A DNA stretch of 64,000 bases, from contig NMRA01000316.1 of the NCBI GenBank assembly GCA_002633005.1, positions 55,999 through 119,998 of the forward strand, written 5' to 3'. Below the pieces are notes generated by a model. It was given only the letters and a program-made list of their open reading frames with translations, was not told where the DNA came from and did no database searches. The translations under genes were made by a program, and so were the position numbers. The stretch comes from Phoronis australis. Taxonomy: Eukaryota > Animalia > Phoronida. This document shows, in pieces, positions 1 to 64,000 of the stretch (positions within the stretch are counted from its first letter, which is position 1; every line of letters begins with the position of its first letter).

Positions 1-3000
1 ATTAAAGCACCTCGAAGACTAATTAGCAGTTACAACCCAATGTGCATGAAGTTATATTTTGAACTGAGTTTCAAAGTTTATATGCTGTATAGTGTTTGTC
101 TGCTGAGAAGTCATGGAAAAAACATGAGCTACTTGTCGTGTACTTATGGACTTTATACTGAAAGCAGCCTTTATCATCCTCACTTCTTTCACATGACCTC
201 TGCAGTGGATCATGCTTCCAACATGAAGCATTTATATAGTCAAGTAACAGCTGATCACCTGGAACAGGATACATGTACCTTTGCCCTCTGGAGGACTTGG
301 AAGTAATATGAATTCACTCTTTAGACTTCTCACAACTAGTCACACACACTTATTCAAGTACGTTCCCCTGTGCCTCCCACTGCGCAGGTGAAGTATCTTC
401 TCACTGGTAGCTGGTTACATGTAGTCAGCCCCCATTGCTACTTGAAAGTCTCCCATTTTTCACTTGTGTCAATCACAGCAAAATGCGCGCAGATAACAAA
501 ATGATAACATTAGCCAGCCATACCACTTCAAAAGTGAAGTTATTGTGACATTGGCGGCTATACACTGTATAACGTCCACGGAATGACTGACCAATGGTTT
601 TGCATTTGCCTTGCCTGTAATTGCCAATGAATCTTTCACCTTGACACTGTCCTCCGCTTTCAACGCCCTGCATCAAAACCACTTGAAGATTCTTAAAGAA
701 ATGTTTGTTCAGACACACACCACAGCTAACCCACAGTAAGCATCTTTGTAAACAGGACAATCACAGATAAAACCATAAATAAATGATCTTGTTCATACAA
801 CACTGTAAGATTTGGAACGTCGCAAGTGGGGAGAGGGCAACACGATTTTTGAAGGAAAATGTTATGAAAATGATTTGTCGGCGTTTTTTTTTTGTTTTTA
901 GCCGTGCAAATAAGATTACTGAGCTTTGTGAAACCAGTGAGATTTGAATTTCGACTCTCACAAAAGGTGTCCTGCCAAAACTACTGCTATTTGCGTAGTA
1001 AGTATCCTAATTCCATGACTACGAGCACTTTTTAGAAATAAAGTAGTGTACCCTCGGTGCCTAGAAAATACGAAATTTGATGAATGATAAATTGATTCGC
1101 CGTTTGCTGGGCAACTATTAACAAATGTTCACTTTTTGTTGACGTTTGTCGGCATTACTCATTGTGGTGAAATGGCGTAACCACCAGTCATTTTTGACTT
1201 CAAATGACATGAAATCCGTTCGCGCCAGGAAATTTTTTTGTCTTATTTTGTAGACCTAAAATAGCTCAACACATTGGTTGGCACTAAAATGTTCTGAAAC
1301 CTGTGCCAGCTGAGATATCGGGATACGAATTTAGCCAATTTTGACAGTTTCAAAAATCACTAAAAGTACTCATCTTATGCGGCTCTAAAAACAGACAAAA
1401 ATTTATCGAAATTTTTAAAATTTTCATGAATAAAGTAGTCGAAGGTCACACCTGATCAATAACACAGGTTCAATATTTCAACGTTACTTCCACTGCGTAA
1501 CGTAACTGTCGGAATTTCACTAAAACTGAACTGCCGCCAAGCTGAAAACTTGTCGGAAACAAATAGTATCCATGGAAACCAAAAGGGGGCATTTTGAAAA
1601 AAATAAAGGTGGTCTGGAGTCAGTGGGGCCAGTGTCATCTCACAGACAAAATATAAAGAGAATCTGTGACATAGCGTTTATCACCCTCTGCCTGGTCCAT
1701 TCGCGAACATGCTCTTAATAAGGCAAAAAAGACTAATCAAATCGGGTGGCATTCTCCTTTTATTCAGTTCAAGTTTTTCAGTAGTCCATAGGCGGTGCAC
1801 TGCAGGGGGGGACTTTTTTCAGTGCTGCGCCCTCTATACACCTCCGACATGACACTGCCAACTACTCATGAGGGGAAGTTGAGATTTCAAATTCATCAAA
1901 AACACAAAACATTCGTGCACAGCACCGTAGCTGTCTTGTAAGAAATGGTGATGCGTCACTGAACTTAGTTGAAGGCTGAAGGACGGACTTGCAAAAATTC
2001 GAACCATCATCACACCACCATATCGCAAAGAAGGACTCTAAACGATAACAGTGATATTCATGAATGTGTTGAATTTTAAATTCTAAAATTTACAAACCGT
2101 AGATCGGATCTAAAAAGAAATTCAAGTCATTGCTCTTAAATTTGGAAAGCCGTCTTTGTTCCTTGATGCTTGTAGTTCCCAGTAGTATTGTGCAATGAAT
2201 TTAGGTTCTTTTAAACCGAATCGTTTGCTTGACATTCACGTGCATACTGCAAAGGCTGGACACGTCGTGACTCAGTGACGCACCCACGTTAAAAATAAGG
2301 TGTTGGCTGCCCGCGTAGAATCCGCGCACAGTGATTGACGGGAAAAGAACTTGAACTGCAGGAGTTGAAGTGTGTGCATTTTTGGGACACGCGTTCCATA
2401 GCATTTTCCCCAGCCGCCCGGCGGCAGAAGCTGGACCAGTGGCTGTGTTAGTCAACAGCTCTATAGGCCAAGGATTTCGGAATCATATCTTTCAAAAAAA
2501 TCTTCAGAAAATGACCGTATTAAAATAAACTTTTCGTGAAACTGGGTCAAACAGAACGACCTTGGAGCCAGAACACGGGTATAGGTTCGAGCTAAGCCGC
2601 ACGTCTCAAATGAATCATAGCGGAGCTGACCAGCGACTGGCATTAGTTCTTCGAATTGCGCATGAATCATAGCGGAGCTGACCAGCGACTAGCATTAGTT
2701 CGTCGAATTGCGCATGCATGGATCGGACTTCCCGGCGACTAGGACGCCACGACACCTGTCACCCGTGGCGGGAGCAGCTTATTTCTTGACTAACACCTGC
2801 TTCTAAATCTGGATTTAAGCAAAATGACAAAGTCCACGCTTACACATATGCAAGCGTATCCAAATACAATTAAATGTATTTTCACGTGAAACCATTCAAT
2901 GTTCTTTGAACATTGACTTGTGTGAGTTCTTAATTTTCTTACATCTGCCCAATCAGGTAGAACTGCGTTTCAAGTCATTCGCTAGGCACCGGAGGGTTCA

Positions 3001-4189
3001 AATTGGAAGTTCGCGTCGTATGACATCGTATGACGTCATATGACGTAGGAGATGCGAGCCTCATTTGCATATATAAGTGACATCTGTTGGTTCAAAAAAG
3101 AGGATCATGCCCGAGTACATGCCTGGGAAGAGGCATCTTTTTAAGGGTAAAACAAGTCATGTTCAAAGCATCCTAGTGCCATTAATATGCAGTCTTTGGG
3201 GACCAAAGTGGTGTCATTTTATAGCTAAAGAGTTAAGCTTTTGGACGCAATGCTTGGATTCCAGACGACATTTACTTTTGAAATCACTTTTGAATATCCG
3301 TTAAAATGCGCTAAAACAGTTGTCCCTTCCTGGTTATCTCTTCCTGAAAATATGCATCAAGTGATATCACTCCCAAATAATAACGATTACCTATCTCATT
3401 CACACACTTACCATTCACAACCGGGGGAAGGGGGGAAACAAACAACTGAATTCTATCATCTTCTTGTTATGTTTAGTAATACACGACTCAAAGCTTTTGG
3501 TTTCTGCAGCCTCTAGTTGGTCAGATCATGAAGAGCTGCATCAAACGTATGGACAGAATGAATGAAAAGCAATATCCCATGCCTAGCCAATCAGCATTAC
3601 ACCTTTAAAAGGTAATCAGAGGAGAGGAGTATCAGCGGTCGTGTAATAAAATAGTTTAAGTTACCAAGACCATCAGTACACAGACACCAGTACATTCAGT
3701 AGTTCAAAATAAAGCGGCTGACAAAGTACATCAGGGTGGCTAACTATCCATTCCATTACTATTCATTTCAATCCTGGTTAAATTTTCTTAAATTCCATGA
3801 AACGATTTTGCACCTGGAATTCTGAATACATGTCTATTATGACTGAAAGAGCTGGCAACTAGAATTGTCAAAATCATCTCCCAGGACAAAAGTTCAAGAA
3901 CAACATCATGACAAAGTTCCACATTATTGCCATAAAAATCTGGCATACAATGTGACAAAGTTTGGCAGTTTTGCCTCAGGGCATTTAGTTAATTAACAGT
4001 AATAAACAGGTGAGTGTACATATAGTTTCTCACTTATTTTGCACAAAAATGATAATCTACATTGTCCAATCCTAGCTTATAATCCATAACATTCCACCTG
4101 TACGCCAAATTTGTATGATAAATAGTAGAAGAATTTCCGTTCTTATACTCTTACAAGCGATGTTTAACACTGCAGTGACCTCAACTCAC

Positions 4190-4678
4190 CTTTCCAGCTG
4201 ATTTGTCTGATGATTTCATTGTCGTTGAATTGTCCAGTGGATGGTCAACAGCCTCAGGCATCGATGGCATCGTCTGTGCTACAGCCACAGGTTATCCGAG
4301 TACCTGCGACTATTAGGTGGAGTAACAGGCGGAGTCATGAATAATGGTGTACTTTTGGGCGTCAACGGCAATGTGTCATGCCAGGCATAGGCTGGCGGAG
4401 TGCTGCTCAGACTCGTCAAACCAGATGACAAGATGGCCGCTCCCGAATCGAGTCGGCCAGGTTCTGTTCGAGTTTTGCCTTTTGCTGCTGCAGTTTCATC
4501 AGAGTTGTTGTCTTATGCTGCAGTTGCTGCAGCTGTTGTTCCACTGACAACATTGCTGAGGAAAGTGATAAAAGGGCAGCACTTGTTGCTGGAGGTAGGT
4601 TGGCGTGATTGATGAATGATATGACCCCCGAAGAGGTCATGCCCATGCTACCTACAGAGGACATCGTAGTGTTGGCAC
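4190..4678 (-). pseudogene. BIRC6: BIRC6 (Bruce/Apollon)-like exon, disrupted
   Basis: Translates to ...LSLSSAMLSVEQQLQQLQHKTTTLMKLQQQKAKLEQNL and, in a shifted frame, LPLTPKSTPLFMTPPVTPPN, matching recalled BIRC6 motifs (LKLQQQKAKLE; PPTPKTTPLFMTPPLTPPNE). Acceptor tttttccAG at 4680-4679, donor AAG|GTGAGT at 4189. Frameshifts near 4452 and 4311, and a TAA at 4294-4292. Confidence 0.88.
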
Positions 4679-5124
4679 CTGGAAAAACAATAATAAACAT
4701 ATAGTACATGATTACAATGGGAAGTATTTGCAGGAGATATCATACTAGTCTAATCTCAGTCTGAACTGGGCACTGACCCTCACATTAATGGTCAAATACA
4801 TCAAATGCATTGTCATTGTTGAATGCTCGAAAGGCATTTAAATACAAAAATGTAACTAAATTTCAATTTTCACCATTATTTCTAGTTAGTTAATACCAAA
4901 AAATTAATTTATAAAACAAAAATACCGTGAAGATGTGGTGGTTTCCAAAAAAATAATCATCTCATCTTTTCATCAAAAATGTAGTAACAAAACATTACAG
5001 TAACTATTCTTGGCTAATTTTCCATTGAATAACAACTGATCTTCTTCTCCGATTCCTCTCAAGACTTTTAAGATAACTTTTACAAAACTACAAATATTTG
5101 TGACTCGTGGTGATGATTGACCTG

Positions 5125-6520
5125 GGCCCGGTCTCCACTCTCCGTACTCAGACTCGAATCATACTCAAACTCACACTTCATACTCAACTCGAGTACAGAC
5201 TTGGCTTTGGTGTATTCAACGTCCTACTCCAAAAATCAGTTCTCGAAATTTCGAGCACGTACTCAATTTTCGAGTATACTCGAACTGAAGTGTATCTCAT
5301 CTATATTTCGAGTACTATTTTGAGTAAAATTCCGAGTATATGCTCCAAATTTCAAGTTTGGTCTGGCAGTGTGCTTGAAATTGACCCTAAAATAAATACG
5401 AGCGAGAGAACAAAATATCAAACGGCCACCGAGACACACTAGCAAATCTAAAAAATTAAGTCTTCTTACCATATTTCAGCGGTTCAGTTTCAGTTCAGAT
5501 TATAGTTGTCATTTTAAATCTTCTTATTCTTCACCTTATTAACCCGCCGTATCACTGCATGTCCTCGCAGCCCGCTCCTTCTTACTCTAAGATTCCTGAC
5601 AACAGGTGCATTCTAATACCTTGTCGGTGAGTCATTGCAAGTGTCGAAAGCAGTTGTGGGAAAAGTTGTGTACGAAGTTTGTGCTGAAATTATTTCAGTA
5701 GGTGTGTCTAAGGTTTGTAGGGTTCCAGAACACGAGGAGGTGAGGAAAGTTAAAAAAAGTTTCCTTCCCTGTCAGGTATTTCACATCATAGTTATAGTCA
5801 TCGATAATTCCTCAATCCCCAAATGATATTCCAAATTTCATTTGCCAATTTCTAAGTAGATGTCTCATCTTGCTCACTGGTGAACTCTGAATGCCTGTGC
5901 ACATGTATTGTTTTTTAACTCACGCCCCAAATGTCAACTAACTTGATAAATTTCAGTAAAATACAAAGATACAGTACCAAAAGTTTTGGCATCAGTGTAG
6001 GCCTACACAGCAATGGGTTCTATGTCAATACTAAATTAGCAAGAGAGAACAGGGGTTACTTGATGTGATAAGCTGTTACAAATTTCTTAAGACATTTTCG
6101 GGAGATGAGGAACTCAAGAAGTAAACCTTAATAATTGTCAAATGTATCAAAGAAATGGTATAAGAATATTGTTTTGAAACTGAAAAAATGAATAACAGTT
6201 ACAGAACACTCAAAATTCCATGTTAAAGGCCTACCCTGGCTTGTAGTTTTAGCGACAGCAGACGATAATGTAGTTGCTGGGGTGGTCTATAATGCCAATA
6301 GGGAGCGATGAATCAGCACGACTTTGCGTGGTTTTGCATTTCACATCATAAAGAGTTCCATAGCAACTCGAGTATGAGTGTCAGATTTGAGTACGTTTGG
6401 AGTCTACTCGAAATGCGACATTAAATACGCTTTTTTGAGTACGACTCCAGTGAGCACGATTTTGAGTATGAAATCGCGAGTATGAGTATGAGTCTGAGTA
6501 CGGAGATTGGAGACTGGGCC
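5125..6520 (+). mobile_element. PIF/Harbinger DNA transposon, internally deleted
   Basis: TIRs GGCCC(G/A)GTCTCCA(C/A)TCTCCGTACTCAGACTC at both ends; 3-bp TSD CTG at 5122-5124 and 6521-6523. Transposase remnant at ~5585-5770 reads LRFLTTGAF*YLVGESLQVSKAVVGKVVYEVCAEI, resembling the HARBI1-type HTH region. Confidence 0.9.
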
Positions 6521-6662
6521 CTGGTTCCAGTTTTTCCATCTTAGTAACATCGCTGGTGGAAACGCAGACAAAGTGAAGTGGCTCCACCTCTAGGAGACCA
6601 TGCAACTTATCATTGCACTGAGACGAACGAGCAGATGACCGCGATCTCAGCGACAAGAGGTC
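6521..6662 (-). pseudogene. BIRC6: BIRC6-like exon
   Basis: DLLSLRSRSSARSSQCNDKLHGLLEVEPLHFVCVSTSDVTKMEKLEP contains the BIRC6 motif GLLEVEPLHF.CVSTSD. Acceptor cacAG at 6664-6663. The donor is displaced by the Harbinger insertion. Confidence 0.9.
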
Positions 6663-7057
6663 CTGTGATCAGGGGAGATAATCAGTGAAACTCATTGGAA
6701 ATTATAGACCACACACAATCAGTGTAAAAGATGGGTACATCTTTTCTTGTGAATAATCATTGAAAATTACCAGCCAATTTTTGTAATTTACTTTGAAATG
6801 ATTCCTAGCGTGTTTTTGTCATAACTTCCGTGAAGCTACATATTAAGAGGTTGCATTGAAAAGGGGTCTGAATAGAACACCATACAAGGATTATTGGGGT
6901 TATGTAGACAAATTTAAGTCAGTAATCCTAACCGTTGGCAATTGATGACATTTGTGCACTCAGAGAGACACTCAAAATATAAAGAAGGAACTAAATACCA
7001 TTCAGTAGGCTTTAAACAATGAAAAAAGAAGAGGCCATAGCTGTATCCTCTACACAC

Positions 7058-7290
7058 CTTGAAGTCAATATCGTCCACAGGAGACGGAGAGCTAGCTACT
7101 CGCTGCTGATGACAACTGTACAGATCCCATGCCAGCAGAGAGGGCTGACACAGGCAGTACACTGCCGACTGCTTGGGCATAGGTAATGGGTCCATTGGGT
7201 GCTGTAGTGGGTGTGGGAGGGGATGTGGTGCGCAACAATGGTTTCACGTCAAACAGAGATGGCTCACAAGGGTTGCCGTAGAAGCCAAAC
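7058..7290 (-). pseudogene. BIRC6: BIRC6-like exon with 4-bp duplication frameshift
   Basis: (R)FGFYGNPCEPSLFDV...PVDDIDFK, compare BIRC6 RYGLYSSPFDPVLFD...DEIDL. AG/GT boundaries at 7292-7291 and 7057-7056. AGCTAGCT at 7090-7097 shifts the frame and creates a TAG. Confidence 0.85.
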
Positions 7291-7391
7291 CTAAAAAAGA
7301 AATTGCTACTTCGAATAACATTTTCAAAAATTTAAATCCGTTCACTAACTCGAAACAGACCCAAGACCTAAAATAAGATTCACAATTTGTA

Positions 7392-10300
7392 CGGTAAATT
7401 TGCATGATTTTCGGACGCCCCGCCATTTTCGACCAAAAATAAATATTTCCGAAATGAGTTTTTCATAGTCCACGAAATTCGTACAAGGTCTAAAAACTGT
7501 TTTTCAATGATCCTCGAATTTCGGACGATGTCATAATTGTCGGATTTTTGTCCGCCACTTTCGGACAAGGAAAACTTTAGAAACGCTAATTTGGGATCGA
7601 CGCAACTCCCGTGTCACTAAAGCGTTCAACGGATGATTACTACTCTATTAGGCTTGAATCCGAGAATCGGTTTAACGGGCTTTGTAATTTTTACCTTGTC
7701 TTGACGATGTCAGGACCGTTATTCGTTTGTCTTGCGTTTAGCTTGTGTTTGGCACTTTAGCTATGAAAAGAATCCCGTATGACGAAAATTACTGATAAAA
7801 ATACAAATGGGAAATACAGCTGTAGTTTTTGGTTGTAGCGTAACATGTGCTCTGGTTTAATTAGACCGTGCTGTTTGACTTCCGACTGTGACATTGAACT
7901 TGCACGCCTGACATCAACTTGCGTGTTTACGAAACGTTTGTATTTTTAAAACGTCGTGGCCTTTGCAAATGCCCTTGTCAGTGGCTAAAATCTCCCAACG
8001 ATGTGTCCGGATTTTATCCTTGACACGGTGAGAAATATTTTTTGTTTAGGCCCCCATTCACAATAGGCTACAGCCAAGTCTGTCCATCGGATATCGCGCA
8101 TTCAAAGTAGTGTAAATAGTGAACAGCAGCAGCCCAATGAGACGGAGCCAAAGTAAAGCTGGTTACAAATCAAACATAATGCAAGGTCCAGCACTCAGAA
8201 AGGCGCCTGGTGCACACGCAATTGTTACAGAGACATTGCATCCCTGTCCTATGTTGCATAAGTGGAGGTGTGCTTTAACACATATCAAAAACTAATGTAC
8301 ATCCACGTAATCACGTTTCACTACCCTTACAAATTCTCTGTTGCTCTATGATAAGCATCGCAGATGCAAGAATCTCGCTAAAGAAGATAGTGTGATCGTA
8401 TGCTTCGCTTGCAATGCCTCACCATACGTCTCGAAGTCTTCAGTCTAGCATGCTCGTGAGATTCTCACCCTTGCGCCCCTGGACGCAGACTAGTAGCTGT
8501 CTTGGGAAATACAAAAATCTAGCCCAAATCACGCTTTCAATTAAAATACACAATACATCACGTAATTTTATGAATTCTTGTTTTTTAGCGAAGTCCTAGC
8601 GTTACGAGCTTTACCCCTACGTAAACCCAAAAAAGACTGAACTTGCGGCGACCCAATTTTGCTTGCTCATCCACTGGTCTGTTTACTTGTGGTCTTGTTA
8701 ATTCACACCCTGTACCGTCTGAGGTACACCCTGGACTCCATGGTGTCCCGAGATTAAGATGAATCCACACAAGGACACCGAGACCCTGTGGCACTCTGTC
8801 TGCGGCGACTAAGAAAATCCTCCACCAATCATTTCGAAAAATGACAAGTCAGTCGGAATCAGATTTGGTAGTTGTTGCTTCTTGTGGTCCTAGGGGTAGG
8901 CTAACAAGAAGACATGACCTGGAGTCCGTTGCAACGGGCCTGGAACCTGAAAGGTGTTTCTGACCCGGAGTTCCATATCTACTTTCCACAGGACCTTGTC
9001 TTCTTGTCCATGTCACCGCCTTCAGTTGATAGTTTTGAGACAAAAAAAGAAACGTGATCTTAAACTACAGACCATGCTTTTTGTATTACTTAAGACAGTA
9101 ATTTAGAGGCATTTCAGCTGTAAGTGTGTTTAATTGTGTTTGATTCGAAAGAGATGACTGTTACATTGATAATTATTATTATTCTATTTTTACCCGAGGT
9201 GATGCCTTACTTGCAGCAATTTGGGAAGTATTACCAGCGATTTCCGTATATAAGTTCGGGAAACCAAACGTCTTATGTATAAATACATCAGGGCCTATAC
9301 TCGGCAACGCCGAATATACGAACACAGCATAAATTCTGAAGCTCACCCTAATTATATCCTAGTGGGAATAGCATTATTTTTAGATTTCAAGCATGCATTT
9401 TTGTTCTCAGATATGCATCCTGGGTATATTTTAGGGAAACATTTAAGATACGCAAATTGGCCATATATTCTGCTGGACTTATATACGGAAATCTACGGTG
9501 GATCTTCTTAAACCTGTAAACCATGAAAATTTCATTGAGACAGTTTTGTTCTTCTAACATGTTCAACTAACATTCCGTTCATGCAAGACGGTTAGTACGT
9601 TCGCGTTTAAGGCGTTATTGCAACAGGTAAGTGTTGTTTTGATTTTTGTTTGGTGTTTCCATATTTTATTCCGTTATGTATTCCTCTTTTCAGATAGTCA
9701 CTGTTATTCTTCAACAACAATTCTGTACATATAACGAGACTTCAATAAACTCGCGACTGTTCATACTTTAAATGTTAGCAGAAGTGTGTAGTGTCCTTCA
9801 GCAGAGACCTGTGGGAAGAACTATTTTCCGTAACTGTAGCAAGTATATGACGCACTGAAATGAAAATGGTCGACATAGGTGGATTGTAATTGGTTAAGAA
9901 AGAAAATTAAGTATATAAATAGTAGACCGGTTCTTGAATTGCCTGGTTCACGTCCTTCATGAGCTCACGCTGTCCCAAACTGAATGCTTTCGTTTTTCTT
10001 TTCAGGTCGCCACTAGTCGATTCTTCTAACAGTCGTGATCTGCCCAGTAGCCTATCGTATCAACGTGCGCAACAACGGTCTTGGCAGGGGGTTGCACCTA
10101 GCAGACTCCCTTAGAATTAGTGGCACAAAATCGACATTGGTGTGCAGCAGGAGGCCAGGTGGCGGCGTAGTGACTGCGGGAGACTGAGCTTCGCAAAATT
10201 GGTGACGACCATGGACGGCGCTGAACTGGTGACGACCAGAAGAAATGGCCCTGTTATCTTCCACGCAGATTGTCAGAAAATGTTAACGATTTTCAGTTTC

Positions 10301-11665
10301 ATTTCATCAAGAAACACATTTCACAAGTCAGAGTTTTCACTGTGGTTAAAAACGTAAGTGAACCCAGATGTGTTAGTTCACCTCAGTTGCATGAAGACGC
10401 GCCAGTGTATCACTGAGTTAACGTCGGGCGTTTCAAAGGCTGTGGATGAGAAAGGTTTTAATTGTGAAAAACGGTTGGGTGAATTTGATGTTGGTAGCAT
10501 CTGAAATTGCATTCGCTTTCTAGACAACGCCCTTGTATATACAATATGTTAATCAATCGTGTCTTCAGCCGCGCAGCTCTGTACTAGTCGACACATTCCC
10601 ATCGTTTGCAGTAGGCCTAAACATGTAGAACGACAGCGCTTCTTCAACAATTCAGAAGACTACCAGGACGACGAATGGGGATCACAAGTCGATGAGAACC
10701 TACTCATTTTACTATCATGATTGTCTTTGTAATCTATTTTGGGTAATTGTTCATTCGAAGTTTTCATGTTGAAACTGAGCTTTCAGTTAATATGGAAATA
10801 AATGTGTCAGAGTTAACTTGCGTTTTGGTTTGTAACCAGCAGACAATGCATGGATACGTTTAACAAACATTAGTATATTCTATGTTCTCGTCATTGTTCA
10901 TAACTTTCTTCATTGAACTCGTTCTTACATCCATTACTGTTACGTTTAATGTAAAATTTGTTAAAATTCAGAAAGCGCGTGTTTTGATGGTCAGGAACCC
11001 TCTTTGTGCGTCGAATACTCAAGTCCAGCTTTTTATTGGGAAACCATGCGTTGACAGCGCAAACTCGACATTTTTTATTGAGAAAACGCACTTTTACAAA
11101 AGAGAATCAGTTGTCTGCAACGTTTCATGTGCGTCAAAAACGCAAACCAGACCCACTCATTGGAAAGCCCACATTGGTCACAAGGAAGACTCTTTTTTCA
11201 CAACGCAGACCGATATTTCAAGTGAGATGGCGCAATTTGAAAAGATTCCGTCACTTGCCGAGAACGGTTTTTAAGCATTGGCAATGCAAGCCAAATATTT
11301 CATAATGAGAAAGCGCATCTTTGCAAAGAAGAACCAACACTTGTCGGCAACGGTCTTTGTGCGTCGACAGCGCACATTTCTTATTGGAAAAGCCAGGTTT
11401 TCAAAAATTAACAGCGCAGACCATTTGAGTCTCATTTACCTGCAATTATACTGCTATCAAATGACCAAGCCAGCAATGTTGGTACTACGACCGCTCATCG
11501 AAATAATGTACACGTACACCCACAAAATTCGTACAGTAGCGGAAACCCAAATTTGGAGGTCTGCCAAATTCGGACACCACAAAAATGATGATTCGCGAGA
11601 TTTGTCCAAGGTTGAATTTTTTCAATTGGAATTAATTTTCAGTGTCCGAAAATCACGCGTAATGA
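7392..11665. mobile_element. Probable non-autonomous TIR DNA transposon (Tc1/mariner-pogo-like end) inside a BIRC6 intron
   Basis: Left end TA|CGGTAAATTTGCATGATTTTCGGAC; degenerate inverted copy GTCCGAAAATCACGCGTAA at ~11644-11662. Internal degenerate repeats at ~10980-11420. No transposase recognised and the right boundary is approximate. Confidence 0.4.
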
Positions 11666-13581
11666 TTTGAAATAATTTCCATTTTAATTAACTCACTATA
11701 ACAGTAAATAATAATTTGGCAACTCATGCTATAAACACTCCCACTAAACAAGATCTTGTCAAACCCCAGTGATCAGGGAAAACTGTGGGGTTTGGCCAAC
11801 TGAAATAGACCGTATTAATCCACCTTGGCTGTGTCACGCTAAGCTCACGATCAAAGGGATCCTGCCTAGCTGCTCTATTCATTGAGTCACCAGCGAGGAT
11901 AATTGGCTTCGCTCATACGGATGCGATCAGCTGATTACAATTTAGCCTAGATGACCGTACTTTTTACGGAGAGCGTTTTACATAGTTTTGAGTGTAATAT
12001 TTGAAAAGAGAGAATAAAATGTTGGTACAACTTTGAATTTTTCAAATTGGTCCAGAATAAGAGATTTAACAACACAGCAACACTCACGATTACTTTCATT
12101 CGGCGCGCACGAATACAAAAATATAGAACCCAAGTTATTTAGATTTTGGAACACATGCATTGCAATATTCAAAATACGTTTATTATAACTCTTACAAGCT
12201 GTAAAACGACTTTGCTTAATTTCATTGTGCTCATTCACTGTCATCTGTCAAATCGGAAATTTCCGAGATATGATCTATGGCGTGCGCGTATGTAATACAA
12301 AACATGTGATTGTTATGTTCCTGAAGTACGAACATTAAGAAACTTTAGCATGCCGTTATTATTAACAGGGACACAATAAAACGAATTTGGATTTTGACGA
12401 TAAACTTGATACAGTGAGCTGGCTGACCACTGTGTCAGTGTCTTCGTTAGACCAAGAAATCCACACAGCCCGAGTAGTTCACCTCGTCACCTCGTCCCCA
12501 ACATGTAGATCAAGCCTAAGACCATTAAAGTTTTACTCCACGGTAGAGCTAACGGCCGTCGGCCTGTGCACACAAAATCTGTGAGTTAACCGGCACTTAC
12601 CTTGCACATAGCAGCTGTGAAAACAATCTAATGAACGCCATTTTCTTGCATAATCCTCCTCCTTTTGTAACAAAAAATTCTGTCGTTGACGACCCGCACG
12701 CGCTTCCTCACTCACTCTCATACGCAGACGAACTTCAAAACAAACATCACGTGACAACAACAACATGTGTGTTCATCCAGATTTTTTTCATGTTGTGGGG
12801 TACGATGTAGCGCAGATTTGGACTTAATCACAATTAATCTGGACTCCACATGAACTTTAAAAAATGTAAAACATGAGGACGATTTCAGGTAATTTGTTAA
12901 GTCGAAACTATATTATTATTCAAGAATTCAAGTTTTTCTATCGACGATCGCGATTCAGCGACGTATCAGTCAGCAAGATTTCGCCCCGGGATTTCAGCAC
13001 AATTTTTTGAAAAATGATCTAAACTTAACAACGGAGTTTGATAGCAATGCACCACAATTTTATAGAAAGACTGTCATATGCTACAAATATGTCACAGAGC
13101 GTAAATTTGATGAATCCTGGCTTCCGATTTTACCCGTTTCAGAAACCAGGTTTCAACTGCCTTAGGCTACAATAAGCATCCCCTCCACGTGAAATGAATT
13201 TTTCTAAGGGTTTATTAGAGCCAATACAGAATACAGCTTTCCACCAAGGCTAGGTGATGCTACCACATTATTCTTTGTTGCATTATTTAACTGGTCTCGG
13301 CTAATTATCATTTTATGGCCTAGTCATCCATTCAGCCAAAAGGAGTTCCATAGGTGACTTATCAGCCAATTATTCACGCAATAAATGATGACTCACAATA
13401 GAAGCCTGATAAGAGTGAAGGTGGATAAATGCAGTGTTCCTACAGTTTCTTGTGGTAGTGGATGTGTTCAGGACATGACAAGCAAAACACGAGAGCAATT
13501 ATACAGAATGCCATAGATGCAGGTGACAGATGCTTATAAGGAAATCACATAAGTGAAAAATACCGAAAAAGTCAAGCTGAC

Positions 13582-13836
13582 CTCGTTCTTAACACAGCAT
13601 GAAGATCGGTCATCCGCTCAGCATAAACAGTCAACATGGCCGACAGTAAACCAGAGCACGCCTCAGCTGTGTGACCGATATCCAGGCTCTTCACGTGATT
13701 GAGCAGAGTAAAAAACCAACGCACGGCACCGGCAGAGCTTGCAGCCAAAGCCCCAGGCAGGCACACCAGGAGGGCCTGTAGCAGACTGTGATTGAACAGT
13801 GGGGCAGCTTCCTTGGCAGGGGAGTTCCACATTAAC
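13582..13836 (-). pseudogene. BIRC6: BIRC6-like exon (most 5' exon of the fragment)
   Basis: LMWNSPAKEAAPLFNHSLLQALLVCLPGALAASSAGAVRWFFTLLNHVKSLDIGHTAEACSGLLSAMLTVYAERMTDLHAVLRTR, compare BIRC6 SAGSMYWFFVLLNYVK...LLQTR. Acceptor cacAG at 13838-13837; donor AG|GTCAGC is phase 2, compatible with the next exon. Confidence 0.88.
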
Positions 13837-13850
13837 CTGTGTAGAAAGTA

Positions 13851-14345
13851 CACCCCTTACAAAAATGAACTTAAGTTTTTCGCTGAAAACTTAAGTTTTT
13901 GGCGAAAAAACTTAAGTTTTTGGAAAATAACTTAAGTTTTGGAGGAAAAACTTAAGTTCTTCCGAAAAACTTAAGTTTTTAAAAGAAACTTAAATTTTTA
14001 AAACTTATTTTTTCGGCAAAAACTTAAGTTTTTCAGCACAATGTTAAGTTTTTCAGAAAACTTAAGTTTTTCAGAAAACTTAAGTTTTTTCAGGTGTAAA
14101 ACTTAAGTTTTCACAAATAAACTTAAGTTTCAAGTAATAACTTAAGTTTTCATGAAAACTTAAGTTTTTTGAACTAACAAAACTTAAGTTTTTCTGATAA
14201 CTTAAGTTTATCTCAAAACTTAAGTTTTTGTAATTTTAAAAACTTAAGTTTTCCTGACTTCTTAAGTTTTTCGAAAACTTTAGTTTTTCCAATTATAGAA
14301 ACTTAAGTTTTCCTGACTTCTTAAGTTTTTCAAAAAACTGGATTC
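13851..14345. repeat. Array of palindromic AAACTTAAGTTT units after a CACCCC/CCCTTACAAAAA end; EnSpm/CACTA-like subterminal repeat region
   Basis: More than 20 copies of AACTTAAGTT with short spacers, starting 14 bp from the BIRC6 acceptor. The repeat is directly visible; the superfamily is inferred. Confidence 0.7.
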
Positions 14346-16500
14346 TTTCAAGTGTGGAAATCTTGAATTTTCTAAAAACTGTAAGGTTTCTATGTGATTA
14401 AAATTTACGTTTTCAAGTTTTTAAAATTTGAATGTAGTGAGATATTTTTATATTTTGGTTCGAAAATTTTCCCATTATTTTCCAACAAAAAACAATTATT
14501 TACTCTTGCAAAACCCATCATCTCATAAAAATGTTGCCCGAATGTTTCCTGAACATTTATATAGATACAAACCATAAAAGGACGACCGTTTAACCAGTAC
14601 TGATTTAGCTAGTGCAAAACGTAATCATTATCGCACGTCTTTGTGAATTTAAATGTAGACGAACATCCGGTGACCAACAGCAGTAAGAATGCACCCAATG
14701 TTAATCCCCTGAGACACTGACCTAGTCAGTACAATTTAATCAATAGAACTCATGCAATTCTTAAAAAAACGTAGTTATTGTGCAAGTTTCCTTTGTGTTG
14801 AGTTGTATTCGTAAGGCAGTTTTCACCGGAAGTCAACAGTTTGAATTTTATAACGACAGTCAACTTCGAAGAAAAAGTCGTGTGTTGGCCAGCCCGCGAC
14901 AATGAAGTTTATATTTCTACGAGCAGAGCCAGCAAGAAAACATTTCAGAAGTTTTGGAAGTCAGGTTAGTGCCAGAGAGCGTTCTAAAATCGATTGGCCA
15001 TCGGTGCTGTGATTTTCAACGAACGTTCAGTTGTTTGTCAACTACTCAGTCACGAGCCACGCTGTCACATACCAACATGGACTCATTCTATGTGTGAATT
15101 ATCTAAACTTCTAACGCGTAATATACTTCTGGAGGTCCATCAAAGGAAGCCATAACGTTCACATAAGGCTATTACTCTAATTATATTTCTGTCTTCTGAG
15201 GTTGTGTCAGTGTGATAAATGCAAGGGCGGGGGGGGGGGACTACCAAGTACCAAGGCAAAGTGNAGGTCACTAATTTGCAAGGTTCACTTGCCTCATCCA
15301 CGCACCAATCCTAAAATTTGGGGGGTGCTCAAATTTTTGGGCATGTTGACCTTTTACTAAAAAAACGTGGTATGTTCAGAGCTGTGCACAGTGCATTCCT
15401 GAATTACAGCTTTTTAGTGGTCTCGTGTCTCGTTTTCTCAATTTTTTTTGTTTCTATGAGGCTGACCTTTTCATGGCCACTTCGGCAAGTGGGGGGGGGT
15501 GCTCGTTCGAACCTCCCCTGGGTGCGCGCATGTGCATGGTTCTCAAAATTAAGAATCACCAATGTAACTATTGTATTGCCTATTTTGACTGATTTGCTCA
15601 GGTTTCACGGGAGGATCTAGGTTATTGAATGTGAAGGGACATCCCGATCCCGCTACTAGTACCCTATCTGGAATACCTCCCGCATAGGTCACAATGTACC
15701 CAAGTGAAATCTCACCAGTCAGCATGTTAACTATTGTGAAGCACAGTGAAACTTGCATAATTCCTATCTAATTGCACCAAATAATTNACCTTTTCATGCC
15801 CACTTCGGCAAGTGGGGGGGGGGTGCTCGTTCGAACCTCCCCTGGGTGCGCGCATGTGCCTGGGTCTCAAAATTAAGAATCACCAATGTAACTATTGTAT
15901 TGCCTATTTTGACTGATTTGCTTAGGTTTCACGAGGTTATTGAATGTGAAAGGACATCCCGATCCCGCTACTATTACCCTATCTGGAATACCTCCCGGCA
16001 TAGGTCACAATGTACCCAAGTGAACTCTCACCAGTCAACATGTTAACTATTGTGAAGCACAGTGAAACTTGCATAATTCCTATCTAATTGCACCAAATAA
16101 TTCAATGCCAATAAGGAAATCTGTGTGATTTGACCTTGGGATTGAGTATGTGCTTTCGAATTTTTACCGGGTTGTGGAATACTAGAATGTGGCAAAAGTT
16201 TGCATATTCAGACTTAAAATTGTCACCTTCAATGCGAGTTCAACTGGTTTTATTGAAATCAAATATTTCAATGTCATGGTGAAAGTGATAGTTAATCTGN
16301 GGATTGAGTATGTGCTTTCGAATTTTTACCGGGTTGTGGAATACTAGAATGTGGCAAAAGTTTGCATATTCAGACTGAAAATTTTCACCTTCAATGCGAG
16401 TTCAACTGGTTTTATTGAAATCAAATATTTCAATGTCATGGTGAAAGTGATAGTTAATCTGTGTACAACTTTATCTAGGAGTTGAGTTGAGTTGAATATC

Positions 16501-18288
16501 CTGGGTGAGAAACATCATGACCGCCGGTCCTCTAAACTGGACCTCCAGGAATCAAATGGGACCGCCGCACCAGAAAATGGGACTGACGCACCTAAAAACA
16601 TGACTGCCCCACCACAAAACAGGACCGCGGGGGACTAAAACCGCAATGACTAAGATTTATTATCGTTAGGCCTACACAGATCATACAATGGGGCTATGTA
16701 CGTATGCACATGCAGGTCTTGTGTAGATTAATCCACCGGAATCTTTTGTGCGCAATAGAGGACACTTCGCTTTGTAATACACGGCGCTTTTGAGTTTTAC
16801 TCATCACCAGGCTCCCGGCTGCGGTATGTGACTTATAAACAATTGAAAGGTCAACATTTAATAAATCTAACAGTTCAAAACAACCACGTTGTACGCTTTT
16901 GAGCTAAATAATTATAATTTTATCCACTGCGTAAGTTTTAGAACAATATGAAAATCATTTTCTCCAATTTGACGTTTAAAGTTAGTCAAGTAAAAAAACG
17001 GGCCTTCTGGTTCCCGGGTGAAGCATCATAAAAAAAAAAAACAGTGCAGGTGGTCTGATGTCATTTGCGGTGCATCAGACGTGCGCAGGCCTCATGGTTG
17101 GGCCCANCGTAAGTTTTAGAACAAAATGAAAATCATTTTCTCCAATTTGACGTTTAAAGTTAGTCAAGTAAAAAAACGGGCCTCCTGGTTCTCGGGTGAA
17201 GCATTATCATACTAGCTGCCTTTTTGCGGCAAAGCTGTATACTAAATATACAGCTTTGCGCCGATGTGGGTAAAAAACTGAACATGTAAAATCTTCACCC
17301 GGCGAATATGTGTTATTAACGACACTCATCCTTGAGTAAACTAAATTATTTCATCGGCGCTCGAGAAAAATTGTCGTTCTGTCGTTATTCTGCGTTCTCT
17401 TAAGTCGGCTTACATTGGCCGGTTCCTTTTCCCCCCGGCCGATTCTTCAGTCAACTGTTCTTCTACAAGGTTGCATACCTGGCACAACAAATTATCTAAA
17501 CTGGTTTCATTTCGTTATAAGTTTTTAGTATACCAGCAAATTGAATTTCAGAACAATTCTTGTTGCCGCGAAGTTGTCGTCATCTTCCAAAAGATGTCGC
17601 AAAATTTTTCTGAGGAAATGNCGGCCGATTCTTCAGTCAACTGTTCTTCTACAAGGTTGCGTACCTGGCACAACAAATTATCTAAACTGGTTTCATTCCG
17701 TTATAAGTTTTTAGTATACCAGCAAATCGAATTTCAAAACAATTCTTGTTGCCGCGAAGTTGTCGTCATCTTCCAAAAGATGTCGCAAAATTTTTCTGAG
17801 GAAATGGCGCGTGCACATGTCACGAGGGCGACAAACTTATTGTTACAATAGTTCATAGACTGTTTTTCACTCAAGCTGTTGCGACCTGCAAGGTGAGTGT
17901 TGGTTGACGCCTACATTTTGCGTGTGCCTGCACTGGTCGCGCGCTCTACTACATGTTGATGTAAGTTTCACGACGAGGTGACTAGCAGAACTACCCGGGC
18001 TGTGGGAAATTTCGGGGATGTAACGGAGCTCAATAACGCTAAGCTGTCAAGCTTTTTTTTGGCGATAGTCTTTACACAGCTATCTGACCGGTTACGTCAT
18101 AACCCGCAGTATCACAAAGGCCTTAACTACTCAGTCCCCGGCGGTCCTGTTTTGTGGTGGGGCGGTCATGTTTTTAGGTGCATCAGTCCTGTTTTGTGGT
18201 GGGGCGGTCATGTTTTTAGGTGCGTCAGTCCTGTTTTGGGTGAGTCGGTCTGATTTAGAGGACCGGCGGTCGTATTGTTTCTCACCCT
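16501..18288. mobile_element. Non-autonomous hAT-like element
   Basis: TIR GGGTGAGAAACA..A.GACCGCCGGTCCTCTAAA at both ends; near-perfect 8-bp TSD TGAATATC / TGAATATG; subterminal repeats at 16520-16640 and 18140-18260. Confidence 0.75.
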
Positions 18289-20000
18289 TGAATATGAACT
18301 GACTAGAATGATCTCCTCATGTCTGTAGGGGCATATTCGTTTCCCTCTAGAAATTTGCTTGAAACCTAAATTTAATATCTTTGCAAATGTCAACCAGTAA
18401 ATTGATTGGTAGGAGTACTATTTTTGTTTCCTGTAGTACATGAGATAATAATTTTATTTTTACTGTAAACTATTATGGTTACGTAAGACTTCTCGTGAAG
18501 ACCATGCCAGTATCTTCAATGGTGGATTCAGAAGACATCTAAGTGGCCATGACCCCGGCCCCCTAAAACGCTACAAGATCAATTGGCAGTTGGGGGGCAG
18601 GGGGTGAATGCCTGATAGGCAAAACCCTACTTTGCCCTAACCCCCCAACTCAAAATCCTGGACCCCCCACCACCCCTGATCTTTACATGGATAACATTCC
18701 CTGTAAATGGGTTATATCTGGATTCTTAAGAAGCTATCACATACTGTTCTGTTTACTAATATCTCACTGTTTTCAGGTCTCTATTAACTTGGCAGAGTAC
18801 GTGGAAGAACAAGACATCCAAACATTTGCATCGAAACAATCACCCAGGGGTGGTATTGGGCTGTTTACATCGACATGGCAGGTAGAGCTTCATATGTTTC
18901 ATTGTTGAGTTAAAAATAGTGCTGCTATCAGGGTTTGAATTTGAAACAATATGAAATTTGTCCTTGGTTTAGCCAATGGGATTATAATCTTTAACAAGCT
19001 CACTGATTCTTGTAGCCATTTGGTCAAGTCAATGTAAAGCTTCTTGGTTTTGCTATAAGTTTCAAAAAGTACACGCGGAAGTATACATGTGAGATTAAAC
19101 TTTCAGTTCTAACCCTGGTTGTGCCGGCTAAATGTCCATGAAACATTAGTAAGAAGTTCTATGCTGGCTGGAAACAGCTAGTTAGAATACAACTAGCTCT
19201 GCTCATTATGTAGAGTTGTGCATTTTCTTATCAGATTAACGAATTAAACAATGAAAAGTTCATAAAAATAATGGGAATTGAAGTTTATTGCAGTTGCCAA
19301 CAGTTTCATCATTTGATAAAAATATGAATTAATTTGTCATAGAACTTGAACTAAAAAGTTACATAATACGATACCTGGTTAGCCTGAAGTCCAACTTTTA
19401 TTAACACATTAAGTTTTGTCATATGCACGGTTTGTTCTAGATTGTGATAGCATGATAGGTGACCATGTGCATGTTTTGTATTCAAGTTGTATAGAATAAA
19501 ATTGTTTTGAATGTCGCGAATCCAGGATTAAAACTTCATTCAAAACAGTATGTGGAAAACTGACCCACTACAGTGCATGCTTGAAGTAAACTTGCAGACT
19601 AGTCTTGCACTTGAATCCTGGAGAGTGATTGGTTAAATTTTGTGTTTGAAGACTATTTTCTAGGCTCTGTATGTAAGTCAGGAAGTTTTACAAATCAGTG
19701 TTGTATAAACAGCACGATAAATATCCAGCAAGTTGAGTTGTCTTATACAGATAGCTTTTACCCGTCTGTTATTAAAATTTTTTGTCTTTATTGCAGAGTG
19801 TGCCTTCAACAATCGTTGGATAAGGAAGGCTACCCAGACAACGCAACGTACGCACTTACGAACTGCAGCTCATGAACCTATGAATTCAGTTATCTGTGCT
19901 CAGAAACGCACGTTTGTAGTCACAAAACATGGATTATTTGCCTGTGAAGCTACGCGAGCAGATCCAGCTAAAGAAGATTAAGTGGCTTGTGGTCTACCAT

Positions 20001-20504
20001 AGGGCCCTTTCACATTGACTTAACTCTTGTCTGAGTGGAGCATCGGCGTACACTGCAAAGTTAACTGGACCTTGTCCTTCATTCTGGCTTCGGTCGTTAA
20101 TGAACTTCGAAGTAAACAGTAGGTGACGCTGTCGTGATCGAAGGTATCGCAAGGTAGCACTGCACGCTAAGATGTGACAACTTGGGAACATTTACATGTG
20201 TTAATTGACATAAAACTTATTTTTAAATTGATTGGTGATTATTATAGCAAGGTATAAGCAACTATTAGCCATCACACTACTATGCAATTGTTAATGATAA
20301 CAGTGGCCCCTGGCAATAACTTCGATAGGACTGAAGTTGATCGTTTATACTGCGTGGCAGCGTTGATGCTAAGCATTTAAATCCACCTGTTTAGTGCGAA
20401 GTTAACTGGCGCTGTTAACCTCCTTCCAGGACCAAAGTTTAAGCGTTCATACTGACATTAACTCCCAAAAACTTCGACATGTCGATGTTAGTATGAAAGG
20501 CCCT
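20001..20504. mobile_element. Harbinger-like MITE
   Basis: Ends AGGGCCCTTTCACATTGAC and GTTAGTATGAAAGGCCCT form an imperfect TIR. Confidence 0.55.
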
Positions 20505-21726
20505 ATATGTGCATGAAGTACAGTAGCTTTAAATTAAAGGAAAAAGAATATTTTTGTGGTCGAATGTCTAAGTTTTCTAATTTCCATCTTGTATAAGCAG
20601 GTTGTACTTAGGGTTACTCTTAGTGAAACTTGTTCGCACCATGGAGTGTATTGAATTTACTGTTATTATGATTGTCAACAAAACGAAACTTTGACTTTTA
20701 AATTGATATTTTTAAGGTTGAAAACAATTATAGGTGATTCTAGGCATTATTTCTAGCATAAGGATTGTACTTCCCAAAATCAAACCTGTGGCCATTGTCG
20801 ATAAACTTTTAGTTACCTGTTACGTTTTATGTTATGCTTTTGTCTCTGCGGATATTCTTGGATTTTGCATATTAAGTGATTTGTTATTCTTGGTGTCATT
20901 GCTGTAATTTTNAAATATTGTCATTGTCCTTTATTGAACCGAGATTCTTGGATTTTAACAGTCTCTTCTCTCCTCAGTAAAACGTGTGTCTCGCGCAACC
21001 ACTCGGCAGTCGCTTTTCTGCCGATATATAGCCTATAGTGCCAGTGACCGCCATATTGATTTCTTTGTTTGGCCGGACTGCGTCGGGTCGCCTAACAAAA
21101 ATGTGCGTTTGCAAGGGATTGTGTGAAGCACACATCGTTAAATGTTTTTGTTCCGACTAATTTTTCTTACGTGCTTGTATTTTACAACTGTCTTCTTGCC
21201 AAAATTGGATCTGGCTTGTTTATTATATCGCCTCCTTTGGTTCAGTCAAGGGGGTGGCTAGTAAACAAATCGTAACAGTTGACACAGTGTCAAAGAACGG
21301 CAGCCAGACCGGGTTGTTAGGGTTGTACTTTTTTGCTTTTCAACTTTTTCCACACCCGTGTAATCTAAACATTTCCCTAGTGTGAAATAAGCTAACTGAA
21401 GCAAAACAGTTTTAGCAATGTGTATTTTTGACACACTGAAATACAAGTTCAGAATTATGGGAGGGGAACCCAAAATTCATGAGCAATGATGGATGTGGGA
21501 TGCTTCAATGGCACGTTGTAGACAGGGTACCCNCCCCCCCCCCCCCCCTAAACTTCTCCCAGATAATATTAGGCAGTTTTGGGTGATGAGTATTACCCTT
21601 GAACAAACCCCATTTACATTTTTTTAGTAATAAACCCAAAGACTCAAAACCCCTGCATACTTACATTTTAGGCTGGGTGCGCGCATGTCGCAAAATTCTT
21701 GGTTAGTTTCTTGTACCTTGTCCCCC

Positions 21727-21870
21727 CAGTGGCGGATTTAGCAGGGGACCATGGCCCCCTAAAATTCTCCCAGATTACATTTGGCTGTTCGGTGGTGCGA
21801 ATGTCTGACGGCAAAAATGCTGAATACTCTGTTCTGGCCCCCCTAACTAAAAATTCTGGATCCGCCACTG
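21727..21870. mobile_element. Short CAGTGGCGGAT-type MITE
   Basis: CAGTGGCGGATTT...GGATCCGCCACTG ends; related copies at 41712-41864 and 42142-42298. Confidence 0.7.
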
Positions 21871-22090
21871 CCTCCCCCCAACTCAAAATCCTGGATCCAC
21901 CCCTGAAGTATCTGCATTCACGAAAAGTGTGCCAAGCATCAATTGTCGGTCACTGAAAGACAATTTGAAATTGCTAATAATTGTCCATTGAAATCAATCG
22001 TAATTCAGTTTTGTGTTATGAATTTGTTGTTCACTTTCAAAAATGAAAAACTACAATTTCTTGTCAATACTCAAAAATTTCTAACTTCAG

Positions 22091-22502
22091 GTGCAAGTGT
22101 GGCAATTGCCAAGTTACCCCTGTGGTAGCTGAAAGAGTCTGTTGCCAAGAGGTGGTAAAAGTGGTGGCAAAGCTTCAGAAAGAAGTGGAGAGAGGAGTCG
22201 TCTCTGAACCAAGAACATGCATCACGAACTCTGCGGGTTTTGACCCCGTTTGTTTAAACCAAGATGTTTTAGAGACCAGCTGGGGGGAGTACAAGTTTCA
22301 CTACCCTGATGGGTATGAGGGGCCATTTGAGAAGAAAATGCGGCACATCGCATATCGGCAATTTCAGCGATGGGTTCATGGATTTTTGGGACGGCGAGTC
22401 AGAGTCGTTGTGCCTGCATGTGCTGTTGCCAAGATCCGGGCACATTATCCACCACCTGGCAATGAAGAGCATTTTGTTTTTACTGGTTTTTCTTATGATT
22501 AA
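22091..22502 (+). CDS. KolX-type accessory protein, P2X7 cytoplasmic-ballast-like Zn-cysteine domain (terminal exon)
   Basis: After acceptor cttcAG: CKCGNCQVTPVVAERVCCQEV...CITNSAGFDPVCLNQDVL...RHIAYRQFQRWVHGFLGRRVRVVVPACAVAKIRAHYP...FTGF*, the P2X7 C-terminal/KolX motif set. AATAAA at ~22517. Convergent with the transposase; upstream exon not found. Confidence 0.88.
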
Positions 22503-22821
22503 TTATTACAATGCAGAATAAAGTGTCCTTAATAAACAGTATTGTATATTTAAGCTTGTGTATTGGTAAAAGCAAAACACTTTCCACAGTATTTACATAT
22601 TACATGACTCTTTCTATATTATAATAGCAACCACCAGCTGTGCAAAACCCCCAACTGTAATGTAAACCATTTGTTAGCTATTGCTGTTATTCATTTAGAT
22701 GCATAACAATTTTACTTGACTGTGAAACAAAACACCGTAAAAGTTCTAATAAATGTTTAAGAGCATTATATTTCTATTATATACATAAGCATGTCTGTTC
22801 AACATATCAGTCCTCAGATGC

Positions 22822-25800
22822 TCACTGGTAGACTTGAGGATACCTGCTCCTCATAGCCTCGGCCACTTGAAGAGTGTCCACCTCTGGATAATCTGCTGAC
22901 AGTGGCTCTGGTGCATTGGACTCTCTCAAGTCACGCAGACGTGAAGCAAGGTCCGGATGATCGACTAAGTAGAACATGGTCTGGATCAACTTCGAAACAT
23001 ATTCTGTAACAAAGTATAGTAACTGAAGGCTCCTGATTGAACCACTTCTCAATCATGGGATTTGAAAGAAAAATGGACTGGACTACAAATAGTTTTGATG
23101 GCAAGTTGGTTTTGGCCATTATACTTTTCCATACAACACTGGAAATAATTGATTTGTTACTTGTCCAGACTGTTTCTTAACAAAAGTGTACAAGAAAATA
23201 AGTGAAGTTGTGCTGTTTTCAGCATGGAGTCATTGTGCACATACATTAACTAAAACAGATTAATTAATATCAGTTTTGACAACTAATTCTGAATTTCGCC
23301 AGTACAAACCATATGTGGCCTCTACTCTTGCAGCACGCACAACGGGTTGACCAGCCTTTCCACGCTGAAAGCTGCTCTTCCATAATAGGGATCCATCGTG
23401 CTTCCGAGCAAATGCTCGTCCAGCATTCTCATTGTAATGAAGAGTAGCCAAGATGAGTCTATTAAAAATGATATAAGAAGGTATTTAAGACCAGGGACAA
23501 CTTCGAATGAACTTTGTAGTGTAATACAGCAGAGCTTACTATTTATCTCACTCGTCAATAACTAACCACATAATCTCTTTTTCTATTACGTACAAGGAGA
23601 TAATATCTTGGCGGTGATGAAATTTACTACGTTTATGGATACAATTGCTTTAATTTATCTGCTTTTTGTGATGCTATTGCAACTCAAGATTTATTCATCC
23701 ATCTTACCATTCAATCAGTAATGTAAAAGACCATGATTCACAGTTGGAATTATTATTTTACATGCAGCACATTTCTTGGGATCATGGATTACCTGCTATT
23801 CATAGAATGAAAATGGAAGTGACGCATCTTGGGGGCAAATTCATTCACTACAGCATGAAAAGCTTCCAAAGATGCTGTTTGGCCATGTGGTGAGAGTCTT
23901 TTCACATCTTTCTCAAGCTGCCGGCTTTCCAGTATCTTCAGAAGTTCCTCATACTGCTGAGTACCTGTGCAAAAGTTAGATCACATAAAAGACTGAGAAA
24001 CCAAAACGGCAACAAATGTACGTGCCAAAAATATTCAGACAAACTGACCACGAATTCCCTGTCTTGGTGGATGAGCAAAAAAATCAAGGCTTAATGCAAA
24101 GTGGATTCAGCAACAGTGTAGCAGTAGTGACCAGTTGTTGCGAGCGAGTACAGGGAAACCGTATTTCACCCAAATTCTTTTGGCATGCACTGTATGTGAA
24201 CCATCAAGGCAAGACATTAGACAATATCTGTTACTGAAAATAAACTGCTGGTAAAAATAAATGACTAAAAGATGTTGCTCAGTGGCTTTCATGAAAAGAT
24301 ACATAACCACATTCAACATAGCAACACTACTACAGGCAGTCAGTTATACCTGGCTTTAACCAGAGTTTCGGTTGCAACTCATTGTGGGCACACTTTGGAA
24401 AAAGTGGACTATCATGAACGTGGATGTCCATAATGTGGTTAGATAGACTTCTCCACTTCTCCAACGCCAATTCGCCATTTCCGTCGCTGGACGTAGCACA
24501 CCAGTAGATGGTTATTGATAGCTGGGCACCAGGACTTTACATCAGGATACTTCTTCCCCACTACAACCAACTTTTTGTTCAGGCCTATAATAAAGCAATA
24601 CTTGACACTTTATCTGAAAACCATTGCATATCTCGTGAACATTAGACCACATATCCTTGAAATATCACAGTTTTAGAAGAAGTTGGGTTGTTTCTATTAC
24701 GCCACATATCCTTGAAATATCAAGTTTTAGTTGACCATTGGCTGTTCTGTAGTCTTATACTTCATTGGAGTCTTCCCTTCACTACCAGTTGATCTGGATT
24801 GTTTTCCAATTTCCACCAAAGTACTAATACAGTTGTGCGCAAGACATATCAAGTAGTATTTTCACAAGTCAAATGAGCAAAGGCAACACCACAGTCAATC
24901 AGAAACATTTCACCTTCCAATTACCTTTGGAAACATGCCAGATGTCAAAAAAATGATCATCAGGCATCCAGTAGTCCCTGATCCACGCATTAATTTGAGG
25001 GTGACGATCTGTAACTATGGTGACTTTTGCTGGTGAAGCCTTTGCAAATAACTTATGCTTGCACCTCTTCAACCCCTCCAATTCCATATGATAGGAGCCA
25101 CCAACCTCATTCTTCTGTAAGCAAGAGTATTATGAAGTATAATGTGTGCCCACATTGGTGTATCAGAAATGACACAGCTACAAGAATGATTCATTAACTT
25201 CAAGTGGGAAATCAATTTGATATCTTAAAGTTACTTAAATTTAAGCTCAACACGGCAGATAAACAAAATTTTATTTCTTAACAAAAACAATGTGCCTAAT
25301 GGCTTGCATTAACAACACACAGTATTTAATTTACAACGTAGTAGCACTTTGAAAGTATAAGTGATATTTGGCTGCACTTGAAAAATGTTAACTTAACTAA
25401 ATAATATGTCAAACATGACGAGCAGAGCATCAGTAGAATCAAAGTCCGACATAAAGGGTAGCAAAAGGAGTAATAGTGGATTACTTGACAACACCTTTTT
25501 ACTCAACATATGAAGGTCAACTTTTTTAGTATGCCGTGACATGTGTATTACCTGTACAAGCTCCATTGCTAAGATTTTGTTGCGCTCAAGGTCCATCAGC
25601 GTGTAACTCCCATATTTTGCAGTATGACCAGGGCTAAAATATGACGTGACGGCAATGAGAATCAGTCAGATTATTATTATATTAAAAGACTTTATCTGAA
25701 TTAAGATATTATTCTACTTTCACTGCTGAATATATAACCAGGCTATCCCCAAGATTAGTCTATGTGAAAAAATATTTTGTCACTTCTAACGATCAGGCTA

Positions 25801-27823
25801 TCATTTGCAGCACAGAGCACAGACCTTCAAAGCAATCAGCAAATTATTATGTACATAACTGCTATCCTAACACTTACAGAGTTTCAAATTTATCATACCC
25901 GTCCTGATATGAACAGGAAGTAACCACTGCAGTACTAACCAACAAAATATAGTGAGTAATTACCTGTCACATCTTGCGTCGCCTCCTATAAGTATTTCAG
26001 GGGGTAAACTGAGGAGTAGCTCCTCCTGCAGGTCGCCTCACACTTTTTCTATAGCGTCATGAAGAAACAGGCGCTGGTGCTGGAAGAAGGTGTTGTTATG
26101 GTAAGTTTTGATTCCAAAGAATCTAAGCAGGTTCTGTACCTTGGAGATCGAACAGCCGCTAAACAGGGTGGCAGCCGACAGCAGAAGATTTCCCTCGGGG
26201 TAGTCCTGCACGAATGGCTGCGAATGCCATGTGTAACCAGGACAGCTGACACGGGTGCAGCTTTGTTGAATAACAACCAATGTGCCGATCATTTTTATGA
26301 TCTGAGGAGAAGCCTTGTTCCTGCACACCCGGCAAACATCAAAGAGCTTCAAGAGACATGTTTCATACACGATGTACTTCCGATGGTCATCAGATTCGAT
26401 AAAGTCTGTCTTGGGTAATTTCCTGAAAAACATGATAAATGCAATGTTTAAGTACATTTGTATTTTGTAGACAAAATGTCAAAATTAACAAGGACTTCTG
26501 TAAATTATGACAAATACCACAGAAACCTAGGCAGAATAAGTGGCTAACACAAACACTAACCATGAAGGCAACTATAAACAAAGTTTCAGTTGTGACTGGT
26601 AAAGATCTGCTTATTTCTCAGACATGCCATTTTCAGATCCACTTATTGTGTACGAGGCTAACTAGTCATTGCTAAAGTCACGCATGTAGCGCATGTGACT
26701 ATAAGCAAAATAATATAATGTTTTTGCAAGATTTTTGCAAGTCAAATGTCTCACATACAGGCAGCTGTGCCGAAGTTCTGCAATTGGGAGCAGCTCCACA
26801 ATTAGGAGCGTGCACTCATGCATGGAGTTTTGCGACAGAAGCTTACTTGGGCCGCTTTTCTGGGCTGGACTCCTCTTCAGATGAAGGAGAGTACGACGAG
26901 CCTGAATCTGGTGATTCCAAGTAGGACTCCAGAGGTATTAGGGGTGGAGAAGACTCTGTGGTGGCCGGGAAAGGAGAAGACTGTGTTGACCAGGGAAGAC
27001 TGTGGTGACCAGGGAAGATTCAGTTGCGACCAGGGAAGACTCTGTGGTTACCAAGGAAGACTCTGTGGTGACCAGGGAAGATTCTGTGGTGACCAAGGAC
27101 AATGTGGGGCACGTTTCTAGCTCTACCTCAACATGCAAGGGCGGCACAAGCACTGGAGTTGATGGAGCAGCTACAGAAGATGACAGCAAATGTCCCCTCT
27201 CGATCCACCCTTCAAGGTCACTACCTGAAAAAATAAAAAGTTCTAGAAAACGACATTTGGGGAATAGTGATGATGAGCCCAAAAACCACCAATCATCTGA
27301 GTTAGAGAGACCAGTGCTTTAGATAAAAATCCTTCATTTATGTATTATGGCCAGAGCACCGTTTCTTAGCAATTTCGAGGCAACATAGAGTGCCAACTAA
27401 ATTTGGCTCGTAACCAGCAAGAATCCATGGGGCCCATAAGATATGAACTCTCATTTTATAGCTTTTGTACAGTTGTTACTGAAGACTATAAATTGTGCCC
27501 TATATGCCCGTCAATTGTAACAAACCCTGCTCATTAGGCTTTATCCATGAATAGCCTACAAATGAAATTTACTTTCAAGCAAACTCAGTAATTAAGTATT
27601 TGTAAAAGAGAGGCGCTCTACTTTATGGTCATTCAAACAAATTACCAGCAATTTCTGTTTGCGTCTCTGCATCTCGCCTGATGGGCTCTATGATGATTTG
27701 CGTGTCCCAAGAGCACAGAAGGCCAGGTGAGGAAGACATCGATGAAGGGGTAGCTGCATGCGTGACAGTATGAGGCGCCGTAGATCGTTTCTGTTTGGCT
27801 ATCGAACGGACCTCTTCGCGAAT
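22822..27823 (-). pseudogene. Kolobok-type DDE transposase, 9 exons recovered, inactivated
   Basis: Exons 27823-27646, 27224-26847, 26422-25964, 25633-25552, 25114-24925, 24584-24350, 23964-23793, 23458-23310, 23003-22822. Motifs GGDARCDSPGHTAKYGSYTLMD, MELEGLKRC, VTDRH, FDIWH, QTASLEAFH, LATLHYNEN. Lesions: 2-bp deletion ~27000, TGA at 26040-26038 (likely a former Trp), frameshift ~24510. N-terminal exon(s) and TIRs not found. Confidence 0.88.
26950..27100 (-). repeat. 21-bp coding minisatellite (SLVTTES)n within the transposase exon
   Basis: About 6-7 copies of TCCCTGGTCACCACAGAGTCT on the minus strand. Confidence 0.85.
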
Positions 27824-28097
27824 CTTAACAAATGGAAGACAAAAAAGTGATGTAAGTTCAAAAAAGTAAAAAATAACAGTTTGTTATAGAGCAACATGAG
27901 CACAATAACCAACAATACTTTTTAATGGTAAACCTGGTATAACTGATTAAAAACTCTTCAAAATTAAACTACACCAGGTTTACCTTCAATAAGTATTTTT
28001 ATTTCTACTTATATCTATTTTTGGTAAAGGCTTGCCGCAATTTTTCCAACAATATCTAACCATATCCATCCAAAAAGCAAACTCTCAAAGACATCCA

Positions 28098-28310
28098 CTT
28101 ACAGCACACATCACGAATTTTTGGCCGACCGGTCGGAAATTGGTCGACGACCGGCCGTCGACCGGTCGGCAAATTAGCCGACCGGTCGGCTAAAAATTAG
28201 CCGACCGGCAGCCGCCCGCAGTGCCGACTCATAAGGCGACCCCACAGCCGACCCTTCAGCCGACCCTTTAGCCGACCGGCCATCAGACGACCAGCTGGTC
28301 GGCTGCTATT
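28098..28310. repeat. GCCGACC/GACCGGTC subterminal repeat cluster, probable end of an EnSpm-like element
   Basis: Dense direct and inverted GCCGACCGG units following ACAGCACACATCAC; the opposite end was not identified. Confidence 0.5.
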
Positions 28311-29390
28311 GTTAGGCTAGAGTAGCAGTTGCGTAATAGGTTGTCAGGCTCATACCACTTTGCGTGTCGATGCATATTCGTCTTAACACAGGGTCAAATA
28401 AATTAACCTAGTTTTGCTGTCTCGGTTACATGAGTTCACGTCGGTTGTGTAACACCACTACTTCGAAGGTNGCCATCAGACGACCGGCTGGTCGGCTGCT
28501 ATTGTTAGGCTAGAGTAGCAGTTGCGTAATAGGTTGTCCGGCTCATACCACTTTGCGTGTCGATGCATATTCGTCTTAGCACAGGGTCAAATAAATTAAC
28601 CTAGTTTTGCTGTCTCGGTTACATGAGTTCACGTCGGTTGTGTAACACCAGTACTTCGAAGGTTGAAGGCAAGCGGCATTAGTAAACATTGGATTATGGA
28701 CAATGCAACAAGTTTTGGATGAAGAACGTGAAAGTTTTCTTTACATTTGATCTTTAATTTGACTCCTGACGTTAACAAATTGTATTAGATCGGTTGCTTC
28801 CCGGTCAATACAACGCTGTAAAGTCGTTTTGTAAACGCGGCTGTTTTTCGCAGTCTTCGCCCTTAATTGATTTTGTTTGTGTAACGCCAAACTGCATCGT
28901 TTTTGCGTGTTTTAAGTTATTCACCGGTCTCCTATCACGCGCCCATGATGAAGGATTAGTGAGTGAGTTGTTACACCGCAAAGAGTTCTCACTCCGGGGA
29001 TTATATTTTCATAGTATTGACCCGGCGAAATTCACGGTCCAGTATGCCCTAAGCCCATGGTCTTCGACGGCTCTAACTTCGAAATCATACTATGGTTACG
29101 ATTTCCACGAACTATGACGGTGACATCAAACACGGAATGACCACTGTTGAGGCTACAGCCAATTGTAGCTTTGCGCATTCTGTTTTCATGTATCGGTGAC
29201 GTTAAAATCTGGGCTAGTTACATGTAAACGTAGGCCCCTATCAGTTGGTCGTTCAGGTTGTTCCAAAAATAAACACGTTCTGTCAACAACATATTGACAA
29301 ATTATGTAAAATAAAACAATTGTGAACGGGAAGATGTGAATACGTGGTGAAGAGGTATTGTCTCTACGCGGCATATGTGCGTGAATCTTT

Positions 29391-29633
29391 GGTAAAGCGA
29401 TTGCGATGGCAAAAAATGATAGAAAATACATCAACGTGCACTTTTGAGAAGCAAAGCGTCTGGTGATATTTATAGCGTATGATCTGGCCACCTCAGGTAG
29501 TAAGTGACGCTAGGTAAAGCGATTGCGATGGCAAAAAATGATAGAAAATACATCAAGGTGCACTTTTGAGAAGCAAAGCGTCTGGTGAAATTGATAGAGT
29601 ATGATCTGGCCACCTCAGGTAGTAAGTGACGCT
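29391..29633 (+). repeat. ~121-bp direct tandem duplication
   Basis: GGTAAAGCGATTGCGATGGC...AGTAAGTGACGCT occurs twice with a few substitutions and no N at the junction. Confidence 0.85.
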
Positions 29634-32184
29634 GAATAAGAAGTGGCAACTACATGTTTGGCTTGTAACGCCACCCCTCCCCGAGTTTTGCCAATTCTAA
29701 TCAGTCACCACTCGAGATTTGGTTCCGTTTCATTCCTAAAAGCACAAAATAATTCTTCTGTGCTCAGCTGTAAGAAAAAATACAATTTTTTGAAATGGTG
29801 CTCAGTCTTAAAAAAGTTTCCATTACGAGAACGTTTTATCAGAAATGCCAAGCACACGCGTTTCCGTATGTCCACAAAAGTGGTTTGAGCAGTGTTTACA
29901 AATTTGTTCATTTCGCTTTTCTACACTGACGACTATGGTCAAAACGGTGTTTTAAAAAAGTACACTTTTGACGGCATTTTCAAAAAAATATTTTGGTTGA
30001 TGAATTCACCGAGTCGGTGCCACGGGCAGAAAACGTACATGAGGAACCCTTTCCAGCTGAAAATTGACCGTCGGACGGCCTTCCTATATAGCCATGCAGT
30101 CTAGGCCTAGTGGGTATACTGCCGACCATTCGTGATTCCGAAGCAAAAAGTTCTGTTTTAGATGTTTGAAAAAGGTGTTCGCGTACTTGATTTCAACTCT
30201 ATTTAAGCACCATGGAAATCATCCTGCTTTTGAATCGAAAATCATTTTCTAAATGAGCTCAGCGGCAGTGCGCTGCACTCTATACGGCCGCTCATGTGAT
30301 TTTTTGTGCATGACCGTCAACGAATTTCAGAGCTGATAAAAGTTTATGCCACACGTCATATTGTGGCAACTTCCGTAAACTAATCCAGAATCCTACCGAG
30401 CAAATTTTGGGTCACTAAAGCCCCAAATGGCTACCGATCAGCGGGTCAAAGGCATCTCAGAGGCTCGCGAGTTCAAAGCTGGAGACCGTAATTAAGCTAA
30501 TGAATCTGAATGGGGGTGCGTATTAATTACTCTTCGTTTTTTGTCTGAGTCAGGATCAGCGGAGTCACTTTTGAGCTCTCATTATTCTAGAGATCGCCAA
30601 ATATGAACAGTCGATTATTATAAAGGGAGATCTAATGTGAGTCAGCCGGATTAGGAAGCTTCAGTTAAGGTCACTGTGACGTTTGTTGACGCTGCGGTGG
30701 CCAGGATAGTGACGGCGAGAACATTAGACAAAACTGGGAACATGACTTATCACAGACTTTTTGATAAATAGTTTATTTGAGCTGCTTCGCGGGCAGGGCG
30801 GCCGGGGTTCCGTAGACACCAGTCCCTATGTTTCGCGCCGCCCATGAGGCGGCGGAGCACTGAAATAAAAGGGGGCTATAGCCCCCAGTCCCCTATCGGT
30901 GAGCCGCCCATGTTCATAACTGAATTTCTCAACGTCTGCGAAATTGACCCAGCGTAATTTTGAGATGAATTTGGATTGGTGATAAAACATTTTGGATAAC
31001 TGCCGCAAAGTCACTGGAAGAAATTTTCCTAACTTTTCTGGCGTGAATGTTTGTACTGTACGTTAGTAAGAATGCGCAAAAACACAAAACGAAATTTCAT
31101 TGCAGGTCCCCTATGTTAAACAGGTGAACCTTAATTAAGTTGACTTCTGTGGGATTTTCGCCATGGTTACATTCAAGTGCTTGTGTACAGAGTGGGGAAT
31201 ATTCCAATTGAAAAGACATCTGTAAGATGGTTCCTTCAGGTATCAGTAACCAGTGCACTCTGTGTGGACACCCACTAAACGTACACATAACCACCGCCGC
31301 TTTTTATGCCCGCTGGACAGCAGACGTCGCGTACATGTAAGTTAACCGTAATTTTCACAGTAAACCGTGATCTTATTAGTCGGTATTAAGCGAACTTGGA
31401 ATAGGAAGATCGTTTGGATGTTAACCTTGCGCAGAATATGAAACCATTTTTAGCGTCAATACAACCGTTCGAAACTGTTCTTGCAAAAACAATGCCAAGT
31501 TTTCTCCTGAGACTAGTTAGTATCATCTCGGTCGGGAACGATCAGCCTTGACTGGCATCAGCACTAAGGTTTTGAGCGCGATACCTCAGCGGGAGACAGT
31601 TAATATGCGTCTCATATGTCCAATTTGGTGATGAGTATCCACTGCTAAGTTTAAATTCGCGCTTTCACAAACGCGACAAAGTTGTCTTTGTCTCAAAGAA
31701 TTACGTTTTAGCAACTTCGAGTGAAAAAAAATGTCAAACAATGAGAGGAGATGCACTATTGAAGAATGAAAGTCACGGAACCATAACAATCTCGGCGTTC
31801 TGCTTGTGAACTGCTTTCCGGACAAACTTGAAACCCCAGATGTTTACTATGCGAAATTGAATTGGACACAACATCGCTATCAAGATAGCGTTACTCAAAG
31901 CAGTTCTTGTGCGTCGGAATAAAATTTGGCCATGACACATTGCCGCCTAATTGTGTTGGATCTCGCTATTGCCTCCTCTACTCTTAGAAATCCCTCGAGG
32001 TTATTTGGTTCAGGACTGTTCTCAAACAGTATCTTTCTGTGGAATCGTGAATTAGTTTTCGCTTGGCGGCGAGACCACTTAATAAACTGACAAAAATTAA
32101 ATCATACAGAGTTCATGTACGACACGTATCAAAACACCACAACTTTTGGCAGTTTTGTAGCTTTAAAGTTTTAAAAACTGTTGA

Positions 32185-33844
32185 AGGAGAATGCCACCCA
32201 AAAAACAACCCATTTTGTATCAATTTAGATCGAGTAGTTCTACTCGATAACGGCAAGTTCGGTTGCGTTACCTGACATCTGACGGCAGAAGGAGATGTTG
32301 AAATTATCCAATGACGTCATTGGTTTCACACGCAATCAGTTCAGCAGTTCACAACGCGGGTTACTGGTGTCAGCTTATCGCTTGAATTCATCGTTTAACA
32401 CCAACAAATCATCAAACATCGATGTAAAACCCTTAAAAATACACCGAGTTCTTACAAAAACGTGTTGTTTTATTTTGCTGTTACGGATTTATTGGTATTT
32501 GAACACACCGTAGCCTACAAAGTTCGGCAGCCCAATTTATCAAGGTCCGCAGCAGGAGTTTGGTGTCTGTTCGGAGATAAATTCGAAGTATTCTTCGGTG
32601 AAATACAGACAGGGGAACCTAGATCTGTCAGTTGTTTAGCCATGTGATTTTTTGAGTTCTAAACTCACAAAACGCTTGTTATTGCGGCCAATGGCTCGGA
32701 ACCCGATCAGGCCCGTCGCCGCAGCCGGGACTAAAACGAACATAAACCAGTTTAAGTTGGAAACTAAACCTCCAGTCTCGAAAAGGACTATAATAGTGAG
32801 CCAAAGAAGTAATGTGCACGTAATTATTTATGTGAATTAGCCACGAAACTGAAAATCTACTTACTAGTGTCGGGGCCGCGAAGTCGTGTTCCTCTTCCAC
32901 AGACCGTCAGGGCAAAGTTTGTACAGTAACAACGATTGGAATAATGTATTTGTATTTCTAAATAGATTCCCCTAACATGTGACCATAGCATATAAATTCG
33001 AGTAATTATTTCACAACAGCTTTCTGTCAGCAAACACTGAATTAGCATGAGCTCATACGGCCTCGTTGCCCGGTCAATCATGAATTACCTTTATTCCTGG
33101 CATCAAAAGCAGGTCACCGACGCAGTTGTTTTATTCATTGCTGCATGGCTTCTCAACATTTGTACTCACGAATACTGCAAAGGCAAATTGTATCTAATGA
33201 GGTAGACTTTGTTTCAGTTTTATAAACGCATTAGTTAGGATGAGAATAATTTATTTTGAAACAGAACGCAGAATAATAAACGTCTCTACACGGCAACTCG
33301 CCCGGCGCCAATCCCGACTTAGTCAAGAACTTATCTGACGAAGACTTCACAGGTTTTACAGGCTATCAGTTCGAACCGGAATACACTGATCAGGAAATAC
33401 TAGAGAGGCGCCGTCAACATGCACAGGCACCGGACTTTTGGATAGTTCTATGACAAGCCGGAATTCGTCAGTGATCACTGCTTACGAAATGCCGGCCACA
33501 TACACGGACTCCGAGATGTTTCACGGCCTCATACTTGCTCTTAACAGCGTACTTTTCATGCTTCACTACCGCGAGCCACTTCCTAAGCATTTCGGGATCT
33601 CGCGGAAGTCGAAAAAACGATATACTCGCTTTCTTCGCAGCTTCACTAATTCGAACAAGTGGGAACGATGCACCGCGACAGCCGGCGGCATTCACTCCGC
33701 AGACGAACCACTGACGTCGCTGTGTCGTTCCTCACCTTCCTCACAGGTGAACGCGACACCTCTCGGCAAGGTGAGGTCGACTGTATAAAAGGCGGTGTGG
33801 ATATAGACCGATTAAATGCTAATTAAATCGGGTGGCATTCTCCT
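32185..33844 (-). mobile_element. Non-autonomous Kolobok element carrying THAP and KolX 5' remnants
   Basis: TIR AGGAGAATGCCACCC at both ends with 4-bp TSD TTGA (32181-32184, 33845-33848). THAP remnant SFFRLPRDPEMLRKWL...RVCGRHF (33695-33468, minus) and GYQFEPEYTDQEILERRR (~33360-33420, plus). Confidence 0.9.
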
Positions 33845-34629
33845 TTGAGTTGTGAAACTGGAACTGCTTAAGCTCCTCCTTTTGGGTGATCTCATAGAAG
33901 ACAGCCTCAACTCCCTTCAAGAGAAAATCGATTTTTGAAAAAACGTTTGCTGAATATACGAAATTGAAAGCGGGTTTTAAACTTTGAACGCTGTTGGTAT
34001 CTAGGCATATCATATATTGTTCTATTAATTGCCAAGGTATTAGACGCGGCGTTAAAGTTGAGCACCATGTGCTTGTGCTTTCAATATATCTGTAGAGAGA
34101 TTACGTAGCTAGGTTTGTGGAAACTGAAGTCCCAAGACTAAATGGAAGAAAACCACTGCCGTAACAAAATGCAAATTTTGTCTGGGATTGATCAGATTTC
34201 GTTTCCCCACGGAAAACACATGTTGCCCTTCTTTCTCGAAAACTGTAACTTTGCGTTGTATTCACACAATGATCACATGGTTTTAGCCCAACGTGGCGAA
34301 TATATTAAGAGAAATTAAAACGATCGCCACGGTAATGTGAAAATTACAGTGTTCGAATCAAGATCATAGATAAAATGAGTTAGGTAGTGTACACAGTTGG
34401 TATTGTAAAATTATGGCTAATAAAAAAGCACTGGCTGGATTGAAAATACAACGAACCCTGTAACTTTCAGGTCACGATGAATGCCGGAGATACACCATGT
34501 ACGTGTACATGTACTGTATGTGCAGCAGATTTCAACATAAGCTACATGTACATCCACTTGGAAAACTTGGGAAAATATCTTCCCAAAATTATTTTTCAGT
34601 TTAGTTGTACTCTTGTCGCCTTTAGTCAA

Positions 34630-34788
34630 ACTTCTGAGTCAATTTATTACAACTTCTGAGTGAGTTTAGTACGACTTCTGAGTGAGTTTAGTACGACTTC
34701 TGAGTGAGTTTTGTACGACTTCTGAATGAGTTCAGTACGACTTCTTAGTAAGTTTAGTACGACTTCTGAATGAGTTAAGTACGACTTT
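34630..34788 (+). repeat. 22-bp minisatellite
   Basis: About 7 copies of ACTTCTGAGTGAGTTTAGTACG. Confidence 0.9.
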
Positions 34789-35094
34789 ATTGCACCTTAC
34801 TATTAATTGTGATTTTTCTATAATGGATTACAACTTCGACAACTATTGGATGGAACAATTTTGTGGACGTAGTCGTAAATTCTTGTCGAAAACTCTATAT
34901 AATTAGTCACGGTTACGAGCCCGAAGTTTTGCCGAATTTCGTCGTTTCAGTTTGCTCAGTTCATTTTGAAACTATTGTATGCATTGTGTGAATGTTACAT
35001 TCCTGAAAAAATCAACAAACACTGTAATTCTGTTTATTATTTGGCAGGAAATGAGTAAATGGTATTTCCGTAACGCTCATTTCTCGCAAAACAC

Positions 35095-35338
35095 TTAACA
35101 ATAGATGTTGTCTTTTTGCCCGTTCATGTTGACTTGGTCGAAGTACACGTTGGTCATATCTCGAAGCTGCCTTTTGGCATAGGAAAGACCAACAATTCCG
35201 CTGTCTGGGTCTTTGTCGTTGTAGTAAACTTTCCAATACCCGACGTAAATGTCGATTTTGCTGTTTAATTCAGCGAAAGCCCTAATCATGTCTGTGCAGC
35301 TCTTGCAAGGAGACAGCTTTGTAAACAGGTGGACCTTT
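35095..35338 (-). CDS. Secreted AID/APOBEC-like deaminase (SNAD-like) gene A, coding exon 2
   Basis: Acceptor cgttttcAG at 35340-35339, phase 2. Reads (R)KVHLFTKLSPCKSCTDMIRAFAELNSKIDIYVGYWKVYY...NIYC*, carrying the SPCxxC zinc ligands. Joined to exon 1 it gives 600 nt = 199 aa plus stop. Confidence 0.92.
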
Positions 35339-36219
35339 CTGAAAACGAAGAAACAGTTTCTCTTATATTATGTGATTAGCAAGAGGCTAACGGAAAGAAG
35401 GAAGAAGAAATCCAAGAAGAGAACGAGAGTGGTGGAGGATTGAAGGAGATGGAAGGGGAAGCGGGAAAAAGACTCATCCATGAGAGGGGATGCAAAGGAC
35501 GGAAGAACACGAGGTACACTGAAACGGGTAGCAGTAGGGTGGATGTGATTGGTAAAGCGAGCATCATTGCCGCAAGGAGCAGAAAACATCGTGACCGGTC
35601 GTGCAGTCGCCACCAACCTCCCTGCCTTCTGCTGTGTCGGCATTGAACTGAAAAGAAGTACAGGTCAAACAAGTCGGTACACTTGATTGACTTTGCCGGT
35701 AATACCAGGTAAACAGGCTAACATCCAGTTTGGAGTAATACAATATCTCCAATTCTGCTCAAGCTTAATTCGTTTTTAATAAGTTGTGTGGGGAGACCAC
35801 GACGTTTTCATACCTTTTCGATTCATTCCATCGGTAAAAGACCCACCTGCAAACTGATGCTACTACGTAGGCCTATAAAAACTCCCACGACCCCCACACC
35901 CCACGGCCCCCTCGACCCACAACCCCGGCGGCCATGACTCACAACCACCTCGACCCAGGACCTACACTATAGCAATAGATGTATCTTTGCGGTTTTTACA
36001 CATTTCATAATCATATATTACGTCGCTGAATGACTTTTCATCAGACATACCTGCACGCGCGAGTGCGGTGTTCTGGGTCAAGCCTGGTGGTTAAAAACAG
36101 AATGTGGCGTGACAACCCTGTTCTAAAATAGCGCGTTATCGTTGTCACAAAAACTAGTAGTTCCACAAGCGGTCACCAATGGCCCTAATCTACGTGTACA
36201 ATATAAATTCAAGAAAAAA

Positions 36220-36520
36220 ACAACGGTTTTAAGACTTGGCATGTTTCGGTGTCATTTATTCAACACCATCCTCAGAAGTGATAATACAGTGGCCACCTAG
36301 TTAGGCCCAGCAACAAGTAATGAAGCACAGGTACAGTCAGTTACAGGGAGTGACAACGAACTAGAACAAGAACAATGACAACCTGTGGTGTGCCAGTTGC
36401 CTATTGAGATTGGGCGTGCCCCAACTGATGTGTAAAGCCTTAAGAATTTTAAGCTCCTTTGTTGTTACTGCCTGGTCTATTACTAGAAATGCAAGACTGC
36501 GAAACTATACGCAAGATACC
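36220..36520 (-). mobile_element. Penelope-like retroelement 3' fragment in the gene A intron
   Basis: IDQAVTTKELKILKALHISWGTPNLNRQ resembles a GIY-YIG endonuclease C-terminus and is followed by a pLTR-like tail with a hammerhead core. Confidence 0.7.
36234..36279 (-). ncRNA. Minimal type I hammerhead ribozyme motif (Penelope-associated), cleavage triplet mutated
   Basis: Minus strand ACTT-CTGAGGA-TGGTGT-tgaataaatg-ACACC-GAAAC-AT-GCC-AAGT: CUGANGA and GAAA cores, stem II GGTGT/ACACC, stem I ACTT/AAGT. GCC replaces the expected GUC. Confidence 0.6.
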
Positions 36521-36822
36521 GCCGTGTATTTTAAATGATTTTGGCTCACCTACGTAGATTTTTTCGCCGCGGGACCGTAAATTGAACTCTACCCAGTAAA
36601 TTATTTGTTGATTTAATCCAGGTCGACAAAGTTTGGTGCTATAGATACATGGCCAGGATTAGTCTTAAATCTGGTTTTGTTAAACCACTTTTATAAAACC
36701 AAGTGCCTGGTAGAGTCGTAGATCTACTGCAACCCATTAATCTCTTAATTTAGAAATGTTGACAAATTTGCTTCCACACTGTAAAATTTGTATGTAAAAT
36801 CAATGCAATACATTTAACTTAC

Positions 36823-37178
36823 CTGACCGTTTGACCGTAGTCATGCATTAGTTCTGGAAGCTGAGAAAAGATTTGCTTTTCGGCGTGGGAAGTTGGGTTA
36901 AATTGTCGAATTCGAGCCCAATAATTCATGGTCGGTTTAGGATGGAGCATGGAGAACATCAAGTCCATGTCGTAGCAAGGAGTCAGTTTATTATTGTAGC
37001 CTGCACCTGCCTTGTTTAGCGTCAAGACAGCAAACTGCTTGTCCCGGGTTTCTCTGTAGGTGAAAAAGTGACCCAGTCCATTGAGATACTCTTCGTCGAA
37101 TGTACTCAAGTCAATGTATGCTCTAATCTCAACAAGGGTGCCGAGGATAACAAGAGCGAAAATAGCACGGGTAAGCAT
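36823..37178 (-). CDS. Secreted AID/APOBEC-like deaminase (SNAD-like) gene A, coding exon 1
   Basis: Signal peptide MLTRAIFALVILGTLVEIRA, QFAVLTLN strand, NYWAR...SHAEKQIF (HAE motif). Donor AG|GTAAGT at 36822 is phase 2. An acceptor ttgtttcAG lies just before the ATG. Confidence 0.92.
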
Positions 37179-37594
37179 CCTGAAACAAATAAAGACGGGA
37201 CATGAACTTTCGATGTACCGACGAAATGTTCACAGCAGTAAAAAATATCGTGTACCAACAAGTAACCTAAATGTGTATTTATTGAAAAGTCTGCCACGGT
37301 ACGCCGACCAACAACAGTGCACATTATTGGAAGTGATCTTCAAAATACGAGTTATTAAGCAAGGATATCAATCAAGACGACTGAATGATACCCTCTGACA
37401 CAGCGCCACCTAAACTGAAAAGTGGCCCTGTGGAGACATGGTGAACTACACACGATTTCCGTGTCTGGGCAACAATGCGCATGCTTGGTCAGAAGTTTAC
37501 CTTTCACATCGCCACCACGTGCACACACCTTCTATGCACTGAGCTTATTTGGGCTTAAGCCACTGGATCAGGGTTTCCTTGGTTTTGTTTACTT

Positions 37595-37664
37595 CGTTTA
37601 AATAAATTACAGTTACATGTACAGTCAAATGTGGTCGCCTTATTATGTAACAGGAAACTGAAAG
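37595..37664 (-). promoter_or_regulatory. Putative gene A promoter: TATTTAAA box and ISRE/IRF-like GGAAACTGAAAG
   Basis: TATTTAAA on the minus strand (~37604-37597) lies ~100 bp upstream of a candidate 5'UTR donor AAG|GTAAAC (37500). GAAANNGAAA motif at 37654-37663. These are short motifs and may be chance. Confidence 0.3.
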
Positions 37665-38362
37665 GGTTTATCCAGATTTCAACCAATGGGAATGACCAGA
37701 TCTTGGGACGCCGGTTTCATTACTAAGTTAACCAAGCCATGTTAAACAGCATTTCACAGTGCTACCTTTCGCAGCCCTGTGAAATTGTGTAAGTTAGTAT
37801 AGAACAACCATGCTACATTACTAGACCTGCATCACTAAAACCCCACGAGACCATCGTGTGAATTGAGGAGGGGTGGTTAACTCCCCAGGTATATAGGCAG
37901 TCCAGTGTTCTACGCCACATTGAAGAAAACAAACATTGCGATGCATATCTCAGAAGGTAGCATCTGCATTTTCCCACCACGTTTATTGCTTCGAATTCTG
38001 GGAAGAAATTTCGACAAATTCTTCAAGATTGGCGGTTTTTGTTCATTGAAACTTCTTATCAGGCAGAATGTCGACTTAAACTTCAAGAACTCACTGTCAC
38101 TCCGTTGCTTTTTGAAATCTATAGGCCCTATATAACTGCAGGTATTATTGAGGGTGCTGAACGTTAACACCGTGGAGAACGCATTGTCGGGTGTAAGGGT
38201 TCATGAAATGTTGCTATAGCGGCGGAATTGCTCATGAGAGCGAAATCTTAAGAGTGCATGGGATTGAAGTTATTGCACTGCAATCACTGTTACGTATGTA
38301 ACCCGAAACGAGAAAAAGCTTTTAGCTGAGACTTATTTATGCATTGACATGAATAGAAATTA

Positions 38363-39487
38363 ACCCCGGTGTAAAACAGATACCACGGAGTGGAAAACAG
38401 ACTACCACACATTCAAAACGGCTAACCAGCCCAAAACACGAACTCCGACCCTTAAAACAGGAGCCCAGGGATCATAAAGAGACGCCCAGGGACCGAAGAA
38501 ATACCCCTCCTGCACTTTCTGCCAAACATTTTTGATGAAAAATAAATCTTTCTACTTTAAATAGCTGTTTGGATATGAGAACTCTAAAAAAATTGGCGAT
38601 CTACGTTACTCTGCTGCTAAAGTTCAGTGTTGTGCGATCGTTTACATCTGCCTTCGGCGCATTTCGGAATATTGCGTCACCTATTGGCTAGTTTCTGTTT
38701 CCTTAATTCTTCAATCACGTGTTCTTCCACTTACATAACGCTAACTCGTCGTGAGAGATCGTCCGGAGTTGGTATACGGTGCAACTCCGGACGGTCTGGG
38801 CTCAACAGAAAACCCCAGTTCTGCTGTGAGTCTACACCAACGTGATAAACGAGAACAGTTGTACTTGCCGCGTCAGCTGCAGGTATCATTATCTCTTTTA
38901 CGACACAAAATGTGTAACTGGGCAAAGCCTTTTCAAACAAGTGTGCATAAACAAGTGGAGCGTGAGACCCCTGAGGTCCCTGTCAAGTCCTCTCGACAAT
39001 TCTACATGTACGTTATGGGTGCGTACATATCACAACAAGCTTATCAACAATGACACCAAAAAGTCGAAATAACATTTTTATTGATCATTTTTGAAAATAT
39101 ATTTGGAGACACTATTGAATAATATGAAATTAACTAAATGTTCACCGAGATGACAACGCCGGTGCTGAGAATATTGTCGATCGTGTTGAAAATCGACCAT
39201 GACAGACAAGTTGCTCAAGTTTTGCACATAAAAATTAAATATTACGGCCAATGTATTTAAGCTACGTTTTATTATTGATACTTTAAAAGAAAGAACAACT
39301 GGCAAGTACTTGGGAATGCGTTAACTCAAAGTTTGAGGCTACAGATAACGGTCTCATTCAAATTTTCCGGATCCCTGTCCCATCCCCTGGGATTCCTGTT
39401 TTAAAGGTCACACTTCGTGTTCTTCGGGCTGGTTAGCTGTTAAGGTGCTGTTTTCCACTCCGGAATACCTGTTTTATATCCGGGTTC
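38363..39487. mobile_element. Unclassified element with ~110-bp imperfect inverted repeats enclosing a decayed ORF
   Basis: CCCGG..TAAAACAG..CGGAGTGGAAAACAG..GCTAACCAGCCC..ACACGAA..GACC.TTAAAACAGGA.CCCAGGG at 38363-38470, with its reverse complement at ~39385-39487. Confidence 0.6.
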
Positions 39488-41711
39488 CAGTTTCGACTTT
39501 TCTCGAAGAGTGTGAGGATTGACTGTTTCATGAAAATATGCTAAGACTAAAATTCTAGTGAAAGTCTGCCTACAGCCTAAAACGAATACCAAAACTCCCC
39601 AGCCTGCTCCTAACTGGATCTTAAAAACCCAACCCGCTCCCTCCCTCCCCCCGAAACAACGCAACACGACGCGTCATCTGTCGAATTCATTGTGATCGAT
39701 CCGGATGATCACATTCGGCAAACAGGACCTTAAGTAGTGATCTACGACATCAGTTCATTAGACAACAACAGAACCTGTTGTCTTTCTGGTGACTGCCGTA
39801 GGTACTTGTATCCTAGGTTCGGATATTATGGCACGGGACCGGGCAATCGGTGTACTGTATTCCTTTATTATATTGCCAAGTACAATTAATTCAAACAGTT
39901 ATGGGTACATGTCTAAGATTTGTAAGAAAGATAAGTGCCTGGCCCAGTTGGGCTTATTAGTCACTATTACTACAAAACTATGCCTTAGGACTTTGTGTTG
40001 CACGCTTAGCACGAGAACTGGAAAGTTATGAGCAGAGCCTCTACATGTATATGATGATACAGTACATGTTCATGTATATATGTACAGTGAATGTTGAGAC
40101 GTCTTTTCCCAACAGTAGAATTTTCGGGCAGAAAAGATTCATTTAAACGACGGGTCTGGATAGCGAATTTAATTTTTATCTTGGGCCTTGCTAATTTTGT
40201 TGTGGTACAAAATTATTATTTACCTTCCCCACATAGTTGCCTGAATTGTTTCGAATATTCTGAATAGCACTCGCAATATTTAGAATGGCCCCAGTTGAGT
40301 ACTTACATGAACCTCTGGCAGTGCTTGGTGTGCAACAGATAAACATATGGTAGGTTATTTATCTCCTTTTTGTACAAAAATGCCCCTATAGCGCATTCTG
40401 AATCACGTGGACATGCAAAATTGACATGACAAATTGCGTTTAAAATATACTGGTTAACTCAAACAATCTTCAAGCCTGCTTTACACCAAGTCGGCCATCA
40501 GCAAAGCGTTTGACGAACCACCTACATGTACATGTCTGATTATGAAACCGAATGGTGTTACTTGTTTAGATTAAATACATGTACATTTTGTATGATTTCT
40601 AGGCTAGCAGAGAAGGTACAATTCGTTTTTGATTGAGTCCAGTTTCGATAACGTGGTTCGTCGTGATGACTCTTTTGTGCATCGAGCGTTCGTTCAATGT
40701 CAAGGTTTTCCAAGCTCAGAAATCGCAATATTGAGCAAGAAATGTATCCGTCTGTTTTACTTGGCCTAAAATTGAAGAAGTCATTTTGTTCGGCGGTTAG
40801 GCGGACCTGCCTTTGGACTTATTTTGCACTCTTCATTCATGCCGCCCGGACGTTCGATGTTGTTATACGCGTTCGTGGTACGACCAATTGCAGGCAGCAG
40901 AAACCGTAAGTCTTGACCTTCTGGAAAAGGCGAGGACATGGTAACAATGAAATGAAGCTAATAGACGCATTTAAAAAGAAATGAAAAAGTCGGAGAAAAT
41001 TCCGTCAGAAAGCAATTTAGTTGGAAAACTTTATTACTCGTCGCCTTTGGTCTCGATTGATCACCATGGAGATACACGTAGGTCCATATTCATGTATCAG
41101 ATGCTAGGTTGTAATAATTATATAACGTGTCCTAATTATCGGTACAACTCTAAACCTTCGTTTACCCTTAAGGTGACATATCGTGAAAAAGACATCACCT
41201 GTATTATTATACAATATACAACATGTTTGCTGATAAAGCCCTCTGCTTTACAATTCCAGTAAGTGCGTATCCTCATATATTTTCATGTACATGTAAATGC
41301 GTGTGTCCCTTTTTCATGTTCCTCTGTAGTTGCCCGTTCCTACACTCATGTACATGTACACTTCAGGCTAGCAGCCAGCATTGTGTGTGTATGTTTGTGT
41401 GTGTGNCGGATTTCTAAAACGGTGGACCTATGATTGTATTTCGCAAACGCTGGCATTGTAAAATTTTCTGTAGACCCTTTTACAGCTGAACTCGGCGGAA
41501 GGGAAACCTGTATACACGACAATGACTCTCAGCTACGTTTTCTTGAGATGAGACGGAATTCGTTGACCTATCCCACAAACGAGGATGCCAAGACGGTTAC
41601 TCGTAAAATGAGTTTCAAATTCCGGTGTAAACACCAGTTCTCTTTCTGGATTTCTGAGCGTTACCCTCTGCCAAACGTTCGAACCATGCGTGCTTAAATG
41701 AGTGATTAAAC

Positions 41712-42298
41712 CAGTGGCGGATTTAAGGGGGGCAAGGGTGCCATGACACCTCCTAAAATTCTTTCAGATTCCATTTGGCAGTTTGGGGTGTGAATGTCTG
41801 ACGAGCAGAATCCTGGCTAATGCTCTAACCTGCCCCCCAACTCAAAATCCTGGATCCGCCCCTGTAAACTCCATGATCTTAGGGGAATATTAGTAGGAGA
41901 ATAACTTGACGAAATTTTTGTCAGGGTGTACACGTATAAGAAATTCTGCGCCGTGTTCCTTGGGTTACTCCTAGCGTTCCGACGTACGCGGTGGTCGGTG
42001 CAATAACATAAAGTGTTCTCTAATCGTCTGCACGATCCTGTCATCCACGCAAACACATGTGGCCACTTGGCAAAACTGCCGCGTAGGGCCCGAAGTTAAT
42101 ACGTACGGTGCTTTGAATAAGAAGCAAAATCGAAACTAGTGCCAGGGGCGGATCCAGGATTTTGAGTTGGAGGGGGGCAGGGCAGAGTATTAGCCAGTAC
42201 TTTGCCCGTCAGATTTTCGTACCCATGTACTGCCAAATGGAATATGGGAGAATCTTAGGGGGGCATGGCCCCCTTGCCCCTCATTAAATCCGCCACTG
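41712..42298. mobile_element. Two CAGTGGCGGAT-type MITE copies in inverted orientation (41712-41864, 42142-42298)
   Basis: CAGTGGCGGATTTAA...GGATCCGCCCCTG and CAGGGGCGGATCC...AAATCCGCCACTG. Confidence 0.7.
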
Positions 42299-43014
42299 AG
42301 CACCGATTTGATTATAATTGCAATTAGTAATACAATTTTGATTGTATTACTAATTGTTATTAAAATAACTGCAACAATCTTGTTGAACAACGGCAACAGT
42401 TATTAATGGTATTACTAATTACAATAATGACCAAGTTGGTATGTACATGTGGATATGCTCGGGTCGAACCCCCCTCTGGCTACAGGTCTGCACTTATGAT
42501 TATAGAGTTATTCTAATCATGTATTGTATACAGGTTTTGTTGTATTCAGTATCTGTTTCTTATTTAACTTCACTTTTCAATGTTTGTGTAACTACCACAG
42601 TTTGTAATACAGCCCATACACTGTAACAAACGAGTGTACTTTTGCGAAACACTCCCGTGTTCCTCGGTTTCAGTATACGTTACTTTTAGTATTGCTCATA
42701 ACTTTGCCACTATATTCGATACACGAATCCACGGCTTCGTCCACCATATTGGATATTTAATTTGGTCTAGCAAATCAATGCACGCGCGTTTACCGAGTTG
42801 GGAACCGTTAGTGAGGTCTCATTTATTCTAAAGACATCAACTGAATGAGAGAGCGCGTACTCTTTCATTGCGCCACCACACTCCCAACTAATACATAATT
42901 CTAAGAGACAGTTTACTACACCGTTTTCCCGCGAACCTGCTCCTTCCTGTAATGTTTATTGCACGTTTTATATTTTTTGCAACCACTTTGTAACAAAAAT
43001 TACTGTGTTTAAAA

Positions 43015-43137
43015 CAGGGAAAGTAAGTAGGTCATCACCATAGTTGTAGGGTCACTGAGCTCTGCTGCTGATTCTCTCAATGACATGCAGAGCTCAGTGA
43101 CCCTTCAACTTTTGTGATGACCTACTTACTTCTTCTG
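43015..43137. mobile_element. Fold-back MITE (Tc1/mariner-like) forming a long hairpin
   Basis: ~55-bp arms CAGGGAAAGTAAGTAGGTCATCAC...GGGTCACTGAGCTCTGC and their reverse complement; the right end is followed by TA. Confidence 0.75.
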
Positions 43138-43935
43138 TATCTCTCACTCTCATTTCACCACATGGATGTGACTTGAGTGGTAATGACATTTGTTGTCCTA
43201 CTGTACATATCCTGATCAGGTCTTATGAATAAGCGAAACGTTGAGTTAACGTGAACTTTTTATTTGTGCGGCGATTGTCCGTTTTCTAATCATACTTTGG
43301 CCAAAAAATTATGTAACTAGAGAATTATGGATTTCTGAGTGATTCACGGAGGCTTAGATTGAAATTTACATCTTACCAGCAGCTTTTGATTCTTTATCGT
43401 CATCCAGCTTACGTTTTTTTTTTTTGAAAAAAGTGGTAATTTTCTTCATTCTACTGTGGAGCACACCACGGAATTGGAGTGATAGTGCGCAACGCCACCG
43501 TCTGGGATTTCAAGCGCGTATCGACCGGGAGCGGCAGTACTTAGCCATAGTTGTTGGTTGTCTTAATCAGACGCTTGAAATCGGGTCCGAGATTCACAGG
43601 CGGATTTAGGGTCCCCCTTCTTGGCTGCCGCAAAAATAAAATAGCAAGAGCCTGAGGAAAATTTAGTTTAGTAATTAATCCCGGTAATTAACAAGGGACT
43701 GGAACAAGATTTAGCAATGTGTGCAGATTTAGCTTGTGTTTGCGTGTGCGTCCCATCGAGACCATCCTTTTTTTAGTTCGGCAAGAAATTAGGGCACCCC
43801 TGGAATTCCCCGGGACTTAGGCTTGGTGTGAGCATGCAACCGATAGCCCAAAACAACGTGGTGGACCCCCTCATGATATCTTAATTCCGCCACTGAGTTG
43901 GCAGGACCCATGACGATTGGAGATCTTTCAGTATT

Positions 43936-44599
43936 TGTTACTGGAGCTCAGTTGATTCAATTCGTGTTTGCTTACATTTGATAGCTGGAGTTTGTGCCGC
44001 TACATGTAGGCGATGTGTCTCTGTTAAACTGGTGTCTGGTTTGGACCTGTTCAGTGAGGTTCTCCATCTTTTGTTTTTGACTTTTGTGTTTCAAGTATGT
44101 AAAGTTTATGTTCCAAGTTTGAAGTTGGAGAAGTCCAATTATTCGGTGACTCACTTAAAAAGCCTTGTGAATTATTCCTAGTAATTTATGTTATGAGTTT
44201 CAGGCTTTTGAGAAGTTTTCGCGATGGTCCGATCTTGAAATTTACATAGGAGCGTGTCTGAAGCTCAAGTTAGTTATTTTGCCTTGTGAAACCCCTATTT
44301 TTTAGTCAAGTCAGATAATATTCTGTTTGTATGGGTTTTGTAACGTTTTAGTTTTGTTGTCAAGCAAGATATGCGGTGTAAATTGTTATTTTGAAGTTTT
44401 CTTAATTTGACCTTTGACCTTTGTGCAATACAGTACATTATGAATTGACCCCTTTTATATTGTTGTACATATATATTTACAGTTTTGTTTTATTCTTTAC
44501 AGTTGATCGCTTCGCTTTCTCTTCCATTTTTGTATGGTACAGTTATGAAGTTCTGCAATAAAAGTTTTAAAAGCGCATTGGGGAGTTTTGATCCGTACA
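43936..44599 (+). mobile_element. Solo LTR (BEL/Pao- or Gypsy-like)
   Basis: TGT...ACA termini, perfect 5-bp TSD GTATT (43931-43935, 44600-44604), AATAAA ~40 bp before the 3' end. Confidence 0.85.
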
Positions 44600-45403
44600 G
44601 TATTTACCAGGCACCTGGTACACATCGACGAACACGAACGCGTCGTTCAATAATACGTGTGCAACCCAATGACAGACTAGTGCGGGAAAACGTATCAAAC
44701 AAATACGGGAGAATTTACAATAATTCATTTTAGCTGCTCAGATCCGGCTCTCACACAGCTTTTTTGTGAAGAACATCAGACTTCAATAATGTACCATGAA
44801 CTGCCTTCACGATTGCAACCGTTTGTGGAGCAAATACGGGACAGTTTACAAACTTCAAAAAACTTTTGCTATGATCCGGCTTGCCCACATGAATATTTGA
44901 TGTTTGATACCCGAAAGGTGTCACATTTGACAATAGCGTAAAAAACATTGTGTCCGTTTTTTAACCAATGTACAGGATACATGCAGAAAATTGTGATTTA
45001 AGAGCGACAGCATACAATTCGAAAGGCTAAAAATTAAAAGTTTTAAAATAACGGTGAAGCCTCGGTGAGGTTCAGTAACGCCAGGACCTCGCTAGAAAAG
45101 AAAGACTTCACGAAATAACTCAAGTTATTGACATGTATTTTCAAATAGAGTACGTGGTTTGTACAATGTAACTCTACTAGACTGCCATAGTACAAGATTG
45201 AATTTTGACCTCCGTGGAAAAATGATATTTCAACTTTGAAAAATGACCTCAAGTGACGTTTGTTAATCTTAAAAATAAAGTTGAACCGGTCAGTTAAATA
45301 AGGACCCTCGTCGTATGAAAACGTGGCCCCATTTAAAATTTGACCCTAGCTTTGACGTTTGTTGTAGGATGCTTTACACATTAGTTTCACTCTCCCACTC
45401 AGC

Positions 45404-45868
45404 GGCGAACTATTGGCGAGTAACATACATTGTACATGTACATGTACATGTACATGTACATGTACATGTACATGTACAATGTATGTTACTCGCCAATAGT
45501 TCACCTACATGTACATGTACATGTACATTAGTTCCTAGGTCAGGGATTTTCACTTGGTATCGTTGTGCGTTTTACATGTATTTGCTGTTGGTGGTCTTAG
45601 AGAAGGCCATCCCCTGCCCTACCCTCAAATCCACCTACATGTACATGTACAATGTATGTTACTCGCCAATAGTTCACCTACATGTACATGTACATGTACA
45701 ATGTATGTTACTCGCCAATAGTTCACCTACATGTACATGTACATGTACATGTACATGTAGGTGGATTTGAGGGTAGGGCAGGGGATGGCCTTCTCTAAGA
45801 CCACCAACAGCAAATACATGTAAAACGCACAACGATACCAAGTGAAAATCCCTGACCTAGGAACTAAT
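45404..45868. repeat. Nested palindromes built on (TACATG)n microsatellites
   Basis: Perfect ~120-bp inverted arms at 45527-~45650 and ~45745-45868, plus a second palindrome at 45404-45505 centred on (TACATG)n. Confidence 0.9.
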
Positions 45869-48800
45869 CTGATGTCGGTTCCTACATGTATAGCCTTGAC
45901 TCACAGGGCAAATGGGTATTGCAACGACGAGTAGTAAAACACTGTTATTATACATGTACAAACAGACAGCGACCACCACAGGGACATGGTGCAGGATATA
46001 TCCAGCCGCTCCGTGCCAATAGTTTCCCCGCCCCGGGAGGTTATTTGTAGCTACATGTATAACTGTCCACATGTATTTCAAAAGCCTTTTGGTAGGCCCT
46101 ACTTAATGTTTTTCCATCCCGCCCCTTACTACGGGTGTTTTTGCCACGACCACCCCCTATTTCTGTGTGAAACTCCAAACTCAACCATTTGGATACATCT
46201 CTACAATTTATTCCCTGTTGCTGGGGGCGAAACAAATCATTTCCTCGTGCATGACTATAAATGAAAGAACAACAGTAGAAGCATTGATGAGAAATTGAAC
46301 TTTTGCTTTAGCCTAACGGGATTATTGCGGGGCTGCTTTTGAACATACATGTGGGTTGCAAGGAATCCGACATCCGGGGAAACTTGTCGTAAGGACAACA
46401 AGTGAGGAGTGATCCGGGGGGATTCGATCGAATTAAGAATTCCCTCCTCAGTGGCTACCAACAGAGTTTCACGGTTACTCAAATCTCGATGGCTGCATCG
46501 CCAGGATCCCCCCATGACGGACCTGCGGGTTATGTACAAATATGGCGGCATACGAAGAACGGGGGAGGAGGGTTAGGGGGCTCAGGCGGTGGCGATAGGA
46601 AGGTGGGGGGGTAGTTTAGCGAGGTCGAATTTGTTTGTGCCCCAACAATTTTTGCCTTACTACGGTCATGGGCTTTGTACTACAAAGAAAGGTAAATCAC
46701 GTCCGGCTTAACAAAAAACAATGTGAGGCTCACTGTCAGTTAAAAAAATCTGATGTTTTTACCAGTGATGTAGTTGCCGTGGACGCACTGAAGGAGGTAC
46801 AACTGTAGTTAATTTACAAAAAACTTACTGAAAATTATATCCAGGGATCTGTTAAATATTAAAAGTGCTACGTCTCTTCGTAGCCAAGACGGTCATATTA
46901 TAGATTTGGCAATGAGTTCATCAAAGTGGTTTATAAGATGGTCATTGACTCCGAATAATGGACACCTAGTATACATTTACATATGCATGTGGATTACAGT
47001 GATTTGTTGTTATTTACACCTGTTCTCATTTCCGCGTCACATCGACACATAACGTAATTTTGCCGCGAAAACAGTTGTGTAAATACAGACAAAAAAGCCG
47101 GTGAATCCCAACTGCAGTGCGCCTAAATTAAAAGTTCAGCGAAAAGGGCGCAGTGTATGCTAATCGTTGAGGAATAATTTGTGGTCAACGATTTTTGCGT
47201 GGGCGTTTTACTGATGCACACGGCAGTCTGGACGTAATTCAATATGTCAATGTTCAATGACCCTTGGCTGGTGACAATAGTCCGAAATAGAACACAAATA
47301 TTGGCTAATCAGAGGCCTAGAATGCCAAAAGAGGTATAAATAAAGGGTAAAATGTCCTTTTTCGTTTCATTTCCTATTATTGACGGACAAGGTGATTGTA
47401 GAACACTCATTGCCTACATGTATAGTTGAAACCTGTTTTTAATATTGTTGGATTGAATAACATTGGAAACAAGATTTTCGTGTTTTTAGTTTTGTTTACA
47501 ATTGCCATATTTTAAGTTGGAAACAAATTAGAAATTGTAAATTTCAGATTGGAATGTACTTGTACAGACAACCAGAGGAAAGTATCCAAGGAGTGGTCCA
47601 CATCTGTACAAGTCACCGAAAAACCGGAACCATTGTAGTGGTGGATTTAGAAGGTTATATTGTTTTCTATACATAATTGTTTAATCTAACTCATCACTTG
47701 CGTGTTCAAATTTTGTTGGAGTGCCGTTCTTAATTCTTTTTAAAAAATTTCTTCAGTATCGTCTTAAGACAAATATTTACAGATAATGTGGTTTGAATAG
47801 AATAACACACTGGACAATCTTTCTCACTCACGGCCTGCTTAATGACTTAATATTCTCATTAACACATTTTTTTTTAAGAATTGAAGTATTTTTCAGTTCT
47901 TACTAACTGAGTTGTTTTATTGTTAATTACATTTTTATAACTTAAAAAGGCACGAGTTATACTGTAGCAAGCACGTGTTACATACATGTAACCTCATGCA
48001 GGTGTATTACAATCGCCTTTACAACACATGTACAACTTGGAACTTGTGCATTCGATGACAAAAGATTGCTACAGATGAGAAAAGAACTAGAGCTCATGAG
48101 AAATGAAGTATATTGACATTCGTAAGCCTAAATATGTCAACATAAATTTCCCGTAATACCTTTGAAAATATAACACTATTCATAACTGCACACATTTTTT
48201 AATCTTAATGCTGACCTGGAAGTGCTAGTCTTCAAAGATGTAGAGGAAATAATTCAAAATTAATATGAGCATAAAGTCCAAAAGCTAACTCCTCAAAAAC
48301 TGTGAATTTAAAAATTGACTAAAAATAGAACAACTGTGATATTTTATTTAATGGAGTCATCACCACAGAAAAATGCGATATTGGATGTTTGCTGGGAGTC
48401 GGAGCGTTAAGCTGAACGAGTGTGGTTGAAGCAAATAATTGCACGGGATGGAGCGTTAGCAGTATGTCGAGCGAGATTGATGCAGATAACTGCACGAGCT
48501 ACAACGTTAGGAGAATGTTCTGGAAACCTCGAAGATCGTAACTGCGCTCTTATCATAGTGTGTGTTTGATGGGAGTATATCGCAAGGCTGACAAGTGTGG
48601 TTGAAGCAAGTAAGTGCACGTGCTGGAACGTTAGCAGTATGTACTGGACTCCCTTTTAGAGCATAACTGCACACAATTTTTGGTTAAAGCGAGTAACTGC
48701 GTAAGGCACGGGTGCGTCACCCCACGTCACAAAAGAGGAAAATTCTTCTCTGTTATGTGACTGTGAACCGGTCACCTTTGTTCTCTTCCGTGCACGCGCG

Positions 48801-49705
48801 CCCTATTTACCGCAAAACTATTGTATGATATTTTTAGATTAAGTCATGTGCGGGATTACTTATTTATGGAATCTAAGAGAATTTTAATAGGGGGGGGGGA
48901 GTGGCATAGACCCCTTGTCACCAACCCCTCCCCTCAATCCACTTTGGTTCTCTTCGGTGCAGGCGCACAATTAAACGCAAAACTGGAATTCTTTTATGTT
49001 AAAACGTACTGCGCGACTACCTATTTATGGAATCTGTGCAAATTTAGGAAGGGGGCATGGTCCCTTGCTAAGGCCTCTTCCTAAATCCGCCACTGCCACA
49101 CTTATATTCATGACAACACATAACCGTTCAGATACATGTACACGTGCAGAATGACATAATTCAAATTACTTTCTACAATGGCCCCGTACACTCCAGTGTG
49201 TAATAAGAAATTCAAGCTGGTCTATTGTTCAGGACCAGTAAACATTGTCTTTTCAAAGCTCGCTCGTCGTCAAACAGGCAAAAAAGACCAAAATCCGGTT
49301 CAGACACACACTAATGTTTTTTTCTTAAAAATGCAGGCCTTCGAAAAAGTATTTAAATGTGTGCAAAAATACTGTTCAGCTCAGACGTTTGTCCTGACGT
49401 CGAAAAAAGGTAAGCAATTTACTCAACAGTCGGACTACTACAGGGTAGATTTATGTCACAACTTATCTCCAGTTACGAATTATTCAGGCTTCCCGATTTT
49501 CCTTAATATATAATAATTTATTTTTTTAACAACTGTCAACCAAGGCCCGAGTCAGTAAATTTGGAACCTCTGGTGACCCTAAGACTACTAGCTCTAAATT
49601 ATTTCGGATTTGGCATTGTGTCGCTTCTGAGCTGCGACATCATATTTTCATGAAGAAAAATAGGCCACTTCATTCGGGGTATTCTTGGTGATATTTAAAC
49701 ATTAA

Positions 49706-51784
49706 AGGAGAATGCCACCCGGTTTAATTGGTCATTTTTACCGTTTTAATCAGTCTATATCCATATCGCCTCTTATACGGTAGACCTCACCTTGGCGAGA
49801 GGTGTCGCGTTAACGTGTGAAGAAGGTGAGAAACGACGCAACGACGTCAGTGGTTCGTCTGCAGAGTGAATGCCGCTACACTGTATATCGCGGTGCATCG
49901 TTCCCGCTTGTCCAAACTGTGAAGCTGCTTAGAAAGCAGGTATATTGTTTTTTTCGACTTCCTCGAGAGCCCGAAATCTTTAGGAAGTGGTTCAGGGTAG
50001 TGAAGAATGAAAGGTATGCTGTTAATAGCAAGTATGAGGCCGTGAAACATCTCCGTGTCTGTGGGCGGCATTTCGTCAGCAGTGATTTCTCTGACGAATT
50101 CCGGCTTAGCAAAGAACTACCCTTACGTTCCGTTGCCTGTGTACAAATGTATATTCATGGCGCTTCTCTAGTAATTCTTGATCAGTGTATTCCGGTTCGA
50201 CCTGATAGCCGGTAAAACCTAACGATCCGACCGGTGAAGTCTTCGTCGGATGAGCTCTCGACTACGTCAGGATTGGCGCCGGGCAAGTTGCCATGTAGAC
50301 GATTATTATTCTGCGTTCTGTTTCAAAATAAATTATTCTCAATCTAGCCAATGCTTATAGAAAACTAAAACAAAGTCTGCCTCATTAGGTAGAATTTGTA
50401 ATGCCTTTGGAATAGTCGTGAGTGCAAGGTTTTGAGAAGCCTGTAATAAGCTGCGTAACCGGTTTTAGATGCAATAAAAAGTTATTGACCAGGCACCGAG
50501 GCCGTGTGAGCGCATGCTAATTCAGTGTTTGCTGACAGAAAGGTGTTGTGAAACAGTAACACGATTTTATATGCTATGGTCACATGTTAGGGGAATCTTT
50601 ATTTTGATATACAAATACATTATTCATATCTTTCTTACTGTACAACCTTTGCCCTGACGGGTCTGTGGAAGGAAACCCTGATTTTCCGGCCCCCGACAAG
50701 TAAGTAGATTTTCAGTTTCATGTCTAATTCACATAAATAATTACTTGCACATTATTTTTTGGCTCACTATTATAGTCCTTTTGTGACAGCACGTTTAGTT
50801 TCCAGCTGAAGCTGTGTTATGGTCGGGCTGTCCAGTCCCCGCGGCCGCGACGGGCCTCAGGGTTCCGAGCCACTGGCGGGGAGTAACAAGCGTTCTGTGT
50901 GTTTAAAACTGAAAAAAACACATGTCTAAAAAGTACAACACTCAGCCATGTTCCCCCGTCTGTATTTCACGGAAGAATGATTCGAATTTATCACCCAACA
51001 GACCCAAACTCCCGCTATCGACCACCGTGAATTGGCCTACCGAACACTGTAGGCTACGGTACGTTCAAATACCTATCAATCCGTAACAGTAAAATAAAGT
51101 AACACGCACGTTAGTCAAGAACTCGATGCATTTGAAAGGGATTTACATCGAATTTTGGTTATTTATCGGTGTAAAACGGTGAATTCAAGTGATAAGTTGA
51201 CACCAGTAAGCGTGTTGTGAACACCTGAACAGGCTGCGTTCGAACCGATTACGTCATTGATTAATTTCAACACCACCGTTTGCCGTTAGGTGTCAGGTAA
51301 AACAAATAAACTTGCTGTTATCGATTGGAACTACATTACGGCGTTTTCGCGTTGCTCCCAACTTGTTCGATTCTATAGCCCAACAACAAGTTGGGAAGTT
51401 TACCCCTTAGCCAGTATCTTACACGACTGATTAACTCCAGTCTGGCATTCATGGTTGGAGGGCCAGTTCTCTTTTGGTCGATAATTCAGTGCTCTGATCT
51501 CCAATAAGATCATCTCTAGCCTCACTGAGCTTTGCTGTTAAAAATAAAAGTTAAGTTATAACATATTTGAACATAAACCAATAGCATCTCTGAAATCCTC
51601 GTCAAATGATGATCATGTTTAGTTTTTGAATCGCCAAAATCACCCAACTGCAACCGAAGTTATGATAAGCTAGATGTTATCACACGCTCAGAACCCCATT
51701 CGTCTGGTAAAGTCACTGAACGGGAAAACGCTGTCATGTCGATCTAAATTGATACAAAATAGGTTGTTTTTATGGCATTCTCCT
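49706..51784 (+). mobile_element. Second non-autonomous Kolobok copy, inverted relative to 32185-33844, with a nested ~400-bp insert
   Basis: TTAA|AGGAGAATGCCACCC ... GGCATTCTCCT|TCAA. THAP remnant FFRLPREPEIFRKWFRVV...LRVCGRHF. Colinear with the first copy apart from an IR-bounded insert at ~51335-51738. Confidence 0.88.
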
Positions 51785-51825
51785 TCAATGTCTTGCATCT
51801 GAGCGTTGAGAGACAACGAGACAAT

Positions 51826-54382
51826 GGGGCTATTCGGAGAATTCTCCTCGCGGTGTCTCTGCTGTACTAGTGGTGATTAAATTGCGCATGCGTGGCTGTC
51901 TGCATGTAAACAACTGGTAAAAGGTGGAATTTTTATCAAAATACGTCGTCGCGCTAAGCCTTATTATTGCTAATTTCCCTGGTGCAAGTCTTCGACAGGT
52001 GGCCACAAATTCCCAAAAGACCTAAGGTTACTATATTCGTGGACAATTGTGGTCAACAGGGTCAACTAACTGACAAAAAGTGTGTGGATGCTGAAGCCCC
52101 GTGCGTGCTTTATGTCTATGACTATGCAGTTCCATTCGGAGGCTACACAACATTACTTGGTAAGTTTTTAGCAATCAGTTTCTATCAACATCGTTCGGTG
52201 ATGTTATCCCCACCAGTTACCCCACCGAATAACAGTTTTATTGAGTGGAACTAAGTGTTTCTTTTTGGAAACTCACCCGATGCCGGGTAGGCTAGCAGCA
52301 CATATTCATATTGGCCTGGGTGGGACAGTGCTCCCAAAATAAGAGGTGTATGGTACATGATGCACAGAAATCAAGTGTGACTTTTTCACAGCAGTTTCTC
52401 TTCAAAACTATGCTGTTTCCAATAAAATTCTCTAGATGAGTGAGTTTCCTTATTTTATCGTGGACCCCACCCCCAGGACCACCAGCTCAGTTATCGAATT
52501 AACATGAATAAGCCTTAATTCAGTAAATGTCGTAACATTGCATTGGAAAAAAATTGACACCTAGAATGAATTTTACTTGTTGAGATCAGAAGCAGATTTT
52601 AAGTGTCATGAAAAATACACATTGTTAAATCACTTTTAGCCTGTTTCACANNNNNNNNNNNNNNNNNNNNNNNNNNNNNNNNNNNNNNNNNNNNNNNNNN
52701 NNNNNNNNNNNNNNNNNNNNNNNNNNNNNNNNNNNNNNNNNNNNNNNNNNNNNNNNNNNNNNNNNNNNNNNNNNNNNNNNNNNNNNNNNNNNNNNNNNNN
52801 NNNNNNNNNNNNNNNNNNNNNNNNNNNNNNNNNNNNNNNNNNNNNNNNNNNNNNNNNNNNNNNNNNNNNNNNNNNNNNNNNNNNNNNNNNNNNNNNNNNN
52901 NNNNNNNNNNNNNNNNNNNNNNNNNNNNNNNNNNNNNNNNNNNNNNNNNNNNNNNNNNNNNNNNNNNNNNNNNNNNNNNNNNNNNNNNNNNNNNNNNNNN
53001 NNNNNNNNNNNNNNNNNNNNNNNNNNNNNNNNNNNNNNNNNNNNNNNNNNNNNNNNNNNNNNNNNNNNNNNNNNNNNNNNNNNNNNNNNNNNNNNNNNNN
53101 NNNNNNNNNNNNNNNNNNNNNNNNNNNNNNNNNNNNNNNNNNNNNNNNNNNNNNNNNNNNNNNNNNNNNNNNNNNNNNNNNNNNNNNNNNNNNNNNNNNN
53201 NNNNNNNNNNNNNNNNNNNNNNNNNNNNNNNNNNNNNNNNNNNNNNNNNNNNNNNNNNNNNNNNNNNNNNNNNNNNNNNNNNNNNNNNNNNNNNNNNNNN
53301 NNNNNNNNNNNNNNNNNNNNNNNNNNNNNNNNNNNNNNNNNNNNNNNNNNNNNNNNNNNNNNNNNNNNNNNNNNNNNNNNNNNNNNNNNNNNNNNNNNNN
53401 NNNNNNNNNNNNNNNNNNNNNNNNNNNNNNNNNNNNNNNNNNNNNNNNNNNNNNNNNNNNNNNNNNNNNNNNNNNNNNNNNNNNNNNNNNNNNNNNNNNN
53501 NNNNNNNNNNNNNNNNNNNNNNNNNNNNNNNNNNNNNNNNNNNNNNNNNNNNNNNNNNNNNNNNNNNNNNNNNNNNNNNNNNNNNNNNNNNNNNNNNNNN
53601 NNNNNNNNNNNNNNNNNNNACGACTTGCAACATTTCAAGGCATGAGTTAAGACTATTCAGTCACTGTGAATTCGGAAAATGTAATATATTTTCGTGGTTT
53701 TACAATTGATACAAGTAGCAAAACAGCATATCTCCTCTGCACGGTACAAGCCTTCAAACCTAAAAACCAAAGGTTACGTGAAAACTGACGTGATAGATTT
53801 CCATTTCAACGTGTAACAGATTGCCAGAAGACATATGATAGGGAGTAAACAAATAGTCTAATGCAATGGATATTTATCACTCACGTACCCTTTACCATTG
53901 GGATTGGATTGTAATCTTAACTCATTAACCTGTATCGAGTTGACAGCATAAACATTCAGCATTGATTGATGTAACTATCACTGATAAACTTTTAGAAATC
54001 ATTCCAAACAATAATAATGCTTTGATGTACGAAAGATCCCGATTGCTACGTCAAGTATCGTATCACATATCACAACATATAAAGATTAACCAGACTCTGG
54101 CTGGCGACTGACTGCCGCGAAGTCGACATCGGCGAGTGCCTCAGTTAACAGGCATCGGTAGAATAATCATGGAATAATCGTAAAAATAATCACTTACCTT
54201 TGTATGAGGTCGTGCTTACTTCCCCTCATAGAAGCACCCTTTTTACGCAATCTCAGATTCAGTTGGCACGGCTGCAAGCTATTTCACCATGTCTTTAAAG
54301 GGCTCGCGAAATCGAGGCTGTTAATCTATCACCACTAGTACACGCACGCCCTCTAGTTATTGTAGATTTTCCGAATAGCCCC
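51826..54382. mobile_element. Non-autonomous TIR element with AT-flanked GGGGCTATTCGGA ends (ISL2EU-like); spans the assembly gap
   Basis: AAT|GGGGCTATTCGGAGAAT ... ATTTTCCGAATAGCCCC|ATT. The superfamily is inferred from the termini only. Confidence 0.6.
52651..53619. other. Assembly gap (969 N)
   Basis: Run of N; the ORFs called across it are artefacts. Confidence 1.
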
Positions 54383-54466
54383 ATTCCACAAAGGACACCT
54401 ACTTTCACACGTTGGAGGGTTGAGTGCCAGTGTTACTTTCAGTAGTCCTTACTTTTTTCCAGAATC

Positions 54467-54849
54467 ATGCTCAACTTGAAAATTACCTGTTTGACCTTAC
54501 TGACAGCGTGCGCTGTCGTTAAAGGATATATCGGATTGGACAAATTCGACGACAGCTATATTAGAGGCGTCAGTACGATGTTCTATTATCCCGGACTAGT
54601 GAATCACCAGTATGCCGTAGGCGTTTTAAACACGGGAGGCGACTCTTCGGACAACCCACTATATCCTTGCTACAGGGAAGGGGGCGGTAAATACCTTGAC
54701 AAGGCCAGGTGGTATACCATGGATGCGCCCATTCGTTTGCAGAACTTCTGGGCGCGCGAACGTATTAAGGGCGATGTGAACATTCACGCAGAGATTCTGG
54801 TTTTGGACGCCCTCCCTGACGTAATGCGACAGTTTGGTGCTGCTGTAAA
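54467..54849 (+). CDS. Secreted AID/APOBEC-like deaminase (SNAD-like) gene B, coding exon 1
   Basis: Signal peptide MLNLKITCLTLLTACAVVKG, QYAVGVLN, NFWAR...IHAEILVL. Phase-2 donor AA|GTAAGT at 54850; acceptor ttttccAG at 54461-54462. Confidence 0.9.
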
Positions 54850-57800
54850 GTAAGTTGCTAACTAAAGTATAGGTTACACCCTTGGTACACGAAGAAACAA
54901 AACTGATTACAGCGTTAACGTGCCTTCACACCAGGTCAAGTGATCAGCCACCTTGTCTGACAAATCTGCGCATGTTAACCGTCGTCAAACTTCAGGGCCT
55001 AATTCTCGAAATATCTATATCCAGACGTTGTTTTGGGGGGAGCGGTTAACCTTTAGTAAACCTTCGCTAAGAAACGAAGCCAAAAATTAAAAAAAAAATC
55101 TGTTGTTGGGTTTGTACTTAATGGTTGGAAGACCGTCTCCACCTTTGTTTTACAAGTGCGATACTGAGGAGTTGTGAGGAAAGTGCGCGGAGAGCCGCAT
55201 TTTTCAGACATGAAAAGGTGTGTTTGTGAGGGCTGGTAACAAGCACGTGACTGAGAACGTCTCTGCAGGCCTGTAGGAAGGCAACAATTATTGGGGGGTT
55301 CACAAACCATTTAGACTTCGCCAAACTAGCCCCCCCCAACTCCGCCACCCCTGTGCTCCCGATGCCACCATACTTGAACCGAATCTCCCACGTCCGCCCT
55401 ACACGTACATGTAGGTGGGGGACAATCCCGGGATGCAGCGATCAAGAGTCGAGTAACAGTGGCCCAACATTCAGAGTAAGAATAGGCCTAGGACCAGTAA
55501 ACTGACCGGTAGCGAAGAGCTGCCTCAAGTAGCTATAACTTAGATCTAACAGTGTGAAAATACGAAATTCCTAACGAAGTAAACCTAGTTGCTGGTCAGC
55601 TTACATGTAGCAGTGATTCAGTTGAGGCAGGCAGCTCGTGCAAGCCCTTCGCACTGGCTCTAAGGCCAATTTTCGTTTTATTGTGATCCAGCATGGGAGA
55701 ACTTTATTTTATTATGTTCATTCTTTGAAGGGTTTTTTTCGAAAAGGAGAGGTACCGGTGTCCTGGTATAGTGCCTTTGGGGCTGTTTCAAAATCTATCG
55801 TTCAAACATGACGACCGACAGTCCAGTTTCTGGTGGTTGGGGAAAATGATACAGCGTGATTCACAAAAAATTAGTCACACTTCGACGCCTGAAGTTCAGT
55901 TCCTGTGGATCTCTGAGATTCTGCACGGTTTTATTTTTTTCTTAACGTCGGTGCGCCAGTCATGACCTGCACGGGAATTGAGCAAGCAAACAATTCAGTT
56001 TTAAAGAACAAAAATCTACTGCTCAAAACTACGAGAAAATAAAAACACCAAGTAAGTACAAAGACAACTTTTCCAAGCAACGAGTTTAATTTTATTTATT
56101 TAAGGAATTTTAAAACTTTCTTCGATCTATTGTTTTTGAGTCTGAATTTCATCAATGTCTTTAAGAGTTATTTTAGATTGGCAAACATCTTTTAACTGTA
56201 CTTTACTATTTGAGGATCGGATTACAGAGTTTTACAACTTCAGGCTGCAATTAAATTCACTGAAATATCATCATTTCTGAGAAGATTAGCTTGTAACTGT
56301 CAAAAGTCATCCATGAATCTATCGATTTTCGTAGATGCATAAACAAGTAAAATAGAAACCAAAGATTTTTTTATCAAAACTAAATGTTATAAGCAATTTC
56401 CGCAGGCATGCTCGCAGATTTTTGACGGGTAACCGGAGGAACATAGGTGATGGGGCATTCGTATTACGGTGTATTTTTGCTAATTTTAGAGGTAAATGTG
56501 CCTATAATGGTTCACGAGGTAAATTTGAACTCCACTGACAAAAATGCTGAAATAATTGTATATGATTGCGAGAGTTCTTTGTTTACCCCGTTCGACATGT
56601 ACGCGGTCATCAGAAATAGTAGCACAGACAGCAGTGTTTTCCGCATGTGAAAATTCATTACATGCAAATCATAGTAACCATGCACGCACCAAAGGGGTTT
56701 CGGGAGGCCTCGCACGAGCCGATCCCCACATTTGGCGAAGTGGGCAAAAAGGTCCGCCCCAGAGAAACAAAAAGTCCGAGCAAATAAGACAAAAGTCCAC
56801 AGGAACTCGGCGCGAAAGCACACTTCGTAAGCCTGAACATATTGGCTCCGTTTTCTGTAGTATTCGTTGATGTTATTCTGTAAAAGGTCCGAGTACCGGA
56901 AAGTTTGGACCCCCTATAATTTAGGTTGGGTGTGCGCATACATGTAGTGTCAATAGTGTCGTTGAAGAGATTATTGCCGCTTGCGCCAAGGATAATGTTG
57001 CTGAACCGCTCTCACTATTGCCAACAATTCTGCGCCTCCAAGGGGTCGTCAGCCTTCTCGCTGCCTACTTTCGACTATCCTGACGATCTATGTACATGTG
57101 CGACCCACTACAGACGACGACGATGACTCCAACGTTCCCTGTCGGCGACAAAGACTACAAGGCCTACGAATTTTTTAAGGCGTAACCAATTCCAACCGTC
57201 GATCCTTGTTTTAGCAGTTGGTTACACGAAACTGTTAACCATCTTAGGAATGAATGATTAGACTTCCTTGACTATGGCAGTTGCCTCAGGTTTTTGACTG
57301 AGTGAGTTCAAAAAAGTCAAAATGACGTCACATTAAACAGGTGACTAAAGCGCACGGTTTGTTGTCACGAAACACATTTTCACCATCACTAAGGGGTCTA
57401 TTTTGTGAAACGTGACTTAAGACTTAGTCACTAAATTGGTCTTATGCTGGACACAACTATTTCCGAAAAAAATATTTAAAAAGTCCGAAGTATCGGAGAA
57501 CATACAGATAGCTGATAGTTATCGAAATAATTTATATAAATAATTTTAGACGCAGCTGCTCTCATCATTACTGGGCTAAAAATTAATTCAGCAACTGTGA
57601 CGTGAAAGCACGAGACAAAATGTGTGTTTTATGTCTTTATTCATGTAACGCACCCCAGGAAATTGGATGTGTTTTGCTGAAAGCATGGGATATCCATTCC
57701 TCTATCAAAATGGCTTTCTAGTAAGTAATTCGGATATACATGTGCAAGTCGCTAGGAGCTCCTAGACTTATGGAAACATACCATTTACATTTTGGCGTAA

Positions 57801-58137
57801 CGCATGCAAACACAACGTACTATAATAATAATGTTTCAATGCAAGTTTGTGCATTTTTCACAAAAATTAATATGTAGAAGGTCGTTAAGTTGTGGTTTTT
57901 AAAACGTCCAATTTGAAGGGTAGTTATGTTTAATTGATTCTGTTTTTCATTCTGCAAGCATGAAATTTCAAGTGAAAACCAATGTGGTACCGTTAATGTT
58001 GCTAGACGCTGTAAATCGCGACGCCGGGTGTCTTTTGGAATATTCAATCCTGGTGTTCGGTACAAGTTCACCGGTACGCTCTTTTTAAAATCATATAAAC
58101 AGGAAATATTTATAGTTATGCACCTGATATATTTCAG

Positions 58138-58407
58138 AGAAATCCATATGTACACACAACTGTCCCGTGCGAGCGATGCACCGATCGTATCAGAGATTTT
58201 GCAAGGGGCCACGGAACTGTGAAATTCTACATTGGTTACGACTACGTATTCACACACGAAGGAGACCCAACAGGTCAAATAGCTTTGGACTACGCCAAAC
58301 AACAGTTTACACCATTGAAGAACCTGTGGTTCGATCAAGTTGCTGATCCTACTAAGGGACCCTTTATGAGCTGCAGTTATCCACGCGGCCAAAACACCTT
58401 GTTCTAA
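58138..58407 (+). pseudogene. SNAD-like gene B, coding exon 2, with a 1-bp frameshift (pseudogene or sequencing error)
   Basis: Acceptor atttcAG at 58136-58137. Reads (K)EIHMYTQLS; restoring one C at 58164-58166 gives PCERCTDRIRDFARGHGTVKFYIGYDYVF...FDQV...CSYPRGQNTLF*, colinear with gene A exon 2. AATAAA at ~58430. Confidence 0.85.
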
Positions 58408-58449
58408 TGGCATAAAATATTGATTGAAAAATAAAACTGGCAGTGGTAA

Positions 58450-61400
58450 CCTAACCTAAGTTTACCGCAAGCTTGCAGCAAACATCTCTATGTCCTTATA
58501 TGGAACAGTTCTTGCAACCCAGCCGCACACATTGCTGCAAGCTTGCCGCAAACATCTCTATGTCCTTATATGGAACAGTTCCTGCAACCCAGCCGCACAT
58601 ATTGCTGCAAGCTTGCCCCAAATATCTTCATGGGGTTATATAGAAGTTTCTGCGCACCATCAGAAAAAAATATTGCTGCAAGCCTACAACATACTTGAAT
58701 TGTGGCATGAATAATTTAATGCAAAAATGCCAGCTGACAAATACATAATTTTTATTGCATGCCCGCTTGTTAAAGCAAGAAAATACACAGTCAGCTGCAC
58801 ACTGGATTTAACATGATAATTTTCAATCTGATGTATAATGACTAGAAATGAAAACAAAATCACATGACAATGAATAACAGAAGCTATAAAAGTGTCTACA
58901 TTGGCAATTAGTAATAATACTTGCATTACAATCAAAATTGTATCTTGAGAGAACATCTTGAATGTATGCCAAGCTTTAATTACAATATACCTAGATGTTT
59001 TATTCTTAACGCACAACAAAATCTATAATAATTGCAACAACGATATTATTTACTTGACTAAACTAACAACAGCAACACAGAGCGTTGAAATGCACCCAAC
59101 AGAGTGTTTATTAGGATTGAAAATACCTCATTACTTGTCAACTGAAAAAAAACACGCTTAACAATTAGAATTCTCATGTTCATCTAAAATACTTGAAAAC
59201 TGTCGAATACTTCATCGATTACTATTTTTGCTTCCCAATATGGTTTCATGATACATCAGTCTACTGAATGGGCTATCATTGAACTTGTAGGCCTTTCTTG
59301 AAATTTGCAATATTTCGACTATAGCGATATCATCCAATAACATCATTCATTTATCTAAGGCATCAACCATAAATTATACCTTTCTATTCTACAATATTAC
59401 CATGGTGTTGAAAAGAACAACTGCAGAGGTTATATCCAGTTATTACCATACTAGTGGACGTTCTAAACACATTCTACTCCAGACTAATCTGCATTACAGC
59501 CATCGTAGGTGTTCCATAGGGTTCATATGGGATGATCGCTAGTGTTTTCATCCGTGTTTGTTCGAGCCAACCTTGAGATGCTGTGTACGCCATTTGTTCC
59601 GGTGTTTTCAACTCAAACTTGTTGCCTCGTAACCTCTGCAGTGTCTCTGGCTTTCATCAAGTACATTATGTCACTCAACATTCACAAACCTAAAATATGA
59701 ATGTCATTTCACTTTCCAGAAAAAGGCATTTGTGATAGCATTATTAGAATCTCAATTACGTTTTAAGTCGGAACTTTTGCTCTTCTGCTCATGTATGAAC
59801 AGACAGTTAAACTTGTGTTCAATAGTTTGACTGCAGACTGAGAATGCGCATGACGGAAGGTGATGGCCGTAAAAACACCTACCAGTAGTTACAATATGCT
59901 AATCTTATTTTGTGCCCAATAGTTACCATGCATTTAACCAAAATAAAAATTTGTTGTTCCTATTGCGAATCAAACAGTCAGAGAGCGATGTGAAAATTGA
60001 CACAAACTTAAGTTTTACAGTCTCAATTAAGTGATTATTTTGAAGGACTGGTTACATGTAACTTGACAACGTTTTGGAAACTAGTTGATTCTGGTCTCAA
60101 CCCCAGTTAACTCATTTGAAATCTGTGCTGTACTTTTCAATAACCATTATAACCTAAAATTTGGCTGAATCAGTAAGAAAATCAACTTCCTTTTGTTTGT
60201 AAGACCAAAACTACTGATTCATGAATGAAGTCTAAGTAATTTTACTTAACAATCACGTCAATATGAATACAATTTTAAATTCAAAACTCACATCCATACA
60301 GTTCTTCAGTTATCCATGTAGAGTCGAGGCTGTACCAAAACCGTTTGAATTTGGTTCAAGTGAATGAAAGCTATAGGTCACTTCCCAGGCATGTAACCTT
60401 GACAACCACATGCTTTCCTTGATAACAATCTCACCAGATCAACATGTGGCTGGGCTACCATAATTTAAATAAACATTCAATAGCCCTAGAGGCATTAAAC
60501 ATTAATGTATTCCAAGAGGCATTCCTTGAAAACAGTCCTAGCAGTTCAACACGTAGCTGGGCTAGTATGATTAAAATAAACAATAACCCTAGAAGCATAA
60601 AACAATATTATAAGGACACTAGTGAAATTAAATTTCTTATTTTTTCATAAATAATGTGCAATACCACAAGAATCCCGAGTCATATCCATAGCAGCTGACA
60701 GACAATATTTTGAAAAATTGTGAGTCTTCAGAACAATGCTAAATGTCCTTGAAAAATCAAAATGAGTAATTTTCGGCAATTATTTTTGTCCGAAATAGAC
60801 AAAATTTTACTGTAGCTACAGACTGGCAGCTACCACCTGATTATGAGATAATTTCACGTGTTGGAAAAGTACAAATTGCTCTAAATGCTAATACTTGCAC
60901 ATTTGGTAAAACTGGATCATATATTTGTGTATGGTTTGTATTGATATTTATTGTGCTTGCTTACACAGCATGCAGGCAACACTGCCTTTGTTGTTTTAAA
61001 GCAATTGCATTTAATATTTTGCTGTACTGACTTTGACAGCAGTATGAAAGGAAAATGAAAACTTGTTAAGTATAGTGACTGAATAAAAAACAAAGAACAT
61101 ACAGATGCAGTTATATTCTCTAATGTTTTAGGTCGCTTTTGGTCATCTTTGAGCATTTGCTATTTTTAACAATGTAACTTACCCAACAATAGGTCCCATT
61201 TAGGTAAGTAATCTAAAATAAGTAACTGCCCTGCTTAGGTTCTGGGATTTGAGGTTTCTATGAAATTTAGAAAATAAAAACAATTTCACAATTTCTAACA
61301 TTGTCACAATATTAATGCTAACACTTTAAACATTGAAATTTACTGCAAATTTCGTGCAAGCACTTTTTCACCTATTCCTGAGAACACTTTTCACCAATAT

Positions 61401-61792
61401 AGTTTCCTGCAACTTTTCCGCAAACACTTTTCACCAATAAAGTTTCCTGCAACTTTCCCGCAAACACTTTGTCATCAATAAAGTTTCCTGCAACTTTCCC
61501 GCAAACACTTTTTCATCAATAAAGTTTCCTGCAACTTTCCCGCAAACCACTTTTCAACAATAAAGTTTCCTGCAACTTTCCCGCAAACACTTTTTCAATC
61601 ACCAAGTTTGCCGCAACATTCCTGCAAACTTCAGTGTTTGCAGCAAGGTTGCGGCAATGTGTGCGGCTGAGTTGCGGGTAGCGGCAAACTCCTGCAAACT
61701 TTGCGGCTAGTTTGCTGCAAACAAAATTGTTTGCCGCAAGCTTGCGGCATGTTTGCTGCAAGCTTGCGGCAAACATTGTCTTTTGGTATGGG
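58450..61792. mobile_element. Non-autonomous EnSpm/CACTA-like element with GCAAGCTTGC subterminal repeats
   Basis: GCAAGCTTGC(A/G/C)GCAAAC repeats at 58460-58690 and 61600-61780; ~40-bp tandem AAAGTTTCCTGCAACTTTCCCGCAAACACTTT at ~61400-61600; right end TTTTGGTATGGG. The left terminus is degenerate. Confidence 0.55.
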
Positions 61793-62299
61793 AAGACCCA
61801 ATCAGTTGCTTTTTCCGGTTAACCGTGCTAAACTGGCGAAGTCAATCAAGGGGAGTCATCATGAAATTGTATTCTGACCACGGCAATAAATGAGACACCC
61901 TCCACTACCGGCTGTGTGATGACAAAAATGCGGAATTTCAGCCATAAAAGTACTTTTTGAAGAAAAAAAAAATCGCAGAGCTCACCAAACGTGAGAAGGT
62001 CGTAGCCTTCTTTTTTACTCCGTAAAAATGTAATCTTTGGTCATTTTACACAAGTGAACCGTGTCCTTTCGGTTTTTGAACGTTGAACTATGACTTCGGA
62101 GAGAGGGGGTAGCGGGTTGAGAAATGTTTTTTTGCACACCACAATTAAAGTCCATGAGAACGACAGGCGTAGCTCGTTATAACTGAGAATAGCACGTGTA
62201 ACGTTGAGTAAATTATTTTTGGGATACATTGCAAAAACGTATTCATATGTCAGATACTTGACTTGATGATGTAACACGTAACTGGATCCCAACCACCCC

Positions 62300-62720
62300 T
62301 CATTGGAGAAAGCAAGAGACCGATCCTTACCAGATTCAAAGAACATCTGAAACTAGACAGACCAACGGCCGTGGGAGAACATACATGTATTTTGGCGACT
62401 GAGCACACCATCTCTCTTGCGTAATCCAGGATCATAGCCATGGAACAAAATTGGTATACTCGTAAGCTCAAAGAGGCCATAAACATCAACAGTTAGCGCC
62501 CCCTCTTAAACCGAGAGAGAGGACTCCACCTACCCCCCCCGTGTACTCNCCCCCCCCCCCCCCGTGTACTCCAGCATTCTTAACGTAGGTAAGGCGGGAA
62601 ATCTCTCATTCATCGACAAACACCTGGCGGACCGGGCCGAAACGTCTGCCAACAACCAACTACGACTCTAAGTAAGTGATGCTTCTGGAGACCAATGACG
62701 AACCTATTCTCCAGAATTCA
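62300..62720 (+). mobile_element. Penelope-like retroelement fragment (GIY-YIG C-terminal part and tail)
   Basis: IGESKRPILTRFKEHLKLDRPTAVGEH...SRIIAMEQNWYTRKLKEAININ.*RPLLNRERGLHLPP with stops, followed by a ...GGCCGAAACGTC pLTR-like tail. Confidence 0.8.
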
Positions 62721-63565
62721 ACAAATGAACGTGCTTGCAAAGCTATTTTGTTAAAACATAACACAAGACAAATAGCAAAATATGCCTAAATTATAAACCT
62801 ACTAGCCAAATCCCAGATCTCATGAACAGGCAAGATCATACTTCATTTGCAGTAATGTTACTGACCACCGGATGGCGTCTACACGTACATGTATACTGTG
62901 CTTGCATTCATGTTGACATTTATCCGTTCACTTACACTTTGCCATAATCAAGTGTTTTTCTACATGTACAATGGCCCTCGTACGCATTTAAATGTGTAAT
63001 GAAAAATCTAAGCCGGTCTATCGTAGTAGAGTAAACATCGTCTTTTCAAAGTTCGTTCGTAATCAAACAAGACAAATTACCAATATCCGGTTCAGACACA
63101 TGCTAATGCTAATTTCCTAAAAATGCGGGTCTACGAAAAATTATTTAACGTGCATGTGGTTCTGTTCACCCCAGAGGTTTGTCGTGACGTCGAAAGTAAG
63201 GTAAGCGACTTCATCAACAGTTTGACAACTTGGTTTATGTCACGAATTATCTCCTCGTACGAATTATTCAGACATGCCGATTTTATAACTATGTGTTTTT
63301 CTTTTACAAGTGTCGACCAAAAGTGTTTTATTATTGTTATTATGTTTATTATTATTACCATTATTAACTAATATTATTTCTTAAAAATAACAGGTTCGGG
63401 ATCATGTCACTTCTGAGCTGCGACATCGTCTTTTACAAAGAAAAGTACGGCACTTTATCCGGGTTATTGCTTCTAATATTATTTTGAAAGTTCCACAAAC
63501 GGTCACCTACTTCCACACGTTGAATGAATGTGCTATTAACAGTAGTCCTTACTTTTTTCAGAATA

Positions 63566-63948
63566 ATGATGAACCTGAAAATTACCTGTTTGACCTTACT
63601 GACAGCGTGCGCTGTCGTCAGCGGTTATATCGGCTTGGATAAATTCGACGACAGCTATATTAGAGGCGTCAGTTCCATGTTCTATTATCCCGGACTAAAG
63701 AATCACCAGTATGCCGTAGGCATTTTAAACACTGGAGGAGACTCCTCAAAGAACCCACTCCATCCTTGCTACAAGGAACCGGGCAGCAAATACCTTAACA
63801 AGGAAAGGTGGTATACCATGGATGCGCCCATTCGTTGGCAGAACTTCTGGGCGCGTGAACGCATTAAGGGCGACGTGAAAATTCATGCAGAGATTCAGAT
63901 TTTGGACGCCCTCCCTGAAGTAATGCGACAATTTGGTGATACTGTAAA
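63566..63948 (+). CDS. Secreted AID/APOBEC-like deaminase (SNAD-like) gene C, coding exon 1 (exon 2 lies beyond the window)
   Basis: MMNLKITCLTLLTACAVVSG signal peptide, QYAVGILN, NFWAR...IHAEIQIL. Phase-2 donor AA|GTAAGT at 63949. Differs from gene B exon 1 at 19 of 128 residues by manual count. Confidence 0.92.
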
Positions 63949-64000
63949 GTAAGTTGCGTAATTAAAGGTACTGATTACACCCTCATTACACGAAAAAAAA

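Follow-up and report, generated by a model that had tools for sequence, protein, structure and literature searches.

The question raised by this locus

Secreted AID/APOBEC-like deaminases are a known but little-studied kind of protein, and the locus described here raises the question of whether three of its small genes encode enzymes of this kind and, if so, to which clade they belong. Within the window, by which we mean the whole 64,000-nt stretch of DNA that was analysed, we found three paralogues, A, B and C, of small zinc-deaminase genes of the AID/APOBEC type (Table 1). All three have a signal-peptide-like N-terminus, an HAE motif, a phase-2 GT donor and an acceptor directly 5' of the ATG, as the first-pass annotation had read from the sequence. 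In tblastn comparisons, exon 1 of gene A matched those of B and C with E values of 6e-18 and 9e-20, respectively, and exon 2 of A matched that of B with an E value of 5e-14; these low values place the homology of the three genes well past chance. B and C are, as annotated, close duplicates: their first exons are 85% identical in protein and 86% identical in DNA across 517 nt. The same exons gave a dN of 0.086, a dS of 0.26 and a dN/dS of 0.33, a ratio that indicates coding constraint between the two copies.

Together, the three homologous copies and the dN/dS of B versus C support the paralogous expansion that had been proposed. The accompanying claim of 'birth-and-death' evolution was not retained: its sole basis is the possible frameshift in gene B, which may be an assembly error. 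Gene A had also been described as head-to-head with B and C. This arrangement crosses a 969-N gap and hinges on scaffolding. A check for further copies had been suggested as well; within the 64,000 nt of the window, we found no fourth copy beyond A, B and C. For the invertebrate-like genome of the first-pass annotation, the only pointers are ORFs of animal type (THAP and P2RX7_C) and the GT-AG introns.

Table 1. Positions of the three deaminase-like genes and associated features in the window.
Feature	Position	Strand	Boundaries, content or evidence
Gene A	40307..35095	minus	non-coding 5' exon and two coding exons
Gene A non-coding 5' exon, 3' end	40307..40325	-	donor GT 40306-40305; RNA joint
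Gene A first coding exon	36823..37179	-	ATG 37178; acceptor AG 37181-37180; donor GT 36822-36821
Gene A intron, 1484 nt, GT..AG	35339..36822	-	spliced RNA-seq reads
Gene A second coding exon	35095..35338	-	TAA stop 35097-35095; Pfam match
Gene A AATAAA polyadenylation signal	35033..35038	-	sequence; RNA depth drop
Scaffold gap, 969 N	52651..53619	.	separates gene A from genes B and C
Gene B	54467..58407	plus	two coding exons
Gene B first coding exon	54463..54849	+	acceptor AG 54461-54462; ATG 54467; phase-2 donor GT 54850-54851
Gene B second coding exon	58138..58407	+	TAA 58405-58407; AATAAA ~25 nt downstream
Gene C	63566..63948	plus	first coding exon only; remainder past window end
Gene C first coding exon	63562..63948	+	acceptor AG 63560-63561; ATG ATG 63566/63569; phase-2 donor GT 63949-63950

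Gene A is expressed, spliced and polymorphic

Gene A yields a minus-strand RNA that is spliced exactly at the predicted phase-2 junction, and the gene includes both a 5'UTR exon and a poly(A) signal. The predicted junction, 35338|36823, was confirmed in all four of the RNA-seq runs aligned, by one contig in X5 (depth 1115.6) and by 53, 30 and 162 reads in X6, X7 and X8, respectively; the intron ends read CT..AC on the plus strand, which is GT..AG on the minus strand. All of the junction reads, and nearly all gene A reads overall, had their first mate on the plus strand, as a stranded library of minus-strand RNA predicts. RNA depth over exon 1 was 42-213 (X6-X8), whereas bins of the intron and of intergenic DNA on either side stood at ~0. 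Across the exons as a whole depth was 39-213, with most intron and intergenic bins at ~0, which rules out DNA carry-over. At the 3' end, depth fell from 39-175 in the bin 35041-35281 to 0.7-12 in the bin 34800-35040. The joint to the 5' exon, 40307|37179 (37178/9 to 40306/7), was crossed by six reads of run X8, and a further 57 reads had loose ends at 37184 whose consensus matched only 40312-40325 on the minus strand. A repeat within the gene A intron (~36246-36486) is transcribed from both strands.

The spliced ORF encodes 199 amino acids. From the ATG on, exon 1 comprises 356 nt, hence the phase-2 donor, and encodes signal-peptide-like residues 1-20, a Q-F-A-V strand, an insert with Cys68, NYWAR and HAE (residues 98-100). 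Exon 2 encodes KVHLFTKLS followed by PCKSC (residues 129-133), helix 3, strands 4 and 5, and a short tail that ends in Cys199. The RNA-seq reads contained several alleles of gene A, and the ORF is intact in each allele seen. The 19 listed coding variants comprise 11 amino-acid changes and 8 silent changes, and all of them leave the catalytic residues and the cysteines untouched.

The reading frame of gene B

The first coding exon of gene B encodes a signal-peptide-like segment, QYAV, PCY, NFWAR and HAE. The first-pass annotation had assigned to both A and B a following exon with the pattern xH(L/M)(F/Y)TxLSPCxxC. This pattern holds for gene A, but in gene B, as assembled, EIHMYTQLS and PCERC lie in different reading frames. 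From the strong acceptor CAG|58138, the frame that matches KVHLFTKLS of A meets a stop 28 codons on. The PCERC frame requires either that one base be missing from the C run at ~58163-58165, or that splicing use the AG 2 nt downstream, with the exon starting at 58140; the latter acceptor yields an intact ORF of 216 amino acids, open through PCERC to the TAA. Because gene B can be read through only with a 1-nt correction or an unusual acceptor, it may, as assembled, be a very recent pseudogene or reflect an assembly error.

Could the cluster as a whole be decaying, with some or all copies being pseudogenes or catalytically dead relics without present function? The split frame of gene B would fit such a reading, and AID/APOBEC arrays often contain pseudogenes, according to PMC5889660. 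However, gene A has an intact ORF, strong expression and correct splicing, and its alleles retain the ORF and the catalytic residues, and the dN/dS of B versus C speaks against decay as well. Even in gene B, the downstream frame is open for 88 codons and stops near the end of the ORF of A in the alignment, as would suit a very recent lesion or an assembly error in a homopolymer. We therefore regard a decaying cluster as very unlikely.

The C-terminal half matches AID/APOBEC families

In AID/APOBEC-like deaminases, helix 2 carries H-x-E and helix 3 begins with P-C-x2-4-C, the two motifs being separated by ~23-28 residues across the superfamily and by 27 in AID and APOBEC3G. HAE is invariant in A, B and C, and PCxxC reads PCKSC in A and PCERC in B. 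In gene A, 28 residues lie between E100 and P129, a spacing that fits that of AID and APOBEC3G.

Both exon-2 translations (2/2, A and B) matched Pfam AID/APOBEC families. For A, the top match was SNAD4 (28.1 bits against a cut-off of 27, E 2.4e-6), followed by APOBEC2 (26.5 bits, 7.6e-6), NAD1 (26.0 bits, 1.1e-5) and APOBEC_N (23.6 bits, 5.7e-5), all three just below their own cut-offs. For B, APOBEC1 (20.6 bits, 5.2e-4) and SNAD4 (19.9 bits, 8e-4) led, both below every cut-off. SNAD4 had the best summed score across the two exons, and the SNAD1-3 models were not among the matches of these translations. Searched against the PDB, an exon-2 profile matched APOBEC3G (8.3e-5), 3F and 3H in an alignment that spans strand 3, PCxxC, helix 3 and strand 4, and the matches were exclusively APOBEC3s down to an E value of ~0.2.

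The whole AID/APOBEC domain folds as a five-stranded sheet, in the order 2-1-3-4-5, with helices on its flanks. The AlphaFold model of the exon-2 half showed strand-helix-strand-helix-strand, like the deaminase core, at a pLDDT of 61; that of the exon-1 half (pLDDT 34) was unusable, and fold searches were non-specific. None of the three exon-1 translations matched a Pfam deaminase family at E<=1, and the N-terminal half likewise had no match in the PDB at E<=10 or in the ESM Atlas. Its position within the fold rests on the HAE motif, the spacing and conservation. The zinc-deaminase signature and AID/APOBEC membership that had been annotated therefore stand, through Pfam and the PDB profile, for the C-terminal half, while the N-terminal half is without a family match. 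We found no relatives of these genes in the databases searched, and among 185,579 prokaryote genomes, none of 22 pattern matches was confirmed as a relative.

A secreted deaminase need not act on polynucleotides in defence. The substrates could instead be free nucleosides or nucleotides, or some other small amine, deaminated in scavenging or signalling, or the products could serve as components of a toxin or venom, like the deaminases of bacterial polymorphic toxins. The BURPS668_1122 family of such toxin deaminases (Pfam PF14424) was reportedly held by Iyer et al. in 2011 to be ancestral to AID/APOBEC. Its members are secreted or exported domains with HxE and PCxxC, as is predicted for the proteins described here. 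A exon 2 alone matched PF14424 (E 2e-4, 21.9 bits), and in the ESM Atlas the closest clusters consist of bacterial deaminase domains of this family, with a weak score of 0.82. Also missing is the SWSPC Trp, which lines the cytosine pocket in classical AID/APOBECs: the sequence is LSPC in A and in the 58138 frame of B, and TVPC in the open frame of B. However, the PF14424 match falls below its cut-off of 29.6 and is outscored by the AID/APOBEC families, which far outscore the cytidine/dCMP deaminase family PF00383 (12.7 bits against a cut-off of 25, E 0.12); the PDB matches are to APOBEC3s, and Atlas scores below 0.9 serve as leads only. Unlike the toxin deaminases, moreover, the genes described here have spliceosomal introns and predicted eukaryotic signal peptides. 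From these comparisons, a small-substrate or toxin role appears unlikely.

Predicted secretion

We judged the signal peptide by inspection and by a hydropathy calculation. All three copies follow the n-h-c pattern and carry small residues at -3/-1, in agreement with the signal-peptide-like N-termini annotated earlier. Each has 12-13 hydrophobic residues, with 11-residue Kyte-Doolittle maxima of 2.94 in A and 2.45 in both B and C, and finishes in a cleavage-type sequence, IRA|Y, VKG|Y and VSG|Y in turn. In one gene A allele, the Ala at -1 is replaced by Gly, still a small residue.

This hydrophobic N-terminus is the sole targeting evidence, and it would also suit proteins that stay in the secretory pathway, as residents of the ER, Golgi or vesicle lumen or as type II membrane-anchored proteins. 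They would then not be released but would edit the nucleic acids of viruses whose replication or traffic involves membrane compartments. Krishnan et al. 2018 raise the same alternative for SNADs (PMC5889660). However, a hydrophobic core of 12-13 residues is short for a membrane span, the residues at -3/-1 are small in 3/3 copies, and neither C-terminus (..NIYC in A, ..NTLF in B) is KDEL-like. Retention thus strikes us as improbable.

Our preferred reading, which we consider likely on balance, is that A-C encode single-domain AID/APOBEC-type zinc deaminases of ~199-216 amino acids, predicted to be secreted, that serve in defence by deaminating the cytosines of nucleic acids located outside the cytosol. 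In such a protein, the N-terminal segment, with one basic residue, 12-13 hydrophobic residues and small residues at -3/-1, would direct the chain into the ER, with cleavage in front of the conserved Y-I-(D/G)-L. The catalytic zinc would be bound by His98, Cys130 and Cys133 (gene A numbering), with Glu100 as the proton shuttle in the conversion of C to U. The two remaining cysteines, both kept in A and B, would pair in a disulfide and so staple down the short C-terminus. By analogy with what is proposed for SNADs, the target is probably RNA or single-stranded DNA of pathogens, either in vesicles or extracellular.

Comparison with known deaminase clades

The first-pass annotation had placed the genes in the SNAD clade. 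Like the SNAD4 proteins of sponges (PMC5889660), they combine a signal peptide (predicted here) with a single AID/APOBEC-like domain, HAE and Cx2C (CKSC in A, CERC in B), and form a lineage-specific multi-copy expansion. Table S1 of the same source lists as SNAD4 hallmarks a signal peptide, Cx2C, a loop-7 Trp in place of the canonical Tyr, a Trp that closes strand 5, and K/D/E before CxnC. The loop-7 Trp and the strand-5-end Trp are missing or inconsistent across A and B, and the charged residue before CxnC appears to differ between them. In the APOBEC3G alignment, the canonical loop-7 Tyr column holds Tyr in A (KVY) and Phe in B (YVF); A has a Trp three residues before this column (GYW), and B has none. 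Strand 5 reads NVYFDQV in A, without Trp, and NLWFDQV in B, with Trp in mid-strand. Three residues upstream of P-C, A has K126, and B has Q or T at the same place, depending on the frame; short acidic stretches are NDKDPD in A and HEGDP in B. In further contrast to SNAD4, the Pfam SNAD4 model has no match to the N-terminal half, and just 11 (A) and 24 (B) residues, with one Cys in each, follow strand 5. Since SNAD4 leads for A exon 2 by ~2 bits only, APOBEC1 leads for B exon 2 and hallmarks are missing, we do not uphold the assignment to the SNAD clade.

The cluster is real, expressed and polymorphic (as seen for gene A), and its predicted secreted AID/APOBEC-like products probably form a separate clade beside SNAD1-4. 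More tentatively, and with some doubt, these genes might represent a fifth, uncatalogued secreted AID/APOBEC-like clade, in an animal outside the sponges and the vertebrates: a minimal domain without helices 5-6, with one disulfide from the strand 1-2 insert to the C-terminus, highly expressed in several divergent alleles and acting as an extracellular nucleic-acid mutator against pathogens.

SNAD1 and SNAD2 of cold-blooded vertebrates (PMC5889660 and PMC11004436) resemble these genes in several ways: a signal peptide is predicted, the N-terminal half of the core has an insert, the usual helices 5-6 are lost, additional cysteines are proposed as disulfide partners, the genes occur in multi-copy clusters, and there is evidence of expression. 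In contrast to SNAD1 and SNAD2, the genes described here lack the C---CxxC---C signature and leave no space for the neomorphic strands 6-7; the active site, moreover, is Cx3C in SNAD1 (Table S1, PMC5889660) and Cx2C here.

SpAIDL of sea urchin and LaAIDL of Lingula, described by Liu et al. 2018, belong to the same superfamily, form lineage-specific expansions and have a proposed innate-immune role, and both deaminated cytosine in ssDNA in E. coli assays (PMC5956068). Unlike the predicted products here, they are described without either 'signal peptide' or 'secreted' (0 occurrences of each; PMC5956068). The same likenesses of superfamily, expansion and proposed role extend to the Lop-Ech-Cni and Lop-Ech-Zn2 clades, but the features given for them in PMC5889660, namely a WP ahead of strand 1, an NYS ahead of CxnC, and a second Zn site that includes loop-7 SC, are all missing here. 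Finally, the secreted AID/APOBEC-like deaminases of dictyostelid slime moulds resemble those of this cluster, according to the same source (PMC5889660), in their signal peptide, in an insert that follows helix 1/strand 1, in their tandem multi-copy loci and in their proposed immune role. They differ in their Cys-rich C-terminal domain, absent here, and the present genome carries animal-type THAP and P2RX7_C ORFs.

Three paralogous deaminase genes lie in the window

Stop-to-stop ORFs, together with direct reading of the sequence, revealed three related two-part coding units in the window, genes A, B and C. When the two coding exons of gene A were joined by script, they yielded an ORF of 199 amino acids, with HAE at residues 98-100, PCKSC at residues 129-133, and other cysteines only at positions 68 and 199. 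Genes B and C share the layout of gene A; in both, the acceptor precedes the ATG by 4 nt and a coding exon of 383 nt ends in a phase-2 donor. The second coding exon of gene C lies outside the window. The exon 1 proteins of B and C are 85% identical to each other, and that of A is 32-36% identical to either. A tblastn search of the window with all exon translations returned these copies only, A and B/C matching each other at E values from 1e-13 to 1e-20. These data bear out the first-pass annotation, which had described three paralogues sharing HAE, a phase-2 donor and an acceptor just before the ATG: all were read in A, B and C. A scaffold gap of 969 N separates genes A and B.

Coding features of the three paralogues, in window coordinates
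Feature	Position	Strand	Details
Gene A acceptor AG	37181-37180	minus	ATG at 37178
Gene A exon 1	ATG 37178 to 36823	minus	356 nt from ATG, then GTAAGT, phase 2 donor
Gene A exon 2	35338 to TAA 35097-35095	minus	preceded by TTTTCAG; read from sequence
Gene B exon 1	ATG 54467, donor after 54849	plus	read from sequence
Gene B exon 2	58138/58140-58407	plus	39% identical to gene A exon 2
Gene C exon 1	ATG ATG 63566/63569, donor after 63948	plus	read from sequence

Gene A is expressed, spliced and polymorphic

To assess transcription, we placed RNA from the same organism on positions 34800-42000, using one contig set guessed to be RNA (X5) and three 2026 RNA-seq runs matched by species label (X6, X7 and X8). 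We found the predicted exon 1-exon 2 junction of gene A in 4/4 runs: the joint 35338|36823 skips 1484 nt bounded by GT..AG on the minus strand, and is supported by one 891-nt contig in X5 (depth 1115.6) and by 53, 30 and 162 reads in X6, X7 and X8, respectively. RNA depth was 39-213 in the exon bins. The signal cannot be attributed to DNA carry-over, as most intron and intergenic bins were at or near 0. Similarly, the first mate mapped to the plus strand in nearly all exon reads, as expected for minus-strand RNA in a stranded library. In X8, a non-coding 5' exon was evident from a further joint (6 reads) and from 57 loose-end reads; the consensus of the loose ends has its sole match at 40312-40325 (minus strand), and the 5' exon therefore ends at 40307. 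Its splicing creates a second in-frame ATG immediately before the first. At the other end of the gene, depth falls beyond an AATAAA at 35038-35033. Gene A is thus a real, expressed and spliced gene.

Two further RNA features were seen in this region. A minor joint, 35338|37011 (3 reads, X6 only), would cut 188 nt from exon 1, including HAE, and is a rare mis-splice or minor isoform. Short stretches at 36246-36486, in the gene A intron, and 41789-42000, intergenic, were covered by RNA from both strands, and loose ends and variants were frequent there; this is how transcribed repeats present in multiple copies behave, and not parts of gene A.

The reads also revealed polymorphism. Among the variants listed, 19 fall in the 600-nt coding sequence, 11 of them residue-changing and 8 silent. 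In X6 and X7 they occur at about 50%, in X8 at either about 10% or about 70%, and the X5 contig is fixed for some of them; these differences indicate at least three haplotypes. RNA editing was ruled out as their source, as the changes include all kinds of transversions, at levels of about 10-70% that differ between runs. The same observations indicate that the variants are alleles, or else that they come from a near-identical second copy of gene A, which may exist elsewhere in the genome. The listed variants spare His98, Glu100, Cys130, Cys133, Cys68 and Cys199, and the -1 residue of the predicted signal-peptide cleavage site varies from Ala to Gly only.

The second coding exon identifies an AID/APOBEC-like domain

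We found that the exon 2 translations of A and B match AID/APOBEC families in Pfam and little else. Gene A exon 2 scored 28.1 bits against SNAD4 (cut-off 27), 26.5 against APOBEC2, 26.0 against NAD1, 23.6 against APOBEC_N and 21.9 against Toxin-deaminase; gene B exon 2 scored 20.6 against APOBEC1 and 19.9 against SNAD4. A two-sequence exon-2 profile retrieved APOBEC3G (8.3e-5), 3F and 3H from the PDB, in an alignment that covers strand 3, PCxxC, helix 3, strand 4 and loop 7. The earlier identification of a zinc-dependent deaminase of the AID/APOBEC kind is therefore upheld by the second exons of A and B. An AlphaFold model of the exon-2 half has the order strand-helix-strand-helix-strand (pLDDT 61) and gave generic matches only with Foldseek and VIA-align. 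The exon-1 half, which carries HAE, matched no Pfam family, PDB sequence or usable ESM Atlas cluster, and its AlphaFold model was unusable.

A rival reading gives these proteins a small-molecule or toxin role. The cytidine/dCMP deaminase family in Pfam scored 12.7 bits only, and exon 2 retrieved only weak bacterial deaminase clusters from the ESM Atlas (0.82).

Relationship to the SNADs

The prediction of secreted AID/APOBEC-like deaminases dates from 2018, when vertebrate SNAD1-3 were defined along with SNAD4 of the sponges Amphimedon and Haliclona (Krishnan et al. 2018, PMC5889660, as excerpted); SNAD4 is still sponge-only in the consulted portion of a 2024 paper (PMC11004436). The parts of the literature that our search covered place such proteins in cold-blooded vertebrates, sponges and slime moulds only, and yielded no substrate or mechanism for them.

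The first-pass annotation had assigned genes A-C to the SNADs. In favor of this assignment are the predicted signal peptide and Cx2C, which are two of the six SNAD4 hallmarks in the excerpted SI Table S1 (PMC5889660), and the rank of SNAD4 as the top family for gene A exon 2. Against it, two of the six hallmarks, the Trp that replaces the loop-7 Tyr and the Trp at the end of strand 5, are absent here or discordant between A and B, and the SNAD1/2 signature C---CxxC---C is absent. The other two hallmarks in the table are an acidic end of loop 7, where A has NDKDPD and B has HEGDP, both acidic but short, and a charged residue before CxnC, where A has K126 and B has Q or T, depending on frame. 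The A-C family has special features of its own: the predicted mature protein opens with a conserved Y-I-(D/G)-L..F-D, strand 2 contains N-(F/Y)-W-A-R, helix 2 and strand 3 are separated by an intron, and only 11-24 residues, with one Cys, follow strand 5. F-W-A-R or Y-W-A-R occurs 0 times in the part of the 2018 SI alignments consulted, which is weak evidence. Given the partial fit to SNAD4, the lack of the SNAD1/2 signature and these special features, we file genes A-C, on sequence grounds, as AID/APOBEC-like deaminases with a predicted signal peptide, and not as SNAD4 or any other named clade. The cluster is genuine, is expressed (gene A), encodes predicted secreted AID/APOBEC-like deaminases and belongs to a kind known since 2018; it probably forms a clade of its own, with a pared-down domain.

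The predicted way of working is SNAD-like. The signal peptide would direct co-translational entry into the ER and be cleaved before Y21, and Cys68 would form one disulfide with the C-terminal Cys. His98, Cys130 and Cys133 would serve as zinc ligands and Glu100 as the proton shuttle, such that cytosine in RNA or ssDNA would be converted to uracil by hydrolytic deamination, within vesicles or outside the cell. Alternatively, the protein may be retained in the lumen.

Gene A has a verified gene model, is strongly expressed and polymorphic, and encodes a compact protein of about 180 aa in its predicted mature form, which makes it a tractable subject for studying the role of a deaminase beyond the cytosol. 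In a host other than a sponge, the locus would close the gap that separates SNAD4 of sponges from SNAD1-3 of vertebrates, and this gap matters for the suggested early divergence of secreted from classical deaminases. Cytosine deaminases that are small and divergent also attract practical interest as components for base editors.

Searches for relatives

Word-based protein searches with exon 1 of A, exon 1 of C and the exon-2 alignment found no relatives. An exon-1 HMMER profile run against 1.84 billion representatives gave 3 matches at E<=0.001, which we consider spurious, as all are repeat proteins. Pattern matches to related loci were confirmed in 0/22 cases from genome contigs, 0/84 from viral contigs and 1/107 from metagenome contigs; the last is also spurious, being a string read out of frame within the gene for a bacterial outer-membrane receptor. 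The collections searched are mostly prokaryotic or metagenomic and poor in animal genomes; these blanks thus indicate that the family is not widespread in microbes or metagenomes, and speak neither for its uniqueness nor for its absence from animals.

The reading frame of gene B

The first-pass annotation had reported xH(L/M)(F/Y)TxLSPCxxC in exon 2 of both A and B. This holds for gene A, but in gene B the two halves of the motif lie in different frames. From the strong acceptor TTTCAG|58138, gene B reads EIHMYTQLS (4/9 residues identical to KVHLFTKLS of gene A, plus 4 conservative changes), misses PCERC by one base and meets a stop after 28 codons. Relative to A, the DNA of B has one base fewer in the TCCCG run (about 58161-58165), and the PCERC frame is open from the C run to a stop near the end of the gene A ORF in the alignment. 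This flaw may reflect a homopolymer error in the assembly; it may be a very recent frameshift; or it may be rescued by an AG two bases downstream, with the exon starting at 58140, an acceptor that yields an intact 216-aa ORF with strand 3 recoded. Pseudogene decay is a rival reading of the locus. Comparison of exon 1 between B and C gave a dN/dS of 0.33 (dS 0.26), indicating constraint on both copies over most of the period after duplication.

A 211-aa open frame without a Pfam match runs antisense across gene B exon 2 (57820-58455, minus) and is probably a chance ORF.

Surroundings of the cluster

Apart from the cluster, the content of the window is limited to repeats and to ORFs that resemble domesticated transposons (two with THAP, one with P2RX7_C), and Rfam and tRNA scans of the window gave no match. 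Gene A is followed, 1.3 kb downstream, by one copy of an inverted duplication of about 1.65 kb and 80% identity (32181-33846 and 49704-51788), and the other copy precedes gene B by 2.7 kb. Each copy has a THAP zinc-finger ORF (33468-33731, minus; 49814-50215, plus), and the pair represents either a mobile element that carries THAP or what is left of the segmental duplication from which the cluster arose. At 22047-22502 (plus), a 151-aa ORF matches the intracellular 'ballast' domain of the P2X7 receptor (Pfam P2RX7_C, E 6.7e-15), and the body of a receptor did not turn up nearby.

On either side of the single Ns at 15787, 16300, 17621 and 28471 lie direct repeats, 160-320 nt long and 94-99% identical (for example, 15465-15786 and 15788-16102). 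These joins look like contig-end overlaps left unmerged by the assembler, and the tandem repeats are therefore probably artefacts. Two tracts, at 58450-58700, just past the 3' end of gene B, and at 61300-61830, before gene C, look repetitive, with similar short ORF translations in several frames; comparison of the window with itself gave overlapping matches at 61383-61629, offset by about 40 and 80 nt.
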